Shown here: positions 1-64,000 of the stretch, piece by piece
How the letters are laid out: each line of letters begins with the position of its first letter
Numbering within the stretch: the stretch's first letter is position 1
Assembly: GCA_019058445.1 (NCBI GenBank)
Contig: JAHPZA010000003.1
Coordinates: forward strand, 64,001 to 128,000
Direction: 5' to 3'
From: Promethearchaeota archaeon
GTDB taxonomy: Archaea > Asgardarchaeota > Lokiarchaeia > Sigyniarchaeales > SOKP01
Length of the DNA stretch: 64,000 nt
The notes under the pieces: generated by a model
The model's input: only the letters and a program-made list of their open reading frames with translations
Databases searched by the model: none
Told to the model about the DNA's origin: nothing
Translations under genes and position numbers: made by a program

Positions 1-495
1 ATGCAGCGCGGCACTAAAGAGTGCTGTTGCATTAATTTCGGGGTATTATCTGAAATAATTGAGAAAATTCCTCGATATATTCCAAAGGATCGCGTAGTGA
101 GGATAGATCGGGAAACGGCTATGGAACGTTTGGAAGAGCATAATAAAAAAGGCTATATTGCCTCTGTATGGTTTCAACCAGTACCATATATCAATGCAAT
201 ATGTTCTTGTGAAAGCCCTGAATGTGGAGGGCTCCGTTTGAGAACTAGTTTTGACTTAAATGCATTTTATAAAGCAGAATATATCATTCAATTAGATCAA
301 GATAAATGTCAGGGATGTAAACAATGTGTGTCCATGTGCCAATTTGGTGCATTGCGCTATATACCCTCTCAAAAAAGAGTTATCGTGGATTACGATAAAT
401 GCTTCGGATGTGGAGTTTGCAGACATGCGTGTAATAATGATGCGCTGAAACTAATCCCACGAGAAGAATTCCCTGGATGGGATGGAACATATTAG
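1..495 (+). CDS. 4Fe-4S dicluster (ferredoxin) domain protein, probably 5'-partial
   Basis: Two CxxCxxCxxxC motifs (CQGCKQCVSMC, CFGCGVCRHAC) plus ICSC..C. Begins at the window edge. Confidence 0.8.
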   Translation: MQRGTKECCCINFGVLSEIIEKIPRYIPKDRVVRIDRETAMERLEEHNKKGYIASVWFQPVPYINAICSCESPECGGLRLRTSFDLNAFYKAEYIIQLDQDKCQGCKQCVSMCQFGALRYIPSQKRVIVDYDKCFGCGVCRHACNNDALKLIPREEFPGWDGTY

Positions 496-503
496 GTGGT
501 GAT

Positions 504-785
504 ATGAGTAAAGCAAAAGGGAGATCAAAAATGAAAAAAACGAAAATTAAAATCGATTATACAAAGTGTGGGGATAAGGGAGGGATTGATCCTCGAGAAT
601 GTACAATATGTCTGAAAGTATGTGATCCTTGTGTGTTTTTGATGCATAGTGTAATAGGAGCAGAAGAAGAAGATCCGAATGATCCCCAAGTATGGCGTAT
701 AACAGCAGTCTGGCCTTCAGTTTGTATGAGATGTATGGCATGTGTTGAGGCTTGCCCTGAACAGGCCATAACTGTCAAATGGTAA
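504..785 (+). CDS. Small 4Fe-4S ferredoxin-like protein
   Basis: Cys motifs C..CTICLKVCDP and CMRCMACVEACP. ATG at 504 follows SD-like GGTGGTGA, so it is preferred over the track's 477 start. Confidence 0.75.
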   Translation: MSKAKGRSKMKKTKIKIDYTKCGDKGGIDPRECTICLKVCDPCVFLMHSVIGAEEEDPNDPQVWRITAVWPSVCMRCMACVEACPEQAITVKW

Positions 786-840
786 TTCTAAATAATATTA
801 TAATTTTTATATCTGCAGATCTCAGCCATAGCATGAAATT

Positions 841-1359
841 TTAAGCTGATGTGAAATGATCTATAAATTTTTTTTTGTCTTTTTTAAAATTTTCAATAAT
901 TCTACTTTCATTATTCCTATTAGGACAAGAATCACATTCAGAATTTTCTCCGCAATTACCTTTAGCAATATTCTTTTCGATTAATATCTTTCCAAAATTT
1001 TTAAATTGACCTATATTGCCGTTAAAATGCTCAATTTTTTGAAAATATAGTTGAGAAAATAGATCTCCAATTTTCCGAATTTTATTACTTATAGTTTTTT
1101 GATTATCATCGATATCTGCCACAATTATATAAAATAATCCTGAAATTTTAGTATCTATATAAAAATGAAAAGCTATTTCATTAAAATTTATGCTTTTAAT
1201 GGAGGATCCTGTTATTTCTTCAGAAATCATCTGAAGTGCTGATATATAGCTAGTAATTAAGTTAACGTCATGAGTTAAAGAATGACACTCTCCAAAATTT
1301 TGATTTACCAATGCAATACCATCTTTGACAATAAATAAATTCTGAATCAATATACCCAA
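841..1359 (-). CDS. Longin-like domain protein with C-terminal Cys cluster
   Basis: Longin pattern LFIVKDGIALV...LITSYISAL...IKSINF...FYIIVAD...FNGNIGQF. The tail carries CGENSECDSC. Confidence 0.6.
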   Translation of the reverse strand: MGILIQNLFIVKDGIALVNQNFGECHSLTHDVNLITSYISALQMISEEITGSSIKSINFNEIAFHFYIDTKISGLFYIIVADIDDNQKTISNKIRKIGDLFSQLYFQKIEHFNGNIGQFKNFGKILIEKNIAKGNCGENSECDSCPNRNNESRIIENFKKDKKKFIDHFTSA

Positions 1360-1570
1360 GGTTAACTTATTCGTGACTTATTTAGAGTTAAACAACTTCC
1401 AAGATATTAAAAAGTATTTCTTATGGAATATTATAGATTTTCTCATTTTATCTTCTTTAAATAAATCAATGATACAGAGATTCTATTCACAAAAAAGTCA
1501 CATGCTTAATAGACTCATTTAAAACAAGATTTTTAAAATTAAATTAACTATCCTTTAAATTATTTGAATC

Positions 1571-2611
1571 CTACTTAGACTTTTCATAGAGGTATTTTGC
1601 CATTTTATAAAAAGATTCTTTAACATTATCGCCCGTTAAAGCAGACGTTTCAATGTACTCCAAATTTAGTTCATTAGCCAAATTCATAGCTTCTTTTTTC
1701 GTTATTTTCCTTTCTTCAACTTTATCACTTTTATTTCCTAAGATGAACCCGACTAATTGCTCTTCTATGTCGACATGTCTCTTTATATCCTTGTGCCAAT
1801 TTCTAATGTCATTGAAACTCTTTGGATTAGTCAAATCAAACACCAAAAGAACTCCTCTGGCGCCTTTATAAAATGCGCTCCTCATAGTTTCAAATTTCGA
1901 TTGTCCCGCAATGTCCCAGAGTACTAGTTGTATGTTAGATTTTTTAAAGCGAATAATTTTATCTTTTACGTTTATCCCGATTGAGGGGATATATTTTCTA
2001 TCAAAAGCACTTTCAGTAAATCGAAGTATTGTGCTTGTCTTGCCAACCATTGGATCACCACAGACTATAATTTTGAATTGGTAATCTATTTTACCTTTAT
2101 CTTCGATATATTCTTCAGGAAATGCTTCTGATTCTTGGAGTGAAGATTCTTTAATTCGAAGTTCGTTTAAAATTTTTAAAACTTTTACACGAAGATTCTT
2201 TATTTCCTTTTGAATTTTTTTCCTTTCAGCTTTTGATTCTTCAATTTTAATAATATTTTGTGCGACTTCATTGAAGTCAGGATTAAAATATTCCATCCCC
2301 TTATAAAAAACGATATCATCAACCTCATTAAATAATAACGTAATTGCCGCTTGCCCAACCCCTCCACGACGGTCCTCATCTTTGTATTGGATATATTTAA
2401 TCAATCCCTTTAAACCAATAGAGGGAAAAGGAATAATGGCAATAGATTCTGGAATTAACCCTTGCTCAGCAGTCAAAAGAGTTATAGCTTTTATGCTAAC
2501 ATGAGTTAAGAGATCATCAGATAAATCAATAGGCTCCCAAATCTGCGGATCTGGTCCTATTTCCTCATCAACTTCAGTGTAAATAATACCATATACAAGA
2601 GATTCATCCAT
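1571..2611 (-). CDS. uDENN/longin-like domain fused to Rab-like small GTPase
   Basis: G1 GDPMVGKT, switch I YIPSIG, G3 WDIAGQ, G4 NKSD, G5 ETSAL. N-terminal EVDEEIGPDP...DEDRRGG resembles the FLCN/NPRL2-type longin. Confidence 0.85.
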   Translation of the reverse strand: MDESLVYGIIYTEVDEEIGPDPQIWEPIDLSDDLLTHVSIKAITLLTAEQGLIPESIAIIPFPSIGLKGLIKYIQYKDEDRRGGVGQAAITLLFNEVDDIVFYKGMEYFNPDFNEVAQNIIKIEESKAERKKIQKEIKNLRVKVLKILNELRIKESSLQESEAFPEEYIEDKGKIDYQFKIIVCGDPMVGKTSTILRFTESAFDRKYIPSIGINVKDKIIRFKKSNIQLVLWDIAGQSKFETMRSAFYKGARGVLLVFDLTNPKSFNDIRNWHKDIKRHVDIEEQLVGFILGNKSDKVEERKITKKEAMNLANELNLEYIETSALTGDNVKESFYKMAKYLYEKSK

Positions 2612-2898
2612 GTTAGTTCCTTTCGTTGGTTAATTCTCAATTCGTTGCATTAAATACTTTACAATAACTCCATTTAACAAGTATCATTATTATATAGCAA
2701 TAATAGTTTACGTTCTTTTAACTTCTTGTGTTTTTCCTTATGAGAATATTAACATTTATGTTACTTTTCTTTAAAAAATTTTTGACTCAGAATATCTCTC
2801 ATTTTTGTACAAGAATGCCTTTTTGAGTATATTAGAAAATCTTTCCAAAGGATAAGAAGAGGTATTTTTAATTTGAAAAATAACCTTTAGTGCTTAAG

Positions 2899-4044
2899 TT
2901 AAAGTGGTAAGGTAAAGTGGAAAGATGTTCCATGACCAACTTGGCTTAAAACCCCTATTTGACCATTGTGGCTTTCAATAATTTTTTTGGAAATAGCAAG
3001 TCCTAATCCAGTACCTTTCTCTCCATTTTTAGGTTTTATACTAGTAGTTTGGAACTCTTTAAATAATTTAGAGATCTCCTCTTCAGGAATTCCTGGTCCT
3101 TTGTCGATCACTCTAGTAATTACTTTATGGGGTTCTTGTTTAATTTTCACTAATATTTTTGATCCTTCCGGAGAGAATTTGATTGCATTGCCAATTAGAT
3201 TATTTATTACTTGCTGCATTTTATTCGAGTCAAATTCTAAAGTAAGAATTTCTCCATCATATTCCATTTCTATATCAATTGACTTCTCTTTTGAAATTAA
3301 TCTATTGTATATTAAGCATTCTTCAACGAATTCTTTATAGTTTCTTCTCCTTAAGTCTAAATGTAAATTTCCAGATTCGATTTTAGAAATGTCTAATAAG
3401 TCATTTACTAAATTGCCCATAAATTTGCTAGAATTTTGAATCATGGAGAGTAATTCAGATTTTCCTTGAATTGTAATACTATCTGGGTGTTCTAAAAGTA
3501 ATTGAGATGCAGATTTGACTACATTTATAGGATTTCTAAGATCATGGGCGGCAATTCCTAAGAATTCGTTTTTGAAATAATTTAACTCTTCAAGATGTTT
3601 TCTTTGGTTCTCTAATTCGGATATGTCTTGAATCATGACTAATGCATAATCAACCGCATTAAATTCAAGATAATTTGTTGTTACATAGAAATGCTTCATA
3701 ACGAACTCTTCTCCGATAAAAAACTCACGCGTAATAAGAGCATTTAGGTTTCCCTCTTTATCTTTAAGACATATAATTAGATTTTTCCTTATCTCACAAT
3801 TATTGCAATTCATTGTTTCTCCACAATCCGTTTGTTCTTTCACAGGAAAAATACACCCCAAAGCATTGCCACAAAGTTCATTATAGACTTCATCCCAAGA
3901 TTTATGAAAAAGTTTAGTAAAGGACTTATTTACATTTTGTACCCGTACATGTTCGTCAACGATAAACACAGCTGTTGGCATATTATCAAATAGTTTTCTT
4001 AAGAAATCATTTTTTCCTATTAACTCTTTTAAATGCTCTGACAT
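2899..4044 (-). CDS. PAS-domain sensor histidine kinase
   Basis: H box AAHDLRNP, N box NLIGNAIKFS, G1 DKGPGI, G2 GTGLGL. Cys-rich N-terminal PAS-like domain. ATG at 4044 is preferred. Confidence 0.9.
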   Translation of the reverse strand: MSEHLKELIGKNDFLRKLFDNMPTAVFIVDEHVRVQNVNKSFTKLFHKSWDEVYNELCGNALGCIFPVKEQTDCGETMNCNNCEIRKNLIICLKDKEGNLNALITREFFIGEEFVMKHFYVTTNYLEFNAVDYALVMIQDISELENQRKHLEELNYFKNEFLGIAAHDLRNPINVVKSASQLLLEHPDSITIQGKSELLSMIQNSSKFMGNLVNDLLDISKIESGNLHLDLRRRNYKEFVEECLIYNRLISKEKSIDIEMEYDGEILTLEFDSNKMQQVINNLIGNAIKFSPEGSKILVKIKQEPHKVITRVIDKGPGIPEEEISKLFKEFQTTSIKPKNGEKGTGLGLAISKKIIESHNGQIGVLSQVGHGTSFHFTLPL

Positions 4045-4221
4045 AATGCTCCCTAATTCCACAAATTCTAATAAAGATTCAATTTTAATAAAATAACTCA
4101 AACATTTATAATTTTTATTTTTTTAAATTGATCGAGATTAAAGAACGAATTAATTATTTATAAGCCTATAATTTTAAAAACAGTAATGATTTAAACTCTC
4201 AAATAATCGTTAGAGAAAAGG

Positions 4222-4512
4222 TTAATCTTTTATAGTCTCTAAGAGTGAGATGATTCTGTAAATAACCGTCCTTGAATGGAAAGGAATGTTTGGATCTTGT
4301 GAAAGATCACCCACCAAATACATCACGTTTGATGCAAGAATTCCTGGAGAATCGTTGCTCTCATTAATAATATTAATTCCTTGTTGGGCAAGTCGCTTGA
4401 TATTTCGAGGCACAGATCTATCTTGCAACATTCCTTGTAAAAGAATAATTACATTTTTAAAAGCCTCTTCTTGTTCTTTGGTAAGTTTTTCTTTTGGCAC
4501 TATTGCAGACAC
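4222..4512 (-). CDS. UPF0147 family protein
   Basis: Archaeal signature DRSVPRNIKR...SQDPNIPFHSRT. Confidence 0.85.
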   Translation of the reverse strand: MSAIVPKEKLTKEQEEAFKNVIILLQGMLQDRSVPRNIKRLAQQGINIINESNDSPGILASNVMYLVGDLSQDPNIPFHSRTVIYRIISLLETIKD

Positions 4513-4699
4513 CTTAACTGTATTTTAAGTATTAGAATGAATGTAAAAAAAATCGAGGAAAATTAATCTTTTAAATTAATAAATAAATATAATTTTTTTG
4601 ATTTGATCAAATCCCTTTTAAGAATAGGAAAGGTAATGATTAGTACTCGTAAAATGAGAGAGAATACAATCTTTTAAGTATTGATCAATTAATTCCTTA

Positions 4700-7609
4700 T
4701 CAATAAATTCCAAATTCTCGGATGTGTTTTCTTATTGCTGGGATTTTTTCTCCAAATTCCTTTATATAATTGTTATATTTGTCATAAATCGCATTGAAAT
4801 GAGAAATATCTTCATTATCTAATTCTTTTACAAACTCATAAGAGGCTTTTTGAATCCCATTGAAAATCTCATCAAATTTCCCCGAAAATTCTTGAAGGTT
4901 TGAATCCACATTTTGTCCTCTTTGTTTTCTTAGCATATTTCGTAATTTCCCACGAGGTACTCTAATTTTTTCAATCAACTCATCACAATCATGTAGGAAC
5001 TGATATGATTTATTCCTCGCATCATCTTTTAATTTAGCTTCAATAATTTCGGTTCTCCATGTATTAATCCTCCCCCGCGCATATGTATCAAAATTCAGTG
5101 AGATAGAGTCAATATCCTCTCTAACTAAAAATCTGAGGAATTCTGGATCATCTGATGGGGCTTGTCCACAAATTCCAACCTTTTTTCCATGCTCATGTGC
5201 GGTTTTAATTAGATGGGATACTGATCTTCTAATTGATTCACTATTGGTAATATAATTAAATTCCTTGGATAAGGGTATTAGTCTTTCATTATCCCTTCCA
5301 GCACCATAGATGAGTTGTGTAAGGTCATTCGATCCAATTGAGAAGCCGTCGAAATAGTTGCAAAAAATATCTGCGCAAATAATATTTGAGGGAATTTCTG
5401 CCATACAATAGATCTGTAATCCCTCCTCTCCACGAATTAAGCCCTCGGTCTTCATGATTTCTTCAATTTGTTTAGCTTCTTCAGGTGTTCTACAAAATGG
5501 TATCATAGGAATGATATTGGTTAAGCCCCATTCTCTTGCTTTCGCAATTGCTCGTAATTCTAAAATAAAGGCATTTTGAAAATCATCAGACACATATCGC
5601 GATGCTCCTCTAAATCCTAACATAGGATTATTCTCATCTCCTTCATAGATCCATCCTCCAATTAGATTTCGATATTCATTGGTTTTGAAATCTGAGAGTC
5701 TTACAACACAAGGACCAATAGTTCCATCTGGTAATTCCTTCCATACACCTGCGGCAATAGTAGCGATTCCCTCAGCTAGTTTTTCTACATAAAAATCCTC
5801 TTTATCATCATAACCCACTGTTAATTCTCTAATTTTATCCAAAGTGAGTTTTAATTTTTTAATTTCTTCGTTAAATGGGTCCTTATAATAAAGAACGCTC
5901 TTTTTAATCCCCTCTATTTTTTTTCTTTGATCAACTAATATATCATATCTCATTACCAAAGCTTCGTAATCGATGAGTGCGTTAGGATGCATTTGAATCT
6001 CATCATTTATTATGAATTCCAATCTCGCGAGTCCCGTTCCATCGGGATATTTCCCAGAAGATAAAGCACCCTTAGGAATCCCTAAATTAACTAAAACTTG
6101 AGTCTTAGTGTGAGGAAGTAGAGCAAATTCTATGGTATCAGAATCATATTCTACTGATTTAAGCCAAATTCTTGGCTCACCCTCACTACAATCTATAGTC
6201 ACATTTTCAAGACCATCACGTAGCTTTTCATTTATAATTTCAACGATATTATCAGCCCCTACAATAGATGCGATGTTTAATTCTCGTGAAACTATCGCAG
6301 CATGGCATGTAGGACCGCCTCTCTCTGTGATAACACCTCCCAAGTTTTGCATATAAGAGGTCCAATCGGGGTTGGTCTCTTCCGTTACTAAGATATCTCC
6401 TTCCGATAATAGATGAGCATCGTTAATCGATTCTATTACTTTAATTTTTCCATAATCAATCCTTCTCCCAATAGCTGTACCAGAATTTTCAACTAATAAA
6501 CCTTCTTTTTCGAGTTTGATAGGATCTTCAAGAAGATAGAAAATCTCCTCAGTATCTCCTTTCTGAGAATGTACTGTTTCAGGGCGTGCTTGAACAATAT
6601 AGATTTTATCATTATTACCGAGCGCCCATTCGATATCCATAGGTATGCCGTAATGTTTCCGTATTTTTATTGCATAATCCGCTAAAGTTAATACTTGCTC
6701 ATCGGATAAACAAAATTTTGATTGTTGTTTTTCAGGGATTGGTATTATAATGGTACCTACTTTTTTATCAGGATCGAAGATCATCATTTTTTCTTTCTTA
6801 ACCAATTCACGACGAATAATTCTGAGCGTTGGTGCATGTTTAAAGACAATAAATTCATCCCCTTTTTCCACTCCTTGAACGATTAATTCTCCTAAGCCCC
6901 AAGTTCCACGAATAGTGACCACATTTGGAGAGCCTGAGTCTGGGTCCTCTGTAAACATCACCCCTGAAGCCTTTACACCTCCTGTCCCTCCAGCCATCTC
7001 CTGAACACCTACGCTGAGTTTAACTGCAAAATGGTCAAATCCTGCTCTTTCACGATACATTGTGGCTCTAGTTGTAAAGACCGAAGCCATATCTTTAAGG
7101 ATATATTCTATAACATCATTCTCTCCGCTAATATTTAAATGGGTATCTTGTTGTCCGGCAAAAGAAGCATCCGGCAAATCCTCAGCAGTAGCAGATGATC
7201 GTATTGCAAAGGTGGTTTCTTCCCCGATACGCTTTACTAATTCTCGATACGTACTCAAAATCTCATCAGCTAAGCTATCAGGTATTTTTGCTTGCTCAAT
7301 ATGCGTTCTTATGTTCGAGCAAATCTTATCGACAGTTTGAATTGATTGGATATCTTCTTTTTGCAACTCTTCAGAAATGGTTTTAATTTGCTGATTAATA
7401 TATTCTTTTAATGAAATTAATTCTCGATTATACAAGATATCATTAGCTTCTAATACATAATCATAAGCACCAGCTACAACGGCAAAACCTAATGGCACGG
7501 GGATGCCGAAACTCAAAAGCTCACCTAAGCTGGCATTCTTGCCCCCTACTAAAGGTACATCTTCCTTTCTTAAGTCATCAAAAAATTTAATATAGCGATA
7601 ATCACTCAT
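4700..7609 (-). CDS. ppsA: Phosphoenolpyruvate synthase (pyruvate, water dikinase)
   Basis: VGGKNASLGE, AIRSSATAEDLPDASFAGQQDT, phospho-His GGPTCHAAIVSRE, NPMLGFRGASRY, FSIGSNDLTQL, GICGQ. Confidence 0.95.
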   Translation of the reverse strand: MSDYRYIKFFDDLRKEDVPLVGGKNASLGELLSFGIPVPLGFAVVAGAYDYVLEANDILYNRELISLKEYINQQIKTISEELQKEDIQSIQTVDKICSNIRTHIEQAKIPDSLADEILSTYRELVKRIGEETTFAIRSSATAEDLPDASFAGQQDTHLNISGENDVIEYILKDMASVFTTRATMYRERAGFDHFAVKLSVGVQEMAGGTGGVKASGVMFTEDPDSGSPNVVTIRGTWGLGELIVQGVEKGDEFIVFKHAPTLRIIRRELVKKEKMMIFDPDKKVGTIIIPIPEKQQSKFCLSDEQVLTLADYAIKIRKHYGIPMDIEWALGNNDKIYIVQARPETVHSQKGDTEEIFYLLEDPIKLEKEGLLVENSGTAIGRRIDYGKIKVIESINDAHLLSEGDILVTEETNPDWTSYMQNLGGVITERGGPTCHAAIVSRELNIASIVGADNIVEIINEKLRDGLENVTIDCSEGEPRIWLKSVEYDSDTIEFALLPHTKTQVLVNLGIPKGALSSGKYPDGTGLARLEFIINDEIQMHPNALIDYEALVMRYDILVDQRKKIEGIKKSVLYYKDPFNEEIKKLKLTLDKIRELTVGYDDKEDFYVEKLAEGIATIAAGVWKELPDGTIGPCVVRLSDFKTNEYRNLIGGWIYEGDENNPMLGFRGASRYVSDDFQNAFILELRAIAKAREWGLTNIIPMIPFCRTPEEAKQIEEIMKTEGLIRGEEGLQIYCMAEIPSNIICADIFCNYFDGFSIGSNDLTQLIYGAGRDNERLIPLSKEFNYITNSESIRRSVSHLIKTAHEHGKKVGICGQAPSDDPEFLRFLVREDIDSISLNFDTYARGRINTWRTEIIEAKLKDDARNKSYQFLHDCDELIEKIRVPRGKLRNMLRKQRGQNVDSNLQEFSGKFDEIFNGIQKASYEFVKELDNEDISHFNAIYDKYNNYIKEFGEKIPAIRKHIREFGIY

Positions 7610-7803
7610 TCCAAGTCATTAATGAGGTATTTTTATTTTTAAATTTATGCGCAATTTAACTATTGTATATTAAATTTATGAATAATTAAAAGTATTACTT
7701 TTGCTCAGAAAATTTAGGTAAAACTGTCATTCTAATAAAAAAAAGGAAAAAAAAATTATTTAAATTTTTTCTTTAGGAATGAAGATATTGCTAAAAAGAA
7801 ATT

Positions 7804-8565
7804 TCAAGGAAGTAAGATTTTGAAATGTTTCTTATAAAAGTAAGTAAAAATAGCTGTAAGAATGAAAATGTAGAAAACCTGAACCACTACACTCAATTCC
7901 GTAAATATAGCTCCCATATCGGTTATCTCTATTAATCTTGAATAATTATCATAATTGCTTAGGAAGATTATATAAAAAAGGAATCCAATTAAGAGAAATC
8001 GTTTGCTTATATAAATTCTTTTATTAAAAACGATATATAATTGAAAAGCAGCCATAATGCCATGTAATATAGGTCCACCAATCCATAAGTAAATATCTTT
8101 TGAGCTATTAATGAGAAATAAAGAGATCAACAAAAATCCTACAGAAGACACAGAGACAAATGAATTTAACAGAGCTGATTCAAATTTATTAATACAGGTT
8201 AAGCTTATTAAAATCAATGTGAGGTATGTGGTATGCGTTAAGGGTACATAATCGTGAACTATAAAGAAAAAATAAATCCAATATCCAACACAAAAGCCAA
8301 GTAAAATGTAACCAAAAACCTTAACCCCAACCGAATATTCTTTTTGCTCTATTACCTTATTTTTTGGTTCTAATAATTTCAAGTAATCCTCGGAATTTTT
8401 CCTTGAGAATTCTCTGTTTTTTAAGTTCTTGTTAATTCTTTTAATAATCTGGTCTGTAATAAGTTCAAGATCGGCATCCGTAAATTTTAGGGGATTTTCG
8501 TTGTGTTGGGATAATAAATTTCCAAGATCCTTATTTTTTTTTATTAATCCAACATCTTCTGTAAT
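7804..8565 (-). CDS. Multi-pass membrane protein, paralog of 10241..11017; start uncertain
   Basis: About 6 hydrophobic segments. Shares LEPKxKVxEQKE and INKFES-LLNS with its paralog. The frame stays open upstream of the track's TTG (8382) to a TAA at 8571-8569. Confidence 0.65.
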   Translation of the reverse strand: MTEDVGLIKKNKDLGNLLSQHNENPLKFTDADLELITDQIIKRINKNLKNREFSRKNSEDYLKLLEPKNKVIEQKEYSVGVKVFGYILLGFCVGYWIYFFFIVHDYVPLTHTTYLTLILISLTCINKFESALLNSFVSVSSVGFLLISLFLINSSKDIYLWIGGPILHGIMAAFQLYIVFNKRIYISKRFLLIGFLFYIIFLSNYDNYSRLIEITDMGAIFTELSVVVQVFYIFILTAIFTYFYKKHFKILLP

Positions 8566-9142
8566 TTTTTACATCAACCCCGACAAGGAACTAAATAAAA
8601 ACTTATAAAAAAAAAAAATAATAATAATACTAATAAGAATATGTAAGATAAGGTATTTAAATGTTTTGTTGTAAAATTTTTGATTCATTTAAATATAACA
8701 TTTTCAAGATTCTCAAAATTTGTACAATTTTGCATTTTTTTACCACAAAATGTGGTTTTTTTTTCTGATATATTAATTAAAGCAACCAGCGTAATCCTGC
8801 TAAAGAGTCTACCTATGATTTAATTGCTAAGATGAATTTTTAAAAAATTAAATTAAAATAATTAAAATTCTCTAATTATACTCAAAGATTAATTTATTAA
8901 ATTTTTTTTCTTACAAAATACAAACAATCCATCGGAGATAATATCAAAGGGGTATAAATTTGGGAAAAAAGTTAACTCCAGAAAAAATATATGAAGGAAA
9001 ATTTTTTTCCTTCTTTCTTCTTGAAATGTTTCGATATCGAAAGACGCCAAAAATGAATTTTTATCATTAAAATGATAATTACTTCTTTTTAATACTCTCT
9101 CCTCGAGTATAGTTTATCTTTTTTAATTAAAATTTCTTAATT

Positions 9143-9182
9143 ATTATTATTGAAAAATTCAAATTATTATTGAAAAATTCAA
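9143..9182. repeat. Perfect 2 x 20-bp tandem direct repeat
   Basis: ATTATTATTGAAAAATTCAA at 9143-9162 and 9163-9182. Confidence 0.9.
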
Positions 9183-9191
9183 GTGAGGAAT

Positions 9192-9392
9192 ATGGGAGAA
9201 GAAATTAAAGGTTTTGAGAAAATAGAAAAGATAATAGGAACTATTTGGGTCATTATTTTAGTGTTTTTATGGATCAGCTATCCTTTTCTTCCTGGGGATA
9301 TATTTTTCTGGATGTGGGTTGCAATAATCTGGTCGATTGCTGGAGGTATTATGGGATTAATCTTTTATTTAATTAAAAGATCAAAAAAGTAA
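9192..9392 (+). CDS. Small two-TM membrane protein
   Basis: Two hydrophobic helices and a basic C-terminus. ATG at 9192 follows GTGAGGA. Confidence 0.6.
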   Translation: MGEEIKGFEKIEKIIGTIWVIILVFLWISYPFLPGDIFFWMWVAIIWSIAGGIMGLIFYLIKRSKK

Positions 9393-9394
9393 AA

Positions 9395-10129
9395 TTAATT
9401 CTTCTTTTTTCTCTTTTTCTTTGAAGGTATTACTACACCCTGTTTGCGTACCATTCGCAACCGTTCGATCCGTATTTTCATGCTATGAACAATTACACCA
9501 ATAAAGAGGAACGATAAAAGAATTGTAGCCCATTCCATAATAGGGATAATAAAAAACCATAAAACGAGATTAACTGCTGCTGCTGAAAAGCCAAATTTTG
9601 CTACATTTCGAGTAAATTTATATTTATAGAGTGCGATGGATGGGAATAGAAAAGTCAAAACACTAACAACAAAAAGGCTCATAGACCAGAATATATGTAT
9701 GAGGAAATTATTCTCTGGGAATATTCCACACATAATCATAGCGAATGCGCAATACAATCCCGATAACTGAGTCAACATCGTAAGCCTTTTATTCCTTCTA
9801 CCACCAATGTACCACTCATATAAACCAATAAAGAACGGAATGAGGGCAATTCCAGCGGCAATTATACCGATATTAAAATAAATTGCCCCTTCTGGATTTA
9901 GATTAGAGTTCCCTAGGTTACTCATCCAGTTCATAAACGGATTATATGTCCCAGGAAAGAATGCCATTGAAATAAACGCAAAACTCCAAAAAATTATGAT
10001 AGCAAAAAGCCCGGACACAACACTAATTGGCCATTTAGAGGGAATCGGAAATGTTTCAATTGCTTTTTTTATTTTCTCTGACTCAATTATCTTTTTTATT
10101 TTCTCTGATTTCAATAATAACCTCTCCAT
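9395..10129 (-). CDS. DUF998-like multi-pass membrane protein
   Basis: YNPFMNWMSNLG...NPEGAIYFN, GIFPE...HIFWS pattern, about 6 TM segments. Confidence 0.65.
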   Translation of the reverse strand: MERLLLKSEKIKKIIESEKIKKAIETFPIPSKWPISVVSGLFAIIIFWSFAFISMAFFPGTYNPFMNWMSNLGNSNLNPEGAIYFNIGIIAAGIALIPFFIGLYEWYIGGRRNKRLTMLTQLSGLYCAFAMIMCGIFPENNFLIHIFWSMSLFVVSVLTFLFPSIALYKYKFTRNVAKFGFSAAAVNLVLWFFIIPIMEWATILLSFLFIGVIVHSMKIRIERLRMVRKQGVVIPSKKKRKKKN

Positions 10130-10240
10130 TTATTATAAGAACTATGAAGCAAAAAACGATGGACGAAAAAAATTTAGAAAATTTTGAGTTTATTAAATAC
10201 AATATCTATAAAAAAATTTTGTTTAATAATTCATTGCATT

Positions 10241-11017
10241 CTAGGGAAGTAGAATTCCGAATTTTTTCTTGTAGAAATATATAACGATAAAAGTTATACC
10301 CAGAATGTAGAAAGACAAGACTGCTGTGGCAAGCTCGGGAAAGATATCTTCCGTTCCTATTATTACATTGATATGTGAGAATGACTCAAAGCTGCTTATA
10401 AAAAGCAAATAAAACAAAAACCCCCAAAACATATACCTTTTAGAAACAGCGATTTTACGGTGAAAAACAAGAAATAATTGGAAACTAGCCACAAGTCCAT
10501 ATAAAACAGGACCTGTAAAAAAGCTATATATATCTGTAGCTACTCGAATTGAACCAATCGAAATCATAATAAATCCATATACCGTAATAGATGTAATAGA
10601 ATTAAGTAATACTGACTCAAATTTATTAATGAGCGTTAAAGCAACTAGAATCATTGTTATATATACCGAATATGTCAAGGGTTCGAGCTGTTGTACTATG
10701 AAGAAAAACCATATCCAATACCAAATACATATTCCTAAAAGAGCAATTCCTCCGATGCGCACTCCAGTAGAAAATTCTTTTTGTTCAAGAACTTTTTTCT
10801 TAGGTTCTAAAACATCAGAGTCAAGTGTGCCATAATAACCGTTTAAACCATTAAGAACTGGTTTTTTATCGCCAAACTTTTCATTTAATTTAGCCAATGC
10901 ATACTCTGCAATTTGTTGAATTTGTTCTTCGCTTAAATGTATGTGATCTTCTTCAAATGACGACTTTTTACTTTTAAATTCTATTTTCCTAAGGATATGT
11001 TTTACTCTCTCAATCAA
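10241..11017 (-). CDS. Multi-pass membrane protein, paralog of 7804..8565
   Basis: Soluble N-terminus followed by about 6 TM segments. Ends YKKKFGILLP versus YKKHFKILLP in the paralog. Confidence 0.7.
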   Translation of the reverse strand: MIERVKHILRKIEFKSKKSSFEEDHIHLSEEQIQQIAEYALAKLNEKFGDKKPVLNGLNGYYGTLDSDVLEPKKKVLEQKEFSTGVRIGGIALLGICIWYWIWFFFIVQQLEPLTYSVYITMILVALTLINKFESVLLNSITSITVYGFIMISIGSIRVATDIYSFFTGPVLYGLVASFQLFLVFHRKIAVSKRYMFWGFLFYLLFISSFESFSHINVIIGTEDIFPELATAVLSFYILGITFIVIYFYKKKFGILLP

Positions 11018-11123
11018 TTTTTATTCTTGACTATCTTTATATGAATCTAACAAATCAATTAATGCTCTATTAAAACTATAAAACCGGAATTTAAAAATTT
11101 AAGTAAAAAGAAAATTAGAGATT

Positions 11124-11906
11124 TTATTTTTTAGCACTGATAAACAGTCTATCCAATTTAAGCTGTAATGGATTAGGTTGGTTTATTTCAAAAAGTAATG
11201 CTTTATATCTTTGAATAAACTCATCATGAAGGGATTTAGGCAATACAGCCGCAAATGGTACAAATCCGGCAGCTTTAAAATAATTAATCAAATCTGCATC
11301 ACTTTCAAATTCTACAGTGTACGGGTAGACTTCTACAAAGATTTCCTTAAATTTAACCCCCTTGAGTATTTTTTCAGTTTCTCTCTCAGTAAGGAAACGC
11401 CATGGAGGTTTAAAATTTTTTAAATAGTCCTTAAATTCTATGCCGACTTTGATTAACGCTTGGGAATATGCTGAAATCCGCTTTAAACCCGTCTGAATCA
11501 TGATTCTCCCGTTATTTTTAAGAGATTTGTAGATTAACTTATAAAGTAATTCTTGCTTTCTTATCCAATGAATAGCGCTATTAGAAAATACAGCATCAAA
11601 TTGGTTTTCATAATTCATTTTGATCGCATCTATGTTAACCACCTCAACATTTGTAATTCCGTGATCGTTAAGATTTTCTTTTGCTTGTTTGGTCATTTCT
11701 TTAGAGGATTCAAGTGCAATAATTTTCCCGTATGGTATTCTTTTTGCAAGTAACATAGTGAGAATTCCATTTCCACATCCGATTTCTAAAATATCCTCAT
11801 TATCTTCAGGAAGTAATTTTTCGATTACCCGTAGACCCAGCTCATATTGAACAGGAGAGTGTTTTTGATAGAATTTTGCGTCCCATTTAAGATCAATATC
11901 CTTCAT
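11124..11906 (-). CDS. Class I SAM-dependent methyltransferase (trans-aconitate MTase-like)
   Basis: WDAKFY, ILEIGCGNG, FDAVFSNSAIHW. ATG at 11906 is preferred. Confidence 0.85.
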   Translation of the reverse strand: MKDIDLKWDAKFYQKHSPVQYELGLRVIEKLLPEDNEDILEIGCGNGILTMLLAKRIPYGKIIALESSKEMTKQAKENLNDHGITNVEVVNIDAIKMNYENQFDAVFSNSAIHWIRKQELLYKLIYKSLKNNGRIMIQTGLKRISAYSQALIKVGIEFKDYLKNFKPPWRFLTERETEKILKGVKFKEIFVEVYPYTVEFESDADLINYFKAAGFVPFAAVLPKSLHDEFIQRYKALLFEINQPNPLQLKLDRLFISAKK

Positions 11907-12015
11907 AATAATATTAAATACCCGAATTTCTATAAATTTTATATAATTAAACAAAAATAGAAAAAGATTACAAAATTTAATAACCCACAATTTTAATTAT
12001 ATTAACAACATATCA

Positions 12016-12792
12016 ATGGTGAAAAAAGAAGTGGCAATAGATTACGAACAAGCAGTTAAAGATTTAAAAACGGAATCTGATATAAAGTCTGTAGCGGTTA
12101 TTGAAGGAAAATACAAAATCGTATATTCAACGGAAGATTGGGATATAAGTGGAGATATTAAGAAGCTTGTTGGAATTTGGGACTCAATGCATGGAAAGTC
12201 TTTAACGGTTTCTGAAAATAAATATTCAATCCTTCAAGCTACGCCGGAAAGATTAGTGGCAACTTCAATTAAAGGAAAAGGGCATATTTTGGGAGCTAAG
12301 GATGATGAAAGAAAGGTTATCGTTTATGCAAAACCAAAAGGGAATATGCTGACTGCTTATACTGCTGCTGCCAGAGCATTAGAAGCAATGAGCTCGAAAG
12401 AGCCTTATATGGATGAAAAGACAGAATTAGGAAATGTAGAAAAATTTCCTTCGGAATGGGATACTCCAAGATTAAGAGAAGAAATGATGAAAGGTCTCAT
12501 AGAGTTCTTTACAAAAGGCGGAAAACTTGAAAGAGTTGATGAGACTGATTTAAAGCGCAGAGAAAAAGAAAGAGGACAGAGAATGGAAGAATTAAGTAAA
12601 GTATTACATGCATTAGAAATAACCAAGGAAGAAAAAGATAAACTGGTAAGTATCACAATAAAATCGAAATTTGTTACTGATTACATCTATGATGATTTCC
12701 AACTGTTAAGAGTGAAACATAAAATTGAGAAACTCATTGAGAAAGAGTTTCAAGTGCATGATATTGAGACGAGAATTGTGAAAAAAATATAA
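12016..12792 (+). CDS. Asgard profilin domain with ~130-aa C-terminal extension
   Basis: VAVIEG..IVYSTEDWDISGDI...LTVSENKYSILQATPERLVATSIKGKGHIL matches the Loki profilin pattern (recalled) TENWxIS...KY...TxERxxxT.IxGKGH. Confidence 0.75.
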   Translation: MVKKEVAIDYEQAVKDLKTESDIKSVAVIEGKYKIVYSTEDWDISGDIKKLVGIWDSMHGKSLTVSENKYSILQATPERLVATSIKGKGHILGAKDDERKVIVYAKPKGNMLTAYTAAARALEAMSSKEPYMDEKTELGNVEKFPSEWDTPRLREEMMKGLIEFFTKGGKLERVDETDLKRREKERGQRMEELSKVLHALEITKEEKDKLVSITIKSKFVTDYIYDDFQLLRVKHKIEKLIEKEFQVHDIETRIVKKI

Positions 12793-12834
12793 GGTTACTA
12801 GTTTTTAAGTTAAAATTAAAGCCGAAACAGCAGA

Positions 12835-14268
12835 CTATTTTATTTTTTTAAGATTAGCAAAGTCTACAATATGTTTCGGTATTCTATAACTTGGACTTTT
12901 AATTTGAGCGGCACCACTTTCAATAGCTAATCTTGGCATGCCATACAAAATACATGTTTCTTGGGATTCGGCAATTGTTTTTCCTCCGATTCGTTTAATT
13001 GCCTCTAATCCATCGACACCATCCTCTCCCATACCGGTCAGTAAAATTCCCAAGGTTTTTTTTCGAAAGACTTTACAAGCAGAAAAGAATAACACGTCAA
13101 TTGAGGGAATACAATAATGCACTGGGTCACCTGAAAATATGTGGATACAAGGCTTATTATTTTTAACAAAAATTGACATGTGTCTGCCACCTGGTGCAAA
13201 ATAGACAATTCCTGGTTGAAGATACTCTCCTTCAATGCCTACCTTAATATGAATGGGACAAGTCTCATTTAAACTGCTAATGAAAGAATGAATAAATGGA
13301 TCGCTTAAATGTTGGACTACTAAAATTGGACATGAGATATTAGGAGGAATCTCCTTTAATACGGTTTTTAATGTTCGTGGACCGCCTACACTCGCTCCAA
13401 TAACAATTACATTAGATCCTAAATGAACCCCTTTTAATGGGGTTAGATCGGTTCTTTCTAATACTTTATTTCTTTTTATTTCTTTCTTTAAAATAGATTT
13501 TGATTTATGCGTTAAAGGATGAATTGCGTTTTCTGGTTTTTTGACTGAAATTTTTATCGAATGCTTTGCTTTTTCAGCTTTTGTTTCTTTAACTTCTTTT
13601 TGTTTGATTGATTCTTTAATTCCTTCCTTTTGTATCGACTTTTGCGCCTCAACTTTCTTAGTTTTTGGCTTTATTTTAACTTCTGTTGTTTCATTGGATT
13701 TTTTCACGCTGGTCAAGTCTAATTTATTGGTCTCCTCTGTTTCTAGTATAGGTTTTAATTCATTTATGTATTTACCAAATTTAAAAATCTCACTCACTAG
13801 CTCTTGTCGAATATAGGTCTTTTTAATTATGCTATTTTCTTTTTCAAATATTCTTTTAATTTGGGACTTCGAGGCTAGAAGAACTTTAGCAAGCAGTTCT
13901 TCTTTAAACCTTGGTAAATTTTTTGCTCCTAATCCTCCCGGTTTAATTACATAATCAAAGGCTCCCATTAATAACGCTTGGATTGAAGTATCCATAGTTT
14001 GAGGATTAACTGCTGATAAGATAATTGTCGGAGTAGGATTATAGTCCATTATTTTTTTAAAGGCATCAAGACCGTTCATTTCGGGCATAATTAAATCAAG
14101 GATTAATACATCTGGATGATGTTTTTTTACTAAATTTATTGCCTCTACTCCATTTTTTGCATAATCAGCAATTTTAATTGTTTCATCAATTGAAAGAATA
14201 TTTGTAATCGATTTTCTTAAAAACTCTGAATCATCAGCGATTATAACGCTTATTGTCTCACTACTCAT
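12835..14268 (-). CDS. cheB: Chemotaxis methylesterase CheB with long Lys-rich linker
   Basis: Receiver domain (ADDS, LDLIMP, KP) and methylesterase triad GASVGG / VQHL / GMGEDG. Confidence 0.92.
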   Translation of the reverse strand: MSSETISVIIADDSEFLRKSITNILSIDETIKIADYAKNGVEAINLVKKHHPDVLILDLIMPEMNGLDAFKKIMDYNPTPTIILSAVNPQTMDTSIQALLMGAFDYVIKPGGLGAKNLPRFKEELLAKVLLASKSQIKRIFEKENSIIKKTYIRQELVSEIFKFGKYINELKPILETEETNKLDLTSVKKSNETTEVKIKPKTKKVEAQKSIQKEGIKESIKQKEVKETKAEKAKHSIKISVKKPENAIHPLTHKSKSILKKEIKRNKVLERTDLTPLKGVHLGSNVIVIGASVGGPRTLKTVLKEIPPNISCPILVVQHLSDPFIHSFISSLNETCPIHIKVGIEGEYLQPGIVYFAPGGRHMSIFVKNNKPCIHIFSGDPVHYCIPSIDVLFFSACKVFRKKTLGILLTGMGEDGVDGLEAIKRIGGKTIAESQETCILYGMPRLAIESGAAQIKSPSYRIPKHIVDFANLKKIK

Positions 14269-14333
14269 ATTTTAGAAAACCTCTTTGTTCTTTATTTTTT
14301 TTCTTAATATTTTGTCCCTTACTTTAATGATAT

Positions 14334-15299
14334 TTATATCCCTAAATTTGATGTTAAACACATAAAAAGTTCATCTAAACCCTCTCCTGTCAAAGCGGAA
14401 GTTTCAAAAAATTGAAAGTTATATCGGTCAGCAAATTTGTAGGCATTGCTTCTGATTTCTTCTCTATTCTCTACTTTATCAATTTTATTCCCTACAATTA
14501 TGTAAAGGATCGAAGAATTTTTGATGAAATGGCGGGCTTCTTCAATCCACTCGTTAATCATTCCTAATGTTTCTTGTTTAGAATAATCGAATACAATTAG
14601 AACTGCCTTTGAGTGGTTATAGAAATGCCTACGTATCTTTGCAAAACTTTTTTTGCCTCCTAAGTCAAACAGTGAAAATGTTATTTTCATATCTTTCAAA
14701 ATTTGAAGTTCTTTTTCAATTATTGAAAGACCTATAGTAGGTTTATATTGCTCAATAAATTCACCATTAACAAACATGTTTGCTATGGCACTTTTGCCCA
14801 CATTATCTGGTCCAATTAGTACAATCTTATTTATTGAATTTTTACTATTAGAATGGTTGTTGGATTCTAGTTCTACGTTTCCGCCATTAACAAGATTAGG
14901 AAGTTTCGTCGAAATTTTTCGATCATTTAGAATTTGTGATGCTTTTTCTGCCACAATGTATGAATACGGGATAAATTTGTCAATATCAGAGTAAGCATCT
15001 GCTACTAATACAAATAATGCTCTAGTTGGTCCAACATTTCCCAGTTCTAAATAGAACAAACGATAGTCATTAGTATCAAATGTACCACTGCCATAAGATG
15101 TATCGGCGAATCTTTTAATTTTATTAAGAGCCCCTTCAAGGATGCTCATAATCGCTCCAATAATCTCTTCATTAAAATTTTTTACTGATTGGCGAGCAAT
15201 AATTAATCCATCCAAATCTACAATTAACGTAGCAATTAATTCATCAACTTTTTTCAAAAAATTGGCTAACAATTCTTCTAATAGCGTGACGCGCAACAT
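14334..15299 (-). CDS. Roadblock/LC7 domain fused to Rab-like small GTPase
   Basis: Roadblock N-terminus ATLIVDLDGLIIA...IIGAIMS. GTPase motifs G1 GPDNVGKS, YKPTIG, DLGGK, NKID, ETSAL. Confidence 0.88.
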   Translation of the reverse strand: MLRVTLLEELLANFLKKVDELIATLIVDLDGLIIARQSVKNFNEEIIGAIMSILEGALNKIKRFADTSYGSGTFDTNDYRLFYLELGNVGPTRALFVLVADAYSDIDKFIPYSYIVAEKASQILNDRKISTKLPNLVNGGNVELESNNHSNSKNSINKIVLIGPDNVGKSAIANMFVNGEFIEQYKPTIGLSIIEKELQILKDMKITFSLFDLGGKKSFAKIRRHFYNHSKAVLIVFDYSKQETLGMINEWIEEARHFIKNSSILYIIVGNKIDKVENREEIRSNAYKFADRYNFQFFETSALTGEGLDELFMCLTSNLGI

Positions 15300-15428
15300 T
15301 TTTAATTTATTCTAACTTTAAGTTAGAGAATTTATACTCAAAATCTTAATATTTTAGCTATTTTTAAACTCAATGATAAACAAAAATTTTTATAGCGATA
15401 GAACAACAATAAATTCCTTTCAAATCTA

Positions 15429-16610
15429 TTAAGCTCTAGAAAATTTTGACGCATATCTTACTATATAATCCTTAATGTGGTAATTTGGACTTATTATTTC
15501 GGCAAAACCATATTTGGCTGCAAATTTTGGCATTCCGTAGAGAATAGCTGTTTCTTCAGATTCTGCAATTGTAACCCCTCCCGATTTTTGAATTGCCCCC
15601 AATCCTTGAACTCCATCCTTACCCATTCCAGTTAACAAAATACCTAAAGTATTTTTATTGAATGCTTTTGCTGCCGAATAGAATAACACATCAATAGAAG
15701 GTTTACAAAAATTAACCGGTTCCCCATTAAAGATTCTGATTGTTGGAGATCTTAAGTTCCTATTTTTTACCATAATTTCCATGTGTTTGTCCCCTGGAGC
15801 AATATAAATATATCCAGATTTAATTATTTCACCATTATTTGGAATTTTTACTTTTAACTTGCACAAATCATTCATTGATTCAGCAAATTGATTCATAAAA
15901 AAGAGATTTAGATGTTGTACAATGAATATAGATCCTGGAAAATTTGAGGGAATTCCCTTCAAGATTGATTTTAAGGTTTTGGGACCACCTACACTGGATC
16001 CCATGACTATGATGCATGGTACCTCAGATCCACTCTTAACTTGCGGGATTTTAGATGCTTTTTCTTGAACAACTACTTTTAAATCATGATGATTTGTGAT
16101 TTTAATAGGGACTATTTTCTCTGAATTTAATTTTTTCTCTAAAATTTCTTTTTTAACCTTAATTTCTGAAGCTAAAAGCACTTTATTTATTAACTGCGTT
16201 TTAAATTTAGGAAATTCCTCTTTCCATACTCCAGTAGGTTTAATAATATAATCAAAAGCTCCCAATAGGAGGGTTTGAATCGAATCATTTAATGTTTTTG
16301 ACGCTTCAGAGGGATTGAGAGCAGAAAAAACGATTGTTGGCACGGGATAATGCTTTGAAAGATATCGATATAACGTAATTCCATCCATTTTAGGCATAAT
16401 TAGATCTAAAAGCAAAACATCTGGATTTGTTTTTTCAATTTTTTCGATGGCTTCTTCTCCATTTCTTGCGATATCAACTACTTCGATTTGAGGGTGTTCC
16501 GAAAGCATATCTGATAATATTTTTCTCTGATAAGAAGAGTCTTCTGCTATGAGGACTTTGACCTTCTTATGTGAACTATCCTCAGTTTTCATGTTCTTGA
16601 GAGCACTCAT
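15429..16610 (-). CDS. cheB: Chemotaxis methylesterase CheB
   Basis: Receiver domain (AEDS, LDLIMP, KP) and triad GSSVGG / VQHL / GMGKDG. Confidence 0.92.
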   Translation of the reverse strand: MSALKNMKTEDSSHKKVKVLIAEDSSYQRKILSDMLSEHPQIEVVDIARNGEEAIEKIEKTNPDVLLLDLIMPKMDGITLYRYLSKHYPVPTIVFSALNPSEASKTLNDSIQTLLLGAFDYIIKPTGVWKEEFPKFKTQLINKVLLASEIKVKKEILEKKLNSEKIVPIKITNHHDLKVVVQEKASKIPQVKSGSEVPCIIVMGSSVGGPKTLKSILKGIPSNFPGSIFIVQHLNLFFMNQFAESMNDLCKLKVKIPNNGEIIKSGYIYIAPGDKHMEIMVKNRNLRSPTIRIFNGEPVNFCKPSIDVLFYSAAKAFNKNTLGILLTGMGKDGVQGLGAIQKSGGVTIAESEETAILYGMPKFAAKYGFAEIISPNYHIKDYIVRYASKFSRA

Positions 16611-16677
16611 AAATGATTCTACTTTAGTCCTTTGAATACCTTAAAATTGATTAAAATAAATAGTTTTAAAACTATTT

Positions 16678-17067
16678 CTAGGCTTTGGCCATAGTGTGCC
16701 TTGTTAGAATTTGTTCCACTTGGTCCTTCTTGAAGGGTTTACGAATAAAATCCTTTGCGCCTAGTTGAGTCGCTTCAAGTATTAAATCCTGTTGGCCAAT
16801 TGCAGACACTACAATAATTGATGCTGTTTTATCAAAGTTTAGAATACCTTTAATGGCATCTAGTCCTCCTAGCTGTGGCATGATAAGATCCATAGTAACC
16901 AAATCTGGCTTTAATTTTTTATATAGTTCAATTGCTTCATTTCCATTTTTCGCTTCTGCAATGACTTCAGCAAAATTAGTGCCGTTTATAATGTTCTTAA
17001 GCATGGCTCTAGTGAATCCAGCATCATCAACAATTAATACCTTTTTTTTGTGATTCTCTTTAGACAT
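16678..17067 (-). CDS. cheY: Chemotaxis response regulator CheY
   Basis: Stand-alone receiver: VDDA, TMDLIMP, VSA, KPF. Confidence 0.9.
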   Translation of the reverse strand: MSKENHKKKVLIVDDAGFTRAMLKNIINGTNFAEVIAEAKNGNEAIELYKKLKPDLVTMDLIMPQLGGLDAIKGILNFDKTASIIVVSAIGQQDLILEATQLGAKDFIRKPFKKDQVEQILTRHTMAKA

Positions 17068-17159
17068 GTTAACATTCCCCTAATTTTTCATAAAATTTAT
17101 GATAGGTTAATTTGAAAAATTTTCGTACTTTTTGTGAGTTTAACTAAGACGTACTTTTA

Positions 17160-17208
17160 TATAATTTTGATAAAGTAAGTATTTAAAAAATTAATGAAAT
17201 GCAAAATA
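17160..17208 (-). promoter_or_regulatory. Duplicated promoter-like element upstream of cheY-cheB-GTPase-cheB
   Basis: 47/49 identical to 29012-29060. Contains TTTAAATA, a TATA-box-like sequence, on the minus strand. Confidence 0.7.
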
Positions 17209-17313
17209 GTTGCCCAGAATAACACAAAAAATTTGAAAAAAATTTGATTTAAATATTAATTCTATTTTGGATTTTGAGAGTTTAAGATCAGTAATCTTAT
17301 CTAAATTACTTAT

Positions 17314-17964
17314 CTATTTAATTTTAAGAAGGTCAAATATTATTTTAATAGTATCTATACTTGGAATAAAACAAATTATCCCATCTATACTTAATTCTTC
17401 AATTTTTATATTTGTGTTAATTATTATTATAGAATCTGTGAGCTCTGAATAATTTGCAGCCACTGAATTACATATTGCGCCAATTGAATCTAAAGCTAAA
17501 ACAGGAACATTAGGAATTAGTTTGATGCCCATTAAATTTGCTAATGAGCTTGCATAATGTCCCGCTAATATATTGCCGATTTCAGAAATGATACTCCTCG
17601 TCAAATCATCTAATTCCTCGATTTCGTGTATATCATCAATAGATATCTCAGAAATCGAATTGATCATGTTAATCATGGATTCTTTAGTAAAGATTTGTAG
17701 TACAGTTAAGTTATGCTTTCCTGTTATATTTGAACAAATTCCAAAGATATTAGTTTCTTGATCGGGAAAAATATTATTTAACTCCCAAAAAGGAATGATT
17801 TTAATGCCAGTTAAAGAAACTTCAACTCGCTTATTAACAAGTTCTGATAACGCAACAACAGCATTACCGGACCCAATATTTCCTAATTCTTTTAACGAAT
17901 CTAACTGCTCAGGACTCAATTTTATTGAGTTATTTACCCCTTCAAGACCTTCATTTAATTTCAT
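17314..17964 (-). CDS. cheC: CheC-family CheY-P phosphatase
   Basis: Two E-x-x-N motifs: KELGNIGSGNA and SEIGNILAGHY. Confidence 0.9.
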   Translation of the reverse strand: MKLNEGLEGVNNSIKLSPEQLDSLKELGNIGSGNAVVALSELVNKRVEVSLTGIKIIPFWELNNIFPDQETNIFGICSNITGKHNLTVLQIFTKESMINMINSISEISIDDIHEIEELDDLTRSIISEIGNILAGHYASSLANLMGIKLIPNVPVLALDSIGAICNSVAANYSELTDSIIIINTNIKIEELSIDGIICFIPSIDTIKIIFDLLKIK

Positions 17965-17984
17965 ATTCTTTAAACCTCTAAATT

Positions 17985-18530
17985 TTAATTAATTTTTTTA
18001 GTAATTGTATCTTTGCTTGTTTTTATTTGGATTATATCATCGCCTATATTATATATGATTGTTCTCCCTTTTTTTCCTCCAACTTCCTCAAATAGAATTT
18101 TAATATTTAATGAGCTTAATACTTCTCTTGCGATTTTAATATTTTGCTTACCGATACAGTTAAATTCATTATCAAAAATAGTTGCACCTCCAATCATAAC
18201 TGCTTTTAAATTCTTTAATTTTGCTCCGCTCTGTATCATTTTGTCCACTAAATCTTTTATAGAAGTATTTACAAATTTATGAGGTAATTTTATCTGGGAA
18301 GCTTCTTTATTTTCAGAGGTCGGAAGTAAGACATGGGACATAGCATGTATATGATTTATCGAATCTGTTAACAGAATTGCGATACATGAGCCCAATCCAT
18401 ATATAGAAATCGTTTTGTAGTTTTTATATTTCTTACTCGAGTTTACTAATGCATAATGTGCGATGGGTAAAAAAATCTCTCCGTTTTGATTAGGTTTGAT
18501 TATGCGATCAATTCGTTCTTCATAAACCAT
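17985..18530 (-). CDS. cheD: Chemoreceptor glutamine deamidase CheD
   Basis: GLGSCIA (catalytic Cys), SHVLLP (His), IGGATIF, IGKQNI, EVGGKKGRTI. Confidence 0.9.
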   Translation of the reverse strand: MVYEERIDRIIKPNQNGEIFLPIAHYALVNSSKKYKNYKTISIYGLGSCIAILLTDSINHIHAMSHVLLPTSENKEASQIKLPHKFVNTSIKDLVDKMIQSGAKLKNLKAVMIGGATIFDNEFNCIGKQNIKIAREVLSSLNIKILFEEVGGKKGRTIIYNIGDDIIQIKTSKDTITKKIN

Positions 18531-18544
18531 AATGAATTAACTTT

Positions 18545-19444
18545 TTAACTTTTAATATAAAAATGATTCCTTCCATCAAGTAACTTGAGATTGAGATTGG
18601 AATTTAAAAGAGTTTCAGTTTTTCCAAGGACCAATAATCCGCCATTCGTTAATTTATCTTTTAAAATCTTTAATAGTTTCTCTCTAAAACCTCTATTTAT
18701 ATATATCAATAAATATCTACAAAAAATAACATCATACTTTTGAGATCTTTGATGTCCCTTTGTGACATCCTCTATGATAAAATCTACTTTTTTTTTAATA
18801 TCATTGCAAATTAAATATTTGGGTCCTAATCGATCATGAAATTTAGTAAAATATGCTAATTTATATCTCTCAGGAGTTTCTTTTAAAGCCTCTTCACTAT
18901 AGAATCCCATTCGTGCCATTTTAATAATATTACTATCAACATCAGAAGCAACTAGATCATAGGTAGGAAAATCATTGATTTCTTCCCTTAATTGCTCAAG
19001 CATCATAGCTAGAGAATAAGGTTCCTCGCCTGAGGCACATGCACATGACCAAATTTTCAACCCCTCCTCTTTATAAGCATAATCTCTGCGAATTTTGTCA
19101 TAAATAGAAAGCTTAGAGACATCAATATTATCAGAATAATTTTGAAATTTTCCATTTTTACAAGCAAGAATAATCTGACGAAGTTTTTCATAAATTTCGA
19201 TGTTTCTAAAGAAATAAGTATAATTTATAGTAAACCTGTCCAAAAACAATTCAATTTCTTGGGGATTTGATGAAATATAATCAAGATAACTTTGGTCGGT
19301 TGTCAAACCGACTCGAATCATTCGAGCTTTAATCCTTCTTTCAAGAAAATTCCTTCGATAACATTCAAACTCTATACCGGTTGAATCTTTCAATTTTTCT
19401 ATCAAATTGTTGATGGATTTAGGGTTAAATGCTATACTTTCCAT
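18545..19444 (-). CDS. cheR: Chemotaxis methyltransferase CheR
   Basis: TYFFRN, IWSCACASGEEPYSLAM, YDVIFCRYLLIY, GGLLVLGKTE. Confidence 0.92.
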   Translation of the reverse strand: MESIAFNPKSINNLIEKLKDSTGIEFECYRRNFLERRIKARMIRVGLTTDQSYLDYISSNPQEIELFLDRFTINYTYFFRNIEIYEKLRQIILACKNGKFQNYSDNIDVSKLSIYDKIRRDYAYKEEGLKIWSCACASGEEPYSLAMMLEQLREEINDFPTYDLVASDVDSNIIKMARMGFYSEEALKETPERYKLAYFTKFHDRLGPKYLICNDIKKKVDFIIEDVTKGHQRSQKYDVIFCRYLLIYINRGFREKLLKILKDKLTNGGLLVLGKTETLLNSNLNLKLLDGRNHFYIKS

Positions 19445-19467
19445 TGAATTCTCTTCCTTTAAGAATT

Positions 19468-20037
19468 TTAAAGATTTTTCAATAACTCCTCGAGTTGGCT
19501 AATCCTTTTATCTATATGTTGAATTGAATATTTCACATGAGAATGAATTTCTTTAATTTCATTTACGATATGTGAAATTTTAATATGAACACTTCTGTTT
19601 ATTTGGGGTTTTAAAGTGCTCATAGCTTTTGATTGTTGAACTTGAAGTAATTGAGAACCTAAATTATTTGAAGCGGTTGTTTTTGCGATCTGAGCTGAGT
19701 TGTTTTTTTGTCTAGATTCGCCAGGAAAACCATATCTTTCAGGACCTCTCTTGATTTCGCTTGATATATATTGAAATTCAATAGGTTCTCTTCCCTCTTT
19801 TATAACCTCATATTTAAAACCATTAAATTCTTTATTATTTTTGAGTTTGCCTGCCCAATTTGCGGCAATATATCTATGAAATAAACGAGATTGTAACCCT
19901 GCCCAAATCCAAATTAAATTTAATGGTTTATCTACAAACAAATATACACTATTAGTTTCAAAGAGCTTATCGGGATTTTTTGTGAGATTTTCACCGTTGA
20001 TTTTATATACATAATTAAAGTATTCGTTTTGTTGCAT
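19468..20037 (-). CDS. Single gelsolin-like domain protein with C-terminal coiled coil
   Basis: Gelsolin repeat signature SVYLFVD...IWIWAG...A..L...VIKEGREPIEF, then a Q/S/N-rich linker and a heptad-like tail. Confidence 0.8.
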   Translation of the reverse strand: MQQNEYFNYVYKINGENLTKNPDKLFETNSVYLFVDKPLNLIWIWAGLQSRLFHRYIAANWAGKLKNNKEFNGFKYEVIKEGREPIEFQYISSEIKRGPERYGFPGESRQKNNSAQIAKTTASNNLGSQLLQVQQSKAMSTLKPQINRSVHIKISHIVNEIKEIHSHVKYSIQHIDKRISQLEELLKNL

Positions 20038-20114
20038 ATCCCTTAGCCATTTTGATATTTTTTGTAAAAATTTGGATTATGTGGGAATTAAAAAAATATT
20101 CCCCATGTTTTTTT

Positions 20115-22025
20115 TTAAACTTCGTAAAATGTGGAGAGTGTATCTAATAATTCTTGTAAAGTCTCGAGTTCTGGAATAAAGAGAAAAGTGCCCTGAATCT
20201 CAAATTCTTTAATAATAACATTTGTAGTGATTACTAAAGAAAGTTCTTTCATCAATCCAATTTCTTCATTTAGGATTTTAAACAATTTCATGCCGGTATC
20301 TAAACTTATGTCCGGCGGCTCAGTCATCAATCTTATACTTAATAAATTCCCTAAAGCTGTAGTATAATGACTGGCTAATATATGACCGAGTTCTTTCATT
20401 GCATCAATATAAATTTCAGGAAAATCATTGATAGATTTCACGCTTCTTAAATCTATTTTTGCTTTTCCGTTATCACCTATTATGATAGAAGTCAAATTAG
20501 TGATGTCTGGTACTTTAAATAAAGTTAGAACTGTTGCTCTGGTTTTTCCTTGAACTCCACTCCAGGAGACAAATAATTTCATATTTTTCTTGCTCATTTT
20601 TTTGGCAAACTGATCAATAGAAACGACCTCTACTGAGGGAATATTGATATCTACTCGCTTATTTATCATTTTTGCTAAGGCGTTAGCAGCATTACCAGCA
20701 CCAATGTTTCCAACTTCTCTTAAAGCATCTTTCTGAATATCTGTAAGTTCTAAGTCAATGAATTTATCGAGCGCTCCTCCCGGTTTAACAGGTTCAACCT
20801 TATCATAGATATCTAATTTATTGAATAGACTTTTTATAGCTTTTAAGTCTGGTATATAGAAAAAGATACCATTCATCTGTAAATCAGTAACTTTAATTGC
20901 TGTTTTTATAATTACCACATATTCAGATTGCTCTTGAAGCTCTTTAGCTAAGAAATTTCCTAAATTGCCCGCATTGCTCATAGCAAATTCAGGAACATCA
21001 AAAATCATTTTTGTATTTAATAAATCTGCTAATGCTGAAGCATAATGTCCCGCGAGAATATTTCCAAATTCCGTGACTGTAGAAATAGCAAAATCATCTA
21101 AATCTTTTTTAGTTTTTACTTTATCCGGATTAATCTTTGACTTTTTGCCCGCTAGATCTGCTATTAATTTCATTAATGGAGTTAATTCAAACACTTGAAG
21201 TATTGTAGATAATGAAGGCTTTCTTATATGCGAAAATATTCCACAGACAACTTCTGACTCATTACCAAATTGACGAGGTAACTGTTCTAGAGAAATAATA
21301 CCAACATCCGTAAGATCTACATCTATTCGTTTATTTATTAATCTTGAAAGAGCTGTGACTGCATTTCCACTTCCAATGTTCCCTACCTCCTGTAGTGTAT
21401 CTTTTTGCATTTTGGTAAGCTTCACTATATCGTGAACTATCGGCTGATGTGGTTTATCACTTGAAGGGATTATAATATCTTCAGTTCTTATTCTAGCAGG
21501 AAGCTTTTCTGGGATATAACGCTCTGGTAATTGATTGATATCTTGAGAATTTCTCATTAATTGTTGATCAGGAGCTAATGGAACTATTAATGACTCAAGA
21601 TCTAAAACAACATATGTTTCCTCATCTAAGACTCCTACAGATCTAATGTATTTCATATCAATTTCAGTCTTGATAATCGCAGATTTATTCTGAAAAATTG
21701 AAATTGGGACTTCTCTCATGCTAATAACTGAATCCACATAGAGTGCAATATTAATATCCTGTAATTCTAATAAAACTAAGCGAGTATTTTTTGATAACTT
21801 TAAATGATCTCCATTTGAGTGAATCCTTTGTCCCATGGCTATTATTGTATAAATCTCCCCTCTAACATCAGCAATTCCCACAATTGATCTTTCTGCTAAA
21901 GGGATTGGAATAATTAATTCTGGAACATAAATTTCTCTTACATCTGTTATTTCAAGAAAATATATTCGATCATCTACATTAATTTCTACTAATTTTATTG
22001 TTTGTACATATTCGTTTTCTAACAT
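20115..22025 (-). CDS. CheW-CheC-CheC fusion protein
   Basis: N-terminal CheW (IPIP...IVGIADVRGEIYTII...ALYVDSV). Two CheC modules follow, with motifs EVGN, EFGN, EVGN and ELGH. Confidence 0.85.
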   Translation of the reverse strand: MLENEYVQTIKLVEINVDDRIYFLEITDVREIYVPELIIPIPLAERSIVGIADVRGEIYTIIAMGQRIHSNGDHLKLSKNTRLVLLELQDINIALYVDSVISMREVPISIFQNKSAIIKTEIDMKYIRSVGVLDEETYVVLDLESLIVPLAPDQQLMRNSQDINQLPERYIPEKLPARIRTEDIIIPSSDKPHQPIVHDIVKLTKMQKDTLQEVGNIGSGNAVTALSRLINKRIDVDLTDVGIISLEQLPRQFGNESEVVCGIFSHIRKPSLSTILQVFELTPLMKLIADLAGKKSKINPDKVKTKKDLDDFAISTVTEFGNILAGHYASALADLLNTKMIFDVPEFAMSNAGNLGNFLAKELQEQSEYVVIIKTAIKVTDLQMNGIFFYIPDLKAIKSLFNKLDIYDKVEPVKPGGALDKFIDLELTDIQKDALREVGNIGAGNAANALAKMINKRVDINIPSVEVVSIDQFAKKMSKKNMKLFVSWSGVQGKTRATVLTLFKVPDITNLTSIIIGDNGKAKIDLRSVKSINDFPEIYIDAMKELGHILASHYTTALGNLLSIRLMTEPPDISLDTGMKLFKILNEEIGLMKELSLVITTNVIIKEFEIQGTFLFIPELETLQELLDTLSTFYEV

Positions 22026-22050
22026 AGTAAATACTCTACCTCTTTAATTT

Positions 22051-22887
22051 TCAAATGTCATTTTTAATGATAATTCCTTTCCAAATGAGTTCTTTTTCCC
22101 TTTCTTCTTTAGAATGTTCAGAAAAAAAATCGGGTTGTTTAAATATTGAAATTTGACCCCCATTCGAGAATTCATACACATAATCTAGCATATCATCCAT
22201 ACTTGTGAAGTTAAAGCCTGCTATGCTCAATTCGGAATTGTTAACTATTAATAAATCCTCACTATTGAATAGGGTATATTCATCGTTAATTTCTAACCAT
22301 AATTCAGGAATTATCTCTTTTTTATCAATTGTAATTATATCATCCAGGGGTATATCCCGATACGTTTTATTTGTAGCAAAAATTATCTGGTCTGGAATAG
22401 TTTTAAGGAGTTTAGCAGTTTTATTAATCCCCTCTATTGCTTGAGTATATTTTTGTGAATCGAAGACATCATAGCACAAAACAAAAATAACTCCGCCTCC
22501 ATCTAATTTAGCTATTAAATCTACCACGTTTTCTGCATCTGAAGTTGGATTAATTTGTATATTCTCTACAAAAATATCACGAATATACTTAAAATATTGA
22601 TAAAATCTCCATTTCACTGCAGATTTATCATTTATCTCTCGACTAATGAAAGTCTGATAGAGATTTTGTAACTGCTTCTCTGATAGTTTTGAATAATCAG
22701 CGCTCGTGTCATAGTCATCCCCAATATTAACAAATTCATTTGATTTATTTGATTTTGATTTTTTCGCAACTTCATCTACATAAATCTTAAGTTCCTCTAT
22801 AGTAAATCCAGGCGCAATATATTCTACTAAATAAAGCAATCTCTTTTTGGATTTATCCTGTAATAAATCATAATATTGTATTGTCAT
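22051..22887 (-). CDS. Hypothetical acidic protein within the che operon
   Basis: 278-aa ORF, 25-31 bp from its neighbours. VDLIAK...IFVLC weakly resembles a restriction-endonuclease-like fold. Confidence 0.7.
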   Translation of the reverse strand: MTIQYYDLLQDKSKKRLLYLVEYIAPGFTIEELKIYVDEVAKKSKSNKSNEFVNIGDDYDTSADYSKLSEKQLQNLYQTFISREINDKSAVKWRFYQYFKYIRDIFVENIQINPTSDAENVVDLIAKLDGGGVIFVLCYDVFDSQKYTQAIEGINKTAKLLKTIPDQIIFATNKTYRDIPLDDIITIDKKEIIPELWLEINDEYTLFNSEDLLIVNNSELSIAGFNFTSMDDMLDYVYEFSNGGQISIFKQPDFFSEHSKEEREKELIWKGIIIKNDI

Positions 22888-22918
22888 TTTTTTTCTCCTT
22901 TATTTATTTAATATACAT

Positions 22919-24940
22919 TTAACCAAAGAAATATGATTCTAAATCAGAAATACTCATTTTTTCTTCTCCTTTATTTTTCAGATAGTACATAATTTCTTTT
23001 TCTTGATATGCTAACACATTTTTAATAGAGAATGAGATTATATACTCATTTTCTTCTTTAGATTTTGAAACTTTATTTTCGGTATTTGAAGATACTAATT
23101 CAAAGGTATCTGGTATTGTGTCTGTTATTAATACATCCTTTATTTCCACATTCGAATTATTTCTCATTGTAATACTTATCGCAAATTCATCTGCATCACG
23201 TCCAGGAAAGATTTCTTTTCCAATTGTCAGATTACGACGCTTATGTGTGACCTTTATCTTAGGTTTTTTCATGTCTGATAAGATATTTTTCACTACATAA
23301 TATTCAGGTATTTCGATTTCTGCCAGATTCTTGTTTTTTATATAATAACAGCTGACTTCTAACGGAAATTCATATGCTTTATTATAATCTGGAGTCATTG
23401 CCCGAATTGGATATGTCAGTTCTAATTGTCCATTTATCCCTATTAAATCCCTTATTTGATTATTCGTTAAATTTATAATTAATTCTAAAGCATGTTCCTT
23501 AGATGGATCATCATCTTGAGGTGTAATTTTGAGGGTAATATCATCTATTTTCATGTCTCCTGAAGAGTTTTTAAGCTTAATTTGTGCAAGATCAATAGGA
23601 GGCTTAAAATCTTCTGGAATTGTCTCATTAATTATAATACCTTTAATAGGAACAATGCCCGTATTATGAATAATAATTTTATTAAATAATTCTGATTCTT
23701 CAAATGACTTGATTTCTTTTTGAGAGATATCTTTTTCAAAATAAAATCCTATCACTTCAATTGTTGTATCTTCCACTTGTAAGCTTACATTAGTGTTTCT
23801 CTCAATAGCATAATCCAATGAATAAGTTAGCTTTCTTGAAAATTTAGGTTCATTCTCCTCATGAAGTTCCCATTTATTAGTATTAAATGTTTCACCAGGT
23901 CGTAAAATAACTTTATTTCCTTCCTTAGTCATATCTAAATCTACATATTTTGTAGATCTCGTTTTATCGGTAATTAAAACGTTTTTCAATTGCATAGTAA
24001 AATCACTATGATTCGCAAAGATAAATGAGCATTCCCATTGATTTGGTTCTGTTTCTTTCTCTTCCACATCTATGACATGCTTTGCGTGGGAATATGCTGA
24101 GAATTCTTTAATATCAGTTTCTGAGACAATATAATTTTCTAATTCATATGTCATAGTAATAATCCCCGTCCTAATCTGCTTATTTTTTTCTGGAATTATT
24201 TTAGCTATAATAATTACCTGTCTCTGTTCTCCAGGTTTTAATTCTCCTAAATTCCAAGATAATTTATTGTTTTTAATTTTTATATCTGCTTTCGAGTCGC
24301 TTGAACATTCTAAATCATAAAAATCCTTAGGAATTTCTTTTTCAGCATGAATATTTTTAATGATATAATTTGATTGATTATGTAAATCAATTAAAAATTT
24401 AACTGTATTTTCTTGACCAAATAACAAAATATATCGATCATCTTGACCAATCATAGGAATTTCTGTAAAATCCTTTACTGCTTTTATATCCTTATTAAGA
24501 ATCTCTATTGATTCATAAATCTTAAGAGGATCTGATAGATCATCTAAACTACTAATGTTGTATCTAATATTCTTATTAGTTTGTGGTTCAAATATCCCAA
24601 GACTCAACTCATTTTGAATATCTAAATTGGTATATTGAGAGCCTAAGATTTGAATGCGAGTATCCCACATTCGATCTTTATATGAATTATTTATTATTGA
24701 TACATTGCCATAGCCATTAGCAGATTTTCTTTGCATAGTATGATCATACTGAAATTCTAAAGTTTCCTCATTAACTATTGTAATTTCAGATATACTTTCT
24801 GCTGTTTTTGAAATTTGAACCTCATTTGTTTCATATTTTCCTAAGTGCTTTGTTTCTTCCATAAATTTGAGAGGTACTCCCAAAAAATTTGGACCGATTT
24901 TGGTCCTTAATTCAGTTTGATTAATGCATTTAAATCCCAT
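22919..24940 (-). CDS. Cytoplasmic multi-beta-sandwich (DUF11/Ig-like) protein
   Basis: Repeated N(T/S)G/S..I.(D/E)TIP..F modules and WNLGELKPGE. No signal peptide or TM segment. Confidence 0.6.
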   Translation of the reverse strand: MGFKCINQTELRTKIGPNFLGVPLKFMEETKHLGKYETNEVQISKTAESISEITIVNEETLEFQYDHTMQRKSANGYGNVSIINNSYKDRMWDTRIQILGSQYTNLDIQNELSLGIFEPQTNKNIRYNISSLDDLSDPLKIYESIEILNKDIKAVKDFTEIPMIGQDDRYILLFGQENTVKFLIDLHNQSNYIIKNIHAEKEIPKDFYDLECSSDSKADIKIKNNKLSWNLGELKPGEQRQVIIIAKIIPEKNKQIRTGIITMTYELENYIVSETDIKEFSAYSHAKHVIDVEEKETEPNQWECSFIFANHSDFTMQLKNVLITDKTRSTKYVDLDMTKEGNKVILRPGETFNTNKWELHEENEPKFSRKLTYSLDYAIERNTNVSLQVEDTTIEVIGFYFEKDISQKEIKSFEESELFNKIIIHNTGIVPIKGIIINETIPEDFKPPIDLAQIKLKNSSGDMKIDDITLKITPQDDDPSKEHALELIINLTNNQIRDLIGINGQLELTYPIRAMTPDYNKAYEFPLEVSCYYIKNKNLAEIEIPEYYVVKNILSDMKKPKIKVTHKRRNLTIGKEIFPGRDADEFAISITMRNNSNVEIKDVLITDTIPDTFELVSSNTENKVSKSKEENEYIISFSIKNVLAYQEKEIMYYLKNKGEEKMSISDLESYFFG

Positions 24941-24998
24941 GTTTATTTTGCTCCATTTGATTTATCTTTTATTTTTTATTACATATTTTTGACTAATT

Positions 24999-27089
24999 TT
25001 AATAAATATCATTTAATTGTGAGTATTGCAATTCGTTTAATTTAGAGTTTATAATATTAAAAACATCAAGTATTAAACAAATAGAACCGTCGCTCAGGAT
25101 TGTTGAGCCTGAAATATAGTTGGTAATAGAATATTCTGATTGAAATGGTTTCACCACCGCATCAATTTGTTCAAGAAGCTCATCTGCAATTAATATTGCT
25201 GATGAATTCTCATCTTTCTGACATAAAACTGCCAATTTAGTGTGTGAATTTTTCTTTACTTTACCATTACTATTTAGTTTCAAAAGTTTATCCAATTTAA
25301 TTATGGGTAGAAGACTTGAGTTGATTTTATAATATTTTGACTCTCCAACATACTCCAGAGAATCGGGACTATAAAAATAAATTTGTTTTATGTTTTCCGT
25401 AGGAATCGCGAAGATATCACCTGCGATTTTTAATAATTGTGCCTTAATAATTGCCCTACTAAAGGGTACAATTACTGAGAATTTCGTTCCGATTCCTTTT
25501 TCTGTGAAAATTTGAAAAGAACCTCCAAGTTTTTTAACCTTTTCATCAACAATAGCTAAACCCATTCCTCGTCCAGAGATCATATCTGCATCCGTAAGGG
25601 TTGAAAAGCCAGGCATCAAAAGAAATTTATTCAAAACTTCATTTGAAAGAAGTTCTACCTCGTTGGGAGTGTAATATCCCTTAGCAATGATATTTTCTCT
25701 TATTTTATCATAATTAATCCCTTTTCCATCATCAGAGATTTCAATATAGATTAATCCTGCTCTTCGATATGTCTTTAGTTTTAAGACTCCTGTTTCATTC
25801 TTATTTTTAGAAATCCTTTCTTTTGGTGATTCAATTCCATGATAAATTGCATTTCTAAGAAGATGGACTAATGGTGAATTAAGTTCTTCTAAAATTTTTC
25901 TGTCCATCTCCACATTAATGCCTTCTAGGATGAATTTTATTTTTTTACCTGTTTCTACCGCAACATCACGTACCAATCTTTTATATTTCCTAAAAGTTGA
26001 TTCTACTCTGACAAGTTTTAAGTCAAAAATGATTTCTTGAATATCAAGGAGGGATTTATCAATATTATCAAAAAGGATACTTATCTCCTGATCTTGTCTC
26101 TCCTTGAGTATTTGACTAATTTGATTTTTAATTATGATTAATTCTCCAAAGTAATCCATTAATTTTTCCAATGTATCAATATCAACTTTTATTCTTGAAA
26201 TTGTCGCTCTTTCATTCTGGAAATTGTCTATTATCTTAGACACCGGTTCAATTTCTCCATCAATGATTTCTTCTTCGTAAGTGTTTTCTTTTTCACTTTC
26301 CAGGCTACTTTCAAATGTGTTCTCATCCTGCATCTTTATACTAAAGTTAGTCAGAAGAGCTTCAAATTTGTCATGATTTAACTCTGTTATAACTTTATTA
26401 TCAATTTCAAGGATTTCTTCCAAAATTTGAGAAATTTGGGCTGAATTTTTTTGAGTAATATAGTAAATTTCAAAATCTCTATCAAAATTTCCAATTTCTA
26501 ATAATCGAGGTTCAGGATTACTATAACAAATTTGACCAACTTCATTGAGCGCTCTAAAAATAATAAATAAGCGTACTTTTTTAAATACACAAGTGGCCTG
26601 TAATCTGAGATATATCTTATAATATTTATTATTTTTAACGCTTAGTGTTTGTTTAATTTTATCCTGAGGAATTGGTTTAATAAAGGTAATTTCATATTCA
26701 TTCTCGAAATCATCAAAGGTATCTTTAATTTCGTCTAAAAATTTAACATCAATATCAGTATTATCCCCTTTTTTAAGTCTGCTCACTACTGTTCGAAGAA
26801 CATCAAGACTTTCAAAAAAGATTGAAGTAAATTTACTGATTTTTTCGGTTGAAACTTTATTATCTTTAGCCTTGTTCAAAAAATCTTCTAAAAAATGGCA
26901 GAATTTTGAAACGTTTTCAAAACCTGCCATGGCAGTCAATCCTTTTAAAGTATGGAATGCGAAAAAAAGTTCTTGAACTGGTTTTTTATTGCGAGGATTT
27001 TCTTCTAGCTTGAGAACTTCATCTTCTACTTTTTGGATAAGATCTTCGGATTCATTTATAAAAAGCTGAATATCTTCTTTAGATGCCAT
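24999..27089 (-). CDS. cheA: Chemotaxis histidine kinase CheA
   Basis: P1 FHTLKG, P2 domain, P3 LMDYFGELII, P4 HLLRNA/DDGKG/PGFST/SGRGMG, P5 SGSTILSDGSICLILD. Confidence 0.95.
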   Translation of the reverse strand: MASKEDIQLFINESEDLIQKVEDEVLKLEENPRNKKPVQELFFAFHTLKGLTAMAGFENVSKFCHFLEDFLNKAKDNKVSTEKISKFTSIFFESLDVLRTVVSRLKKGDNTDIDVKFLDEIKDTFDDFENEYEITFIKPIPQDKIKQTLSVKNNKYYKIYLRLQATCVFKKVRLFIIFRALNEVGQICYSNPEPRLLEIGNFDRDFEIYYITQKNSAQISQILEEILEIDNKVITELNHDKFEALLTNFSIKMQDENTFESSLESEKENTYEEEIIDGEIEPVSKIIDNFQNERATISRIKVDIDTLEKLMDYFGELIIIKNQISQILKERQDQEISILFDNIDKSLLDIQEIIFDLKLVRVESTFRKYKRLVRDVAVETGKKIKFILEGINVEMDRKILEELNSPLVHLLRNAIYHGIESPKERISKNKNETGVLKLKTYRRAGLIYIEISDDGKGINYDKIRENIIAKGYYTPNEVELLSNEVLNKFLLMPGFSTLTDADMISGRGMGLAIVDEKVKKLGGSFQIFTEKGIGTKFSVIVPFSRAIIKAQLLKIAGDIFAIPTENIKQIYFYSPDSLEYVGESKYYKINSSLLPIIKLDKLLKLNSNGKVKKNSHTKLAVLCQKDENSSAILIADELLEQIDAVVKPFQSEYSITNYISGSTILSDGSICLILDVFNIINSKLNELQYSQLNDIY

Positions 27090-27121
27090 ATAATCCCCTT
27101 TATCATTCTTTTTCCATATAT

Positions 27122-27511
27122 TTATTTCTTATCTTTAATTTTTAGAATACGCTCCATAACTTCTACAATCTGTTCAGTTTTGAAAGGCTTTTGAATAAAA
27201 TCTTTAGCTCCTTTTTTTGCCGCTTCAAGTACTAAAGCTTCTTGACCTAAAGCAGATACAACCACGATGATCGCCTTTGGATCAACCTTTAAAAGATCTT
27301 CAATAGTTTCAATGCCTCCCTTTTCAGGCATTACAAGATCCATCGTGACCATATCTGGTTTTAATTTTTTGTATAGGGCAATCGCTTCTTTTCCATTTTT
27401 CGCTTCACCGACGACTTCACCGTAATTAGTTTTTGAAATTATATTCTTCAGAATATTTCGTGTAAATTGGGCGTCATCAACTACCAATATTTTACTTTTA
27501 TTATTTGACAT
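27122..27511 (-). CDS. cheY: Chemotaxis response regulator CheY
   Basis: VDDA, TMDLVMP, VSALGQ, KPF. Adjacent to cheA. Confidence 0.92.
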   Translation of the reverse strand: MSNNKSKILVVDDAQFTRNILKNIISKTNYGEVVGEAKNGKEAIALYKKLKPDMVTMDLVMPEKGGIETIEDLLKVDPKAIIVVVSALGQEALVLEAAKKGAKDFIQKPFKTEQIVEVMERILKIKDKK

Positions 27512-27538
27512 TTTTCTAACTCCTATTTTTGGTTAATA

Positions 27539-28063
27539 TTATTTTGTTATTGTTTGTTCTTTTTCTATAATGGTTTGTTCTACTTCAGTTAATATTCTAC
27601 TCAAATCGAGTAAAATTCTAGGTCTATCTTTAAACTTTATAATTCCTTTGATATATTCAATTCCAACACTAGTTTGGAATATTGGACTTAAACCTTCAAC
27701 TAAATCAATATCAATATTGGCTATATCCAAAATACGATCAACTAAAAATCCTGTGTTCACATTATTAACACTAACAATGATGATGTATTTTTTCTCTGAA
27801 CTATATTTTTCTTCATTTTTCTTAGAATCTTGTATTCTATATTCGTTCAGATTTAATTTCTTGCTCAAATTTACAATATGTATAATTTCTCCTCTGTAAT
27901 TATAAATTCCATCAATAAAATCATAACTTTGAGGCAATTTTCTAATTTGGCCTGCCAATATTATTTCTTTAGTATCATAAATATTAATAGCAAATTGTTC
28001 GCCTTCTGTTTCAAATAAAATAACTGAAAGCTTATTTCCTTGAGTATAATATTCTTCTTGCAT
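27539..28063 (-). CDS. cheW: Chemotaxis coupling protein CheW
   Basis: FAINI..TKEII, LPQSYDFIDGIYNYRGEII, GFLVDRI, IKGIIK...ILLDL. Confidence 0.9.
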   Translation of the reverse strand: MQEEYYTQGNKLSVILFETEGEQFAINIYDTKEIILAGQIRKLPQSYDFIDGIYNYRGEIIHIVNLSKKLNLNEYRIQDSKKNEEKYSSEKKYIIIVSVNNVNTGFLVDRILDIANIDIDLVEGLSPIFQTSVGIEYIKGIIKFKDRPRILLDLSRILTEVEQTIIEKEQTITK

Positions 28064-28121
28064 ATTTTTTTCTCCTAATCTTTTTTTTACGCATTACAAA
28101 CTTTTTTTTATCTAAATTTTC

Positions 28122-28949
28122 TTACAAATTAAAATATCTGTTAATATTTTTCTCAAATTCGTAAAATGCCGTAATATCTCCATTAAAATTTTCAAGATGG
28201 GTTTTATATTTCTCCAGAAATTCATCAGCCATAAGATACATATATCTTTTAATAAGCGGAGTTATCTTTTCAACTAAGAAAGCAAAAATTACATTTTTCT
28301 TAGTAATCGTGTAAAATAGCTGATTTCCGAAATTTATCTCTTTTAATTTCCCCCCTGTCTCTTTACCGATGACAAATTGTGAAAATGAAAAAAGTGCTGA
28401 AATAAAACCTCCTATTTGAACTTCTCCATCAATAATGTCAGTCCGTTTTCCCATAATTTTTGTAAAAAGTGGACATCCAGCAGTATCAATAATAAAAATA
28501 CCAATTATTCCCTCTATTACAGGTATTTCGATTGAGTTTTTAATAGTATTCTTAATCTCATCGATAGTATGATTATCAGTACAATATTTAATAATACTCT
28601 TAGAGTGTAAATATAATTCAGAATATTGGAGAGTACTTTCTTTTTCATAAAGATAAATTAGAATTAGTTTCTCTAACTCTTTTTTATTCTTGAAAAAGTT
28701 AAGAAATACAGAGAAATCATCTAAAGGAATAATGGAATTTCCACTATCTTTTTTGATTATTTCCATCTTGAAAAGATGTAATATATTTTGTATCATGGGC
28801 ATTCCAATACCAATTTGGTAAAGTACTTCAGAACTAAAATCTTCTGACTCAATGTTTTTGAAAGTAATTTTGATCAAACCAATGCCTAGCACTTCCAACA
28901 TTCTTGGATTATTAACACGTCTGTCCATGCTTATCATCGAGACTACCAA
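28122..28949 (-). CDS. Longin-domain protein, first gene of the che operon; start uncertain
   Basis: C-terminal longin pattern IFIIDTAGCPLF...IGGFISALFSFS...LKEINFG...FAFLV...FNGDITAF. Confidence 0.75.
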   Translation of the reverse strand: MVVSMISMDRRVNNPRMLEVLGIGLIKITFKNIESEDFSSEVLYQIGIGMPMIQNILHLFKMEIIKKDSGNSIIPLDDFSVFLNFFKNKKELEKLILIYLYEKESTLQYSELYLHSKSIIKYCTDNHTIDEIKNTIKNSIEIPVIEGIIGIFIIDTAGCPLFTKIMGKRTDIIDGEVQIGGFISALFSFSQFVIGKETGGKLKEINFGNQLFYTITKKNVIFAFLVEKITPLIKRYMYLMADEFLEKYKTHLENFNGDITAFYEFEKNINRYFNL

Positions 28950-29011
28950 ATTAGCTTTCTATAAATATATCCCCTAAATATACAATAATTCATTTATTGA
29001 TACTTATATTT

Positions 29012-29060
29012 TATAATCTTGATAAAGTAAGTATTTAAAAAATTAATGAAATACAAAATA
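29012..29060 (-). promoter_or_regulatory. Duplicated promoter-like element upstream of the longin-cheW-cheY-cheA operon
   Basis: 47/49 identical to 17160-17208, including a 34-bp perfect core. Confidence 0.7.
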
Positions 29061-29162
29061 TTACGCTTTAACGATACAAAAAACTCTGAAAAAAAATAAT
29101 TTAAATATAAAACGTTTTCAATAGGATTTTAAAAATTTGAGAGACACGACAAAATAATGATT

Positions 29163-29681
29163 TTATTTCAATTCTTCCTCAAATACTTGAAAATCAGAAG
29201 AAGTGAATAAACAAAAAATTACTTCTTTAATCTGAGTATCTTTTGATAAATACTCTTTAGCGGTTGCAATCATTATTTTTGCACATCTCTCAATAGGATA
29301 CCCAAAAATCCCTGTAGAAATTGCTGGAAATGCAATCGATTTTAGCTCATGTTCATCCATTAATTTTAGACTATTTAGAGTGGCATTTTTCAATTTTTCA
29401 TCTTCATTCCCTTCCCCCATCCGTGGCCCTACCGCATGAATAACATGTTTCGCTTTTAATTCTCCCCCTGTAGTAATCACTGCTCCTCCAACAAATGTAG
29501 GGGATTTCTTATTACATTCTTCTTGAATTTTAGGGCCGCCTTTCCGGCGAATTGCTCCGGCTACACCGCCCCCCAAGATTAATTGCGCATTAGCCGCATT
29601 GACAATAGCATCAGTAGCCAATTCAGTAATATCTCCTTGGACCAACTTAATTTTTGAACTTTTTATTATTAATTCTTTCAT
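29163..29681 (-). CDS. Macro domain protein (MacroD/YmdB-like ADP-ribose hydrolase)
   Basis: GDIT, IVNAAN, GGGVAGAI, VIHAVGP, FPAISTGIFGYP. Confidence 0.92.
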   Translation of the reverse strand: MKELIIKSSKIKLVQGDITELATDAIVNAANAQLILGGGVAGAIRRKGGPKIQEECNKKSPTFVGGAVITTGGELKAKHVIHAVGPRMGEGNEDEKLKNATLNSLKLMDEHELKSIAFPAISTGIFGYPIERCAKIMIATAKEYLSKDTQIKEVIFCLFTSSDFQVFEEELK

Positions 29682-29829
29682 ATTAAAACCTTAAATATTA
29701 TCAATTTCAAATATATTTACTAGTATCTGGTATAATAGTATATAATAACAGTTTAAGTAACCATAATAATAATATATTTTCTAAGATAATCATTTCATAT
29801 TATAAGCTTATATTTGAAGGCGGGAATTA

Positions 29830-31035
29830 ATGAGCATACATTTTCGTAAAAAAGAAGCATCGATTGTCTTATTTTTATTCTTAAGCTTATTTGTTTCACT
29901 CCTTCTCATCAATACAGAGATTTCTGGGGCTAATTCCGAAAAGAATGAAGCGATAAATGAGAATAATAATAGAGAATCTCATCTCGAAGAATCCGGATTC
30001 TGGAATCTTACCGAATCTCCCATAGTTATTGATGATTATCAACCCAATTGTAATTGGAAAAAAACCGCCTCTAAGCATGAGTGGTGTTTTGGTAGTGGGA
30101 CTTTGGATGATCCTTACATTATAGAAAATGTTATTATAAATGGACAGGAGTCTACAAGTTGTATTACTATTAGAAATTCTAATGTGTATTTTATTATTAG
30201 GAATTGTATTCTCTATAATTCTGGTTGGTCCTTATTTAACTGGGACTCCGGGATTAAATTAATTAATACAAATAACGGGAACATATTAAATAACAACTGT
30301 TCATATAATAATGGTTTTGGGATTCTACAAATTGGATGTTCTAATAACAATTTTTCTGGAAACATTGTAAATCATAATTCTCATCATGGAATTTATAGCT
30401 GGAGTATCGATAAAATCAATATTTTTGAAAATGAAATTAATTATAACCAAATAACTGGGATATATTTTTGGTTTAGTTATAAAAACAACATTTCGGATAA
30501 CATCATAAATTCCAATCAAAATGGAATATACTTAATTATGAGTAGTAATAACTTTATCACGTCCAATTATTTAGTCGATAATAATGTGAGTATATATCAA
30601 TTCTGGTCTGGGGGGAATTTTATTAGTGAAAATAAATATGAATATGACCTGCCACCTCCTGCAATACCTGATGAGAACGCTAAAATAGATGGTGATGACA
30701 ATGATGACGATGACGACGATACTGAAGAAATTGAAGCTAAAGAGATCCCCTATATTAGTTTAATATTAATTGGTACTTCTATAGGATTTGTAAGCGGAGG
30801 AATTATTGGTTACCTCATTCAAAAAAAAAGAATCGAAAAAAAAAGCCTTTTTCTATTCAGTAAACCCATGAAAGAAAAATCTAAAGCGGAATCATCTTTA
30901 AATTTAGAGGAGAAGGTTGTTCCTGAACCAGAGTTAGAATTTGTACCAAAAGGAGCAATTATGAAATTTGGAGATATGAAAAAATTGATTGAGGAACAAG
31001 AAGATTTGAAAAAAAATGAAAATGAAAAAAAATAA
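29830..31035 (+). CDS. Membrane-anchored right-handed beta-helix (NosD-like) surface protein
   Basis: Signal-like N-terminus, GSGTLDDPYIIEN, Asn-rich GI.L..S.NN repeats, acidic linker, TM segment with KKR, cytoplasmic tail. Confidence 0.8.
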   Translation: MSIHFRKKEASIVLFLFLSLFVSLLLINTEISGANSEKNEAINENNNRESHLEESGFWNLTESPIVIDDYQPNCNWKKTASKHEWCFGSGTLDDPYIIENVIINGQESTSCITIRNSNVYFIIRNCILYNSGWSLFNWDSGIKLINTNNGNILNNNCSYNNGFGILQIGCSNNNFSGNIVNHNSHHGIYSWSIDKINIFENEINYNQITGIYFWFSYKNNISDNIINSNQNGIYLIMSSNNFITSNYLVDNNVSIYQFWSGGNFISENKYEYDLPPPAIPDENAKIDGDDNDDDDDDTEEIEAKEIPYISLILIGTSIGFVSGGIIGYLIQKKRIEKKSLFLFSKPMKEKSKAESSLNLEEKVVPEPELEFVPKGAIMKFGDMKKLIEEQEDLKKNENEKK

Positions 31036-31055
31036 TAATATCAATAAAAGAAAAA

Positions 31056-31790
31056 TTAGCCTTGCTCTTGGTCTTTTTTGAAAATTTCATCTAATTTGGC
31101 TTTATCTTCGTCAGACATCTTACTCATTGCTTCCATTTGCTGCTGCATTAGGATCCTCATGAAGTTATTACTTATGATTTGGTTTAAAACGGGCAATGCT
31201 ATCCGCATTCGAGTTAGTTCATAATTCATAAGTTTTGCAGTCTCCCTCATCTCTTTCAGTTCCTCTTTTGTCATCCCCTCCTGTCCTATTCCTGGACATT
31301 CTACATCCACAACTGTAAAATTTTTTCCATCGAACTCTAACGGGTATGTTCGACAGCTTAAAGGACGATTCTCATAGATTAAACATTTTTTTTGCTCAGC
31401 ATTGTATAAAGGGCATTTCTCCTCTAGTAATTCCTCTACAGGAGTTCCTGTAAGCATTTGTGTTGGTGATTTTTCATCATCTTCTTTTTGTGGAGGTAAT
31501 GGTTTTAAGATTAGGTCAAATACACCGTCAGGCTTACTATAGACATCCAAATAAGGAAGGAAATTGGCTACTACTCCATTTCGAGCCCACATCTCTAAAT
31601 CCCAAAGTGTAATGGGGATAGGTCCTCTAGCAAGACAGCATTTATCACATCTCGTACATTTAAATGTAAATTTTGCTTTTTCTTTTTCAGGTTCAGCCTG
31701 ATCATCTACAGGTTCTTCATTTTTAATTTCTTCTTTCTTTTCAGAATTTTGATTTTCTTGGTTATTTTCAGTCAATTCACATCTTTCCAT
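31056..31790 (-). CDS. YkgJ-family CxxCxxCC cysteine cluster protein
   Basis: CTRCDKCC, CPLY...CLIYENRPLSCRTYP, CPGIG. Confidence 0.85.
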   Translation of the reverse strand: MERCELTENNQENQNSEKKEEIKNEEPVDDQAEPEKEKAKFTFKCTRCDKCCLARGPIPITLWDLEMWARNGVVANFLPYLDVYSKPDGVFDLILKPLPPQKEDDEKSPTQMLTGTPVEELLEEKCPLYNAEQKKCLIYENRPLSCRTYPLEFDGKNFTVVDVECPGIGQEGMTKEELKEMRETAKLMNYELTRMRIALPVLNQIISNNFMRILMQQQMEAMSKMSDEDKAKLDEIFKKDQEQG

Positions 31791-31923
31791 TTAGTTTTTT
31801 TGGATATTTTCTAATGAGTAGATTTATTAAAAATTCAAAATTAATCCTAGAAAAAAAATTTTATCTTTATCTATGATAAATGATTTAACATTATATCCAA
31901 ATAATAGATAAATTACAATAGAC

Positions 31924-33030
31924 ATGGAGTTTGTATATAATATGACATTTGAATCAGATTTCCAAATAATTAAAAATCTTACTGAAATTCAAGCGTGCTC
32001 AGGGGATGAAGGCAAAATTCGAGACTATATCAGAGAAATTGTTGCACCATATTGCGATAAAATTGAGATGGATATTTTAGGAAATTTATTTTGTTTTATT
32101 TTTGGAAAAGCCGCCAAAGAAGAGTCTAAATTAAAAATATTATTAGACGCTCACATGGATGAGATCGGATTCATGGTACGTTATATTGATAAAAATGGAT
32201 TCATTAGATTTTCTCAAGTTGGAGGACATAACCCACGCATTCTCCCCGGTCAAAAAGTCACCATCCATTCAAGTTCTGGGGAAGAAATAATTGGTATTAT
32301 TGGAGAAACCCCTATTCACCTAATAAAACAGGAAGAGAGAAAAAAACCCATCAAATTGGAGGAATTATTTATTGATGTAGGAATGGCAAATGCTGATGAG
32401 GTTAAGAATAGTATATCCGTTGGGGATTATATCATTTTAAAGCAAGAATGCATAGCATTTAAGGGAAATGAGAGAATTTGCTCAAAATCATTTGATGATA
32501 GAGCAGGCTGTTTCATTCTCATTAAACTCATAATGGCGCTTGCCAAGGATAAAGAACTGCTAGATAAGGATTTAATTTTCGAATTTGCGGCTCAAGAAGA
32601 AATTGGCGTTAGGGGTTCAACAGTAGGTGCTTATAAAATTTTCCCAGATATTGGGATTGTAGTAGAAGTTTCTCATGCAATAGACTTTCCAGGGATAAGT
32701 AAAGATAAACATCATGATTGTTCATTAGGTTCAGGAGTATCAATAAGAATTGGGCCAAATTTATATCCTAAACTTACAAAGCTATTGATTAATACTTCAA
32801 AGGAAGAACAAATCCCGTTTACTTTAATCGCTGAACCTCGTCCCACACCAACTGATGCTAGGGCAATTCAAGTAACAAAATCTGGAATACCGTGTGCCTT
32901 GGTTTCAGTACCTTTAAGATATATGCATACGAATGTAGAAGTCATTGAATATCAAGACTTATTACATACAGTTAGTCTACTTAAATCCTTTCTCATGAAA
33001 GATTTAAAATCTGCAATTACTAACCTTTAG
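31924..33030 (+). CDS. M42 family metallo-aminopeptidase
   Basis: DAHMDEIG, FDDRAGC, QEEIGVRG, TDA, PLRYMHT. Confidence 0.9.
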   Translation: MEFVYNMTFESDFQIIKNLTEIQACSGDEGKIRDYIREIVAPYCDKIEMDILGNLFCFIFGKAAKEESKLKILLDAHMDEIGFMVRYIDKNGFIRFSQVGGHNPRILPGQKVTIHSSSGEEIIGIIGETPIHLIKQEERKKPIKLEELFIDVGMANADEVKNSISVGDYIILKQECIAFKGNERICSKSFDDRAGCFILIKLIMALAKDKELLDKDLIFEFAAQEEIGVRGSTVGAYKIFPDIGIVVEVSHAIDFPGISKDKHHDCSLGSGVSIRIGPNLYPKLTKLLINTSKEEQIPFTLIAEPRPTPTDARAIQVTKSGIPCALVSVPLRYMHTNVEVIEYQDLLHTVSLLKSFLMKDLKSAITNL

Positions 33031-33041
33031 CTATTACTAGG

Positions 33042-33647
33042 TTAATCTTTCATAAATAATTCTTTAGTTTTGAGCAATTTGCCAAAATAGACTAGCGTGG
33101 GTTCAATAGAATCCTCTTCTTTTATTCCAGTTAATACGATTTTACCATTATTAAAAACTAAAAAGACGCACTTTACAGGAATTTTAGATTTATGTATAAT
33201 CGCAGGAAACACTTCTGGTTCATACATCGTATTTTCAAGTCGAATCGCTGCCAAATCCAAGTCAATTTTATCATCAAGTTCGGCCGTTGTGACTATATTC
33301 ACAATTTCTGATTTTACTGACTTTATATTAATCTTAATTTTAATTTTGGATTTAAACTCAGTTATAATACGCGAGATTATTATATCAACGTTATTAAAAG
33401 ATTTTAAACCACTCAAAATCATTTTACCGTTTCTAAATATGATAGCGACACACTTAGGATCTAACATTCTTAAAAATAATCCGGGAAATCGCTTTTTATC
33501 ATATTCTACATTGTTAAAGGTTCTTGTTATTTTTTCAAGATCAAGAGGTAGATCTGGATTTATACCTAATTCTACTTTAACTACAATGTTTTGAACAGTA
33601 TAAGTTAAGCTCCTTGTTTCTTCTTTGGATTTCTTTTTTATTTCCAT
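33042..33647 (-). CDS. tbp: TATA-box binding protein (divergent)
   Basis: Two TBP repeats: QNIV...RFPGL...IFRNGKMILSG and VNIV...YEPEVFPAI...VFNNGKIVLTG. ATG at 33647 is preferred. Confidence 0.88.
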   Translation of the reverse strand: MEIKKKSKEETRSLTYTVQNIVVKVELGINPDLPLDLEKITRTFNNVEYDKKRFPGLFLRMLDPKCVAIIFRNGKMILSGLKSFNNVDIIISRIITEFKSKIKIKINIKSVKSEIVNIVTTAELDDKIDLDLAAIRLENTMYEPEVFPAIIHKSKIPVKCVFLVFNNGKIVLTGIKEEDSIEPTLVYFGKLLKTKELFMKD

Positions 33648-33834
33648 TGAGATGTAGTTGAACACTAATTATAACTCAGAAACTATTTCTAGTAATATTA
33701 AGATCATTTCATATTTAACATTACTTCTTGAGGTGAATTAAAATTAATATTAAATAAGAACAACACTTTTTCTATGTACACGTTTATCATTATTTAATAC
33801 TTATTTTAAATAAAAATCAATTTTAACAAGTGTC

Positions 33835-35175
33835 ATGAACCCACTTACCAAAAAGAAAATTTCCTTATGGATAATACTATCGATAAATCTAATTATCGCA
33901 TTTATTATTGGCTTGGCAATTCCTGTAATGAAATCAACTCTCTATGTTTCACTCGGAATTGTTCTAATTTTAGCACTAATGGTTTTAAACTTCCTTCTTC
34001 TAGAATTTTTACAGAATGAATATGAAACTTCAATTATTTATGAGAAAACATTGATCTGGGCATTTTTATCTCTTAATTTTTTATTTGCTTTTATAATGGG
34101 TTTTACAATTCCCTTTATGGAATCGAACGCGAAATATAACATGGGTATTGTCATGCTGCCACTTTTGGTGATTCTTAATTATATTATTGTTGATAGATTT
34201 CATTATTACCTCAAAAACGCTTCTAATTCTGATGAAATAAATAAAATTAGGGATAATGAGCAAACTCAAGAGACGATTAATATTAAAGCAAAAACGAATG
34301 GTTCCAGAGAAAAGAGAACAGTAATCGAATTTAATGGAAAAACCTATATTTTCTCAGTTAGGTCGCTTATTATATTAGCTGTTGGCGCCCCTCTATTATC
34401 ATATGGAATTTACCAATTCTTTGATATGCCAATTAATTATTGGCTCCACGAAATCGTGGTAAAACAAACAGTTTTCTTTTTAAATCTCTTATTTAATATG
34501 GGAGTAGGAACAGATTATGTTCCTGTTGGAATGCACCATTGGAGCTTTACCATCCCTAATAAAGGAAATATTTATTTTCAAACGTTTTGTACAGGAGTAC
34601 AAGCGATATGTGTCTTTGCCGGGATTATTATTTGCATACCACATTCGCAAGATCCTAAAACAAAGGAAGATATAATTTGGCGAAAAACGAAAGCATTAAT
34701 CATATCATCGGTAATATTTTATGTTGTGAATATAATAAGGATGGTGATTCAAATTTATTTATATTACATCGGATATGCGTGGGAGGATATCCACTATTCC
34801 ATCAGCGCCGCCAGTTCATTTATTGCAGCAATAATCATTCTCTTATTACATAAATGGATTCCAGAGTTCATTATTTCCATAATATATTTAGGAGCATTAG
34901 TGAATAAGAGAATTAAAGACAATCGCAAGGCTAATATTATTGAAATGGTTGAAGTTACCAATAATGTGCCTCTTAGTATAATGAGAAAAGTCTTAGTGAT
35001 GGAAAAGAAAACGTATATCAATGATATGATTCCATGGGCAGAGAAATTCGGATATATAATCGAAGGTGATTCATTAAAAATACCTGAGGATCGCACTGAA
35101 AGGTTTATAGAGATGTTAAATTGGGAGGACCCATTTGTTTCCAAAGAAACTCAGAAGAAACAAGAAAAACCGTGA
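33835..35175 (+). CDS. Exosortase/archaeosortase family protein with extra N-terminal TM domain
   Basis: Cys-Arg-His triad: FCTGVQ, NIIRM, EDIHY. Multiple TM segments. Confidence 0.85.
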   Translation: MNPLTKKKISLWIILSINLIIAFIIGLAIPVMKSTLYVSLGIVLILALMVLNFLLLEFLQNEYETSIIYEKTLIWAFLSLNFLFAFIMGFTIPFMESNAKYNMGIVMLPLLVILNYIIVDRFHYYLKNASNSDEINKIRDNEQTQETINIKAKTNGSREKRTVIEFNGKTYIFSVRSLIILAVGAPLLSYGIYQFFDMPINYWLHEIVVKQTVFFLNLLFNMGVGTDYVPVGMHHWSFTIPNKGNIYFQTFCTGVQAICVFAGIIICIPHSQDPKTKEDIIWRKTKALIISSVIFYVVNIIRMVIQIYLYYIGYAWEDIHYSISAASSFIAAIIILLLHKWIPEFIISIIYLGALVNKRIKDNRKANIIEMVEVTNNVPLSIMRKVLVMEKKTYINDMIPWAEKFGYIIEGDSLKIPEDRTERFIEMLNWEDPFVSKETQKKQEKP

Positions 35176-35306
35176 TGAATAAGGTTAACTAAGTTCGGTA
35201 TTCTGATTTTTCTTTATTACTTAATATTTGTTAACGACTAGACAAAAATTTTCAAAATTTTTCCATTAATCGAAATGACGCAAGAATTATCTTAATATTA
35301 GGATTT

Positions 35307-36038
35307 TTAGAATATTTTATTTGAGAATTGATCCAGATGGACAAAGTCGCTCAATTCCCTCCGGTATTTTGTTCCACTTTTCCCAAATTTTCTCTCATAT
35401 CCAAGTCGAAATATCAATAACAACCGATAATCTTTTTCGGGAATGTGTAGAATTTTTCTAATTTTACGGACGGATTCGATATTCATCAATTGACCACTTA
35501 CGAGTTGTGCGCTTATTCCGAGATTATTTGCAGCGAGCCATATATTTTGCATTACGCCGCCAATACTCATTATGCCCCATAAATGCTTTAGCGAACCAAC
35601 TCCGGGTCGTTTTTGATTGTAAAGAATAAACAATAATACTTGCGAATTTTGAATTAATGCGGAATATAAATACATTGATTTCCTCCAAAATTCGTCGTCT
35701 TCAACCAGTTTCGGATTAGTCTGTAAATCCATAACAAACTTAGGTAAAACATCGACATAAACTCCGTCTTTTTTAGTTTCAAGTTCTTCTATGGTGTGGC
35801 GAACCCAGTAGAAATGTTCATCAACTTCCTTTTTGTTGAGCCTAAAACCTACTTCAGAGAGTTGCCTTTTAACCTCCTCGTCCTTTACAACAATTATTTC
35901 AAATGGTTGCGAATTATGAGGTGTTGGCGCGAAACGGGCTGCTTCAAGAATCTTTTTCAATTCAGAATCAGGAATCGGTTTTTTTGAAAACATCCATCTC
36001 GAACTCCTCCTAAATTTAACTAACTCTTCAAATTCCAT
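35307..36038 (-). CDS. Nitroreductase family protein
   Basis: RRSSR, AARFAPTPHNSQP, MQNIWLAANNLGI, RLGY. Confidence 0.85.
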   Translation of the reverse strand: MEFEELVKFRRSSRWMFSKKPIPDSELKKILEAARFAPTPHNSQPFEIIVVKDEEVKRQLSEVGFRLNKKEVDEHFYWVRHTIEELETKKDGVYVDVLPKFVMDLQTNPKLVEDDEFWRKSMYLYSALIQNSQVLLFILYNQKRPGVGSLKHLWGIMSIGGVMQNIWLAANNLGISAQLVSGQLMNIESVRKIRKILHIPEKDYRLLLIFRLGYERKFGKSGTKYRRELSDFVHLDQFSNKIF

Positions 36039-36048
36039 TACGCTTCAC

Positions 36049-36100
36049 GATAGCAATATTTGAAATTATATAAGGATAGTAATATTTGAAATTATATAAG
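36049..36100. repeat. 2 x 26-bp tandem repeat in a divergent promoter region
   Basis: GATAG(C/T)AATATTTGAAATTATATAAG at 36049-36074 and 36075-36100, with one mismatch. Confidence 0.9.
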
Positions 36101-36151
36101 AAGGTTAAGAATTCAACAAATTCAATAAATAATAATAATTATTGATCCTTA

Positions 36152-37054
36152 ATGTTAGAATTTAATAAAGACCAAAAAGTAATTCAAATTGGAAAGGTAA
36201 ACATGGGCGGTCAACCCGGTGAAAATCCGACTGTAATGATCGGAACTGTGTTTTACGCGAAACATCCCGCCTTACTGGATGAGAAAACCGGCAAATTTGA
36301 TAAAAAATTAGTGGAAAATGAAGTACACGAATTTATTGAGATCGTTGAAGATACGGGTATGCAAGCAATCGTCGATGTAGTAGGGAGTTATCCAGATGCG
36401 CTTGTAAAGGAATGCGAATATATTGCGGATTTAACTGAATATCCATTTTTAGTGGATGGGTTAAATGATACTAGCAGGATTCCAGCAATGGAAGGGCTCA
36501 AAGAAATTGGATTATTAGATAGAGCTATACTAAATAGTGTTGATGAGAATACTTCGAATGAAAGTGTAAATAAACTTAAAGAAATAGGAGTTAAACATGC
36601 TGTACTTTTAACATTTGGAAATAGATATATTTTTCCTCATCAAAAGTTGCATTTATTACAAGAAAAATTGTTGGTTAATGCTGAAAAGGCTAATATCGAA
36701 AATGTGATTGTTGATACTGCCGTTTTAGATTTACCTTCTGTGGCTATAAATGTAGAAACCACTCGTTTAATAAAAGAGGAGCTAGGATTACCCACGGGAT
36801 TTGCCCCTGCTAATGCAATTTACGGATGGAATTATGTGAAAAAACATGGAGAATCCGCAAGATGTGGTGCAATTGCATCTATTATGACCTATTGTGCAGA
36901 TGCGGGAAGTGATTTTATTCTATTTGGACCCGTAAAATTTGCGAAATGTGTTGTTCCCTCAATTGCCATGATTAGTGGTATCAATGCATACTATAGAAAG
37001 AGGATATTAAGAAAACCTATATCTGATCAAACACCATTTAAAAAGATTTTCTGA
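36152..37054 (+). CDS. mtrH: MtrH-family pterin methyltransferase
   Basis: FNKDQKV..IG...GGQPGENPTVMIGTVFY, RAILNS, GLPTG, GSDFILFGPV. No other mtr genes are nearby. Confidence 0.8.
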   Translation: MLEFNKDQKVIQIGKVNMGGQPGENPTVMIGTVFYAKHPALLDEKTGKFDKKLVENEVHEFIEIVEDTGMQAIVDVVGSYPDALVKECEYIADLTEYPFLVDGLNDTSRIPAMEGLKEIGLLDRAILNSVDENTSNESVNKLKEIGVKHAVLLTFGNRYIFPHQKLHLLQEKLLVNAEKANIENVIVDTAVLDLPSVAINVETTRLIKEELGLPTGFAPANAIYGWNYVKKHGESARCGAIASIMTYCADAGSDFILFGPVKFAKCVVPSIAMISGINAYYRKRILRKPISDQTPFKKIF

Positions 37055-37059
37055 GTCTT

Positions 37060-38574
37060 TTAGGAGATGTATCTTAAAAGTAAATCGCCAGTTCGATACA
37101 TAAAGTCGGGCATTAATTCATTTATCCTATCTTTTTTAATCTCATCATCCATTAAGAACAAGACAAAGAAATCATAATCTGCGATTCGTATTTTTTTAAA
37201 TAAGATTACGGAATCTGCAATTTTAAAAATAGATTCATCTTGCTTTAGAGCCCGAAATTCTGAAAAAATTTTATATAACATCGTAAATTGAGGTGCTGTA
37301 ATCTCAAAAATGTTTCTTAATTTACCATCATCAGCTTCCTCTCCAGGTGGTCGTATTTCTGATGATTTTAGCGCTTTCCATGAAAAAAAATCTGCTAATA
37401 CTAATCCCTCATTATTTAATAATAAAGATAAAGAAATATCTGCGCGGTTTGAAAATCTTTGGAGAATTAAATTAATTAATTTCCTATTAGGACTTAATTT
37501 TGAAATGCCCGAAGAAAAGGCTTGTAAAATACTAAAAATTGAAAATATACTGGTTATAAATATCTCAGGTTTCTTACTTGAGACAATCTCAATTAATTTT
37601 GCTTTTATATATTGAATATTTTCTTTAATTTCTTGGTTATTTACAATATCCTTATCTCCTTTAGAGAAAATAAATATAATAGGAGTATTCATCTTAAATT
37701 CTTTTAGCGCCACCATTATTTTTTGAAAATATTCAATACTTTCTTCAAATCGGGCTTTATTTTTAATATCAATAAAGTAAAAAAGGAGATCAGTTTCATA
37801 TAAATAAATTTGAGATTTTGTTAAATATTTTTGTCTCGAAGCTATTTGTCCACCTAAGTCCCATAAAAAAATAGAGGCTCCGAGTGCTTGTATGGATGTA
37901 ACATTAGCTCCTATAGTAGGTTTTAAACCGATTAGTTTAGAATATTTTCTATCAATAGACAATAAAAACGAGGTTTTCCCGCTGTCGTCAAGACCCGCAA
38001 AAACGACTTTAATTCTTGTTGCATGGGTAATTGGAGCGTATGGTTTTTTTTCTATTTCGATTAATTTTAAGAGTAAATCCTTAAAAAATGGTTCCATCAT
38101 TTCAGGAGATTTATACCCATTTGAAATTTCAAGATCCAATTTTAAGAGAAAGTTAAAGACCAGTGATTTAAGTTGAGTTAGATTATTATATAAAAAACTC
38201 CTCCTATTTCTATCAACCAGAATGGAAAAAGACGCGGCAGTGGGTTCCTTAGAGGTTTTAAATCTAATGAAATGAAAGATAGTCAAGGAAGTAAGATTAA
38301 AATCCGGAAACGGCAATATTGCAAAGTATGGTGCTTTATCTGGGTCCTTATGTAATTCGATATACTCTTGATCTCCAGCCATCATGCTTAGATTTTTTAT
38401 GGAAATCTGCGTATAATCTCTGTAGCTTAACTTAACTACATTTTCTAATTTTGATTGTTCTGCTTCTTCTTCAGAAACCTCTTTAGGAAACATATATATA
38501 GGTTGCGGACCAAATTTATCAAAAGCTGAAAAGAGAAGCCCTTCAATGACCGAATTTTCGATTAAATCTTCCAT
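37060..38574 (-). CDS. uDENN-like + Rag/Arf-like GTPase + roadblock-like protein
   Basis: FSAFDKFGPQP N-terminus, GLDDSGKT, LKPTIG, WDLGGQ, atypical G4 SKGD, TSIF, and C-terminal LLLNNEGLVLA. Confidence 0.8.
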   Translation of the reverse strand: MEDLIENSVIEGLLFSAFDKFGPQPIYMFPKEVSEEEAEQSKLENVVKLSYRDYTQISIKNLSMMAGDQEYIELHKDPDKAPYFAILPFPDFNLTSLTIFHFIRFKTSKEPTAASFSILVDRNRRSFLYNNLTQLKSLVFNFLLKLDLEISNGYKSPEMMEPFFKDLLLKLIEIEKKPYAPITHATRIKVVFAGLDDSGKTSFLLSIDRKYSKLIGLKPTIGANVTSIQALGASIFLWDLGGQIASRQKYLTKSQIYLYETDLLFYFIDIKNKARFEESIEYFQKIMVALKEFKMNTPIIFIFSKGDKDIVNNQEIKENIQYIKAKLIEIVSSKKPEIFITSIFSIFSILQAFSSGISKLSPNRKLINLILQRFSNRADISLSLLLNNEGLVLADFFSWKALKSSEIRPPGEEADDGKLRNIFEITAPQFTMLYKIFSEFRALKQDESIFKIADSVILFKKIRIADYDFFVLFLMDDEIKKDRINELMPDFMYRTGDLLLRYIS

Positions 38575-38665
38575 TCCTTAGAGTTATTCATATTATTTAA
38601 TTTTAAAACGCCTATAATATTTTAAAGAAAAGATAATTATAAATTGTTTTATATAAGAAATATAG

Positions 38666-39634
38666 ATGTTAGAAAAAATTGTTGAAAGTATAAGGAACAA
38701 TAAAACTATCCTTGAAAAAAAAGAACTCACACCTATTCTTACTTTTATTGAGGCAAATTCATTTAAAAATTGGGATCGTATTCACTCAGATATAGGTGAG
38801 GATTCGGCAGCTATAAAGTTTAATGAGAGTTATATTTTAATCACTACTGACAGAATTAGAACAGAATTCGTAGAAAATTTTCCATATGGTGCAGGTTTTA
38901 GCTCCATATTAGTAAGTATAGATGATATTTATGCCTGTGGTGGAGTTCCATTAGCTGCAAGTTTAATCATTTCCTATAATGACGAAGATAAGGGAAAAAA
39001 GATTTTAGAAGGAATTTGTGATGCTTCTAAGAAATTTCATGTTCCTATTGTACGAGGGCATACAAAAGTTCGGGGAAAAAATTATGAATTGAGTTCTACT
39101 ATGATAGGGGAAATTAATAAAGATGATTATATCTCTGCTCGAAATGCACAAGTGGAAGATAATATCATTTTAACAGTTGATTATGATGGAAAAGTAGGTA
39201 AAGCAAGTAAATATTACTTTGATACAGTTACCTTTAAAAGCTCAGAGCAAGTTTTAAAAAGAAGAGAAGCAATGAATATAATAGCAAAAAAACACCTTGC
39301 CCATTCTTCTAAGGATATCTCGAATAGTGGGATATTTGGTACGATTTTACAACTAATACAATATTCTGGAGTAGGAGCAAATGTTAATATTAATAAAATA
39401 AACATACCTCCTATATTAGCAGAACTAAACTATACTTTAGATATGTATATCAAAATGTATTTAACTACATCATATATTCTAACTGCTCCCAAACAAAATT
39501 GTGATGAAATAGTAGAAATTTTTGAGCATTATGGATTAACTGCAAATATTATAGGAAAAATCATAAAAACCAAAAATCTCTTAAGACTTAATGAGGGAGA
39601 TGAATCTAACTCGGTTGATGTAATCAAGTTTTAA
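38666..39634 (+). CDS. AIR synthase-related (PurM/ThiL-like) protein
   Basis: GEDSAAI, SIDDIYACGGVP, VPIVRGHT, SKDISNSG. Confidence 0.8.
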   Translation: MLEKIVESIRNNKTILEKKELTPILTFIEANSFKNWDRIHSDIGEDSAAIKFNESYILITTDRIRTEFVENFPYGAGFSSILVSIDDIYACGGVPLAASLIISYNDEDKGKKILEGICDASKKFHVPIVRGHTKVRGKNYELSSTMIGEINKDDYISARNAQVEDNIILTVDYDGKVGKASKYYFDTVTFKSSEQVLKRREAMNIIAKKHLAHSSKDISNSGIFGTILQLIQYSGVGANVNINKINIPPILAELNYTLDMYIKMYLTTSYILTAPKQNCDEIVEIFEHYGLTANIIGKIIKTKNLLRLNEGDESNSVDVIKF

Positions 39635-39682
39635 AAGAGAAATGGATAAAAATAAAATTTAAAAAAATTTAGTATAAATAAT

Positions 39683-40177
39683 ATGATATTTTTAGAGTGT
39701 TTAATACCAGACCACCCTGGAAGTTTAATAGAATTAATCAAACCTATCTCTAATAATCATGGGAATATTTATGGGATATTACATTTCCACGATAGAAAAA
39801 AAGAGAATATGATTCCAGTGAGTGTTAATTTTGAAATTCCGGAAGAATTAATCGAAGCAAGCTTAGAAAGACTTAAAAAGGAACTTACGGAAAAGAATAT
39901 TCATATTGAAAAGTTAACTATGGGAGATAAAACAAGACAAGATTTAATAGTTATATTAACGGGACATGTTTTTGACACAGATATAGTTGACACGATAAAA
40001 CGTCTTGCTGCAAAAAATATTAAAGTTCCAGAATTGCAAGCCAAATTCACGGAAATTTCTGAAATTAGTAATGTAAAACTAAAATTGGTGTACCCAGAGT
40101 CTATGACTGAACATGATTTAATACAAGAGATTTCTTCAATATGTAAGGAAAAAAATTTATTTTTAATTAGAACTTAA
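39683..40177 (+). CDS. Tandem ACT-domain protein
   Basis: PDHPGSL...PIS...GNIYGILH and LTGHVFDTDIVDTI, the type found upstream of archaeal hom genes. Confidence 0.75.
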   Translation: MIFLECLIPDHPGSLIELIKPISNNHGNIYGILHFHDRKKENMIPVSVNFEIPEELIEASLERLKKELTEKNIHIEKLTMGDKTRQDLIVILTGHVFDTDIVDTIKRLAAKNIKVPELQAKFTEISEISNVKLKLVYPESMTEHDLIQEISSICKEKNLFLIRT

Positions 40178-40201
40178 CTAGAAAATAGGATTAGTTGAAA
40201 T

Positions 40202-40375
40202 ATGGCTAGCAAGAAAAAAAAGAAGGTAAAAAATAGCAAGATTCCAAGTGGTAAAATTAAATGCCCTGATTGCGAAAAGATTATTGAAGAAGGATTAACA
40301 TTCTGTCCGGAATGTGGAAATAGAATTCCTCCATGGGCCAAATTTAATCCAGATTCTACTCCTGGTATTCTTTAA
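40202..40375 (+). CDS. 57-aa zinc-ribbon protein, absent from the ORF track
   Basis: Manual translation MASKKKKKVKNSKIPSGKIKCPDCEKIIEEGLTFCPECGNRIPPWAKFNPDSTPGIL* gives CPDC-x10-CPEC. Confidence 0.8.
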   Translation: MASKKKKKVKNSKIPSGKIKCPDCEKIIEEGLTFCPECGNRIPPWAKFNPDSTPGIL

Positions 40376-40559
40376 ATTTTTTATCTTGCTAATCGAATCT
40401 TATTTAAACCTCAATAATGGTAAGAAAAAGAGTTTCAATATTTATTACAAATTAATTTTTAACATAATTAATTATTTAATATTATCTATTCTTAAAATTC
40501 AAGAATACATCAAACAAAATGAATTAAAATTGTATAAATCTGATTTCACGGTGAATAGT

Positions 40560-41576
40560 ATGGAAATTAAAATTGCTTTAATAGGATATGGAAATGTTGG
40601 TGCGAGTTTACTAAAAATTTTAAAAGAAAAACGGCAATTACTTAAGAATAATTTTAATATGAATTATAAGGTAATTGCAATTTTTGAATACGATGGTGCC
40701 TTAATTAAGAAAGATGGGATTGACATTGACTCACTTTTAAAAAAGGGAGATAATTATAGAGAATTACCATTTTGGAAAGATGGTATAACTTTTACAAACG
40801 AGTTAATCTCTACAATCGGGATAAATCTCTGCATAGAGGCAACGCCTACCAATCCCGACACAGGTGAACCTGCTCTCTCACATATAAAAATCGCTCTAAA
40901 TAACGGAATAGATGTTGTTGCTTCAAATAAAGGTCCTTTTTATTTGGAATACGATAAAATCAAAAAGTTAGCAAAAGAAAATAACAGTTATGTAAATTAT
41001 GAAGCGACTGTTGCAAGTTGCGTACCAATTTTATCATTAAAGAATAATTTAATTGGAAATACGATTACTCAAATAAAAGCAATATTGAATGGTACTTGTA
41101 ATTATATACTCAGTCGAATGACTGCTGAGGGTATCCCCTTCGATATTGCTTTAAAAGAGGCGCAAGAATTAGGATTTGCAGAAGCAAATCCGAGTTTGGA
41201 TATAGATGGTTGGGATGCAGCCGGAAAATTAGTAATCTTAGCAAATGAATTACTTGGATGGTCTAAATCGATAAAAGATGTAGATGTAAGAGGAATCAGT
41301 GGAATAACTCCCCAAGCAATCGAGTTAGCTAAATCTGATGGTTATGTAATTAAACACTTAGCTATTGCGGAAAATGATAAATTGCTAGTAGAGCCTCGCT
41401 TACTTGAAAGAAATTCCCCCCTAAATATCTCAGGAACATTAAACGTTATTGAATTATTGACTGATTACGCGGGACCTATTGTATTGATGGGAAGGGGTGC
41501 AGGAGGGTTCGAGGCTGCCTCTGCAATATTAAACGGTTTGATTGATATTGCTAAAAAACGAGGATATGCGAAATAA
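40560..41576 (+). CDS. hom: Homoserine dehydrogenase
   Basis: GYGNVG, ASNKGP, YEATV, ILNGTCNYIL, AQELGFAEANP..DIDGWDAAGK, GRGAG. The start is taken as ATG 40560 (or GTG 40551), not 40314. Confidence 0.93.
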   Translation: MEIKIALIGYGNVGASLLKILKEKRQLLKNNFNMNYKVIAIFEYDGALIKKDGIDIDSLLKKGDNYRELPFWKDGITFTNELISTIGINLCIEATPTNPDTGEPALSHIKIALNNGIDVVASNKGPFYLEYDKIKKLAKENNSYVNYEATVASCVPILSLKNNLIGNTITQIKAILNGTCNYILSRMTAEGIPFDIALKEAQELGFAEANPSLDIDGWDAAGKLVILANELLGWSKSIKDVDVRGISGITPQAIELAKSDGYVIKHLAIAENDKLLVEPRLLERNSPLNISGTLNVIELLTDYAGPIVLMGRGAGGFEAASAILNGLIDIAKKRGYAK

Positions 41577-41688
41577 AGATCTTATTTTAATTTCATTATA
41601 GTTTTATTTAAAGGCATCATTAAAACCAAATTTATTTTTAATATCGAAAACAAATATAAAATTATTAGCAAAAAGAGGAATTCATATA

Positions 41689-42252
41689 TTGAATTTTGAT
41701 TTCAAAAAAGAGTATAATGGAATTGTATCCATCATCGGGGCTAGTGAGATAGATAAAAAGACTGAAGAATTGGCGATCGAAGTTGGAAGATTACTTGCCA
41801 AAAATAAGTATGCAATTTCATGTGGTGGGCTTACAGGTGTAATGGAAGCTGTGTGTAAAGGAGCTAAAGAAGAAGAAAATGGATTAACCATAGGTATTAT
41901 TCCATATAAAGAAAAAAATGCAGCAAATAAATATGTTGATATAGTAATTCCTGTGCCTTTCTCACAAGCAAGAAATATTGTAGTAGTACTTAGTGGTGAT
42001 GCTTGTATAGCAATAGCAGGTAAAGCAGGTACTCTATCTGAGATATGTTTTGCGTGGATATATCAAAAACCTATTGTTGCAATATCAAGTGTGAATGGGT
42101 GGTCCTCAAAACTAGCAAATCAAAAATTAGATGATAGACGATTTGATATGATTTACGGAGCAAAAACTCCTAAAGAGGCCGTTGATAAAATTATTCAACT
42201 TCTAAAAAGTAAAAATAAGCCAAAATCAATCAGTTCAGAAGAAGAAATATAA
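41689..42252 (+). CDS. TIGR00725/LOG-family Rossmann-fold protein
   Basis: CGGLTGVMEAVCKGA, ARNIVVV, GKAGTLSEI. Confidence 0.85.
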   Translation: MNFDFKKEYNGIVSIIGASEIDKKTEELAIEVGRLLAKNKYAISCGGLTGVMEAVCKGAKEEENGLTIGIIPYKEKNAANKYVDIVIPVPFSQARNIVVVLSGDACIAIAGKAGTLSEICFAWIYQKPIVAISSVNGWSSKLANQKLDDRRFDMIYGAKTPKEAVDKIIQLLKSKNKPKSISSEEEI

Positions 42253-42304
42253 TTCTAAATAGATCTAAATCAAAAAAAGTCAGAAGTATTTATAAAATAG
42301 AAAA

Positions 42305-43657
42305 ATGAGTGGAGATAGTAAATTATCACATATTAAGGGATTTTTTATTTTACACCAATATTGGTTAATACGCTATTTTAATATTCTCTTTATTTCTATA
42401 ATTTTGGGTGTAGTGTGTGGGTTTTCAATGGTTCTTTTTAATTATATGTTAATATATTTTAAATCAAACATGAGCACATTTTTACCCTATTTCATCTCTC
42501 CCTTAATTGCTGGATTACTCACAAGTCTATTAGTGAAATACGGACATGCTAATAGAGTAATGGGAACAGGTGCCGATGCTTATGTTGAAGATATAAATAG
42601 ACCAGATGAGGAATATCTTGAACAATCTAAGATGGGACTTCGTAGAAAGCAAAATTTATTTAGTAAAACGTTAGCTACAGGATGGACATATGGCTCTGGA
42701 ATGGTGTGTGGTTTAGAAGGACCAGGGCTCCTTATTGGAGGAAATTTAGGATATATTTTTTCTCGGGCAGAGAAATTTCACATAGATCGTTTAGATGCGT
42801 TTTTTATAGGAGCGAGTGCATGTACTGGTGCAATACTCAAAGCTCCAATTAGCGGAGCGCTGTTTTGTGCAGAATTGCCTTACTTTAATCATATCAGATA
42901 CAAATCTTTAATCCCCAGCATCATTGCTTCAACCGTAGCCTACTTCATTTTCTGTAGTTTTTTTGAATTCACTCCACTAATTAAAATTGATACATTATCA
43001 GTTAGACCTGATCAAGTCAATTACTTATACTTATTACCTCTTTTGGTTTTTTTTGGGATTGTTTCTGGATTACTTGTATTACTCTTAATGAGTTTATTGA
43101 GAGCATTTACAAATAAATTAAAAGAGTTATTTGAAACCAAACCCGGATTATGGATATTACCATTTTTAGGTGCTGCTGGATATAGCTTATTCCTCTTGAT
43201 TGTAATTCCATTTTTACCAGAGAATTATAGAAATTTACTTATTGGCCCTGATGCTTCTTTTTTAAATTATTTAATTAGAGTGTTTAACGCCTCTACAATC
43301 AGTTGGGAGTTCCTTTTTATATTAGCAATATTATTTACCATAGCCATCTTTTTATCAATAGGTACGATGAATAGCGCAGGAATTATAATGCCCCTTATGA
43401 TTTTTGGAGCTATTATAGGGGGACTCTTTGGAGTGTTGTTTTACCCCCAAAATCCAGAATTATTTGTATTATTAGGGATTTCAGCATTCCTAGGAGCTGC
43501 GTTAAATAGCCCCATAGCAGCAATTTTTATCATAATTGAATTAACATGGATACCTTTTTTGCTGATTCCTGCAAGTATTACAACTTTAATTGCATATATT
43601 TTTAGTGGCCCAAGCTCTATAATTCCAGGTCAAAAAAATGTTATAGAAAAGAAATAA
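42305..43657 (+). CDS. ClC family chloride channel/transporter
   Basis: GLEGP (gating Glu), KAPISGALFCAE, GIIMP, NSPIAAIFIIIELT. Many TM segments. Confidence 0.88.
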   Translation: MSGDSKLSHIKGFFILHQYWLIRYFNILFISIILGVVCGFSMVLFNYMLIYFKSNMSTFLPYFISPLIAGLLTSLLVKYGHANRVMGTGADAYVEDINRPDEEYLEQSKMGLRRKQNLFSKTLATGWTYGSGMVCGLEGPGLLIGGNLGYIFSRAEKFHIDRLDAFFIGASACTGAILKAPISGALFCAELPYFNHIRYKSLIPSIIASTVAYFIFCSFFEFTPLIKIDTLSVRPDQVNYLYLLPLLVFFGIVSGLLVLLLMSLLRAFTNKLKELFETKPGLWILPFLGAAGYSLFLLIVIPFLPENYRNLLIGPDASFLNYLIRVFNASTISWEFLFILAILFTIAIFLSIGTMNSAGIIMPLMIFGAIIGGLFGVLFYPQNPELFVLLGISAFLGAALNSPIAAIFIIIELTWIPFLLIPASITTLIAYIFSGPSSIIPGQKNVIEKK

Positions 43658-43739
43658 ATGAAAGAATATATTAATTATTGCTAATTACTTCAGTAAATTT
43701 TTATTAGATTGTAGTTTTTACGTTAATAGTGAATAAGAT

Positions 43740-45098
43740 ATGGAAATTAAATTTCATTCGACTAATTATAATACGCCTGATGTAGATTTCAAGACAGCTA
43801 TCATTAGAGGACAAGCTTTAGATAAAGGTCTATATATGTTAAATGAAATCCCTAAATTGGAAAGCACACAAATTTTTTCATTTAAAGATTTAGAATTATT
43901 TGAAATTGGGAATATTGTACTGTCTAAAATTATTGGGAAAATAATACCGGAACAAAATCTTAAAGAAATTTTAGGTACTGCTTTAAACTTTAAGGTTCCC
44001 ATCGAAAAGATTTCCAATAATGATTATATTTGTTATTTAGATAAAGGTCCTACATGTAGTTTTAAGGATTTTGGTGCAAGGACATTAGCTCGGATGATGG
44101 AATATTTTCTTGAAAGTGAAGATAAAAATGCGGTAATTTTAACAGCAACTTCAGGAGATACTGGAGGGGCGGTTGCTCAAGCCTTTTATAAAATGAGGAG
44201 AATTAAAGTTGTTGTATTATATCCGAAAGATGAAATAAGCGATTTACAGAGAAAACAAATGACTACCCTTGGTCAAAATGTGACAGCCATAGGGATAAAT
44301 GGGAAATTTGATGATTGCCAAAGACTCGTAAAAACCGCATTCGCGGATTCTGATCTTAAACATATCAATCTTTCTTCAGCAAATTCCATAAATTTTGGAC
44401 GTCTCATGCCCCAAACTTTATATTATTTTTGGAGTTATTCCAGGGTTGTAGAAAATAAGGGTGAAAAAGTTATTTTTTCTGTACCTTCTGGAAATTTCGG
44501 GAATCTTATGGGAGGATTAATTGCATTTAGAATGGGTTTACCTGTAAGAAAGTTTATATCAGCTGTAAATGAGAACGATGAATTTCCGAATTATTTGGAA
44601 ACTGGAATTTATAAAAAAGTAGAACCCTCTAAGAAATGCATATCCAACGCTATGAATGTGGGGCATCCCTCAAATCTAGCTAGATTAATCGATTTATACA
44701 GAGGTCAGATCGATGAACTTGGGATTGTTCATAAAGACCCGGATTTGAACAAAATCCACCAAGAAATTGTTTCCTATTCAATTGATGATAATTTAACAAA
44801 AAAGACAATTGCAGATTTTTATCAGAAATATAAAAAAATAATAGAACCTCACGGAGCTGTTGGTTGGGCAGCATTGCAAAAATATAGAGAAATTTATCCT
44901 GAAAATAACAATTTTAAGGCAATTAATTTAGAAACAGCAGATCCAGCAAAATTCCCTGAAGAGATTATCTCGTTGATTAATATAACACCTAAAATACCCA
45001 ATTCATTAGAAATTATTCAAAATAAGGAAGAATTTCCAAATCAAGTAGAAGTTAATGAGTATAGGGATTTTAAAAAGTTCTTAAGAGAGAATTTTTAA
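43740..45098 (+). CDS. thrC: Threonine synthase
   Basis: GPTCSFKDFGAR (PLP Lys), ATSGDTG, SANSINFGRL, VPSGNFGN, EPHGAV, ETADPAKF. Confidence 0.95.
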   Translation: MEIKFHSTNYNTPDVDFKTAIIRGQALDKGLYMLNEIPKLESTQIFSFKDLELFEIGNIVLSKIIGKIIPEQNLKEILGTALNFKVPIEKISNNDYICYLDKGPTCSFKDFGARTLARMMEYFLESEDKNAVILTATSGDTGGAVAQAFYKMRRIKVVVLYPKDEISDLQRKQMTTLGQNVTAIGINGKFDDCQRLVKTAFADSDLKHINLSSANSINFGRLMPQTLYYFWSYSRVVENKGEKVIFSVPSGNFGNLMGGLIAFRMGLPVRKFISAVNENDEFPNYLETGIYKKVEPSKKCISNAMNVGHPSNLARLIDLYRGQIDELGIVHKDPDLNKIHQEIVSYSIDDNLTKKTIADFYQKYKKIIEPHGAVGWAALQKYREIYPENNNFKAINLETADPAKFPEEIISLINITPKIPNSLEIIQNKEEFPNQVEVNEYRDFKKFLRENF

Positions 45099-45212
45099 AT
45101 AAAAAATATTTTTTGCCTATTTTACTATCTGCTTTTTGAATACTTTAAAGTTAAATTTGATAAATTGATTACTAATATATTAGAGTAATTCGCAGAAATT
45201 AGGGGAAATATT

Positions 45213-47747
45213 TTGAATATTATAGTATTGAGCTATTTTGATCATATTTTTGGTCCAAAAATATTTATGAAAACACCAAAATCATTTGATGATGAGGAAA
45301 TTAATCAAATTCCTGTACTCATTGATATGTATGAAGAAGGATTTTTTATTCACATATTTGGGGGATTTAAAAGTGCTAATTATTTTTTTGAAATAAATAG
45401 TCCTATTGCGCGTGGCGGTACTGAAAGATTACTTCTATCGATCTTAACAACAGAAGGAGAACTCAATCAAGAATTGTTAAAAGAATTATTAGAAAGATTT
45501 ATTAATGAAATACAGCAAATTCCAGACATTTATAGTGCATTTTATTCCACTAAAAACTCAGAAAATAAAGCTCAAGCGAAATATACCCAGTTAGATAATC
45601 TCATGAATACATTCTATGAGCATCTACCAAAAGATGTGGCTATCATTAAACGTCGTAAAGCGAAAATTTTTATATTCGGACCCTCTAAAGCAGGAAAAAC
45701 AACGATAATAAACTGTCTTCGAAACGAATTCGATAAAACCACACTACCTACAACTAGTATGAGCATCTCAAAATTACTTATTGGAAGTCTTGAATTTTTA
45801 ACTTATGATGTTCCTGGACAAACTAAATTTCAAAAATTGTGGCTCCCCTACTTAAAAAATCAAGATGGATTGGTGTTTGTTTTTGATATCACTGATAAAG
45901 AAAGATATGAAGAGGCAAAAGAAATGTTGCATCGAGTAGTCACTATGCCTCAAACAAAAAATTTACCATTACTCATCCTATTCAATAAAGTAGATTTAGG
46001 TACTCCTGATGTCTTATCTATTGAGAAAGCAGTCGGTATTCCTGAATTAGGAAAACGACATTTCAAATGTTTTCTCACAAGTGGTTTAATTAATGAAGGT
46101 GTGGCAGAAGCATTTGATTGGTTTGCTGAAACTATCGTAAATCGATTAATGCCTTCACGATTTACTGAAGTAAATTGCATATTTGCGAAATGGGATGAAG
46201 ATGAGGGGCCCCAGATAATTTCAGAATATCCTGCACATTCTTTTGAGGATGCTGAGAACGTTGCAATAGAGAGTTTTTCTTTATCTCAATTCGTATTTGG
46301 GGGAAAGGAATTCAAAAAAACCTCCTTTATTATGCCGTTTGTTCATTTGAATTCGAGGGCATCAATGCTGTTTGATTATATTCCCGATGAAAATGTTCGA
46401 GGAGGTAGATTACCACTTCTATTAGCTATTTTTTTCAATAATACAATTCCTATGCCTATCATTGAGCAATTTAATGTTTTTATTTTTGAGAAGTTTTCAT
46501 TGATTAAAAATAACTGGTCCCATATTCAAATTGTAGAAGAAAACCTTGAAGAAATAAGAAATGAAATTATAGAAAAATTAAAGAAAATTAAACCAACAGT
46601 TCATGCGATTAGAGTTGCTGAACGACGGTATGAATCACTCTTTAAAACAGCACGAGATGGAATCATAATTATTGATAGAAGACTCGGTATCATTGTTGAT
46701 GCTAATGAACAAGCAGAAATGATGTTAAAAAGTACAAAAGAAGATCTTATTGGGGCAAATATAAGTCAAATTCAGTCTGCTGATGAAAATATTGGGCTAA
46801 TGGATAGAATTCAGGAACAGCTTAACACTCTAAATAGTCCTCCTTTTATTTACTGGATTAAAGATATAGATTTAAAGTTTATTCCTGTAGAAATAAATGC
46901 TAGCCAGATTCAAATTGGTGGACAACATTTAATTCAATGCACTTTTAGAGATATAACAAATCGATTGAAAGCAGAAGAAGCACTAAAAGCAAGTGAAGAA
47001 CGACACAGAAGAATCGTCGAATTGAATCCTTTTCCCATCATTATTTTTTCCAAAGGAAACGTAGAATATGTGAATCCGATGTTTATCGAACTTTTTGGCT
47101 ATTCATTAGAAGATATTCCTACGGGAAGAGAATGGTCCCGTAAGGCTTATCCAAATCCAGAGTATAGACATAAGGTGATTGCTGCGTTTAAAAATTATGA
47201 GGAACACCCTTATGACCCGAACCTTGGAATTGATCCCTATACTTTTGATGTAACCTGTAAGGACGGAACTATACGTAGAATCATATTTAACCCTGTATAT
47301 ATCGATAAAGACAAGCAATTTTTCATTTGTGAGGATATCACTGAACGCATTACAGCACAGAAGGCTCAAAAGGAGAGCGAGGAAAAACATAGGCGTATTG
47401 TTGAATTGAATCCATTTCCCATCATTATTTTCTCCAAAGGAAACATAGAATATGTGAATCCGAAGTTCATCGAACTTTTTGGCTATTCATTAGAAAATAT
47501 ATCAACGGGAAGAGAATGGTCCCGTAAGGCTTATCCAGATCCAGAGTATAGACATAAAGTAATCGCCGCTTTTAAAAATTATGAGGAAAATCCTTATGAT
47601 CCAAGCCTAGGTGTTGATCCATATACTTTTAAAGTTACCTGCAAGAACGGTTCTATACGTAAAATCATTTTTAATCCTGTAAATATCGATAAAGATAAGC
47701 AATTTTTCATTTGTGAAGATATCACTGAGCGAATGAAGAGCATTTAA
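45213..47747 (+). CDS. uDENN-like / Arf-like GTPase / uDENN-like / PAS x3 multidomain protein
   Basis: SYFDHIFGPKI..ARGG; GPSKAGKT, DVPGQ, NKVD, TSGL; AKWDEDEGPQI..VRGG; three PAS domains ending RDIT or EDITER. Confidence 0.85.
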   Translation: MNIIVLSYFDHIFGPKIFMKTPKSFDDEEINQIPVLIDMYEEGFFIHIFGGFKSANYFFEINSPIARGGTERLLLSILTTEGELNQELLKELLERFINEIQQIPDIYSAFYSTKNSENKAQAKYTQLDNLMNTFYEHLPKDVAIIKRRKAKIFIFGPSKAGKTTIINCLRNEFDKTTLPTTSMSISKLLIGSLEFLTYDVPGQTKFQKLWLPYLKNQDGLVFVFDITDKERYEEAKEMLHRVVTMPQTKNLPLLILFNKVDLGTPDVLSIEKAVGIPELGKRHFKCFLTSGLINEGVAEAFDWFAETIVNRLMPSRFTEVNCIFAKWDEDEGPQIISEYPAHSFEDAENVAIESFSLSQFVFGGKEFKKTSFIMPFVHLNSRASMLFDYIPDENVRGGRLPLLLAIFFNNTIPMPIIEQFNVFIFEKFSLIKNNWSHIQIVEENLEEIRNEIIEKLKKIKPTVHAIRVAERRYESLFKTARDGIIIIDRRLGIIVDANEQAEMMLKSTKEDLIGANISQIQSADENIGLMDRIQEQLNTLNSPPFIYWIKDIDLKFIPVEINASQIQIGGQHLIQCTFRDITNRLKAEEALKASEERHRRIVELNPFPIIIFSKGNVEYVNPMFIELFGYSLEDIPTGREWSRKAYPNPEYRHKVIAAFKNYEEHPYDPNLGIDPYTFDVTCKDGTIRRIIFNPVYIDKDKQFFICEDITERITAQKAQKESEEKHRRIVELNPFPIIIFSKGNIEYVNPKFIELFGYSLENISTGREWSRKAYPDPEYRHKVIAAFKNYEENPYDPSLGVDPYTFKVTCKNGSIRKIIFNPVNIDKDKQFFICEDITERMKSI
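46992..47735 (+). repeat. Intragenic tandem duplication of a PAS domain (384-nt period)
   Basis: ATTGAATCC occurs at 47021 and 47405. The two translated copies differ at about 16 of ~121 residues. Confidence 0.9.
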
Positions 47748-47902
47748 TTTTCATAATATTAAATGAGAGATTGGTAATATTAAAGGATAAATATCCTATT
47801 TACTAATTTTTTTATGATTTTTAAATTTTCATAAAATTATATATAAGAAACTATCTTATTGATCTCTTGAACTTTTTAGCAAACTTTTAGAGGTTAAGGA
47901 AG

Positions 47903-48850
47903 TTGGAGTATCTAAAAGAAGAGAAAATAATCTCAAAAAAGATTCTATTTACCGGATTGGATGATGCGGGGAAGACATCAATCATTCTCGCCCTTCAGAG
48001 AGAGTTTTCTAAAGTTGCCAATATTCAGCCAACAAGAGGGGCACAAAGACGGATATTTCAATTCTTAGGAAAGGAAATCAGTGAATGGGATCTAGGTGGG
48101 CAAACAACGTACAGAATCTCTTATTTAAAAAATCCAGACAAATTTTTTGAGGGAACAGAAATCGCAATATATGTTGTAGATATACAGAATCGCGAGAGAT
48201 TAGCTGAATCGTTAAGCTATTTAAATGATGTGATAGTTGAGTTTAAAAAATTACAAATTAATCCTCCGATTAATATCTTTTTCCATAAATATGACCCAAC
48301 TTTAATAAAAGCTACAAAAGATGAATTAGAAACCCTCATCTTAAATCTAAAAAAAAAGATTAATAACATAATTAACTATAATAAACTTTATTTCTTTGAG
48401 ACATCAGTCTATAGTTTACCATCTATTATGAATGCTATGTCTGAGATATTATTGGAATTATATCCAAAATCGAGGCTGCTCAAAAAGACCATAGAGGAGT
48501 TTGCCATAAAATTAAACTGTCAAGGAATAGTAGTTATTGATAAAAATTCTCTTATCATTGGTTCCTTTTTTAAAGATCATGAAACGGGTGAGATACTGAC
48601 CAGATCTATGCCGTATTTCTTAACGCTAAATGATAGTTTTCAGTTAGAAGGGGTTAGCCAAAAGAATCAAGACCAAATGGTGGTTCATAGATTTGGAAAA
48701 TACTTTTTATTTAAAGAAATTTTATTGAAAGAAAGTGGCGTTCCTTATTACATTCTCATAGTTAAAGGAGATAATCCTTGGGATCTTTATTTCAGTAGTA
48801 AAGATTTTCGAGCATTTATTCAGATGCTAAGAGATATAATTTATAAATAA
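47903..48850 (+). CDS. Rag/Gtr-like small GTPase with C-terminal roadblock-like domain
   Basis: GLDDAGKT, PTRG, WDLGGQ, G4 HKYD, TSVY...MSEILLELYP, GIVVIDKNSLIIG. Confidence 0.82.
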   Translation: MEYLKEEKIISKKILFTGLDDAGKTSIILALQREFSKVANIQPTRGAQRRIFQFLGKEISEWDLGGQTTYRISYLKNPDKFFEGTEIAIYVVDIQNRERLAESLSYLNDVIVEFKKLQINPPINIFFHKYDPTLIKATKDELETLILNLKKKINNIINYNKLYFFETSVYSLPSIMNAMSEILLELYPKSRLLKKTIEEFAIKLNCQGIVVIDKNSLIIGSFFKDHETGEILTRSMPYFLTLNDSFQLEGVSQKNQDQMVVHRFGKYFLFKEILLKESGVPYYILIVKGDNPWDLYFSSKDFRAFIQMLRDIIYK

Positions 48851-48993
48851 TCATTAGATCTGAAATAGGATTATTAATAATAATTAATAATCTTATGTGA
48901 TATGGATTATTCAAAAATAATTATAAAATACCATTGACTTTTAATTTTTAGAGTAATATTAATTATAGTGACATTAGACGGGATGAAATTTGC

Positions 48994-49932
48994 TTGGAAT
49001 ATTTAAGAGATGAAAAAGCAGAAACCAGTAAAATATTGTTTTCGGGTCTTGACGATGCGGGGAAGACTAGCATTATCTTAGCACTTCAAAGAGAATTTGC
49101 TAAAATTGCTAATATTGAACCTACAAAAGGTGCCCAGAGAAGGATGTTCGAATTTTTAGGTAAAAATATAAGCGAATGGGATCTTGGTGGTCAACAAACC
49201 TATAGAATTGCGTATTTGAAGAATCCAACAAAATATTTCACAGAGACGGAAGTTTTAATTTACGTAATTGATATTAAAAATAAACAAAGAATTCAAGAAT
49301 GCTTAAGTTATCTCCAAGATGTCGTAAATGAGTTTAGAAAGCTCGAAATAGAACCCCCTATATTCATTTTATTTCATAAATATGACCCTGCTTTAAGCAG
49401 AAGTATCTATGAACAAATAGATAAAACGGTGTTATATTTAAAAAATAAAATCCTTAGTATTCCAAATTATAATCAATTTTACTTCCGAAATACTTCAATA
49501 TATAATTTATCGACTATTATTAGTGCTATGTCGGAAGCATTATTAGCATTATATCCGAAAACAGATTTAGTTCAAAAAACAATTTATGAATTTGGTATTA
49601 AATCTAAGGCAGATGGAATAGCAGTAATAGATTCTAATTCATTAATTATAGGCTGGTTTTATAGGAATGAAGGTATGAAAGATATATTACTCGCATCTGC
49701 CCCTTATTTCTTAAGTTTAAATACTAGCTTCGATTATACAGAAGGCATGGAAGGTAATAATGAAAATAAAATGGTTATTCAAAGACATGGAAAATATTTT
49801 CTCTTCAGAAAATTTTCCCTAAACGAAGACCTAGAGCCATTTTATTTATTAATTTCAAAAGATACTCCTGAAATTAATAAGGATGATTTTAATGCTTTGA
49901 TAAACATTTTAACAGAGATTTTATATAAATAG
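48994..49932 (+). CDS. Rag/Gtr-like small GTPase with C-terminal roadblock-like domain (tandem paralog)
   Basis: GLDDAGKT, PTKG, WDLGGQ, HKYD, TSIY...MSEALLALYP, GIAVIDSNSLIIG. Confidence 0.82.
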   Translation: MEYLRDEKAETSKILFSGLDDAGKTSIILALQREFAKIANIEPTKGAQRRMFEFLGKNISEWDLGGQQTYRIAYLKNPTKYFTETEVLIYVIDIKNKQRIQECLSYLQDVVNEFRKLEIEPPIFILFHKYDPALSRSIYEQIDKTVLYLKNKILSIPNYNQFYFRNTSIYNLSTIISAMSEALLALYPKTDLVQKTIYEFGIKSKADGIAVIDSNSLIIGWFYRNEGMKDILLASAPYFLSLNTSFDYTEGMEGNNENKMVIQRHGKYFLFRKFSLNEDLEPFYLLISKDTPEINKDDFNALINILTEILYK

Positions 49933-50026
49933 CTCATCGGTTTTCATTCATAATTCATTATAACTAGATTAATAAAATTGAATTTCTTTATTTATAGTAT
50001 TAAGAAAAGGAATAAATCAGAATACT

Positions 50027-51118
50027 ATGATAATTTGTAGCAACTGTGGTGCTATTAATAGTGATGAAAACAGTAGATTTTGCAGAAAGTGCGGTGCCTT
50101 ACTACCTGTGATTGCTAAGCCTTCGAAAATTCGAATACCAGCCCCAGGTTCAATAAGGCAAGAGCAAAAAATTGAGACTCCTGCTGTTAAAAATACTAGC
50201 GAGAATAAGGCTAAAATTAAGAATTCTACCCAGAATATTCCTTATGTAAATAGACAAGCGGGATTCTTTACCCCAAAATTAAAAAAACAAGAAAAACCGA
50301 CTCAATTAGAATTGCAAGAAATCCCACAACCTCCAACACAACAAACTACTCCTAAACAATCTGAGATTCCCCCTAAAATTATTAACACAGAGAATCTTAA
50401 AAGTGATTTAACTCAAATTCCTATTAAGACTTCGGAGCCTATTGAAACTGGAAGAAAAGAATTACTTCGGGAAATTGCTCCAAAACCTTTCGATGGAACA
50501 ATAATGCCCTCTAAAACTATATATGGACCTCCAAAAAAAGAGATAGAAAAAAGCTTTAGCAAAAAAACGAAACCAACTGAGAAAAAAACAGACGATTCAT
50601 TTTTAAAACAAAAGCAGTTAGAAATAGATATGACAGACGTTTTAGCTGTTCTCTCAAAAAAGTTATCTATTTCAAGGGAAGAAAACTCCAAACTAAAACC
50701 TTCCAAAACTCAAGAGGTGGAAAAGGAGATTGTCCCCGCAAGTATGAGTGAGATTTTAACCCAGCTTTTAAATTTAGATAAGTTTATTGAAGCATCCGCA
50801 CTAATAAAAGCAGATGGGACAATACTTGCTTCGGCATTATCGAATAGGATTTCTGACTCTTTATTTTTAACCATTGGTCAGAATCTTACTATGATTGGAA
50901 CTGACATTATAGGAGGCCTAAGTGCTGGAAAACTAAGATCAATATCTATACGAGGTACTGAAGGAGTCTTTGATCTAGCGCCTATCGATAAAAAAATTCC
51001 AGAGTTGTCCGATATGATCCTTATGATCTTCAGTCATCCCAGAGTGAAACCGGGTATTATATCTTTTGCAGTAAATTTGGTTAAGAAACAAATTAAAGAG
51101 TATCTTGGAATTAAATAA
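50027..51118 (+). CDS. Zinc-ribbon + Pro/Lys-rich linker + roadblock domain protein
   Basis: CSNCG...FCRKCG, low-complexity linker, IEASALIKADGTILASA...LRSISIRGTEG. Confidence 0.8.
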   Translation: MIICSNCGAINSDENSRFCRKCGALLPVIAKPSKIRIPAPGSIRQEQKIETPAVKNTSENKAKIKNSTQNIPYVNRQAGFFTPKLKKQEKPTQLELQEIPQPPTQQTTPKQSEIPPKIINTENLKSDLTQIPIKTSEPIETGRKELLREIAPKPFDGTIMPSKTIYGPPKKEIEKSFSKKTKPTEKKTDDSFLKQKQLEIDMTDVLAVLSKKLSISREENSKLKPSKTQEVEKEIVPASMSEILTQLLNLDKFIEASALIKADGTILASALSNRISDSLFLTIGQNLTMIGTDIIGGLSAGKLRSISIRGTEGVFDLAPIDKKIPELSDMILMIFSHPRVKPGIISFAVNLVKKQIKEYLGIK

Positions 51119-51195
51119 CATTTTTAACTATTAGTTTTAATTGAATTGTTTACTTTTTTTAATAATTAAAACCGATTATTATTATTGGATATAAT

Positions 51196-51870
51196 TTGAT
51201 ACATAAAAATGGACATAATATGAGTATTCCAGATTTTATAAAAAATGAAACTACCGGATTATATAAGCATGAAAAAAGCTTTGACTCAATTCTCGGAAAG
51301 GAAAGAATAACAATATTCGTTCCTGAAAGGTTCAAAGTAAATGATTCATACTGGAACCAGTTCATACCAGATAATAAACTTCGACCAGCCTCTATTACTA
51401 AGGGAGAAAGAGAATATAAATATGTGGGTAAGGAGATTATTCACATCTCTTATGATTTAGAACCTAAGATCGAACAACGCCCTGATATTAGGAAAGTGTC
51501 TACTTGTCCCCACCCTAATTGTGTTTATTGCCTTCAAATCAAGAAATTAAAAACCCATTTTGAAAATGGAATTTATAGAACGATTAATGTTGGAGATTAT
51601 TTCTCATTTTCCGCAAACGCTAATCTAATCCAAGCTACGCTTTGGGTTGAACAAGGTAAAGCTCAAATTCATGCTTACGAGGGAAATAGAGTGTTTATGA
51701 AATCAGAGATTATAGATAAACATAATCCCGCGAGTGTTTCTTCATTTGGAAGGAGAACTTTGAGAACAATAAAGATTTACTCAATTCCAGATGAATCTGA
51801 ATTAGAAACGGATAATTTTACTCGGCTATGGGTCCATCTTAATCGCTATAATATTGAAAGTTGGCCCTAA
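51196..51870 (+). CDS. Hypothetical protein
   Basis: 224-aa ORF containing CPHPNCVYC. The start may be ATG 51220. Confidence 0.6.
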   Translation: MIHKNGHNMSIPDFIKNETTGLYKHEKSFDSILGKERITIFVPERFKVNDSYWNQFIPDNKLRPASITKGEREYKYVGKEIIHISYDLEPKIEQRPDIRKVSTCPHPNCVYCLQIKKLKTHFENGIYRTINVGDYFSFSANANLIQATLWVEQGKAQIHAYEGNRVFMKSEIIDKHNPASVSSFGRRTLRTIKIYSIPDESELETDNFTRLWVHLNRYNIESWP

Positions 51871-51888
51871 AAACAGTTATGAAACGAT

Positions 51889-52689
51889 TCACATTAATTT
51901 CTTCTGAATATTTACACTTTTTATTTTTATAATTTTATAATATTGTAGATATTTATGTAGTTCTTGTAAAAAAGTATTAAAATAATAGATAGAAACAAGA
52001 GGAACTTGATTATCATTAAGTTTATTAAAATTATCCTCTAATGTGACCATTATCGGTATAAGATTAAACGGTAAATAGTTCTTTAGATTAGGGTTTATCC
52101 CTAAAAGGCTATGGATAAGCTTAGAAAAAGCGTCGGGATTTTTTTCTAAAGCAATGATTCTCTGGTATTGCAAATTTGCTGCCTTATTCATTGAACTATA
52201 GGTATCCTTACGTTTCCATTGTTTTGCATCAATTAATAAGATAATGTTGCGATTTAGGCCTATAACATCGATTTCATATCTTTTTTGAGATGTCTTGTAT
52301 TTAAAGTTAGATTTATCTGAAAATCTGAAATTATTCAATACCTTAAAATTATTTCTAGATAAAATTTTATTAATTAATAATTCAAATCCAGTAAAATCCA
52401 GAAGTTCCGCTACCGATTTTATATCTAAATTTAAGACTTTTATAGATTCCATAACAAACAGGATTTTATTTATTGAAATGTAATTAATTTTATAATTTCC
52501 TTTTTTCATTTCTATGAAATTGAAGTTTAGTAAAAACTCAGTAAGCTCATATTTATCCAAATTATTCAAAAAACTGATTTCGGAGATTTCAAACCACACT
52601 TCAGTAGCTTTTTTGTCTGTATCTTTTAAAATTGCATAAATTTCATAAAAGAATTGTTTAATCGATACAGTAGAATATAAATTAGCCAT
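51889..52689 (-). CDS. PD-(D/E)XK restriction-endonuclease-like (Mrr/NERD-type) protein
   Basis: FELLI..IL, YEIDVIG, LLIDAKQW. Confidence 0.7.
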   Translation of the reverse strand: MANLYSTVSIKQFFYEIYAILKDTDKKATEVWFEISEISFLNNLDKYELTEFLLNFNFIEMKKGNYKINYISINKILFVMESIKVLNLDIKSVAELLDFTGFELLINKILSRNNFKVLNNFRFSDKSNFKYKTSQKRYEIDVIGLNRNIILLIDAKQWKRKDTYSSMNKAANLQYQRIIALEKNPDAFSKLIHSLLGINPNLKNYLPFNLIPIMVTLEDNFNKLNDNQVPLVSIYYFNTFLQELHKYLQYYKIIKIKSVNIQKKLM

Positions 52690-52774
52690 ATTTAATTAGA
52701 GCTATCTTAAAACTTTAAAAAAAAAGAGAGTTCTAGAAAAGTAAAACAATAAGGTAGAATTAGGGTTATATCTC

Positions 52775-55051
52775 TTATCTACTCTTTTCGGCAAGATAGA
52801 CATCATAAAACCAATCCACTATGTATTGGAAGAAAAATCGTTCTCGAAGAACGTCATAGTGTGATTTTTGTCTTAAAGATGTCATTTTTGCGATATCCTC
52901 TGATTTCATTTCATTTTTCGAAATTAAATCCATCCGAGTCTTGAATTGATCTTCCATTTTAATTTCCCTAAGGATATTGTTCATCGCATTTGTAATATCA
53001 TCGATTAAGGTTTCAAATTCGATATTTATCTTAAGTATCTCATCTCGTTGAGTATCTTTAGAAAGAAATTCTTTTATTTTCCTTAAAATTCTATTTTTTT
53101 TATAATAATTAATAAGTTCATTCTGATCAAGAATTTCTAACAAATATTTTGTTATTTTATGAATAACATCAATATGTACTTTAAACTCTTTTAATTCTTT
53201 TTCCAATCTGACTAGAAATTGCTGTTTTAAAAATTGTTTATATTTCACAATTATAGCTTCATTCTCTTTAGCATCACTACAGATTTCAATTACTTCTCCT
53301 TTAGGTGTGGAATAAGTAAAACCATGTCCTTGGGGACCGAGCCCTCCCAACAAAACCATTGAGAGAGAATAAAACTTATAGTTATTTTTGGATAAGAACT
53401 TCTCAATATTTTTAAATATAACATCAGGTGCTACCAAGTGTTTTTTAACAATGGTGTAGGGATCTCGTTCATATTCGATATAAAAATATGCTTGATAATT
53501 ATATGAGATTGGAAATTCCATAAAATCATCCATCAATTTATCTTTATTTTTTAGATATTGCTTTCTAAACTCATTTATGAAACTTTTTACTGAGCTTAAA
53601 TATCGCACAGACAATCCATAGATGGAATATTGATTAAAGAAAATATTCTTAATATAAAACGCCAGTTGATCCCAATCTTGTATATATGATGATTGAGCTC
53701 CTATAAAGAATTGATATATTTGTTGAGGGATGATCTTTCTAATGAATAAAATAAAAGAATCAGATACTACTTCTCCAAATAAATCATGGAAGTTGCTCAT
53801 TAGGAGAGTATCTTTTTTAAGATTTTCAATAAGTTTTATATCATCTTCTTTTAAATTTCTCTCAAATAAGTTATAATCATTACAAAAACGAAGGATTTCA
53901 ATTTGTTTTCCTAAACTCGAAGTTTGATAACCTTCGCTTACTTCTCTTATACAATCTAAAATAAGGGTAGAAATTATTTCAAAACGATTCGGTATTTTTT
54001 TAACGTCAATAAAAATGTCAAAATCGATAGAAGAATCCAGCATAAGTCTAAAATTTTCAAACTTTTGTGCTCTGAGATTATGTCCAAGTCCTGTATAAAA
54101 ATTTTTCTCGATTTTTTTCTTGAATTTATTATTAGATGACAAATTTGTAATTTCAAAAAACTCATCATCTATTAGATTATCAATGGCGTATTTTATTTTA
54201 GAGATCTCCCCAGATTTTAGAGATTTGACGATTGACTCAACAATCATAAGATCGATGTCTTTAGGAATTTCACCATATTTTAAATTATAATATTTTTTAC
54301 CGATGAAAAAATCATAAAAATCTTGTCTATTTAATGATTCTTGTAAATTCTCAAGTAAAGCTGTTTGAAAATTACGCGGATCATTGGTAATTGCGTGATC
54401 TATGTCATTTTTCATTAGAATTTCATAAAGCATTACTAATGTATCCAGTGAGCCTTTATCTTTGAAAAAATCTAAGCAATCTGAAAATAGATAAAAGATA
54501 AAATCTTTATCCCTATTATTTTTAGGTTTTTCTTTGTTTAAATCTCTAATATTAAAATCTAACATCCATTTATTTAAATATATCAAAAATATAGGTAGAT
54601 ACTTAATATTTTGAAATACTTTTACGCTTCTTTGACAGTGTCGACAAAAATACACCGTTCTAGTTTCATCAAATGGACTATTAGTCTTATAAATATTAGG
54701 TGATTTGCAATTAAAGCATAATTTTTCAATAACTAATACATCTACAATGTCGTCAATGAATTTTTCAATAAAAATGTCGGTAATAGCAATTTCTTTTACT
54801 TTATTATCTTCTCGATAATGGTTTAAATATCTTAAAATAACCTTGAAAATATCTCCATATAATTCTAAGAGGTCGTAATCATTCGCAGCTTCGATTTTTT
54901 TCGTAAGTCTCTGAAATTCAGTGAGAAAATTCACATTATAACTGACTATTTCTTTAACAAGTTTTTCAAGGTCAATATCCTTTTTAGCAATTCCTTGCTT
55001 TATTTTTTGCTTTATTTCTTCAAAAAACTGATCAGCATCTGAATGTATCAT
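52775..55051 (-). CDS. Large hypothetical protein with zinc ribbon
   Basis: 758-aa ORF with CFNC...CRHC and a Gly-rich LGGLGPQGHGFTYSTP motif. Confidence 0.7.
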   Translation of the reverse strand: MIHSDADQFFEEIKQKIKQGIAKKDIDLEKLVKEIVSYNVNFLTEFQRLTKKIEAANDYDLLELYGDIFKVILRYLNHYREDNKVKEIAITDIFIEKFIDDIVDVLVIEKLCFNCKSPNIYKTNSPFDETRTVYFCRHCQRSVKVFQNIKYLPIFLIYLNKWMLDFNIRDLNKEKPKNNRDKDFIFYLFSDCLDFFKDKGSLDTLVMLYEILMKNDIDHAITNDPRNFQTALLENLQESLNRQDFYDFFIGKKYYNLKYGEIPKDIDLMIVESIVKSLKSGEISKIKYAIDNLIDDEFFEITNLSSNNKFKKKIEKNFYTGLGHNLRAQKFENFRLMLDSSIDFDIFIDVKKIPNRFEIISTLILDCIREVSEGYQTSSLGKQIEILRFCNDYNLFERNLKEDDIKLIENLKKDTLLMSNFHDLFGEVVSDSFILFIRKIIPQQIYQFFIGAQSSYIQDWDQLAFYIKNIFFNQYSIYGLSVRYLSSVKSFINEFRKQYLKNKDKLMDDFMEFPISYNYQAYFYIEYERDPYTIVKKHLVAPDVIFKNIEKFLSKNNYKFYSLSMVLLGGLGPQGHGFTYSTPKGEVIEICSDAKENEAIIVKYKQFLKQQFLVRLEKELKEFKVHIDVIHKITKYLLEILDQNELINYYKKNRILRKIKEFLSKDTQRDEILKINIEFETLIDDITNAMNNILREIKMEDQFKTRMDLISKNEMKSEDIAKMTSLRQKSHYDVLRERFFFQYIVDWFYDVYLAEKSR

Positions 55052-55144
55052 TTAATAAGAACTTTTAAATCAAAATGAGATAATAACCTTATTGTTATAT
55101 TAGATAATATTATTTATAAATAAATTTTAAGTAGGTGCGATTAA

Positions 55145-55732
55145 TTGAATATCCAACTTCTGAAACCTAAGTTTGAAGGTGAAATGAGTCTTGAAGAAAG
55201 CATCTTCAACCGTAAGAGTATCAGGAGCTTTAAAGATAAAGAAATTGAAATCGAAAAACTTTCCCAGTTATTATGGGCCGCCCAAGGTGAAAATCTCTCC
55301 AAAAGAACTGTCCCTTCGGCAGGGGCGATTTATCCCATAGAAATATATGTTTTTTTAAAGAAAAAAGGGCTTTATCATTATCACTATAAAAAAATGCTGT
55401 TAAAAAGGGAAATAGAGGAAAATCCTAATGAAAATATTCTTAGGCAATTAGCGCAGTATTGTTTAAGTCAAAATTTCATCTATGAAGCTCCTTTAAATCT
55501 CATTATATGTGTTAATTATCCAAAAATAACTCGAGGTTATGGAGAAAGAGGAAAAAGATATGCCCTAATTGAAGTAGGACATTGTGCTCAAAATGTGCAC
55601 TTAGAAGCTGTTGCTTTGGGATTAGGTTCGGTTCCTATAGGTGCTTTTCGTGATAGAAAAATATCGCAACTTTTAAGGCTCCCTGAGGATTTAGATCCGA
55701 TATATATAATTCCTATTGGGTATGAAAAATAA
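55145..55732 (+). CDS. SagB/ThcOx-type nitroreductase family protein
   Basis: RKSIRSF, LLWAAQG, RTVPSAGAIYP, EVGHCAQN, VPIGAF. Confidence 0.88.
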   Translation: MNIQLLKPKFEGEMSLEESIFNRKSIRSFKDKEIEIEKLSQLLWAAQGENLSKRTVPSAGAIYPIEIYVFLKKKGLYHYHYKKMLLKREIEENPNENILRQLAQYCLSQNFIYEAPLNLIICVNYPKITRGYGERGKRYALIEVGHCAQNVHLEAVALGLGSVPIGAFRDRKISQLLRLPEDLDPIYIIPIGYEK

Positions 55733-55767
55733 TTTGCTTGCGTGTAATTGTAAACAAATTCAATTAT

Positions 55768-56334
55768 TCATAGTTCAAGAGTCTTGTCTATAATTTTTCC
55801 AATTAGAATTTTATCAGTATAGATCCCGTCATTTAACAATCCAGTATATTTTTTCCTTCCTTCTACTGTATATTTCATTTTTTCAAGGTATAGAATTTCT
55901 GCACTTTTATTTCCATCATAATACTCTGCTTCGAGTTTTTTAATTCCCATCTCTTTCGCTATATTTTCAAGTAAAATCAATAATTTCACCCCTAATCCAT
56001 GATTTTGAAAATTGGGATGAATTGCAATTCCCCAAGTGCCAACATGTGATTCTTTTTCATTAAATGGATTTATCATTAAAGATGCGGATCCTATGATTTT
56101 TTTATCGTCTAAAGCTCCAATGAATATGGAAACTTTATCATTTGAAAGGATCTGATATAATTCTTTTTTATCTTTCTCTATATCCTCCTCATTAAAATCT
56201 TTAGCTAAGAATTTATTAACTTTCCTTAACCAGTTGTGTACAAATTCATAATTATTATTGTTTTCATAATCACTTTTAAATAAGCGCTTAATAATTACAA
56301 TTCGTCCGTCTTTTAATTTGAATTTTTCAATCAT
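55768..56334 (-). CDS. GNAT family N-acetyltransferase
   Basis: IAIHPNFQNHGLG, N..A..LY...Y..EG. Confidence 0.85.
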   Translation of the reverse strand: MIEKFKLKDGRIVIIKRLFKSDYENNNNYEFVHNWLRKVNKFLAKDFNEEDIEKDKKELYQILSNDKVSIFIGALDDKKIIGSASLMINPFNEKESHVGTWGIAIHPNFQNHGLGVKLLILLENIAKEMGIKKLEAEYYDGNKSAEILYLEKMKYTVEGRKKYTGLLNDGIYTDKILIGKIIDKTLEL

Positions 56335-56443
56335 TTTAAAAAATCATAATTTAAATGCTATTTCTGTAATATTACTTAATAGATTAACATCTAATTTAAT
56401 CTGTTAATAAAACTTTTTTTAAGTCATTTGGATTTTATAAAAT

Positions 56444-58258
56444 TTGGAGAATAAAATGGATTTGTTACCAAAAGTTTTTAGAACAGAAGGTGATTGGGTT
56501 GAGTTTGATCCGTCTAAGATTTTTGAGAGTATTTTAAAAGAAACCGGAATGACAGAGGAGAACGCAAAAACTATTACTGAGTTAGTAGTACGAAGAATTA
56601 TTAGTTCTGGAATAAAATTTCTTTCTGGACCTCATATTCGGGAAATTGTATGCTCCATCCTTTCAGAACAACATTTTGAGGAAGAAAGAAAATTATATAC
56701 TCGAATTGGAATGCCTTTGATGGATTATGAAGAAATTCTCGAAAAAGGCCCCAAAACTAAACGTGGAGAAGTAATTAATCCCGAAAAAATCCATCATTGG
56801 GCAGCAAATCAACTAGCAGAAGAATACACTCTCTTAAGAATTCTTAATGATGAAGAATCTAAGGCGCATTTATATGGAGATATCCATATTCATAAATTAA
56901 AATATTTTGATTTACGACCACTAAGTCAAACGTGGGATCCTCGTATGATTCTTAAAAATGGTTTACCTCCTGTGGAAAATTGGTCGCATTGCGGTAAATC
57001 TGGACCGGCAAAGGATTTGAGAAGTGCAATCCACCATTTGGTGAAATGGTTAGCAATGACTCAAGGAGAATTTAGTGGAGGACAAGGATTTAATTTTCTC
57101 AATACATTTCTTGCTCCATTTGCTCACGGTCTAAATGACCATGAAATAAAGTATAGCATCCAAGAATTAATTTATGAGATCAATCAACTTGTGGCTGTGA
57201 TTGGTCGTGACATTCCAATTACTTCAATATCATGTAGCCCTGGAATTTTAGATGCCCTATCAGAACTACCCGCAATAGGTCCATCTGGTAAAATCGTGGG
57301 TATATATAATGATTATAACGAAGAAAATAATAAACTATTTGAATTTATTACTGAAATTTTTAGTCAAGGTGATTATGAGGGAAATGACTTTAATTATCCC
57401 AAACATATTATCTACATTAAGAGTAATTGGTTAAATGAGTTTAAAAACTCTTATTCTAAAATCTGGGAAGACATTAAGTCTGGCAAAAATGTGTATATCG
57501 TCAATTTGTGCTCTAAATGGAGTATTGATGAAATTTATTCTCAATATTCTGGAGAAGAACTTCATAATTTAGGAACTCTTCAAAATATAAGTTTAAATTT
57601 ACCCAGGTATGCGTATATGAGCAATGAACAAGATAAATTTATTGAAATATTAAGAGATAAGGTAACAATGTGTACTCAAATATTTCAAAAAAAATATGAA
57701 ATCATCGAAAAACGATTAAAATCTAAGCACTTACCCTTGTGTAGTAGTTTTATTAAAGACCATGAACCATTATTTAAATTAGAAAACCAAAATTTAGCAT
57801 TTAACCTTGTCGGATTAAATGAAGCAGTTAAATTTTTGACTAATTACGAGCTTCATGAAAAAGAGGAGACATTTAATTTCGGAAAAAAGGTAATTCAAGA
57901 AATAAAAAGTCTCTGTGAGGAAATAGGGCAAAAAAATGGGAAAAAATATGTTTTACAAGAAAATCTTTCAAATAAAGTGTTATCTCGATTTAAAAGATTG
58001 GATTTAAAACACTTTCCAGAGAAAGCGAAACCGCTACTAAAGGGAGAAAGCGCACATTACACAAATTCAGTTCACTTTCGGAAAAATAGTAAAATTGATT
58101 TAGCCAAAAGAATAGGCGAACAAGGAGAATTTCATGAAATAATGAGAAATGGGCTTAACATTGAAGAATTTTCTTTACAAGAAGTCCAAAATATACTTGA
58201 AGTAACCCAAGTAATTTGTGAAAATTCAAACCTTGCATCTTTTAGATTTATTCCTTAA
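56444..58258 (+). CDS. ATP-cone + anaerobic ribonucleotide reductase (NrdD)-like protein, probably inactive
   Basis: ATP cone FDPSKI...IREIV, HLYGDIHIH, FSGGQG, ISLNLPRYA, VGLNEAV, YTNS. No MGCR loop and no C-terminal glycyl-radical loop. Confidence 0.75.
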   Translation: MENKMDLLPKVFRTEGDWVEFDPSKIFESILKETGMTEENAKTITELVVRRIISSGIKFLSGPHIREIVCSILSEQHFEEERKLYTRIGMPLMDYEEILEKGPKTKRGEVINPEKIHHWAANQLAEEYTLLRILNDEESKAHLYGDIHIHKLKYFDLRPLSQTWDPRMILKNGLPPVENWSHCGKSGPAKDLRSAIHHLVKWLAMTQGEFSGGQGFNFLNTFLAPFAHGLNDHEIKYSIQELIYEINQLVAVIGRDIPITSISCSPGILDALSELPAIGPSGKIVGIYNDYNEENNKLFEFITEIFSQGDYEGNDFNYPKHIIYIKSNWLNEFKNSYSKIWEDIKSGKNVYIVNLCSKWSIDEIYSQYSGEELHNLGTLQNISLNLPRYAYMSNEQDKFIEILRDKVTMCTQIFQKKYEIIEKRLKSKHLPLCSSFIKDHEPLFKLENQNLAFNLVGLNEAVKFLTNYELHEKEETFNFGKKVIQEIKSLCEEIGQKNGKKYVLQENLSNKVLSRFKRLDLKHFPEKAKPLLKGESAHYTNSVHFRKNSKIDLAKRIGEQGEFHEIMRNGLNIEEFSLQEVQNILEVTQVICENSNLASFRFIP

Positions 58259-58434
58259 GTACCTAATAATTTGTAGAAATGATTCTACTCTCAATAGGCA
58301 TAAGTCTTTAAATATAAATTAATATCTTTATACTAGAATAATATATATATTTATATTTTAACTGAAGATTTGCATTTAACTAAGTAAATAAATATTTGAT
58401 TTCAGAGCAAAAATGATTAGAAAATCAGTTTGAT

Positions 58435-59838
58435 ATGACAAAAAATATTATTAAATCACTAATATTAAGCATTTTCGATGATGAGGGACCTACACCGAAA
58501 ATCTTTTGGCCTGAAAATTTGGATGAGGGTGCCAGACTTTTAATCGCTACTAAAACAATTAGCCTACTTATGGGTGATGTCATTTATCAAAATGGAGATA
58601 CTATCGATGATATAAATTATTTTGGGGTCCTTCCTTTCCCAGACTTAGGATTAAAAGCATTAACTTACTTCTTTTTAATCGCAGATGAAAATGCACGTGG
58701 AAATGCTATGGCTTCGACAATAACAGTTTTAATTGATGAGGAAAAATCAACCTTCTTTTATGAGAATATGAAATATTTGAGAGTGATAATTGATAAATCT
58801 GCTACAGAGATCCAAAATTGTGAAAAGGTTGAGGAATACCAAACCATTATGAATGCTCTAAGAGAGGAATTATTTGCCTTTTGTAATGACTTAAAAGATC
58901 CTTTTTCTTCACAAAGAAAAATCAAAGTGGTACTTGTTGGATTGGATAGAGCCGGTAAGACAAGTTTTCTCTTTGGAGTTAAGAAAAAATATTCTGAAAT
59001 CATAAAAACTTTACCCACTAAGGGAGTAGAGAGATCTGAAGAGACTATTTTTGAGGAACAAAATTCTCATATTTCAATATGGGATTTAGGAGGTCAAAAA
59101 AGATATCGTGAAAAATACCTGGAACAAAGCAAACTCTATCTTTATAATATAGATTTATTATTTTATCTAATTGATATTCAAGATTTTAGGAGAATGATGG
59201 ATTCAGTAGAACTTTTTTCAAATATCATTGAATCTTTGAAGGAACTAGATGAATACCCTCCGATTGTTATATGCTTGAATAAATACGATCCTGATATTAA
59301 AGGCACTGAAGAAATTAATAAAAATGTTGAAATAATTACATCTCAAATTGAAAGAAAAGCCGAAAAATTTTTCATTAAAATTTTTAAGACTTCCATCTTT
59401 GACTATTGGTCTCTCATTTCAGCATATTCTTACGGACTTTCTCAGTTGAGTCCCAATAGAGATTTCTTTAAAAATAGATTGAAAATATTTGCTGATAATA
59501 CTGATGCTGATGCATTATTATTACTAAATGAGAATGGTATAATCTTGTCCAGCTATTCCAAGAAGGAGATTCCAAGCAAGGTTTTCGAGATTTCTGCTCC
59601 ACACTTTCAGACTCTATATAAAACATTTAAAGAATTTCAACTTTTAAAAAATGATTATATTATCTCGTCTGGTTTGAAAACAGATTCAAAAAACATTATT
59701 TTTAAAAAAATTCAAGTTAATAAATATACTTTATATTTACTATTGTTCATGGAAGAGTACCATAGCATTGAGAAAATCGAAAAATTTTTACCAAATTTTT
59801 CCAATATTCTGACAGAACTAATAAGTTCTTACATTTAA
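58435..59838 (+). CDS. uDENN-like + Rag/Arf-like GTPase + roadblock-like protein
   Basis: SIFDDEGPTP..NARGN, GLDRAGKT, LPTKG, WDLGGQ, NKYD, TSIFD, LLLNENGIILS. Paralog of 37060..38574. Confidence 0.82.
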   Translation: MTKNIIKSLILSIFDDEGPTPKIFWPENLDEGARLLIATKTISLLMGDVIYQNGDTIDDINYFGVLPFPDLGLKALTYFFLIADENARGNAMASTITVLIDEEKSTFFYENMKYLRVIIDKSATEIQNCEKVEEYQTIMNALREELFAFCNDLKDPFSSQRKIKVVLVGLDRAGKTSFLFGVKKKYSEIIKTLPTKGVERSEETIFEEQNSHISIWDLGGQKRYREKYLEQSKLYLYNIDLLFYLIDIQDFRRMMDSVELFSNIIESLKELDEYPPIVICLNKYDPDIKGTEEINKNVEIITSQIERKAEKFFIKIFKTSIFDYWSLISAYSYGLSQLSPNRDFFKNRLKIFADNTDADALLLLNENGIILSSYSKKEIPSKVFEISAPHFQTLYKTFKEFQLLKNDYIISSGLKTDSKNIIFKKIQVNKYTLYLLLFMEEYHSIEKIEKFLPNFSNILTELISSYI

Positions 59839-59940
59839 GAATTATAAATATTCTATTCCATTCCTTTTAAGATTCGATTCTAATGAAAAGGAGATAATGA
59901 AGAATTTTATTAACATTTATAATTAGGATACATTATTATT

Positions 59941-60621
59941 ATGTTAAAAAGTATTTTTGGAATAGTTCTAATCTTGATCTACAAAGTTTATTTAATAGAT
60001 GCTGATAATGGAATATCTTTATTGGAATTCACCTTTAAGGAATTTAAAAAATCCGTCTCAACAATACAAGATGAAATTTTGGCGGCTTTTTTTAGTGTAA
60101 TAAACAGGATGATTGATGATGTTCAAGAAGGTATGGCAAAAGGAAGAAGGGTCAATGAAATGACTCGAGTTGTTGAATCTGAGGAATCAACGATAGTTAT
60201 ATATTTTCATCCCTTATCCAGAGTACTTTTTTGCTCCATATCTGATGCTGATGATGATGTTGAGAAACTTAAGCGTTGCATCCACAAAATAGGGAACCGT
60301 TTTTGGAAGAAACATCAAAGTGATCTTAAAGTGTATAGAACAACAACCGAAAAGCATAGATTTAAGGCTTATAAGGCCGAAATTGAGAATTTAAGCCTTG
60401 GAGGGCGGATTGCAGAAGTGTTTCCTAAAGTATTAATCATGAAATCTGTGCTCGATAAAATCTTGAGTATGGGTATGATTAATGAGTTTGAACTCAAAGT
60501 TGCTTTACAATGTAACGGGGAAAACTCTCCTCTTAAAATTTCAAGGTTATTAGAAAAATCCAGAAATGAAATCAATGATGTTCTTAAAAAACTACAGGAA
60601 TTAGATATTATAAGAATGTAA
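59941..60621 (+). CDS. Longin-like domain + C-terminal winged-helix protein
   Basis: VYLIDADNGISLL...ILAAFFS...FCSISD, then CNGENSPLKISRLLEKSRNEINDVLKKL. The start may be TTG 59974. Confidence 0.65.
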   Translation: MLKSIFGIVLILIYKVYLIDADNGISLLEFTFKEFKKSVSTIQDEILAAFFSVINRMIDDVQEGMAKGRRVNEMTRVVESEESTIVIYFHPLSRVLFCSISDADDDVEKLKRCIHKIGNRFWKKHQSDLKVYRTTTEKHRFKAYKAEIENLSLGGRIAEVFPKVLIMKSVLDKILSMGMINEFELKVALQCNGENSPLKISRLLEKSRNEINDVLKKLQELDIIRM

Positions 60622-60752
60622 TTCCTATTCTCAGAATTGTAACTTTTATTGATTTTCAAAAAAAAGATTAATTCTCAGTTTGAAATTAGTAAAAATTAAA
60701 AATTTTCATTATTTATCTTAATAAATTATTCACAGATTATTTGGTATTAAAT

Positions 60753-61490
60753 ATGGAAAAAACTGAAGATACTAAAATTCAACTGCTACCAATTGTTAAA
60801 TCCCCATCAAGGGAAGCTCAATTACGAAAAGGAAGAGGATTTTCCTTAGGTGAAATAAAAGCAGCAGAAAAAACTATCCAAATGATTAGAACTTCAGGGA
60901 TAAAAATAGATTTTCTAAGAAGATCAGTTCTTCAATCAAATATAGAACAATTAAAAGAGTTAAAGGCTCCGGTTAGGAAAGGAAAGAAAAGATCACCTTT
61001 TGTTCGGAGAGAAAAGAAAGTCAGAGTAAGAACAAAGAAGGTTAAAAAGAAGAAAGTAAAACCAGTTAAAACAGCTGAACCCCTCCCGGAAAAACCAGTT
61101 GAGGCTGCTAAGATACCTAAACAAAAAGTTAAATCCACAATTAAGAAAAAGCAAATTCCAAAAGTCAAAGTAGAGGAAGAGACAATAGAAAAAGAAAAAG
61201 TAGCACCTATAGTTGAAGAAAAACCAAAAGAAAAAAAGAAATCTAAAAAGAAAGAAAAGGAGAAACCTAAGAAAGAAAAGATTAAAGAAGAAGAGAAAGG
61301 AACTCCCTTAACAGAATTATCTGGTTTAGGAAATGCGACAGTTAAGAAATTCAATGAAGTCGGTGTTAATACAATAGAAGAATTAATAAAAGAAAATCCA
61401 GAAGAATTAGCTATGATCATATCTGGGGTTTCTGAGGATAGAATAAAAAAATGGATTAATGAGAGTAAAGAGTTATTAAATCATTCTTAA
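60753..61490 (+). CDS. rpl13e: Ribosomal protein L13e-like domain + Lys-rich linker + helix-hairpin-helix domain
   Basis: L13e: PIVKSP...RKGRGFSLGEIK...GIKID.LRRS...NIEQLK. HhH: LTELSGLG...KFNEVGVNTIEEL...ISGVS. Confidence 0.75.
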   Translation: MEKTEDTKIQLLPIVKSPSREAQLRKGRGFSLGEIKAAEKTIQMIRTSGIKIDFLRRSVLQSNIEQLKELKAPVRKGKKRSPFVRREKKVRVRTKKVKKKKVKPVKTAEPLPEKPVEAAKIPKQKVKSTIKKKQIPKVKVEEETIEKEKVAPIVEEKPKEKKKSKKKEKEKPKKEKIKEEEKGTPLTELSGLGNATVKKFNEVGVNTIEELIKENPEELAMIISGVSEDRIKKWINESKELLNHS

Positions 61491-61674
61491 AGTTTTTAAC
61501 CTAATTTTCATCTCTATTTTTTTAAACATGTATTATTGGTGTTCAGCTACCACTTACAGAACCACTCATTTTATTATAAAAAGATGAACAAAACCATAAT
61601 TTTAAATTTATGAAATATATAAATCAATAAATAAAGAGTATGAGAAAGACTACACGAGTAAAATAGAGTTCAAA

Positions 61675-62166
61675 ATGCAAAAGAATTATTATGTTTATGA
61701 AAAACCAGAACTAAATTTTATCATTTACAAATTACCTATTTGGTTTAAAGAATCTTCTTATGAAGGCGATGAGAAAAAAGGAACTATTTTTTTTAATTCT
61801 TATAATGAATTTGATGAAATTTATGGAAGTAATGCAAAAATAGAAATTAATATTTCAGAGAAAGAAAGATTAGACTTTTATCATCCAAAAGAAGTTCAGG
61901 AATCTATTAATTTATACAATGCCATTAACGTTGTTGTCACAAAAAAAGAACGAACATGGTTAAACAGCCATGAATTTACATACTGGTTCGGAAATAGAAG
62001 GAAAATGATTAGAAAAAGATATTATCAAGAAAATCATATTCATGGTCTATTTTATTGTGAATTAACTGGGAGGCAATTTGATATTCACGCTGTCGTAGTA
62101 AAAGATCATTATGAAGGCTTTAAACCATTTCTTTTAGAAGCGTATAATTCAATAAATTGTCATTAA
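61675..62166 (+). CDS. Hypothetical protein
   Basis: 163-aa ORF with no recognised motif. Confidence 0.6.
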   Translation: MQKNYYVYEKPELNFIIYKLPIWFKESSYEGDEKKGTIFFNSYNEFDEIYGSNAKIEINISEKERLDFYHPKEVQESINLYNAINVVVTKKERTWLNSHEFTYWFGNRRKMIRKRYYQENHIHGLFYCELTGRQFDIHAVVVKDHYEGFKPFLLEAYNSINCH

Positions 62167-62176
62167 GGCCTTGAAA

Positions 62177-62923
62177 TTACTTTTTTTTTTGAGTCAAAAT
62201 GAAAAAGTTGTCCTTATCAGTTGAGCCCCCTAAAATTTTAAACTCTTTCAATTTGAAAATTTTAATCAAATCTTTTATTTCCCACTTTGAGAAGAAGTGA
62301 TAGAAACGATTATAGGTTTTATTTTCTGCCGAAATTGTCCAAGGGACAAATTTATCTCCAAATTCAGTTAAACCTAATTCTCTCTGGCGGTTTTTATAAT
62401 TCAATTTGAAAATACGCTTCAACCAGTCTTTAATAAAATATCTTATAAGCTTCTTTTGCCATTTACGCCACACTGTCAATAAAAAATAACCATTCCTCGC
62501 TAATAAGTTATATATTTGCTGTATAGCGCTTTTTCTTTCAGTTTTATCCTTTATATGATGAATTGTGGCAATTGAAAAGATGTTATGAATCGAAGCTGCT
62601 CTAATAGGGATGTATTTTATATCTCCAAGAATTAGTTGGATATTATTTTGCTCAATTTTAGTATAATGAATAGAATTTAGTACGCCATCTCGAGCGATTT
62701 TAATAAATTTAATTGAATTATCAATACCGATTAATTTATTATTGATACCACATTTAAATAACTTAAAATTTCTTCCATTACCACACCCTAAATCGATACA
62801 AAATCCATTAAAACGATAATCCTTCTCATATAATTGATTTAAAAATAGTTCTAAAGAGTTCCATGGATAATTTCTTTTTGAACTATAATCACCAGCAATT
62901 TTATTATAATAGTAATTCTCCAT
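62177..62923 (-). CDS. Class I SAM-dependent methyltransferase (Trm9/ALKBH8-like)
   Basis: YNKIAGDYS.KR..PW, IDLGCGNGRN, SIATIHHI, LTVW, VPW, RFYHFF. Confidence 0.8.
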   Translation of the reverse strand: MENYYYNKIAGDYSSKRNYPWNSLELFLNQLYEKDYRFNGFCIDLGCGNGRNFKLFKCGINNKLIGIDNSIKFIKIARDGVLNSIHYTKIEQNNIQLILGDIKYIPIRAASIHNIFSIATIHHIKDKTERKSAIQQIYNLLARNGYFLLTVWRKWQKKLIRYFIKDWLKRIFKLNYKNRQRELGLTEFGDKFVPWTISAENKTYNRFYHFFSKWEIKDLIKIFKLKEFKILGGSTDKDNFFILTQKKK

Positions 62924-62979
62924 GATCTTACATTGTTATTTTGGGCACCTGTCGTAAGTGCTCGATACTTTTAATTAAT

Positions 62980-63627
62980 TTAATCTGGATTGGAATCTTT
63001 TTTTTCCAAATTGAGAATAGTTAAGACAAAATTCCTTGCAGTTGGTGTTATTTTTCCTTTTTGGCTAGCCTCGTTCCATTGTTTAATAAGTATATTATTA
63101 GCACTCATCTCTTCAATAGCGATCTTGCCAACTTTAATCCACTCATCCTCATCAATGAGGGGAGCATTTTCACAAATTCCAGGACAGTATTCAATACCCT
63201 TTTCAGTATATTGCATTCTTATCTTGGCTTTATTCGCGATTTCTTTATTAAAGAAAATTCGAAAGGTAAAAGGAAATGTCCTACAAAACATCGGTCGGAT
63301 CTTATATATTAAACATTTCTTTCCTTTATCATCATAAAAATAACATTCTCCAGAGGGTTTCTTTTTCAATCCCGTAAACGCTAAGCCTCTCTCAGTTTCT
63401 ATAGGAGGAATTACCATTTTTCCAAGTTCTTCTTTCGAAGGAGATTTATCAAATATATAAAATCCGAGTATTTCAAGGATTTCCTCAATTTTTAAGTTCA
63501 AACTTTTCTTGATTCTTAGGATATCAGAATAAGTAACATTAACAAGTGTATTCTTATCAACACAACAGTTGCCACATCTTAGACATTCAAACCTAAGATC
63601 TTTAAATTCTTCTTTTTTCTGAACCAT
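62980..63627 (-). CDS. YkgJ-family CxxCxxCC cysteine cluster protein
   Basis: CLRCGNCC, CYFY...CLIYKIRPMFCRTFPF, CPGI. Confidence 0.85.
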   Translation of the reverse strand: MVQKKEEFKDLRFECLRCGNCCVDKNTLVNVTYSDILRIKKSLNLKIEEILEILGFYIFDKSPSKEELGKMVIPPIETERGLAFTGLKKKPSGECYFYDDKGKKCLIYKIRPMFCRTFPFTFRIFFNKEIANKAKIRMQYTEKGIEYCPGICENAPLIDEDEWIKVGKIAIEEMSANNILIKQWNEASQKGKITPTARNFVLTILNLEKKDSNPD

Positions 63628-63665
63628 ATATAAAATTAAGAAAAAGGGATATTATAAAATTATAA

Positions 63666-64000
63666 TTATTTGTATTTTTCGTCGGTACTTGGGATAATTA
63701 TTTTTCTTCCAATTAAGGTTTCTATAGAATCAATAATTAAATCCTTATTTTCTTCATAAACCAGTTCTAAAATCCTATCTAAGTAAAATTCACTTTTCCC
63801 TTTACCTTTTAAAAGTGAATATATTACATTTAATATACGCAATTCCATAGAATTTAATTCATCTTCTTTTCGAATTTTCGCAATGATTTCTGGTTTTGTT
63901 AATTTAACAGGCTCTTTATAAAATAGTTCAAAGTGTTCATTTAAAATCGGAGGAATATCCCTCTCAAATTCATCTAAACTTCCATCCCAAGTAGCGAATC
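63666..64000 (-). CDS. 5'-partial gene; likely longin tail + winged-helix C-terminus
   Basis: The frame is open to the window edge: FATWDGSLDEFERDIPPILNEHFELFYK...MELRILN...IIIP. Confidence 0.6.
   Translation of the reverse strand, partial: FATWDGSLDEFERDIPPILNEHFELFYKEPVKLTKPEIIAKIRKEDELNSMELRILNVIYSLLKGKGKSEFYLDRILELVYEENKDLIIDSIETLIGRKIIIPSTDEKYK

Follow-up and report, generated by a model that had tools for sequence, protein, structure and literature searches.

What does the chemosensory system of a Loki-type Asgard archaeon control when its che genes are interleaved with genes of eukaryotic type? The 64-kb stretch of DNA analysed here (the window) contains a predicted chemosensory operon, organized in two units, of such an archaeon. 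It was originally predicted that a prokaryotic Che pathway has been rewired in this organism so that phosphorylated CheY steers actin dynamics or protrusions through a gelsolin, a profilin and a Ras-family switch; we found no paper describing the linkage of che genes with these cytoskeleton-type genes.

Organization of the operon and the Che core

Fifteen genes, all in the same orientation on the minus strand (as are all features below unless stated otherwise), occupy positions 12835-28937 and comprise a full Che set (CheA, two CheW domains, two CheY, two CheB, CheR, CheD and CheC) along with five interleaved non-Che genes that encode a double-longin protein, a 673-aa DUF11 protein, a 278-aa orphan, a gelsolin-domain protein and a Roadblock-Ras fusion. 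The open reading frames are as originally described; the intergenic gaps measure 14-77 bp, and the two exceptions precede cheY2 (246 bp) and the Roadblock-Ras gene (129 bp). At the end of the cluster, cheB2 converges on a plus-strand gene that is 42 bp away. Pfam assigns CheW, CheY, CheA, CheW-CheC-CheC, CheR, CheD, CheC, the second CheY, CheB, Robl_LC7 plus Ras, and the second CheB. A promoter-like element is common to both units: the copies at the head of unit 1 (29009..29111) and unit 2 (17157..17259) form a direct repeat of 103 nt with 80% identity, and the near-identical core includes TTTAAATA. The likely start of the double-longin gene, the first of unit 1, is the ATG at 28937, so that position 29060 falls in its promoter region.

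Judging from its domains and motifs, the Che core looks complete and functional, with a kinase, couplers, two response regulators, methylation and demethylation enzymes, a deamidase and phosphatases; the catalytic motifs, originally reported as intact, are indeed present in CheA, CheY, CheB, CheR, CheD and the CheC-type proteins. CheW (27539..28063; Pfam CheW, E = 4.5e-27) is followed by the main response regulator, CheY1 (27122..27511; Pfam Response_reg, E = 1.5e-27), in which D12, D13, D58 and K108 are invariant among orthologues (67-81% identity) and the stretch SALGQEALVLEAAKKGAKDFIQKPFK is nearly constant across them. The histidine kinase CheA (24999..27089) contains the Pfam domains Hpt, P2, H-kinase_dim, HATPase_c and CheW, with H46 within HTLKG and both G1 and G2 boxes. 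The CheW-CheC-CheC fusion (20115..22025) matches Pfam CheW and, in three stretches, CheC, and contains three E-x-x-N sites; its gene adjoins the orphan gene, an adjacency that is conserved. CheR methyltransferase (18545..19444; Pfam CheR and CheR_N, CASGEEPYS motif), CheD (17985..18530; Pfam CheD, E = 1e-24, Cys and His motifs) and CheC (17314..17964; Pfam CheC, two E-x-x-N sites) complete unit 1. Unit 2 encodes CheY2 (16678..17067; Pfam Response_reg), which is 58% identical to CheY1 and was seen only in its own genus, the loci of other genera lacking an orthologue; CheB1 (15429..16610), in which Pfam recognizes a receiver domain and a methylesterase with the GSSVGG motif; the Roadblock-Ras fusion; and CheB2 (12835..14268; Pfam, GASVGG motif), where a 176-aa Lys/Glu-rich insert separates the receiver and esterase domains.

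The proteins interleaved with the Che core

Among the partners of this Che type, conservation is widest for the two genes after cheA, which encode the DUF11 beta-sandwich protein (22919..24940; 673 aa; Pfam DUF11, E = 4e-10) and the 278-aa orphan (22051..22887). The DUF11 protein, in which no signal peptide or membrane helix was found (maximum hydropathy 1.15), is grouped by the Atlas with Asgard DUF11 proteins, and its gene adjoins cheA in 24 of 24 orthologous loci and also in distant che clusters. The orphan has no match in Pfam, NCBIfam or PDB sequences; its AlphaFold model (pLDDT 81) contains a restriction-endonuclease-like core (residues 87-201), which VIA matches to PD-(D/E)xK-fold proteins (Z 8.0) and the Atlas to Mrr/NucS-type proteins (TM about 0.4). 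It is present, in a single copy, in 47 of 400 Asgard genomes, every one of them CheA-positive, and a set of 1.84 billion proteins includes just 60 representatives of it. The original prediction correctly pointed to the longin, gelsolin and GTPase genes as parts of the cluster but missed the prominence of this pair, which is without a known link to actin or GTPases and counts against an actin-based reading.

The gelsolin-domain protein (19468..20037; 189 aa) has no Pfam hit, but the name originally given to it is backed by a profile match to the Thorarchaeal gelsolin 7c2f (E = 2.2e-7 with the family profile, 6.7e-5 with the single sequence); the family profile also matches villin and CapG (E = 9e-5). 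In the alignment (A3), the gelsolin domain (approximately residues 10-95) is followed by a variable linker and a conserved C-terminal helix. Orthologues were found in 39 of the 45 CheA-positive genomes of the family and in none of about 90 CheA-negative ones, and score above 135 bits, compared to at most 71 bits for the general paralogues; the protein is a separate paralogue that occurs exclusively in che clusters. It resembles the solved gelsolins modestly (E = 2e-7), and activity on actin is predicted. A similar arrangement, one gelsolin domain and then a helical C-terminal part, is found in the Asgard 1DGelX gelsolins, of which the Thorarchaeal protein, a gelsolin domain with a coiled coil, has been shown to bind, nucleate and sever actin (Akil et al., 2020; PMC7444086); unlike these, the cluster protein is specific to che clusters and its actin activity is putative. 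Actin itself is encoded at six loci in the genome.

The double-longin protein (28122..28937; 271 aa from the ATG) has no Pfam or PDB sequence match, but its original designation as a longin is borne out by the AlphaFold model (pLDDT 80), which consists of two tandem beta-beta-alpha-beta-beta-beta-alpha domains of the longin/Roadblock type, and by structural matches: Foldseek finds the longin domains of Fuzzy/Inturned, Mon1-Ccz1, Sec22b and VAMP7, and the Atlas match is to Asgard 'Fuz/Mon1/HPS1 first longin' proteins. The best structural matches of the predicted tandem fold are multi-longin Rab GEFs (Mon1-Ccz1, Fuzzy-Inturned) and longin/Roadblock regulators of GTPases; the present protein has two longin-type domains rather than three and shares no sequence similarity with them. 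In 20 of the 23 loci that could be assessed, the gene lies upstream of cheW. Paralogues are present elsewhere in the genomes. The orthologue persists where the cluster was deleted, which counts against the scenario preferred below.

The Roadblock-Ras fusion GTPase (14334..15299; Pfam Ras, E = 1.7e-35; Robl_LC7, E = 5e-5) retains the G1, G3, G4 and G5 motifs, with G3 in the form DLGGK, without the catalytic Gln. Orthologues at 52% identity or above were found in 21 of 28 CheA-positive and 0 of 30 CheA-negative genomes; the gene lies inside the cluster in four genera. In certain clusters (L015, L030) it is truncated or absent, and genus g5 yielded no orthologue, which likewise counts against the scenario preferred below. 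The window contains five additional small GTPase genes, and with this local density the adjacency of a GTPase alone means little. The orthologues of the gelsolin, orphan and Roadblock-Ras proteins are found only in genomes with this CheA, and the operon-borne partners, namely the DUF11 protein, the orphan, the CheW-CheC-CheC fusion, the gelsolin-domain protein, the double-longin protein and the Roadblock-Ras fusion, are dedicated and co-inherited.

Candidate outputs of the pathway

The operon shares the Che core, including CheC and CheD, as well as multiple receptors and a single-domain CheY messenger, with archaeal chemotaxis systems (Halobacterium, Haloferax, Methanococcus), which employ the CheF adaptor and the ArlCDE switch of the archaellum. 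In contrast to these systems, searches of the genome detected neither CheF nor archaellin nor an ArlJ-type platform, and the operon instead encodes the DUF11, orphan, gelsolin, double-longin, Roadblock-Ras and CheW-CheC-CheC fusion proteins. Neither CheF, archaellin and T2SSF nor a Pfam-detectable pilus platform was detected in its own genome (92.6% complete), so that the complete archaellum with CheF elsewhere in the genome which, combined with unconserved linkage, had been named as evidence against the original prediction did not come to light. Across 400 Asgard genomes CheF is present in one; it was not found in the rest of the family, and in 134 genomes of the family archaellin gave nothing above the cut-off, only two weak matches. 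With no detectable archaellum and a complete che set with built-in partners, these partners are candidates for steering actin-based movement.

The closest analogy is with the Frz system of Myxococcus xanthus, a Che-type pathway that acts on MglA/MglB (PMC10329633): in both cases, a Che-type kinase and response regulators are accompanied by a Ras-like GTPase and regulators of the Roadblock fold, and by this likeness the pathway would act on cell polarity and surface movement and not on a rotary motor. Here, however, GTPase and Roadblock domains form one protein, whose gene is part of the che operon. The GTPase resembles Ras/Rab more than MglA, the operon also encodes a gelsolin-domain protein, the host is an archaeon with eukaryote-like actin, and interaction between the partners is putative. 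We tentatively prefer a scenario in which the Che system has its output via lineage-specific partner proteins, comparable to Frz-MglA/MglB, with receptor input biasing protrusions or crawling. Phosphorylated CheY1 would act on one or more of the candidate partners; the Ras-like switch would be under the control of the double-longin protein and the Roadblock domain, in the way that MglB regulates MglA under Frz; and the gelsolin-domain protein would link the signal to Lokiactin filaments. Through these steps, receptor input would bias protrusion dynamics or actin-dependent crawling. The 15 receptor genes, encoded outside the cluster, together with the complete adaptation set, are a taxis-type signature.

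Steering of actin-based crawling by a Che system is plausible: Lokiactin-dependent crawling has been shown in Ca. Lokiarchaeum ossiferum, where the steering pathway was not named (PMC13716822). This species, likewise Lokiarchaeial, resembles the present genome in having about 15 receptors and cheA/B/C/D/R/W/Y, and its receptor arrays have been seen by cryo-tomography (Rodrigues-Oliveira et al., 2022; PMC9834061). In the single-contig genome G138, probably that of L. ossiferum, the CheAs are 31-33% identical to the operon CheA, there is no orphan and no embedded gelsolin or longin gene, and archaellin genes are present; the absence of this cluster type from the crawling species, which has archaellin genes, counts against the crawling interpretation.

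Alternatively, the Che system could control a divergent type-IV-filament machine, resembling a pilus or an archaellum, encoded elsewhere, with the accessory proteins as adaptors replacing CheF. Contig C7 encodes a 732-aa FlaI/PilB-like ATPase (Pfam T2SSE, E = 1.7e-14; 103 bits with the NCBIfam FlaI model, far under the cut-off of 550), followed by a 507-aa polytopic membrane protein, with a prepilin peptidase nearby. This divergent type-IV-filament-like locus, overlooked in the original prediction, could be the Che output instead. A near-universal filament with patchy Che is, moreover, what motility and taxis genes usually show. Nevertheless, we consider this scenario unlikely: no archaellin or pilin was recognised, the membrane protein has no T2SSF match, the locus is unlinked to the che cluster, and the ATPase is present in 22 of 28 CheA-positive and 28 of 30 CheA-negative genomes, so that six CheA-positive genomes, the single-contig G188 among them, lack it.

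It is similarly doubtful that the accessory proteins, rather than forming an output, build, anchor or position the chemoreceptor array, for example at the cytoskeleton or cell pole. Some bacterial che operons do encode NTPase-based array positioning (e.g., ParA-like proteins), a GTPase with longin/Roadblock domains is a typical localisation switch, and the most conserved partners, the CheW-CheC-CheC fusion and the DUF11/orphan pair, lie between cheA and the adaptation genes. However, this would leave the system without any output in a genome lacking a detected CheF or archaellum, and the strong conservation of the CheY1 signalling face would go unexplained.

A role outside movement (cell-cell contact, membrane trafficking or development), like that of the bacterial 'alternative cellular function' Che systems, appears quite improbable. 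Eukaryotic longin domains and Rab/Ras-like GTPases serve mainly membrane traffic, but 15 receptors together with a complete set of enzymes for methylation, demethylation and deamidation characterize taxis systems and not single-input pathways. In favour of such a role, communication and interaction have been proposed as possible Che functions in L. ossiferum (Rodrigues-Oliveira et al., 2022; PMC9834061).

Gene order across genera and the profilin neighbour

The order longin-cheW-cheY-cheA-DUF11-orphan-cheW/C/C-gelsolin recurs within the family in genera g4, g5, g7, g11, g12 and g13, and in two neighbouring families (f4 and f7), at 40-60% protein identity. In G188, where the cluster is split, the gelsolin gene still accompanies cheW/C/C and the Roadblock-Ras gene still lies between cheC and cheB2; in genus g13, the Roadblock-Ras gene comes immediately after the gelsolin gene. 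Given this conservation across genera, the arrangement is more than chance, and the eukaryote-type genes are true parts of the cluster, as originally proposed. That they landed there by chance, being abundant in Asgard genomes, as the additional GTPase genes of the window and the unconserved profilin adjacency might suggest, is hardly credible in view of the retained order and orthology and the strict co-occurrence of the gelsolin, orphan and Roadblock-Ras genes with CheA.

Chance placement is accordingly rejected for the gelsolin, orphan, DUF11 and Roadblock-Ras genes and stands for the profilin gene only. The latter (12016..12792, plus strand), another name given without a Pfam hit, encodes a profilin-domain protein supported by a match to the Asgard profilin 5zza (chain; E = 1e-10), with a 130-aa C-terminal extension. 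Its adjacency to the cluster is absent from all loci except that of a same-genus, 91%-identical relative (G174), and the best homologues in other genera are on other contigs; contrary to the original prediction, which made it part of the system, the profilin gene is probably a convergent neighbour outside it.

Composition of the che cluster and its accessory proteins

The che cluster (window 12835-28937, minus strand) comprises fifteen genes separated by 14-77 bp, with two exceptions: cheY2 is preceded by a gap of 246 bp and the Roadblock-Ras gene by one of 129 bp. It is headed by a 271-aa gene without a Pfam match (hereafter double-longin), followed, on the basis of Pfam searches, by genes for CheW, CheY (CheY1, the main response regulator), CheA (with Hpt, P2, dimerisation, HATPase and CheW domains), a 673-aa DUF11 protein, a 278-aa orphan (22051-22887), a CheW-CheC-CheC fusion (cheW/C/C), a 189-aa protein (19468-20037), CheR, CheD, CheC, a second CheY (CheY2), CheB, a protein combining Robl_LC7 and Ras domains (Roadblock-Ras) and a second CheB (CheB2). 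All seven core types (CheA, CheW, CheY, CheB, CheR, CheC and CheD) score above the Pfam cut-off and every catalytic motif checked in the Che proteins is present, in agreement with the original prediction of 15 co-oriented minus-strand genes encoding a Che set with intact key motifs. No signal peptide or membrane helix was detected in any accessory protein of the cluster. The flanks are occupied by unrelated housekeeping genes (Macro domain, NosD-like, M42 peptidase, TBP, methyltransferase and PPDK), and a PAS-HisKA-HATPase sensor kinase is encoded on the same strand 9 kb away (2899-4044). In CheB2 (12835-14268, minus strand), the receiver and methylesterase domains are separated by a 176-aa Lys/Glu-rich insert; orthologues of CheB2 are found in relatives.

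A 103-nt direct repeat (17157-17259 and 29009-29111) is located upstream of both units of the cluster, preceding cheY2 and the double-longin gene, respectively. The two copies are 80% identical, with a near-identical core that contains TTTAAATA. This element probably serves both units as promoter or operator, and its presence ahead of both genes fits two co-regulated units.

The double-longin, orphan and gelsolin genes have no match in Pfam or NCBIfam, and the products of the first two show no significant match in a PDB sequence search. The 189-aa protein consists of an N-terminal gelsolin domain, a variable linker and a conserved C-terminal helix. The single sequence matches the Thorarchaeal gelsolin chain 7c2f with E 6.7e-5, and a profile of 17 orthologues reaches E 2.2e-7 to the same chain, 1.7e-5 to 2DGel3 and 9e-5 to villin and CapG, which backs the gelsolin-homology domain recognized in the original prediction. 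The architecture is the same as that of Thorarchaeal 1DGelX, which binds and regulates actin, as shown on rabbit actin (PMC7444086). Actin regulation by the che-cluster paralogue is putative.

The sequence profile of the double-longin protein is only weakly similar to Roadblock (E 0.15), but its AlphaFold model (pLDDT 80, pTM 0.78) contains two tandem longin/Roadblock-type domains with the beta-beta-alpha-beta-beta-beta-alpha topology. In Foldseek searches, this model matches Fuzzy, Mon1-Ccz1, Sec22b and VAMP7 with probabilities of 0.99-1.00, and the best structural matches also include Fuzzy/Inturned and Asgard 'Fuz/Mon1/HPS1 longin' proteins. The predicted fold thus supports the earlier assignment of this gene as a longin. 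The core of the orphan weakly resembles the restriction-endonuclease fold (PD-(D/E)xK; Z 8.0 in VIA, and TM about 0.4 for Mrr/NucS-type proteins in the Atlas), and Foldseek yields no clear match for it in the PDB. Residue D123 of the orphan is invariant, and the next strand reads VLCYD, without the canonical (D/E)xK. Roadblock-Ras is a clear member of the Ras family (Pfam E 1.7e-35; G1 GPDNVGKS, G3 DLGG, G4 NKID, G5 SAL), in which G3 reads DLGGK, so that the catalytic Gln after DxxG is missing. The signalling face of CheY1 is almost invariant among orthologues. The DUF11 genes of several genera (loci L018, L020-L024 and L032) contain an extra 0.9-1.7 kb between the parts matching residues 1-155 and 168-673, indicating that the number of beta-sandwich domains varies.

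Conservation of the cluster and co-occurrence with CheA

Small GTPases are dense in the window, with five genes in addition to Roadblock-Ras (approximately one gene in ten). These are an 826-aa protein (45267-47747) in which an Arf/Ras-like GTPase domain occurs together with at least three PAS domains, an arrangement that suggests a sensor-coupled small GTPase, and four Rag/Arf-like GTPases (37060-38574, 47903-48850, 49144-49932 and 58435-59838), two of them encoded by adjacent genes. Given this density, adjacency alone proves nothing, and accordingly, 400 genomes of the phylum were searched for CheA, 40 loci around the matches were fetched, and all window proteins were mapped onto them.

Of 134 other genomes in this family, 44 have an orthologous CheA (48-91% identity), and so do genomes of two neighbouring families. 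Six genera in addition to that of the window, together with families f4 and f7, retain the order double-longin, cheW, cheY, cheA, DUF11, orphan, cheW/C/C, gelsolin, with accessory proteins that are 36-60% identical. Among the assessable loci, the double-longin gene is found at its place in 20 of 23, the DUF11 gene in 24 of 24, the orphan in 22 of 22 and the gelsolin gene in 19 of 21; Roadblock-Ras is located inside the cluster in four genera, including g13, where it directly follows the gelsolin gene. Genome G188, a single contig, has its cluster divided between two loci (L029 and L052) at a distance of 1.1 Mb, with gelsolin still beside cheW/C/C and Roadblock-Ras still between cheC and cheB2; cheW is reduced to a fragment and the double-longin orthologue is absent, so the Che system of this genome may be decaying. 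The linkage of che, gelsolin, GTPase and longin genes, whose conservation across Asgard genomes the original prediction proposed to check, is therefore maintained over several genera.

The accessory genes also co-occur with CheA. All 39 genomes with gelsolin orthologues (>135 bits) are CheA-positive, and the remaining approximately 90 genomes of the family contain at most weaker gelsolin paralogues (<=71 bits). The orphan is a single-copy gene present in 47 of the 400 genomes, all of them CheA-positive, and among 1.84 billion proteins no more than 60 representatives belong to its family. Two distant orphan homologues likewise reside within che clusters (L063 and L064), in the order MCP, cheW, cheY, cheB, cheA, cheD, large DUF11-like, orphan-like, cheW-cheC, cheR; a third, P0041, is on a 1.4-kb contig without gene context. 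These distant clusters begin with the MCP gene, and cheR is followed by a further uncharacterised protein of 568-611 aa (L063 14033-15739; L064 13577-15412). Roadblock-Ras orthologues (at least 52% identity) are present in 21 of 28 well-assembled CheA-positive genomes versus none of 30 CheA-negative ones; given that related genomes are not independent, only counts are reported here and no test is applied. Double-longin is less exclusive to che because paralogues are common.

Within genera, the che set is distributed patchily (25 of 54 genomes in g11, for instance), which shows that it comes and goes as a unit. In at least two genomes (G226, locus L053; G177, locus L054), the double-longin orthologue is directly followed by a C-terminal cheB remnant and the rest of the cluster is gone, and in a third (G191, L051) it occurs without any che genes; these loci look like scars of whole-cluster deletion. 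Given the order kept across genera and the co-occurrence with CheA, chance adjacency is dismissed for every accessory gene but profilin.

The profilin-domain gene (12016-12792, plus strand) converges on the last cheB. Its product matches Asgard profilins 5zza (E 1e-10) and 7pbh (5e-9), remains below the Pfam cut-off and carries a 130-aa extension. Only in G174, a relative from the same genus with 91% identity, is an orthologue found next to the cluster; the linkage is absent from all fetched loci of other genera, and the best homologues in G204 and G249 are on contigs other than that of the che cluster. Thus, the profilin domain proposed in the original prediction is real, but its membership in the system is not borne out, and given that the adjacency is limited to G174, we treat the gene as a neighbour rather than a component.

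Candidate outputs in the genome

The genome that contains the cluster (4.61 Mb, 10 contigs, 92.6% complete) has no match to CheF (PF04283), archaellin (PF01917) or the T2SSF/ArlJ-type platform (PF00482), all of which were detected in control genomes. CheF was found in a single one of the 400 Asgard genomes and in no member of the family, and for archaellin, the 134 family genomes yield two weak matches and none above the cut-off. The same genome encodes 15 receptors and has six actin loci. The combination that would speak against the original prediction, namely a complete archaellum and CheF elsewhere in the genome with unconserved linkage, did not occur. Genome-wide, the expectation of a missing classical output holds for CheF, archaellin and T2SSF, with receptors present, but it is qualified by a divergent type-IV-filament-like locus on contig C7 (L065, G000:C7:59000-78900, at 8562-12732 and 14756-15454).

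This locus, which encodes a 732-aa FlaI/PilB-like ATPase, a 140-aa gene product, a polytopic membrane protein of 507 aa without a match to Pfam T2SSF and, nearby, a prepilin peptidase, could be the output of the Che system. Its ATPase is not tied to Che, being present in 22 of 28 CheA-positive versus 28 of 30 CheA-negative genomes; given that it is near-universal in the family regardless of Che, the locus is neither favoured nor disfavoured as the output. The second T2SSE match of this genome belongs not to a pilus ATPase but to PINA, the Holliday-junction ATPase.

Possible mechanism and relation to known systems

The cluster thus combines a complete Che core with conserved, dedicated soluble partners in a genome with no detectable classical output, and the accessory genes are very likely functional parts of the Che system. 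How they function is a more tentative matter. Phosphorylated CheY1 would act on one of the accessory partners; the longin and Roadblock domains would regulate the Gln-less Ras-like switch, as MglB does MglA under Frz; and the gelsolin-domain protein would connect the signal to Lokiactin. This full chain, from CheY1-P through an accessory partner, the longin/Roadblock-regulated switch and gelsolin to Lokiactin, is possible, although we would not bet on it. When CheY1 was offered as partner to the orphan and the gelsolin-domain protein in a complex prediction, the outcome (score 0.00, mark 0.32) spoke neither for nor against an interaction. That CheY-P steers actin-driven crawling or protrusion growth by way of a Ras-like switch under longin control and an actin regulator of the gelsolin type appears still more doubtful, and it is similarly rather unlikely that bacterial-type chemotaxis has here been joined to eukaryote-type motility parts in the closest relatives of eukaryotes. 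Lokiactin-dependent crawling has been described in cultured Asgard archaea, in a study that does not mention chemotaxis (PMC13716822).

Many Asgard archaea carry Che genes lacking a known output, and the cluster yields a short list of co-inherited candidates for a link between sensing and directed crawling. Few Asgard small GTPases and gelsolins have a role suggested by gene context, and one of them is on this list. If this link is true, it shows how sensing and the actin cytoskeleton were coupled before eukaryotes arose, and if the cluster steers movement, it would be a prokaryotic analogue or forerunner of the chemotaxis that amoeboid cells perform with Ras and actin. If the link is false, archaeal chemotaxis still gains a new adaptor layer in place of CheF, defined by the DUF11 protein and the orphan.

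In the literature, we found no description of gelsolin, longin or GTPase genes within a che operon, and no che linkage is mentioned in the papers searched, which deal with gelsolins, Roadblock proteins and GTPases of Asgard archaea as well as with crawling and genome comparison. The nearest working analogue is Frz-MglA/MglB, in which Che kinase and response regulators are tied to a Ras-like GTPase and a Roadblock regulator, a genetic tie that the che cluster shares. The archaeal Che-CheF-archaellum system has the same Che core, but its CheF and archaellum features were not detected in the genome that contains the che cluster. Che genes and an archaellum have been reported in L. ossiferum by its authors (PMC9834061) and in a recent survey of archaeal filaments; unlike the che cluster, the probable L. 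ossiferum genome has archaellin genes and a Che set of a different, classical kind.

What the first reader, a model, noticed from the sequence alone, without database searches (positions are those of the whole stretch)
12016..12792. Profilin with a ~130-aa C-terminal extension abutting the che cluster
Seen: residues ~1-127 match the Asgard profilin pattern. They are followed by a charged helical and alpha/beta extension. The stop codon is 42 bp from the cheB stop, in convergent orientation. Canonical profilins are single-domain. Inference: a second actin regulator at this locus with an accessory regulatory domain, although convergent adjacency is weaker evidence than operon membership.
Basis: partly seen in the sequence, partly recalled or inferred. 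Interest (0 to 1): 0.7.

Follow-up and report, generated by a model that had tools for sequence, protein, structure and literature searches.

The report
Asgard profilin with conserved C-terminal add-on
This gene of a Loki-type Asgard archaeon encodes a genuine profilin (an actin-monomer binder) with a strongly conserved 130-residue tail whose core also occurs as free 50-residue proteins, and it lies beside the chemotaxis genes by accident of history, not by function.

Summary
ORF 12016-12792 (+) encodes 258 aa. Residues ~6-127 are a real profilin: phmmer E=1e-10 to a solved Asgard profilin, and the 50 best Foldseek hits are all profilins, none roadblock or longin. The stop lies 42 bp from a convergent cheB.

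The ~130-aa extension is real and under purifying selection. It has three parts:
- an SSKEPY junction;
- a very charged helix-turn-helix motif, the most conserved part of the protein;
- a ~50-aa alpha/beta tail with an invariant IYDDF.

The motif is homologous (hhalign 98.7%) to free 50-aa proteins found in most genomes of the family. It also occurs in tandem arrays. A profile of the mini-proteins ranks N-WASP tandem WH2 first in the PDB, but the statistics are weak and the Pfam WH2, thymosin and RPEL models do not match. A second, WH2-like actin contact is therefore a lead (~25%), not a result.

The che linkage is not supported:
- Relatives conserve a methyltransferase / profilin / Macro order with no che genes.
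- One genome of the genus has the gene but no CheB; another has CheB but not the gene.
- A sibling contig keeps the gene intact beside a decayed che remnant.

The full fusion was found in only one genus among 400 Asgard genomes. The scan had already noted the mini-protein and the profilin-TrmB fusion on other DNA. This is a new variant of a known kind.

The parts
12016..12792 (+). Whole CDS (258 aa plus stop) of the extended profilin, P0001
   Evidence: About 50 full-length homologues. Purifying selection.
12031..12396 (+). Profilin domain, residues ~6-127
   Evidence: phmmer E=1e-10 to 5zza_P. AF2 pLDDT ~80-86. Foldseek top 50 all profilins, TMt 0.88. Pfam PF00235 scores only 16.6 bits against a cut-off of 25.
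12391..12462 (+). Junction: conserved S-S-K-E-P-Y-M (res 126-132, S126 and Y131 invariant), then a variable linker to residue 149
   Evidence: Alignment A1. The same junction occurs in the TrmB-fused paralogue. It is the least conserved segment, 47% pairwise identity, with pLDDT <50.
12463..12624 (+). Charged helix-turn-helix motif, residues 150-203 (helix, K-G-G-K-L-E-R-V-D turn, long K/R/E-rich helix ending in V-L-x-A-L)
   Evidence: Most conserved segment, 70% mean pairwise identity. hhalign probability 98.7%, E=2.4e-16 to the free 50-aa mini-proteins. The own-genome mini-ORF is hit at 1.7e-10. Tandem copies occur in P0064, P0066 and P0068.
12625..12789 (+). Tail, residues 204-258: strand, invariant I-Y-D-D-F, helix 227-245, terminal strand
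   Evidence: Invariant columns I224 Y225 D226 D227 F228. pLDDT 75-87. No fold match. Found only behind profilin domains, in the P0001 family and P0064.
11907..12015 (.). Divergent intergenic region shared with the SAM-methyltransferase gene. An AT-rich TATA-like stretch (TTTAATTATATTA) lies ~15-27 nt before the ATG.
   Evidence: Read directly from the sequence. The methyltransferase start is inferred from the 260-aa orthologues. Promoter function was not tested.
12793..12834 (.). 42-bp spacer between the two convergent stop codons
12835..28949 (-). Context only: che block (2 CheB, roadblock-GTPase, CheY, CheC, CheD, CheR, CheW-CheC, CheA, CheY, CheW and unknowns). It lies between the profilin gene and its usual neighbour.
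   Evidence: Pfam. Absent at this position in relatives. Decayed in the sibling contig.
29163..29681 (-). Context only: Macro-domain gene. In relatives it is the conserved convergent neighbour, 10-19 bp from the profilin stop.
11124..11906 (-). Context only: class-I SAM methyltransferase, a conserved neighbour (divergent in the window, L002/L003 and L008; convergent in L009)

Best explanation
This is a lineage-specific, multi-part profilin of a Lokiarchaeia-type Asgard archaeon, and it is not a component of the che system. The N-terminal domain is an Asgard-type profilin. By homology to the solved Loki and Odin profilin-actin complexes, it most likely binds the barbed face of monomeric Lokiactin (inferred, not shown).

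A conserved SSKEPY junction and a ~20-residue flexible linker tether the domain to a module that looks like a disordered peptide that folds on binding. The module is an amphipathic helix, a G-x-K-L-E-K-P/V-D turn, and a long charged helix with a short hydrophobic end. The same module exists as a free-standing 50-aa protein in most genomes of the family, and as tandem arrays elsewhere. It is therefore an independent binding unit that was captured by a profilin gene in one genus.

My favoured mechanism has two steps. First, the extension adds a second contact or valency to the profilin. Second, the IYDDF tail supplies self-association or targeting. The most specific version, at about 25%, is that the first helix plus L-x-K-V/P acts like a WH2 motif in the actin target-binding cleft, as the internal WH2-like helix of Leishmania profilin does, raising affinity or changing what the profilin-actin complex can feed.

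Shown here: the fold, the conservation, the modular homology, the distribution, and the lack of che linkage. Inferred: actin binding by either part.
For: - Profilin identity.
- Extension under selection, and more conserved than the profilin domain.
- Motif homologous to free mini-proteins and to repeats: (1.7e-10), (98.7%).
- Mini-protein present in about 39 of 49 genomes of the family.
- Complete extension found in only 5 of 400 Asgard genomes, all in one genus.
- The motif occurs four times in tandem behind another profilin domain (P0064) and about eleven times alone (P0066). Fusion to an actin binder and tandem arrays are the architectures typical of WH2 proteins (established knowledge).
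- The mini-protein profile ranks N-WASP tandem WH2 (3m3n_W) first of 177,635 PDB sequences at E=0.0012, with a second N-WASP WH2 entry among the 8 hits. The mixed profile again ranks it first, at E=0.042.
- Precedent for a profilin and a WH2-like helix binding one actin: PMC10907219.
- All members are 'hypothetical protein, Promethearchaeota'.
- Independence from che.
Against: - No test of actin binding was possible.
- Pfam WH2, Thymosin and RPEL models match neither the motif nor the mini-proteins.
- The N-WASP hit sums three near-identical repeats of 6-9 bits each. The single-WH2 entry scores only E=0.95.
- The profile built from the fusion family alone ranks eukaryotic ribosomal protein eS19 first (E=0.015), not WH2. 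Marginal hits on this short charged motif therefore disagree with one another.
- A simple WH2-like regular expression occurs 11-33 times by chance in the genome's six-frame ORFs.
- The residues invariant across all motif copies (L, D, R, E) extend beyond the WH2 consensus.
- The mini-protein gene sits between a GNAT acetyltransferase and Pelota, not near cytoskeletal genes.
- P0001 itself is below the Pfam profilin cut-off.
Confidence: 0.55

Rival explanations
1. The extension never touches actin. It is a scaffold for self-association. The helix-turn-helix forms an alpha-hairpin or coiled coil and the IYDDF tail dimerises. The result is a bivalent or multivalent profilin, or a profilin anchored to some other structure.
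For: - Conserved G-G, P and D residues are typical helix caps. The same local pattern occurs in a helix-turn-helix inside the globular protein eS19.
- The end of helix 2 has an a/d-type spacing, M-x-x-L-x-x-x-L-x-x-L.
- The first helix is far more hydrophobic in the fusion (L, M, M, L, I, F, F) than in the free mini-proteins, as if it packs against something in cis.
- Tandem arrays could form helical-repeat rods.
- The C-terminal model matches only single long helices.
Against: - The free 50-aa form has too few hydrophobic residues for a stable fold.
- AF2 confidence for a hairpin is low, pLDDT ~45-70.
- This reading does not explain why the module is joined to profilin twice, in different copy numbers.
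Confidence: 0.25
2. The profilin-like domain has been repurposed and no longer binds actin. It might act as a roadblock/longin-style platform for small GTPases or as a ligand sensor. The protein would then work in a pathway unrelated to the cytoskeleton.
For: - It belongs to a divergent 'long profilin' subfamily. Four of the six profilin-domain genes in this genome carry C-terminal modules, and only two are canonical.
- It shares only 26-28% identity with characterised Asgard profilins and is below the Pfam cut-off.
- Profilin, roadblock and longin share a core fold (PMC10933270).
- Small-GTPase genes lie near several homologues.
Against: - The model has the profilin-specific strands in place of the long central helix and matches only profilins.
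- The invariant residues (K69, L73, Q74, E78, R79, G93, D96) lie in the strand region that aligns to the K-Y-x-[IV] and G-x-G-H signatures of Asgard profilins crystallised with actin.
- The sister paralogue of the same subtype is fixed next to an actin gene.
- Small GTPases are everywhere in these genomes, so their proximity means little.
Confidence: 0.15
3. One reading: an actin regulator functionally wired to the neighbouring chemotaxis cluster.
For: It lies 42 bp tail-to-tail with cheB. Other agents' notes say the che operon itself holds gelsolin-like and roadblock-GTPase genes (not tested by me).
Against: - The two genes are convergent, so they are not co-transcribed.
- Five more distant homologue contigs have no che genes beside the gene.
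- The conserved order is methyltransferase / profilin / Macro.
- G032 has the gene but no CheB. G030 has CheB but not the gene.
- The sibling contig keeps the gene under purifying selection beside a decayed che remnant.
Confidence: 0.05

Closest known systems
Stand-alone Asgard profilins (Odin, Loki-1, Loki-2, Thor and Heimdall profilins: PDB 5zza, 5yed/5yee, 5zzb, 7pbh, 6yrr; Akil & Robinson 2018)
   Same: Same fold and detectable sequence homology: E=1e-10, TMt 0.74-0.88. The strand signatures K-Y-x-[IV] and G-x-G-H are shared.
   Different: Those proteins are single-domain, 119-148 aa. This one is 258 aa, with a conserved junction, a motif and a tail. The only extensions in print are N-terminal and at most 25 aa (PMC8410842). 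Actin binding has not been tested here.
Trypanosomatid (Leishmania) profilin with an internal WH2-like helix (PMC10907219; PDB 8C47 as cited there)
   Same: One polypeptide combines a profilin with a short amphipathic helix that may reach the actin target-binding cleft. This is the best mechanistic precedent.
   Different: There the helix is an insertion inside the profilin fold, and it is shown by crystal structure and ITC. Here it is a C-terminal appendage on a flexible linker with an extra tail domain, nothing is shown experimentally, and there is no sequence relation.
WH2 / beta-thymosin motifs (Pfam PF02205, PF01290), e.g. the N-WASP tandem WH2 of PDB 3m3n
   Same: The pattern is a helix followed by G-x-x-L-x-K-V. 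The motif occurs as small free proteins, as tandem arrays and as fusions to actin binders. N-WASP WH2 is the top PDB hit of the mini-protein profile.
   Different: The Pfam models do not match. The archaeal motif is about 45 residues, with an obligatory conserved second helix (D, R, E and L invariant). The statistical support is weak and not reproduced with the fusion-family profile.
WH2-like linker (LRRV) in Thor 2DGel gelsolin (PMC7444086), and arcadin-2, a short helix that sequesters crenactin (PMC5173319)
   Same: Both are archaeal precedents for short linear peptides that bind actin-family proteins.
   Different: There is no sequence relation. Those are a four-residue linker inside a gelsolin and a crenarchaeal peptide. 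Neither is fused to a profilin.
Profilin-TrmB winged-helix fusion beside a second actin gene (own genome C6:645470-646801; P0051-P0061)
   Same: The profilin subtype is the same (47% identity over 139 aa), including the SSKEPYM junction. This shows that the subtype is a platform onto which different C-terminal modules were added.
   Different: The C-terminal module is a DNA-binding domain, and its linkage to an actin gene is conserved. P0001 has no conserved cytoskeletal neighbour.

Membership tests
Profilin (PF00235 / profilin fold) | Pfam model match above the gathering score | tested here: not met
   16.6 bits against a cut-off of 25. Family members P0016 and P0057 pass at 25.6 and 26.7 bits.
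Profilin (PF00235 / profilin fold) | Significant sequence similarity to experimentally solved profilins | tested here: met
   phmmer E=1e-10 (5zza_P), 4.8e-9 (7pbh), 1.4e-7 (5yed), 8.8e-7 (5zzb)
Profilin (PF00235 / profilin fold) | Fold: N- and C-terminal helices on a beta sheet, with the profilin-specific extra strands replacing half of the central helix | tested here: met
   DSSP order H-E-E-H-E-E-E-E-E-H at pLDDT ~80-86. Foldseek top 50 are all profilins; 5zza_P TMt 0.88, rmsd 1.6 A. Topology criterion taken from PMC10933270.
Profilin (PF00235 / profilin fold) | Binds monomeric actin | not testable with these tools
   The one complex job was not folded by the tool. Biochemistry is needed.
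Profilin (PF00235 / profilin fold) | Single-domain protein of ~120-150 aa | tested here: not met
   258 aa with a conserved 130-aa extension
Roadblock/LC7 or longin | Long central helix and a roadblock- or longin-type match by sequence or fold | tested here: not met
   No Robl_LC7 Pfam hit at E<=1. The short helix 48-57 is followed by strands. No roadblock or longin chain appears among the 50 best Foldseek hits.
WH2 domain (PF02205) | Match to the family model | tested here: not met
   No hit at E<=10 in the mini-proteins, the repeats or the P0001 C-terminus, nor anywhere in the genome
WH2 domain (PF02205) | Consensus amphipathic helix followed by G-x-x-L-K-K-V/T | tested here: inconclusive
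   Mini-proteins read L-x-x-x-I-K-K-G-V-x-L-x-K-V with these positions invariant. P0001 reads L-I-E-F-F-T-K-G-G-K-L-E-R-V. N-WASP tandem WH2 is the top PDB hit at E=0.0012 and 0.042, but from 3 repeats of 4-9 bits each. The fusion-family profile ranks eS19 first instead. The regular expression occurs 11-33 times by chance.
WH2 domain (PF02205) | [quoted passage not shown] | not testable with these tools
   (not folded)
Beta-thymosin (PF01290) / RPEL (PF02755) | Match to the family model | tested here: not met
   No relevant hit at E<=10
Che (chemotaxis) gene cluster | Conserved co-occurrence and gene linkage with che genes | tested here: not met

The most novel reading that the evidence does not exclude
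The ~45-residue motif is an archaeal counterpart of WH2/beta-thymosin, either a relative or a convergent equivalent. It would exist as a free 50-aa actin-monomer binder in most genomes of one Lokiarchaeial family, as tandem arrays that could nucleate filaments, and, in this gene, welded to a profilin. One chain would then clamp a Lokiactin monomer at two sites or bridge two monomers. That would place WH2-type actin control, so far known in archaea only as four-residue gelsolin linkers, in a prokaryote. It would also be the first natural profilin-WH2 tandem.
Probability: 0.25. Interest if true: 0.8.

Novelty: new variant of a known kind. Interest (0 to 1): 0.6.

Why it matters
Profilin is the textbook single-domain actin regulator, and the Asgard profilins in print are all stand-alone. 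This genome has six profilin-domain genes, and four of them carry C-terminal modules: this motif plus tail, a second helical module (two genes), and a TrmB DNA-binding domain. [quoted passage not shown]

If the extension contacts actin, it gives a simple, expressible system of 258 aa, plus a 50-aa free version, for asking how multi-site actin-monomer control arose. If it does not, it still identifies a new, strongly conserved peptide module with no known fold or function.

The work also removes a tempting but wrong piece of evidence from the 'che cluster wired to the cytoskeleton' idea. This profilin gene is only a neighbour of the che block.

Tried and rejected
1. Complex prediction with own Lokiactin (alignment A3) and the motif (A2 residues 20-82). 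The tool did not fold it, under its rule on eukaryote-like chains. The job was counted and gives no evidence either way.
2. Pfam WH2, Thymosin and RPEL against the mini-proteins, the repeats, the C-terminus and the whole genome: no relevant hit.
3. PDB profile search with the whole C-terminal alignment A2: only chance-level hits, calmodulin at 0.27 and eS19 at 0.68.
4. The motif-only family profile A6 ranks the eS19 N-terminus first, E=0.015. I read this as local helix-turn-helix mimicry, because in eS19 the two matching pieces are ~58 residues apart and lie inside a globular domain.
5. VIA-align of the C-terminal model against 48,161 chains: best Z 4.4, all single long helices. The tail was barely tested, so this says nothing about its fold.
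6. An RPEL-like reading of K-P-x-x-x-[DE]-[LI] was considered from memory. The spacing to the preceding L differs by one residue, the basic residue before P is not invariant, and the Pfam model is silent.
7. P0067 (1074 aa), a hit of the C-terminal profile, is a low-complexity repeat protein and was dropped. P0063 looks like a chimeric gene call.
8. Literature: no paper in the held library describes C-terminally extended or multidomain Asgard profilins. Ponlachantra et al. 2023 (BioEssays), which may bear on this, is not held.
9. The Pfam profilin model across the genome finds only one weak hit, so an HMM built from alignment A1 was used instead.

Full report
**Observation.** The window has ~30% G+C. 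ORF 12016..12792 (+) encodes 258 aa from an ATG. Its stop lies exactly 42 bp from the stop of a convergent gene at 12835..14268 (-), which has a receiver domain plus a CheB methylesterase domain. Upstream, 109 bp separate the ORF from a divergent class-I SAM methyltransferase. An AT-rich TATA-like stretch lies ~15-27 nt before the ATG (read directly, not tested).

**The N-terminal half is a profilin.** The Pfam profilin model scores only 16.6 bits, below its cut-off of 25. A direct search of PDB sequences does find the four solved Asgard profilins: 5zza_P at E=1e-10, 7pbh at 4.8e-9, 5yed at 1.4e-7 and 5zzb at 8.8e-7. An AF2 model built on 28 family members folds residues 10-125 at pLDDT ~80-86 with the order H-E-E-H-E-E-E-E-E-H. 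Foldseek against the PDB returns only profilins in its 50 best rows. The first is 5zza_P, with target-normalised TM 0.88 and rmsd 1.6 A over 118 columns, followed by eukaryotic profilins. No roadblock or longin chain is listed. The model also has the extra strands that distinguish profilin from roadblock, according to PMC10933270.

**The extension is real, conserved and modular.**
- The word-indexed protein search found about 50 full-length homologues of 250-302 aa at 41-94% identity. All come from sediment metagenomes or Promethearchaeota MAGs, and all are annotated 'hypothetical'.
- In the 28-sequence alignment the extension has three parts. The first is the junction S-S-K-E-P-Y plus a variable linker. 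The second is the motif, residues 150-203, with consensus L-R-E-E-L-M-K-G-L-I-D-F-F-K-K-G-G-K-L-E-K-P-D-E-x-D-x-K-R-R-E-K-E-R-K-x-R-M-E-E-L-E-K-V-L-x-A-L. The third is a tail with an invariant I-Y-D-D-F.
- Mean pairwise identity is 70% for the motif, 60% for the profilin domain, 60% for the tail and 47% for the junction.
- Against the 91%-identical orthologue (83% nucleotide identity), synonymous codon differences outnumber non-synonymous ones in the motif (17:5) and the tail (21:4).
- AF2 predicts helix 151-167, a loop at K-G-G-K-L-E-R-V-D, helix 176-200, and then a more confident strand/helix/strand tail.

**The motif is an independent unit.**
- A profile of the extension, searched against 1.84 billion representative proteins, found only 13 proteins. 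Apart from the family itself these were:
  - 50-66-aa proteins that consist of the motif alone (P0069-P0072);
  - a 387-aa protein with a profilin domain, four tandem motifs and the same tail (P0064);
  - a 497-aa protein made of about eleven motifs (P0066);
  - a 188-aa protein with three motifs (P0068).
- The window's own genome encodes a 49-aa copy at C1:109614-109763 (E=1.7e-10).
- hhalign between the fusion-family motif and the mini-proteins gives 98.7% probability, E=2.4e-16.
- In a sample of 61 genomes of the class, mini-protein-type matches occur in about 39 of 49 genomes of the family. They lie in conserved synteny between a GNAT acetyltransferase and Pelota.
- The complete extension was found in only 5 of 400 Asgard genomes, all in the window's own genus.
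- The simplest history is that a family-wide mini-protein motif was captured by a profilin gene in one lineage.

**What the motif may do.**
- For:
  - The mini-protein profile ranks the N-WASP tandem-WH2 construct 3m3n_W first among 177,635 PDB sequences (E=0.0012), and lists a second N-WASP WH2 entry.
  - The mixed profile again ranks 3m3n_W first (E=0.042).
  - The architectures seen here (free small protein, tandem arrays, fusion to an actin binder) are those of WH2 and thymosin proteins.
  - Leishmania profilin shows that a profilin and a WH2-like helix can bind the same actin monomer (PMC10907219).
- Against:
  - The Pfam WH2, Thymosin and RPEL models are silent.
  - The 3m3n score is the sum of three near-identical repeats of 6-9 bits each, and a single WH2 scores E=0.95.
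  - The profile of the fusion family alone ranks the N-terminus of eukaryotic ribosomal protein eS19 first (E=0.015), so marginal hits on this short, charged motif are unstable.
  - A WH2-like regular expression occurs 11-33 times by chance in the genome.
  - The residues invariant in all copies (L, D, R, E) extend into a second helix that WH2 lacks.
- The planned co-fold with the genome's own Lokiactin was not folded by the tool.
- I put the WH2-like actin contact at about 25%. A scaffold or self-association role is a comparable rival. Loss of actin binding by the profilin domain is a lesser rival.

**The che linkage does not hold.**
- The window does carry a large che block at 12835-28949: two CheB, a roadblock-GTPase, CheY, CheC, CheD, CheR, CheW-CheC, CheA, CheY and CheW.
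- In relatives the conserved order is pyruvate-phosphate-dikinase-like gene, methyltransferase, profilin gene, then a convergent Macro gene 10-19 bp away. In the window that Macro gene is at 29163-29681, directly behind the che block.
- More distant homologues sit in unrelated contexts.
- Within the genus, G032 (98% complete) has the orthologue but no CheB at all. G030 (99% complete) has CheB but no orthologue.
- The 91%-identical sibling contig has, downstream of the profilin gene, only a CheY that is 79% identical to the window's and a 109-aa truncated CheB receiver. The che block decayed there while the profilin gene stayed intact.
- The adjacency is therefore lineage-specific, and the two genes are not co-transcribed because they converge.

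**Wider context.**
- An HMM of the profilin domain finds six profilin-domain genes in this 4.6-Mb genome:
  - two canonical genes, at C4:266508-266924 and C1:24705-25097;
  - this gene;
  - two genes with a different shared C-terminal helical module, at C7:30704-31318 and C9:123495-124208;
  - a ~430-aa profilin-TrmB winged-helix fusion at C6:645470-646801.
- The TrmB fusion shares the SSKEPYM junction. In every context examined it follows an actin paralogue and a conserved ~65-70-aa ORF.
- Earlier notes of this scan, read after my own analysis, had already described the WH2-like mini-protein and the profilin-TrmB cassette on other DNA and elsewhere in this genome. Their later checks also rated the WH2 likeness as weak.
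- Published surveys of Asgard profilins mention only N-terminal extensions of at most 25 aa (PMC8410842). I found no paper in the held library that describes C-terminally extended profilins.

**Verdict.** It is a new variant of a known kind. It is of moderate to high interest because it is cheap to test and bears on how actin regulation was elaborated in Asgard archaea.

Noticed in passing
own genome C6:645470-648231 (outside the window); L062:2593-5239, L063, L064:2734-5308: A profilin-TrmB winged-helix fusion (412-435 aa) has the same profilin subtype and the same SSKEPYM junction. It always follows an actin paralogue (84% identical to Lokiactin in this genome) and a conserved ~65-70-aa ORF (K-I-K-V-I-D-G-I-P...) on the same strand. 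This is a candidate actin-sensing regulator. The scan has already reported it elsewhere.
   Followed up: partly
own genome C1:109614-109763 (-); L049-L058: A 49-52-aa highly charged mini-protein (consensus P-x-D-K-E-L-x-E-E-I-K-K-G-V-S-L-E-K-V-D-E...) is present in about 39 of 49 sampled genomes of the family. It always lies between a GNAT acetyltransferase and Pelota. It carries no annotation in any source.
   Followed up: partly
own genome C7:30704-31318 and C9:123495-124208: Two more extended profilins (~200 and ~233 aa) share a different C-terminal helical module (I-D-P-x-L-K-x-E-I-E-x-F-L-x-W-I ... G-L-S-x-Y-I-x-Y-Y-L-x-Q-N). The C9 copy has a lysine-rich linker. Four of the six profilin-domain genes in the genome are therefore multi-part.
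   Followed up: no
L060:6001-7164 (P0064) and L061:6001-7494 (P0066): Two Promethearchaeota proteins carry the motif in tandem. P0064 has a profilin domain, four motifs and the IYDDF tail. P0066 has about eleven motifs with nothing else. Neither has cytoskeletal neighbours.
   Followed up: partly
L002:3104-3892 compared with window 15429-17067: The sibling contig keeps a CheY (79% identical) and a 109-aa receiver-only remnant that resembles the N-terminus of the window's second CheB. The rest of the che block is missing, so this is a decayed che locus.
   Followed up: partly
P0001 residues 155-186, compared with eukaryotic eS19 residues 13-44 (7oya_T2): There is an unexpected local likeness between L-I-D-F-F-K-K-G-G-K-L-E-K-P-D-E-x-D-I-K and F-L-K-K-S-G-K-L-K-V-P-D-W-V-D-I-V-K, plus V-L-Q-A-L-E later in both (E=0.015). 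It is probably helix-turn-helix mimicry, but it remains unexplained.
   Followed up: no
own genome C10:653495-654577 and C9:593898-595019: Two actin-family matches contain in-frame TAA stops (two and one). Similar single TAA stops appear in the corresponding paralogues of G058 and G055. These may be pseudogenes, alignment overhang, or something else.
   Followed up: no
window 19468-20037, 22051-22887 and 28122-28949 (-): Three che-block ORFs have no Pfam match at E<=1e-5. Earlier notes call the first a gelsolin-fold protein, and one of the others a longin. I did not test this.
   Followed up: no

What the first reader, a model, noticed from the sequence alone, without database searches (positions are those of the whole stretch)
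14334..15299. Roadblock-Rab fusion GTPase between two cheB genes, with G3 Gln replaced by Lys
Seen: an N-terminal roadblock domain and a Rab-like G domain whose G3 reads DLGGK rather than DxxGQ. Known: the Myxococcus MglA GTPase and its roadblock GAP MglB control polarity downstream of the Frz chemosensory system. Inference: this is a one-polypeptide analogue of that module linked to a Che system. The lost catalytic Gln suggests slow or partner-dependent hydrolysis.
Basis: partly seen in the sequence, partly recalled or inferred. Interest (0 to 1): 0.8.

Follow-up and report, generated by a model that had tools for sequence, protein, structure and literature searches.

The report
Gln-less Roadblock-GTPase in Asgard chemotaxis cluster
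This Asgard (Lokiarchaeia-type) gene fuses an MglB-like Roadblock domain to a Rab-like GTPase whose whole family lacks the usual catalytic glutamine. In every locus examined the short form lies among chemotaxis genes, usually just upstream of an unusual second CheB, which gives one of the many Asgard small GTPases a testable signalling role.

Summary
ORF 14334-15299 (-) encodes 321 aa: an N-terminal Roadblock domain whose fold best matches MglB, and a Rab-like G domain with G1, G2, G4 and G5 intact and G3 = DLGGK. It lies between two cheB genes in a 15-gene che cluster.

Two corrections:
- The Lys is lineage-specific. None of the 119 relatives whose G3 could be read has Gln there; most have Leu or Ile. 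Five of the six other Roadblock-GTPase paralogs found in this genome read Gln there (the sixth gave no clean G3 match).
- The G domain is Rab-like, not MglA-like. Only the Roadblock half resembles the Mgl module.

The che link is strong. All 14 loci with the short (313-325 aa) form carry che genes next to it. In 11 a long-linker CheB ('CheB2') follows directly, and in 2 another receiver-domain protein does. In a 201-genome phylum sample the gene was found only in genomes with this che-cluster type.

Roadblock-GTPase fusions in Asgard are published (Klinger 2016, Tran 2024). I found no paper on the che-linked, Gln-less subfamily. This scan had already flagged the same family in other genomes.

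Most likely it is a slowly or partner-dependently hydrolysing GTP switch coupled to a CheA-phosphorylated receiver protein. The mechanism is inferred, not shown. Verdict: new variant of a known kind; interest 0.62.

The parts
14334..15299 (-). Roadblock-GTPase gene (321 aa, P0001)
   Evidence: ORF and translation. Pfam Ras and Robl_LC7. More than 120 full-length relatives.
14925..15299 (-). Roadblock/LC7 domain, residues 1-125
   Evidence: AF2 model with pLDDT 85. Foldseek top hits are MglB, with TM 0.68-0.70 and E 9e-6. Pfam Robl_LC7 at 23.3 bits against a cut-off of 23.
14337..14843 (-). Rab-like G domain, residues 153-321. It follows a low-confidence linker at residues 126-152.
   Evidence: Pfam Ras E 1.7e-35. 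PDB sequence hits to Ypt51/Rab5, Rab39B and Thor-Rab. Foldseek hits to Rabs at TM 0.8-0.89.
14790..14813 (-). G1 P-loop GPDNVGKS. The residue at the Ras Gly12 position is acidic (Asp here).
   Evidence: Read from the sequence. In 69 relatives this position is Glu in 37 and Asp in 14.
14652..14666 (-). G3 DLGGK, with Lys216 at the position of the catalytic Gln
   Evidence: Read from the sequence. Family counts at this position: L 83, I 20, S 7, F 3, K 2, V 2, A 2, T 1, and no Q.
14478..14489 (-). G4 NKID, the guanine-specificity motif
   Evidence: Read from the sequence. N271 is in 68 of 69 relatives; K272 and D274 are in 69 of 69.
15300..15428 (-). 129-bp gap upstream of the gene. The 110 nt next to the ATG are conserved. 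They hold two TATA-like boxes and a perfect palindrome, TCTAAC-ttaaa-GTTAGA, at 15311-15327.
   Evidence: Alignment with L019 and L020. Identity is 87% and 84%, against 69% and 59% at third codon positions of the gene. The palindrome is unique in the window. A promoter or 5'UTR function is inferred.
12835..14268 (-). CheB2: receiver + methylesterase with a long insert (477 aa). It is the usual downstream partner gene.
   Evidence: Pfam and NCBIfam. Directly downstream of the GTPase in 11 of 14 loci. The phospho-acceptor Asp58 and the Ser293/His320/Asp416 triad are invariant in 65 relatives.
13741..13869 (-). Conserved segment specific to CheB2, residues 134-176. It is followed by a variable Lys/Glu-rich linker at residues 177-272.
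   Evidence: R154, Q155, F162, F164, G165, Y167 and P173 are invariant in 65 sequences. The segment is absent from CheB1.
15429..16610 (-). CheB1, a methylesterase of ordinary length (393 aa)
   Evidence: Pfam. It is the upstream neighbour only in the window's own clade.
12835..28949 (-). The whole co-directional che cluster. Gene order: 275-aa unknown, CheW, CheY, CheA, DUF11-like, 278-aa unknown, CheW-CheC, 189-aa unknown, CheR, CheD, CheC, CheY, CheB1, Roadblock-GTPase, CheB2.
   Evidence: Pfam. The same gene set is found at 41-62% protein identity in distant loci.

Best explanation
The gene encodes a dedicated accessory component of a chemosensory cluster of the Lokiarchaeia type. It is a Roadblock-GTPase that still binds guanine nucleotide but cannot hydrolyse GTP by the usual Gln-dependent route.

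I read it as a long-lived GTP switch or platform whose state is set by, or passed on through, a CheA-phosphorylated receiver protein encoded directly downstream. That protein is usually the long-linker methylesterase CheB2.

Proposed steps, all inferred:
1. The Roadblock domain gives a docking or dimerisation surface, as in MglB, Ragulator and Rag proteins.
2. The G domain cycles slowly or only with a partner.
3. The receiver protein, once phosphorylated, binds the module. This either couples receptor demethylation to the GTP state or relays the Che signal to a target other than the archaellum.

Shown here: the domain identities, motif conservation, family-wide Gln loss, conserved gene neighbourhood and matching occurrence across genomes.

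Not shown here: nucleotide binding, hydrolysis rate, any physical contact, and the direction of signalling.
For: 1. The nucleotide-binding motifs are conserved in 69 relatives: G1 GxxxxGK[ST], G2 Thr188, G3 Asp212/Gly215, G4 NKxD and G5 SA. The Gln position is never Gln, and the Ras Gly12 position is Glu or Asp in 51 of 69.
2. Five of the six other Roadblock-GTPase paralogs found in the same genome read DxxGQ (the sixth gave no clean G3 match). The Gln-less proteins form one clade on a long stem (support 99).
3. All 14 short-form loci lie in a che context. In 11 the next gene is CheB2. In 2 it is another receiver protein, of 229 aa and 821 aa.
4. In two loci the GTPase-CheB2 pair sits away from the other che genes.
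5. In a 201-genome phylum sample the ortholog was found only in genomes with this CheA type (5 of 6). The sixth genome's CheA contig ends too early to reach the gene. Two genomes of the same genus lack both.
6. CheB2 keeps its phospho-acceptor Asp and catalytic triad. It also has a conserved segment of its own that CheB1 lacks.
7. The Roadblock fold is closest to MglB, a known GTPase regulator.
8. Established knowledge: in Myxococcus, response regulators of the Frz system act on the MglA/MglB module (PMC3441718, PMC13408092).
Against: - There is no biochemical or expression evidence.
- The Gln-less clade also holds long forms (431-498 aa) that lie outside che clusters. Gln loss is therefore not an adaptation to Che signalling as such.
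- CheB2 does not directly follow the gene in 3 of 14 loci, so a strict GTPase-CheB2 pairing is not universal.
- A conserved promoter-like block in the 129-bp gap allows separate transcription in this clade.
- Ras-like proteins that lack Gln and carry an acidic residue at the Gly12 position may be permanently GTP-bound scaffolds rather than switches.
Confidence: 0.45

Rival explanations
1. The fusion is the output of the pathway, a one-chain analogue of MglB/MglA. CheY-P or another phosphorylated receiver toggles it, and it then controls cell polarity, protrusions or the actin cytoskeleton in an organism without an archaellum.
For: - The Roadblock domain is structurally closest to MglB.
- The Pfam models for CheF and archaellin found nothing in this genome (92.6% complete) or in five other genomes with this cluster, although about 15 chemoreceptor genes are present.
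- Conserved unknown genes in the cluster give weak gelsolin-like and Roadblock/longin-like leads.
- Chemoreceptor arrays have been seen in the non-swimming L. ossiferum (PMC9834061).
Against: - The G domain fails the defining MglA features: it lacks the intrinsic Arg, the Gln and the TxxGQ motif.
- The CheF and archaellin models also found nothing in five Asgard genomes that carry other che types. Their sensitivity in this phylum is therefore unproven.
- The gelsolin and longin leads have no Pfam or profile support.
- The commonest neighbour is an adaptation enzyme, not a cytoskeletal gene.
Confidence: 0.25
2. It is a positioning or assembly factor for the chemoreceptor array. In some bacterial che operons ParA-like ATPases (ParC, PpfA) play this role. 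Nucleotide-dependent self-association would place or partition arrays, and CheB2 would be a passenger.
For: - It is conserved inside the che cluster.
- A nucleotide-binding protein with a dimerising Roadblock domain, no hydrolytic Gln and no membrane anchor would suit a scaffold.
Against: - There is no homology to ParA-type positioning proteins.
- The pair persists with CheB2 alone, away from CheA and CheW, in two loci.
- Long-form relatives work in unrelated cassettes.
Confidence: 0.12
3. It is a pseudo-GTPase: a permanently GTP- or GDP-bound structural subunit with no switching at all.
For: - The Gln position holds Leu or Ile, as in the Q-to-L mutants used to lock Rabs in the GTP form. Several of the PDB hits are such mutants.
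- The Gly12 position is acidic.
Against: G2 Thr188 and G3 Asp212/Gly215 sense the gamma-phosphate and Mg. They are invariant or nearly so across a clade with 50-60% overall identity. That pattern is expected if conformational switching still matters.
Confidence: 0.12
4. The neighbourhood carries no functional meaning. The gene merely hitch-hikes in a cluster inherited within one archaeal family.
For: All confirmed genomes fall in one GTDB family. Much of the synteny could therefore be shared ancestry.
Against: - Gene order around it has been rearranged. The upstream gene is CheB1, CheC, the 189-aa-type gene or an unrelated gene, and the che context is still kept.
- The gene and the cluster are present or absent together.
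- In the distant loci the che proteins are only 41-62% identical to the window's.
Confidence: 0.06

Closest known systems
Asgard Roadblock-GTPase ('RB-GTPase') architectures. Sources: Klinger et al. 2016, as summarised in PMC4917890, and Tran et al. 2024, PMC10933270.
   Same: An N-terminal Roadblock domain fused to a Ras-superfamily G domain in Lokiarchaeia-type genomes. The predicted two-domain shape matches a 542-aa paralog cluster at TM 0.81 over 310 residues.
   Different: Those papers list architectures without assigning a pathway. This subfamily is Gln-less, short (313-325 aa) and embedded in a che cluster. Five of the six other Roadblock-GTPase paralogs found in the same genome read DxxGQ.
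The MglA/MglB polarity module with the Frz chemosensory system (Myxococcus, Thermus)
   Same: A Roadblock regulator plus a small GTPase, linked to a Che-like pathway through receiver-domain proteins. The Roadblock fold's best PDB match is MglB.
   Different: - One polypeptide here, against two there.
- The G domain is Rab-like and keeps Asp in G3. It has no intrinsic Arg finger and no Gln.
- The genes lie inside the che cluster, whereas mglBA lies away from frz (PMC4316618).
Rag/Gtr GTPases
   Same: A small G domain and a Roadblock domain in one chain. Tran et al. group the Asgard fusions as 'Rag-like'. A weak Gtr1_RagA Pfam hit is present (26.9 bits).
   Different: - The domain order is reversed: Roadblock is N-terminal here.
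- The best sequence and fold matches are Rabs.
- RagA and RagC keep the catalytic Gln; a RagA Q66L mutant structure is among the PDB hits.
Bacterial Group 1 Rup GTPases and the actinobacterial conservon (PMC4316618)
   Same: - Prokaryotic Ras-like GTPases wired into two-component-type signalling cassettes.
- Group 1 Rup also lacks the G3 Gln. A neighbouring protein with an invariant Gln was proposed there to supply it in trans. Here CheB2 has an invariant Arg-Gln pair.
- The weakest-but-only PDB sequence hit of the Roadblock profile is a conservon CvnB.
   Different: A different lineage and different neighbours: no Che genes there, and no Roadblock fusion in Rup.
Rap and RapGAP (eukaryotes; background knowledge, also cited in PMC4316618)
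   Same: A Ras-like GTPase without the catalytic Gln, whose hydrolysis needs a residue supplied by the partner.
   Different: No RapGAP-like protein was identified here. This is an analogy only.

Membership tests
Ras-superfamily small GTPase | G1 GxxxxGK[ST], G2 Thr, G3 DxxG, G4 [NT]KxD and G5 SA | tested here: met
   GPDNVGKS, T188, D212-G215, N271-K272-I-D274 and S301-A302 are all conserved in 69 relatives. Pfam Ras E 1.7e-35.
Ras-superfamily small GTPase | Catalytic Gln directly after DxxG | tested here: not met
   Lys216 here. It is Leu, Ile, Ser or another residue in all relatives whose G3 could be read, and never Gln.
Rab family in the strict sense | C-terminal Cys prenylation motif | tested here: not met
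   The C-terminus reads ...LTSNLGI with no terminal Cys. The family consensus ends ...LISNL.
Rab family in the strict sense | Closest similarity to Rabs in sequence and fold | tested here: met
   The best PDB sequence hits are Ypt51, Rab39B, Rab30, Rab22A and Thor-Rab. Foldseek's top 45 hits are all Rab or Rab-like (Rbj) proteins.
Rab family in the strict sense | RabF1-F5 signature motifs | not tested
   Compared by eye only: partial matches, and the Trp of the KLQIWD motif is Phe211. No formal scoring was run.
Roadblock/LC7 (PF03259) | Pfam model at or above its gathering score | tested here: met
   23.3 bits against a cut-off of 23, covering residues 9-63 only. This is borderline, and about half of the relatives carry the precomputed hit.
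Roadblock/LC7 (PF03259) | The alpha-beta-beta-alpha-beta-beta-beta(-alpha) fold | tested here: met
   AF2 secondary-structure order. Foldseek finds MglB, Asgard Roadblocks, LAMTOR2/3 and Rag C-terminal domains, with 81 hits at E<=1e-3.
MglA family | Intrinsic Arg finger beside the G2 Thr (Group 1) and a [TG]xPGQ G3 motif | tested here: not met
   Switch I reads Y-K-P-T188, and G3 reads D-L-G-G-K. The defining features are taken from PMC4316618.
Rag/Gtr family | N-terminal G domain followed by a C-terminal Roadblock domain | tested here: not met
   The order is reversed: Roadblock at residues 1-125 and the G domain at 153-321.
Asgard RB-GTPase architecture (Tran 2024) | N-terminal Roadblock, C-terminal small GTPase and no switch II insert, in an Asgard genome | tested here: met
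   Architecture. Relatives are named Promethearchaeota or Lokiarchaeota. Shape match to a paralog cluster. The absence of a switch II insert is judged from the gap-free alignment to Ypt51.
CheB (the downstream partner, CheB2) | Receiver domain with a phospho-acceptor Asp, plus a Ser-His-Asp methylesterase triad | tested here: met
   D58, S293, H320 and D416 are invariant in 65 sequences. NCBIfam CheB scores 336 bits against a cut-off of 293.

The most novel reading that the evidence does not exclude
In Lokiarchaeia that appear to lack an archaellum, the chemosensory pathway signals through a small GTPase. A CheA-phosphorylated receiver protein docks on the Roadblock-GTPase; this is usually CheB2, through its private conserved segment. 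The invariant Arg154-Gln155 pair of CheB2 would complete the crippled active site in trans, in the manner of a dual-finger GAP. GTP hydrolysis would then be gated by the Che signal, and the switch would relay it to the cytoskeleton or cell polarity. That would be a prokaryotic forerunner of receptor-to-small-GTPase-to-actin signalling in the closest relatives of eukaryotes.
Probability: 0.12. Interest if true: 0.9.

Novelty: new variant of a known kind. Interest (0 to 1): 0.62.

Why it matters
Asgard genomes carry dozens of small GTPases; this one has about 60. Almost none of them has an assigned pathway.

Here one orthologous group has a precise and conserved context: a chemosensory cluster, usually next to a receiver-domain methylesterase. 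It also has a conserved biochemical oddity, the missing catalytic Gln.

That makes the question 'what do Asgard small GTPases do?' testable with a handful of recombinant proteins. It also offers a concrete case for asking whether coupling of sensory pathways to Ras-like switches predates eukaryotes.

The striking Lys is a local substitution, and the family state is the Q-to-L-like form.

Tried and rejected
- **Complex prediction.** The GTPase alignment (A1) with the full-length CheB2 alignment (A4) gave 'no answer', score 0.00. This is not evidence either way.
- **Sequencing runs.** No RNA holder was listed for 12835-17300. The only holders are sediment, soil and marsh DNA metagenomes. It gives no information on expression.
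- **Pattern scan of genome contigs.** One scan with the single protein found only one relative. The synteny survey was done through the look-up of encoding contigs and the genome search instead.
- **Roadblock profile against PDB sequences.** The only hit was a weak one to a conservon CvnB (E 0.32). Fold comparison was needed to confirm the domain.
- **CheB2's long insert as a globular GTPase-binding domain.** Rejected. Residues 177-272 are Lys/Glu-rich, variable in length and poorly conserved. Only residues 134-176 are conserved.
- **Search with CheB2 residues 128-180 alone.** It returned only close CheB2 relatives, so it was uninformative.
- **The 275-aa first gene of the cluster as a Roadblock/longin protein.** hhalign against the Roadblock profile gave probability 0.2%, and Pfam found nothing. 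The Atlas feature hits of 0.75-0.82 are leads only.
- **The 189-aa gene as gelsolin.** There is no Pfam hit, and the Atlas lead scores 0.80. Not established.
- **Neighbours of the long forms.** The two small genes beside the long form in L030 (an earlier scan note called similar neighbours V4R and Zn-finger proteins) and the upstream small genes in L038 and L039 match no Pfam family. The gene downstream in L038 has weak PAS hits.
- **Rfam on 12000-29500.** No family reached threshold.
- **The bacterial sigma-70 and terminator scan.** Not informative for an archaeon.
- **An identity threshold to define orthologs.** Rejected. Long forms outside che clusters reach 52-56% identity. Length (313-325 aa, no C-terminal tail) together with context separates the groups better.
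Full report
**What is in the sequence**

ORF 14334-15299 on the minus strand encodes 321 residues.
- Pfam places a Ras-family G domain at residues 158-317 (E 1.7e-35).
- Pfam also gives a borderline Roadblock/LC7 match at residues 9-63 (23.3 bits, cut-off 23).
- An AlphaFold2 model built on 69 relatives is confident (pLDDT 86.8, pTM 0.86). Only the linker around residues 147-150 is poorly defined.
- The N-terminal 135 residues, modelled alone (pLDDT 85.2), show the Roadblock order of helices and strands. Their best PDB matches are Thermus MglB (TM 0.68-0.70, E 9e-6). Next come Asgard Roadblock proteins, Myxococcus MglB, LAMTOR subunits and the C-terminal domains of Rag GTPases.
- The G domain matches Rabs best. 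By sequence the top hits are Ypt51/Rab5, Rab39B, Rab30, Rab22A and the Thorarchaeota Rab. By fold, Foldseek's top 45 hits are all Rab or Rab-like (Rbj) proteins.
- G1 (GPDNVGKS), G3 (DLGGK) and G4 (NKID) can be read directly at 14790-14813, 14652-14666 and 14478-14489.
- The flanking genes are both receiver + CheB-methylesterase proteins, and the upstream gap is 129 bp.

**The Gln loss belongs to the family; the Lys does not**

- A search of 5.8 billion proteins returned more than 120 full-length relatives at 50-91% identity. Nearly all are 309-328 aa, and where they have names these are Promethearchaeota or Lokiarchaeota (a few are labelled Thor-, Hod- or Hermodarchaeota).
- None has Gln after DxxG. 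The counts are Leu 83, Ile 20, Ser 7, Phe 3, Lys 2, Val 2, Ala 2 and Thr 1.
- Lys occurs only here and in the 91%-identical relative.
- The nucleotide-binding residues are invariant or nearly so: G163, G168, K169, T188, D212, G215, N271, K272, D274 and S301.
- The position equivalent to Ras Gly12 is Glu or Asp in 51 of 69 sequences.
- In the window's own genome, 26 small GTPases read DxxGQ and 13 read DxxGE.
- Five of the six other Roadblock-GTPase paralogs found there read Gln at this position; the sixth gave no clean G3 match.
- In a tree, the Gln-less proteins form one clade on a long stem (SH-aLRT 99), apart from four of these paralogs.

**The link to chemotaxis genes**

The gene lies in a co-directional cluster from 12835 to 28949. 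It holds CheW, two CheY, CheA, a CheW-CheC fusion, CheR, CheD, CheC and two CheB. It also holds four conserved proteins without a family assignment.

I examined 13 further loci that encode the short form. They came from MAGs and metagenome contigs at 54-86% protein identity to the window's GTPase.
- All 14 loci, the window included, have che genes beside the GTPase gene.
- The upstream neighbour varies: CheB1, CheC, a homolog of the 189-aa unknown, or an unrelated gene.
- The downstream neighbour is a long CheB in 11 loci.
- It is another receiver-domain protein in 2 loci: a 229-aa HisKA-like/receiver protein, and an 821-aa hybrid kinase that is followed by a Rag-like GTPase.
- It is a convergent partial gene in one locus.
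- In two loci the GTPase-CheB2 pair stands alone, and in one of these it sits next to a V-ATPase operon.
- In the more distant clades the gene starts 6 bp after cheC.
- At least 26 contig lengths are shared between the hit lists for the GTPase and for CheB2. This agrees with the synteny.

In a 201-genome sample of the phylum:
- This CheA type (at least 54% identity) was found in six genomes, all in one GTDB family.
- The GTPase ortholog was found in five of them.
- In the sixth, the CheA contig ends 7.4 kb downstream. That is short of the roughly 10 kb needed to reach the gene.
- Two genomes of the window's own genus lack both.

**Limits of the link**

Long forms of 431-498 aa carry an extra C-terminal tail and are also Gln-less. 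They nest within or beside the short forms in the tree but lie outside che clusters. Gln loss is therefore a trait of a wider Roadblock-GTPase clade, not a che-specific adaptation. All confirmed genomes belong to one family, so shared ancestry inflates the synteny counts. The rearranged upstream neighbours and the matching presence and absence across genomes argue against pure hitch-hiking.

**The partner gene**

- CheB2 (477 aa here, 420-560 aa elsewhere) keeps the phospho-acceptor Asp58 and the Ser293/His320/Asp416 triad in all 65 sequences aligned.
- After the receiver domain it carries a segment at residues 134-176 that CheB1 lacks. In it R154, Q155, F162, F164, G165, Y167 and P173 are invariant.
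- A Lys/Glu-rich linker of variable length follows.
- An invariant Arg-Gln pair next to a Gln-less GTPase recalls an earlier proposal for bacterial Group 1 Rup GTPases, where a neighbouring protein was suggested to supply the Gln in trans (PMC4316618). Here this is only a hypothesis.
- One complex prediction gave no answer and is not used as evidence.

**Transcription**

- The 110 nt before the ATG are 87% and 84% identical to two loci whose GTPase genes are only 69% and 59% identical at third codon positions.
- This block holds two TATA-like boxes and a perfect palindrome at 15311-15327 that is unique in the window.
- A promoter or leader specific to this clade is plausible. No RNA data were available.

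**Output of the pathway**

- Pfam models for CheF and archaellin found nothing in this genome (92.6% complete), which has about 15 chemoreceptor genes.
- They also found nothing in five other genomes that carry this cluster.
- They likewise found nothing in five Asgard genomes with other CheA types. Their sensitivity in this phylum is therefore unproven, and 'no archaellum' remains 'not found'.
- Chemoreceptor arrays and che genes have been reported in Ca. L. ossiferum without a known motility organelle (PMC9834061).

**Comparison with what is known**

- 'RB-GTPase' architectures were catalogued by Tran et al. (PMC10933270).
- A predicted-structure search finds the same two-domain shape in a 542-aa paralog cluster (TM 0.81 over 310 residues). 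The architecture itself is therefore known.
- The Roadblock profile finds only 108 representatives among 1.84 billion proteins, mostly inside fusions of 310-540 aa.
- Full-text searches found no paper that combines Asgard, chemotaxis, CheB and GTPase. The papers read (PMC10933270, PMC9834061, PMC9680633, PMC13408092) do not describe a GTPase in an Asgard che cluster. The library lacks many subscription papers.
- This scan had already flagged the same family in other genomes, and earlier follow-ups reached similar conclusions. My checks were made independently of them.

**Verdict**

This is a real gene and a real, conserved context. I file it as a new variant of a known kind: a Gln-less, che-embedded subfamily of the Asgard Roadblock-GTPase fusions. 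The most likely role is a slow or partner-dependent GTP switch coupled to a phosphorylated receiver protein, usually CheB2 (confidence 0.45). The MglAB-like output reading is the main rival (0.25).

Noticed in passing
window 13741-13869 (-), CheB2 residues 134-176: The second CheB has a conserved segment of its own, with invariant R154, Q155, F162, F164, G165, Y167 and P173. A Lys/Glu-rich linker of variable length (residues 177-272) follows. CheB1 lacks both.
   Followed up: partly
window 15300-15428: The non-coding block before the GTPase gene is more conserved than third codon positions (84-87% against 59-69%). It has two TATA-like boxes and a palindrome, TCTAAC-ttaaa-GTTAGA, at 15311-15327 that is unique in the window.
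   Followed up: partly
window 19468-20037, 22051-22887, 22919-24940, 28122-28949 (all -): Four genes without a firm family assignment (189 aa, 278 aa, DUF11-like 673 aa, 275 aa) are conserved parts of this che cluster in distant loci (42-52% identity). Atlas features give weak gelsolin-like (0.80) and Roadblock/longin-like (0.75-0.82) leads for the 189-aa and 275-aa proteins. Pfam and hhalign give no support.
   Followed up: partly
window 12016-12792 (+): A 258-aa gene converges on cheB2. It has a sub-threshold Profilin hit over residues 13-103 (E 0.0085; 16.6 bits against a cut-off of 25). It is conserved at 78-91% identity only in the closest loci (L011, L019, L020). In distant loci EF-G takes its place.
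   Followed up: partly
L030:8620-11035 (also L031, L032, L038, L039): Long forms (431-470 aa) of the Gln-less Roadblock-GTPase carry an extra C-terminal tail and lie outside che clusters. In L030 one sits beside two small Cys-containing proteins with no Pfam family. One of these appears to share the tail.
   Followed up: partly
L042:5980-9498: In one locus an 821-aa receiver-PAS-kinase-receiver protein follows the che-linked GTPase. After it comes a second GTPase of 307 aa that is Rag/Arf-like (Gtr1_RagA hit).
   Followed up: no
whole genome G000 (script): Thirteen of the roughly 55 small GTPase genes read DxxGE (for example DFGGEE, DFAGED), with Glu where Gln is expected. This is a second non-canonical class in the same genome.
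   Followed up: no
whole genome G000 and G150, G168, G186, G192, G195: About 15 chemoreceptor genes are present in G000, with a full che cluster. The Pfam models for CheF and archaellin match nothing in these genomes. The same models also match nothing in five other Asgard genomes, so their sensitivity here is unknown.
   Followed up: partly
window 20115-22025 (-): A 636-aa fusion joins CheW to three CheC-type matched stretches. It is conserved in all distant loci of this cluster (54-89% identity).
   Followed up: no

Follow-up and report, generated by a model that had tools for sequence, protein, structure and literature searches.

A Rag-like GTPase gene adjoins a roadblock gene overlooked by Pfam in nearly every genome of one Lokiarchaeal family

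The window, that is, the whole 64,000-nucleotide stretch of contig JAHPZA010000003.1 of a Promethearchaeota archaeon (GCA_019058445.1) analysed here, carries a run of four plus-strand genes, P0001, P2, P3 and P4 (Table 1). These genes are real, their open reading frames have exactly the coordinates given in the initial annotation and their domains are largely those claimed there. The intergenic gaps are 155, 143 and 94 bp in gene order and P0001 starts 114 bp past the end of thrC, which bears out both the 94–155 bp spacing and the thrC gene just 5' of the run. Besides thrC, hom lies upstream. Two more Rag-like genes lie in the window. One encodes a 467-aa protein (Pfam Gtr1_RagA, 89 bits) with a weak Folliculin match over residues 76–134, and its orthologue is found downstream of P4 in 65 of the 84 P4 loci; the other encodes a 504-aa GTPase, whose orthologue lies upstream on the opposite strand in 29 of the 84. 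An Rfam search over positions 43000–53000 gave zero matches.

Table 1. Genes and conserved upstream blocks at the locus, with positions counted from the first letter of the window
Feature	Position	Strand	Description	Basis
504-aa Rag-like GTPase	37060..38574	-	Rag-like GTPase with N-terminal extension	Pfam Gtr1_RagA, 75 bits
thrC	43740..45098	+	Threonine synthase; frequent neighbour 5' of the Rag-like gene	Pfam Thr_synth_N/PALP
P0001	45213..47747	+	Arf-like GTPase (NKVD G4) between two predicted longins, then three PAS domains; without kinase	
Block upstream of P2	47826..47875	+	AT-rich, TATA-like, conserved; candidate promoter, putative function	Alignment
P2	47903..48850	+	RagGtr-family GTPase with HKYD as its G4 and a roadblock domain at the C-terminus; 315 aa, TTG start	
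Block upstream of P3	48913..48964	+	About 52 nt (AAAATAATTATAAAATA...); candidate BRE/TATA, putative function	Nearly invariant in 4 genomes
P3	48994..49932	+	P2 paralogue (58% identity), P4-adjoining copy; 312 aa, TTG start	
Block upstream of P4	49965..50011	+	Conserved; candidate promoter, putative function	
P4	50027..51118	+	Zn-ribbon (1–26), disordered linker, helix (188–212), roadblock domain (237–360)	
467-aa protein	58435..59838	+	Longin (invariant GP, A-R-G), Rag-like GTPase, C-terminal part	

The identification of P2 and P3 as paired Rag(Gtr)-family GTPase–roadblock paralogues is upheld by Pfam, sequence motifs and alignment with a solved structure. Both exceed the curated Pfam threshold of 22 bits for Gtr1_RagA (PF04670), with 88.2 bits for P2 and 81.7 bits for P3, and both carry the same G1 (GLDDAGKTS), G3 (WDLGGQ) and G4 (FHKYD) motifs, which are invariant across the family alignments. 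The G4 HKYD and the TS(V/I)Y...MSE.LL.LYP signature pointed out initially are legible in both proteins (TSVY...MSEILLELYP in P2, TSIY...MSEALLALYP in P3). Each protein is about 60% identical to LokiRagO (PDB 8yl2; E 3.9e-87 over residues 7–310 of P2, E 6.6e-80 for P3). Because 8yl2 aligns with residues 7–310 of P2 and its own residues 221–341 superpose on the P4 roadblock domain (VIA, Z 12.2), we infer through this homology that the C-terminal domain of P2 and P3, from about residue 190 to the end, is a roadblock domain. RagA/Gtr1 gives the best match for both proteins, and no A-type/C-type asymmetry was seen. P2 and P3 are both maintained by strong purifying selection (dN/dS 0.04–0.065 and 0.056–0.10, respectively, with 0.07 for thrC).

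The roadblock part of P4 is not reported by Pfam or NCBIfam, P4 is not among the matches of the Robl_LC7 profile over the whole genome, and hhalign found no significant similarity between the roadblock domains of the P4 and P2 families (Prob 0.3, E 0.18). Despite this silence, the AF2 model of residues 240–360 follows the alpha-beta-beta-alpha-beta-beta-beta-alpha order of the roadblock fold, Foldseek retrieved Asgard Roadblock, LAMTOR2 and MglB structures (E about 3e-7, probability 1.00), and VIA returned Z scores of 12–13, up to 13.2, with MglB (12.3–12.6) and LAMTOR2 (12.5) about level. By both tools the fold equals that of LAMTOR2/3 and of Rag C-terminal domains. The predicted structure therefore makes it clear that Pfam overlooked a roadblock domain at the P4 C-terminus, and the description of the gene as Zn-ribbon–roadblock stands. 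The disordered, 200-aa linker between the two ends contains conserved short motifs at about residues 96–100 and 147–157, the second of which includes the invariant residues L147, E149, I150, P152, P154, F155 and G157.

A Rag-like gene lies directly upstream of P4 in 79 of the 84 loci (one copy in 74, two in five) at a median gap of 190 bp, and four of the five remaining loci are truncated contigs. Of the 45 genomes in the GTDB family to which the window belongs, 41 matched the P4 profile, versus 2 among the roughly 155 from the rest of the phylum sample, and none of the sampled Heimdall-side lineages yielded the Rag–P4 module. A spread of the module across several Asgard phyla (Thor-, Hod-, Hermod- and Odinarchaeota), as read from NCBI titles, was discarded, since GTDB-based sampling placed nearly all occurrences in one family. 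Because conservation is confined to this family, some of the synteny may reflect inherited gene order. The gene order flanking the pair varies among loci, and the distances of Rag and of the P4 roadblock domain co-vary (r=0.72; Mantel 0/2000), whereas those of Rag and the adjoining thrC do not (r=0.29, Spearman -0.11). A second Rag-like paralogue clade also has a roadblock neighbour, a Robl_LC7/MAPKK1_Int gene directly upstream.

Synteny thus extends to the Rag–P4 pairing but not to the whole run: P0001 is variable (see below), and the tandem Rag pair is restricted to a sub-lineage comprising three of ten same-genus genomes. Comparable tandem pairs elsewhere have at least two origins (L042/L058, L047). 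In the tree, P3 groups with single P4-linked genes (support 99/95) and P2 leans toward the P4-unlinked paralogue clade. We dropped the idea of a simple, recent duplication at the locus, because P2 and P3, at 57–58% identity, are as distant from each other as from any other clade and the AU test went, marginally, against their sisterhood (p=0.0345); older paralogues may instead have been juxtaposed. The P2 upstream block recurs in the thrC–P2 gap of the relative L001, and the P3–P4 gap is 91% identical among four genomes. As P2, P3 and P4 each have their own conserved promoter-like block, the three genes may be transcribed independently rather than as an operon. A sigma-70 promoter and terminator scan gave shuffle-level counts, the sigma-70 model being uninformative for an archaeon.

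P0001 had been read as uDENN–GTPase–uDENN–PASx3. Its Arf-type GTPase (residues 146–307, Pfam 1.6e-33), its three PAS domains and the two flanks are all present, but the uDENN label holds only in the sense of FLCN/SMCR8-type longin domains, with no core DENN or dDENN segment in either the AF2 model or Pfam. In the AF2 model (pLDDT 80.8), residues 1–136 and 320–433 are predicted to form longin-type beta-beta-alpha-beta-beta-beta-alpha-alpha domains. Pfam and NCBIfam gave no longin or uDENN family match for these flanks, and all 50 matches listed in a fold search with the model of residues 1–470 were GTPases. In an atlas look-up, the clusters nearest to the flanks came from Promethearchaeota (score 0.87–0.90), one with NPR2 in 19% of its members. 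The second longin aligns with the GP/Arg longin of the 467-aa protein (hhalign Prob 90.9, E 1.2e-6). The GAP signature of longins comprises a GP motif at the start of beta2 and a catalytic Arg, within an Arg-Gly of the beta4–beta5 loop (PMC12290439); in the second longin, G332 is found in 29 of 29 sequences, R396 and G397 in 27 of 29 each and P333 in only 7 of 29, and in the first, P15 is found in 26 of 26 and R67 in 18 of 29. P0001 is absent from L001, an 87%-identical relative in which thrC runs straight into P2, and is present in L027; its family is widespread and has members both with and without HATPase_c. It is thus a variable insertion outside the conserved unit, and the proposal that a uDENN–PAS gene belongs to the module fails on this absence. 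The longins of P0001 more plausibly target their own embedded Arf-like GTPase than P2 or P3.

The domain identities, pair conservation, co-variation and selection are observations, and every contact and activity in what follows is an inference. On balance, the core of the locus is probably a Rag–P4 two-gene module of one family whose GTPase gene is present twice here, with P0001 as a separately acquired sensor. The Rag-like proteins would oligomerise through their roadblock domains, like the solved orthologue and Gtr1/Gtr2, and since P2 and P3 both descend from a self-associating protein, they would probably assemble into mixed oligomers in addition to pure ones. P4, dimerised through its roadblock domain, would dock onto these oligomers, in either a Ragulator-like mode (through roadblock domains) or an MglB-like mode (through G domains), while its Zn-ribbon and basic linker with conserved short motifs could serve for anchoring or recruitment; the module would signal to something other than TOR. 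For the two GP/Arg-type longins of P0001, the most likely target would be the Arf-like GTPase in cis, under the control of the PAS domains.

A rival model, built on the heterodimer proposed initially, is an obligate RagA/RagC-like P2:P3 heterodimer on a P4 scaffold, with the P0001 longins as GAP, reporting amino-acid status. We consider this unlikely. It would account for two adjacent, diverged genes both under purifying selection, for the repeated rise of tandem pairs at this locus (L042/L058, L047) and for thrC and hom upstream, and it has a precedent in eukaryotes and in the AF2 heterodimer of a Rag-like pair from MK-D1 (PMC10933270). However, a single Rag-like gene is the common state (74 of 84 loci), P2 and P3 both retain all G motifs and a RagA/Gtr1-like character without A/C-type asymmetry, P0001 has its own GTPase and is missing from L001, and a heteromer seems unneeded for function because the entry title of the solved orthologue names a homotetramer. 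The only basis for the nutrient-sensing role initially assigned to the locus is the adjacency of thrC, which immediately precedes the Rag-like gene at 26 of the 69 loci with enough flank (38%). A PF00454 search for a PI3K/TOR-type kinase gave no match in the 92.6%-complete genome, and Liu et al. (10.1101/2020.10.19.343400) likewise note that Asgard archaea lack a homologue of TOR kinase.

Alternatively, P2 and P3 could form parallel, sub-functionalised homo-oligomers of the LokiRagO type, with P4 working not as a scaffold but as a GAP of the MglB type. The homotetramer title of 8yl2, the separate promoter-like blocks 5' of P2 and P3, the grouping of P3 with P4-linked singles while P2 leans toward the unlinked clade, and a P4 domain that resembles MglB (Z 12.6) as much as LAMTOR2 (Z 12.5) are all consistent with this reading, which is nevertheless doubtful, as paralogues of self-associating proteins usually retain cross-association and no catalytic P4 residue was identified. 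That the synteny is inherited without functional coupling, with P4 serving other GTPases, is highly improbable: restriction to one family, independent-looking promoters, a genome whose 46 Gtr1_RagA-type and 23 Robl_LC7 matches offer other partners, and the lack of general GTPase–roadblock operons in MK-D1 (Tran et al., PMC10933270) would fit, but adjacency persists in 79 of 84 loci though the flanking genes vary, Rag distances co-vary with P4 and not with thrC, and the second Rag-like paralogue is roadblock-linked as well.

Beyond the preferred two-gene module, it is conceivable, if improbable, that Rag–P4 and the nearby longin(GP/Arg)–Rag-like fusions constitute a family-wide archaeal Rag/Ragulator-like/longin-GAP system in which Rag duplicated at least three times, re-enacting the homodimer-to-heterodimer transition. 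If so, the locus would replay the step on the eukaryotic stem that yielded RagA/B–RagC/D, and the cis fusions would directly reveal which GTPases are served by GP-motif longins. Rag-like GTPases, roadblock proteins and longins of Asgard archaea are already known, and one orthologue has been structurally solved. According to published surveys, the genes of these GTPases as a rule do not lie beside those of roadblock or longin partners (PMC10933270), and in the one conserved roadblock–GTPase–DENN operon described the GTPase is non-Rag (10.1101/2020.10.19.343400). What is new is that a Rag-like gene and a Pfam-missed roadblock partner adjoin across almost all genomes of one family and co-vary. 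Rag–P4 offers a concrete, clonable candidate pair for asking whether Rag–roadblock docking predates eukaryotes, makes the idea of a proto-Rag/Ragulator testable, and provides, in its lineage-specific tandem copies, a natural experiment on the origin of heteromeric Rags.

Among known systems, LokiRagO (PDB 8yl2, 'Homo Tetrameric RagA-like small GTPase from Asgard Lokiarchaeota', released 2025-09; a literature search for 8YL2 or LokiRagO found no paper) shares family and architecture with P2 and P3, but it is a homo-oligomer crystal of one protein, whereas the window holds two diverged copies side by side. Eukaryotic Rags are obligate heterodimers that pair an A/B-type with a C/D-type subunit and signal to TOR complex 1, and Ragulator (LAMTOR1–5), a membrane-anchored multi-subunit roadblock scaffold, binds their C-terminal roadblock domains. 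RagA/B–RagC/D (Gtr1–Gtr2) and P2/P3 have in common the HKxD G4, the GTPase with a roadblock C-terminus and the Pfam Gtr1_RagA family. In place of the lipidated five-subunit scaffold of Ragulator/EGO, the locus encodes one roadblock protein with a Zn-ribbon, and no LAMTOR1-like lipidation signal was found there. As the eukaryotic paralogues belong to two lineages that predate LECA and branch within Asgard sequences (bioRxiv 10.1101/2024.02.28.582541), the P2/P3 duplication is independent of theirs. The operonic Rag-like pair of MK-D1, for which AF2 predicts a roadblock-mediated heterodimer (Tran et al., 2024, PMC10933270), likewise consists of two adjoining Rag-like GTPase–roadblock genes in a Lokiarchaeon; it is probably not orthologous to P2/P3, because in G026, a closed genome of 4.4 Mb from a neighbouring family, the search gave a single match, with 44% identity to P3, and zero P4 matches. 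As in MglA/MglB, a roadblock-fold protein is encoded beside a small GTPase, but MglA, unlike P2 and P3, is without a roadblock domain of its own, and P4 adds the Zn-ribbon and the 200-aa linker. Finally, P0001 and the 467-aa protein resemble FLCN–FNIP, GATOR1 (NPRL2–NPRL3) and C9orf72–SMCR8 in their predicted longin domains, in which beta2 begins with a G(P) and the beta4–beta5 loop holds a conserved Arg-Gly, as in longin GAPs; unlike those complexes, they are candidate GAPs without a recognisable DENN core, in which the longins are fused in cis to the GTPase, two around the Arf-like G domain in P0001 and one before the Rag-like G domain in the 467-aa protein.

The four plus-strand genes proposed in the initial annotation were recovered as ORFs exactly at the coordinates tabulated below, with intervals of 155, 143 and 94 bp, and the first of them begins 114 bp after the end of thrC (threonine synthase). 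The two Rag-like GTPases, P2 (315 aa) and P3 (312 aa), share 58% identity, a TTG start codon and a conserved N-terminus, LEYL(K/R).EK, and each score fourfold above the Pfam Gtr1_RagA threshold. The G4 and TS(V/I)Y motifs claimed for the pair are indeed present in both proteins (GLDDAGKTS, WDLGGQ, FHKYD and TS(V/I)Y...MSE.LL.LYP). Their closest solved structure, matched near full length (E 3.9e-87 and 6.6e-80, respectively), is PDB 8yl2, entitled 'Homo Tetrameric RagA-like small GTPase from Asgard Lokiarchaeota (LokiRagO)', and among eukaryotic proteins they match RagA and Gtr1 best (E about 1e-12 for P2). P4 (363 aa) comprises a four-Cys Zn-ribbon, a disordered linker of ~160 residues, a helix (188-212) and a C-terminal domain with the order alpha-beta-beta-alpha-beta-beta-beta-alpha in the AF2 model. 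The Pfam Robl_LC7 model has no match to P4; Foldseek aligned the C-terminal domain with Asgard Roadblock proteins, LAMTOR2 and MglB (E about 3e-7, TM about 0.7), and VIA gave Z 12-13 against the same set, in which 8yl2 (residues 221-341) and the RagA, RagC and Gtr2 C-terminal domains are included. The Zn-ribbon match and this fold uphold the earlier reading of P4 as a Zn-ribbon-roadblock protein, and the 8yl2 match shows, by homology, that the P2 and P3 C-terminal domains are of the roadblock type. Within the Lys/Pro-rich, otherwise disordered P4 linker, short invariant motifs (window 50312-50656) occur at residues about 96-100 (L.EIP), 147-157 (L.EI.P.PF.G) and 198-210 (helix LE.DM..VL..LS), and resemble docking motifs.

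The Rag-like gene and P4 are a conserved pair. Among 84 P4 loci, one Rag-like gene lies directly upstream of P4 in 74 and two in five, at a median interval of 190 bp; five loci have none, four of them at a contig end. Searching a GTDB-balanced set of 200 genomes from the phylum with a P4 profile gave matches in 41 of the 45 genomes of the window's family versus only two genomes elsewhere, and the module is therefore a family-level one. A pan-Asgard module, as suggested by NCBI record titles, was ruled out by this sampling. Between pairs of loci, the identity of the Rag-like genes varies together with that of the P4 roadblock domains (r=0.72, Mantel 0/2000); thrC is immediately upstream in 26/69 loci, and its identities do not co-vary with those of the adjacent Rag-like gene (r=0.29, Spearman -0.11). 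In a second, unlinked clade of the same GTPase, a Robl_LC7/MAPKK1_Int (LAMTOR3-like) gene is directly upstream, so roadblock genes accompany this GTPase family in two distinct clades of paralogues. This arrangement was seen in locus L026 and nine other unlinked-clade loci, where one to three metallo-beta-lactamase-fold genes follow the two genes. A record titled 'Candidatus Nanopelagicaceae bacterium' (DATKTW010000091.1) carries the full archaeal neighbourhood of Rag-like gene, P4 and 467-aa gene, and is probably a mis-binned Asgard contig.

The P2-P3 tandem is present in 3/10 genomes of the window's genus (G000, G003 and G007) and on a metagenome contig, L027. Other same-locus tandem pairs (L042/L058 and L047) branch at separate places in the tree. 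P3 clusters with single P4-linked genes (support 99/95), P2 shows a weak affinity for the clade of unlinked paralogues (82/92), sisterhood of P2 and P3 is marginally disfavoured by the AU test (p=0.0345), and their mutual distance equals that to any other clade (54-62% identity). Given the weak placement, marginal test and equal distances, the pair may have arisen by local duplication with fast divergence, or older paralogues may have come to lie side by side. Purifying selection on both genes is as strong as on thrC (dN/dS 0.04-0.10, approximate values with dS near saturation). In both the P2-P3 and the P3-P4 interval, AT-rich blocks built around TATA-like cores are almost invariant; these candidate promoters may serve each gene separately. 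A third close paralogue in the same genome sits on a long branch in the P3 clade, without an adjoining P4.

The neighbour P0001 (844 aa) is variable. It combines an Arf-type G domain (G4 NKVD; Arf6 Z 26) with three PAS domains, the last two a recent duplication, and its AF2 model (pLDDT 80.8) places longin-topology domains on both sides of the G domain. Locus L001 (87% identical) has the order thrC, P2, P3, P4 with a thrC-P2 interval of only 128 bp and lacks P0001, while L027 has an orthologue (88% identical, 706 aa) with one PAS fewer. P2 has the same TATA-like block in front of it whether the preceding gene is thrC or P0001, which argues that P0001 is a variable insertion ahead of a putative promoter region belonging to P2 itself. 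G332 is invariant in the P0001 family and R396-G397 is found in 27/29 sequences; in both modelled longins, G(P) opens beta2 and the Arg lies in the beta4-beta5 loop. At residue 203, the switch-II Gln position of the embedded Arf-like GTPase, 17 of the 29 family members carry Gln and 11 carry Lys, which would fit catalysis by a longin Arg instead of an intrinsic Gln.

The initial annotation called this locus FLCN-like; since the 467-aa gene with its longin is conserved near P4 and P0001 is variable, that label belongs to the 467-aa gene, not to P0001. Of the 84 loci, 65 have an orthologue of this gene (630-735 bits) 1-4 kb downstream of P4. G18-P19 and A87-R88-G89 are invariant in its longin, which hhalign aligned with the second P0001 longin so that the GP and R-G positions coincide (Prob 90.9, E 1.2e-6). 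The protein is a candidate longin GAP, acting in cis or trans. At 29/84 P4 loci, an orthologue of a 504-aa Rag-like GTPase is encoded upstream on the other strand. Judging by their terminal sequences, two L029 proteins seem to combine a hydrophobic N-terminus with a C-terminal part of roadblock- or longin-like character, and they might form a roadblock pair anchored in the membrane. The window's own genome holds 46 PF04670 and 23 Robl_LC7 matches, with arrays of three (C10:626.9-631.0 kb) and at least six (C10:661-677 kb) Gtr1_RagA-type genes of about 415-510 aa.

Coordinates of the genes and features discussed (unprefixed positions are in the window; C3 is in the same genome; L026 and L029 are relatives' loci)
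Feature	Position	Strand	Remarks
P0001	45213-47747	+	
PAS module, internal duplication in P0001	46950-47249 and 47334-47633		82% nt, 84% aa identity; 384-nt period
P2	47903-48850	+	
P3	48994-49932	+	
P4	50027-51118	+	
Longin + Rag-like GTPase, 467 aa	58435-59838	+	Gtr1_RagA 89 bits; weak Pfam Folliculin match in N-terminal domain
Rag-like GTPase, 504 aa, 188-aa N-terminal extension	37060-38574	-	Gtr1_RagA 75 bits
Third close P2/P3 paralogue, 323 aa	C3:662539-663510	+	48% identical to P3
Robl_LC7/MAPKK1_Int gene (LAMTOR3/MP1-like), 154 aa	L026:6205-6666	+	27.9 bits, cut-off 25
Two paralogous proteins	L029:2491-3570 and L029:3740-4801		No Pfam match; upstream of Rag-like paralogue

The GTPase family and its longin/roadblock fusions have already been published (PMC10933270; 10.1101/2020.10.19.343400; 10.1101/2024.02.28.582541), as has an AF2-predicted heterodimer of the MK-D1 operonic pair (PMC10933270), and an orthologue crystal structure has been deposited (PDB 8yl2). 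The conserved order of Rag-like gene then Zn-ribbon roadblock gene, their co-variation, the recurrent tandem duplication at the locus and the GP/Arg-longin-Rag fusion regularly near P4 were not found in those three publications. We lean towards a module of Rag-like GTPase and roadblock partner, with contacts that we infer, in which the GTPases would self-associate through their roadblock domains, a P4 roadblock dimer would dock on the GTPase oligomers, and the Zn-ribbon and motif-bearing linker of P4 would serve as an anchoring or recruiting arm; mixed P2/P3 oligomers probably form too. No TOR-type kinase was found in the genome, and the output must therefore differ from that of the eukaryotic Rag system, which signals to TOR. 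The longins of P0001 and the 467-aa protein appear to carry the GP/Arg signature that was described in the GAP longins FLCN, NPRL2, SMCR8 and C9orf72 and in one Asgard longin class by Novak Vanclova et al. (PMC12290439), who raised the question of which GTPases Asgard longins serve; the cis fusions here suggest that these include both Arf-like and Rag-like GTPases.
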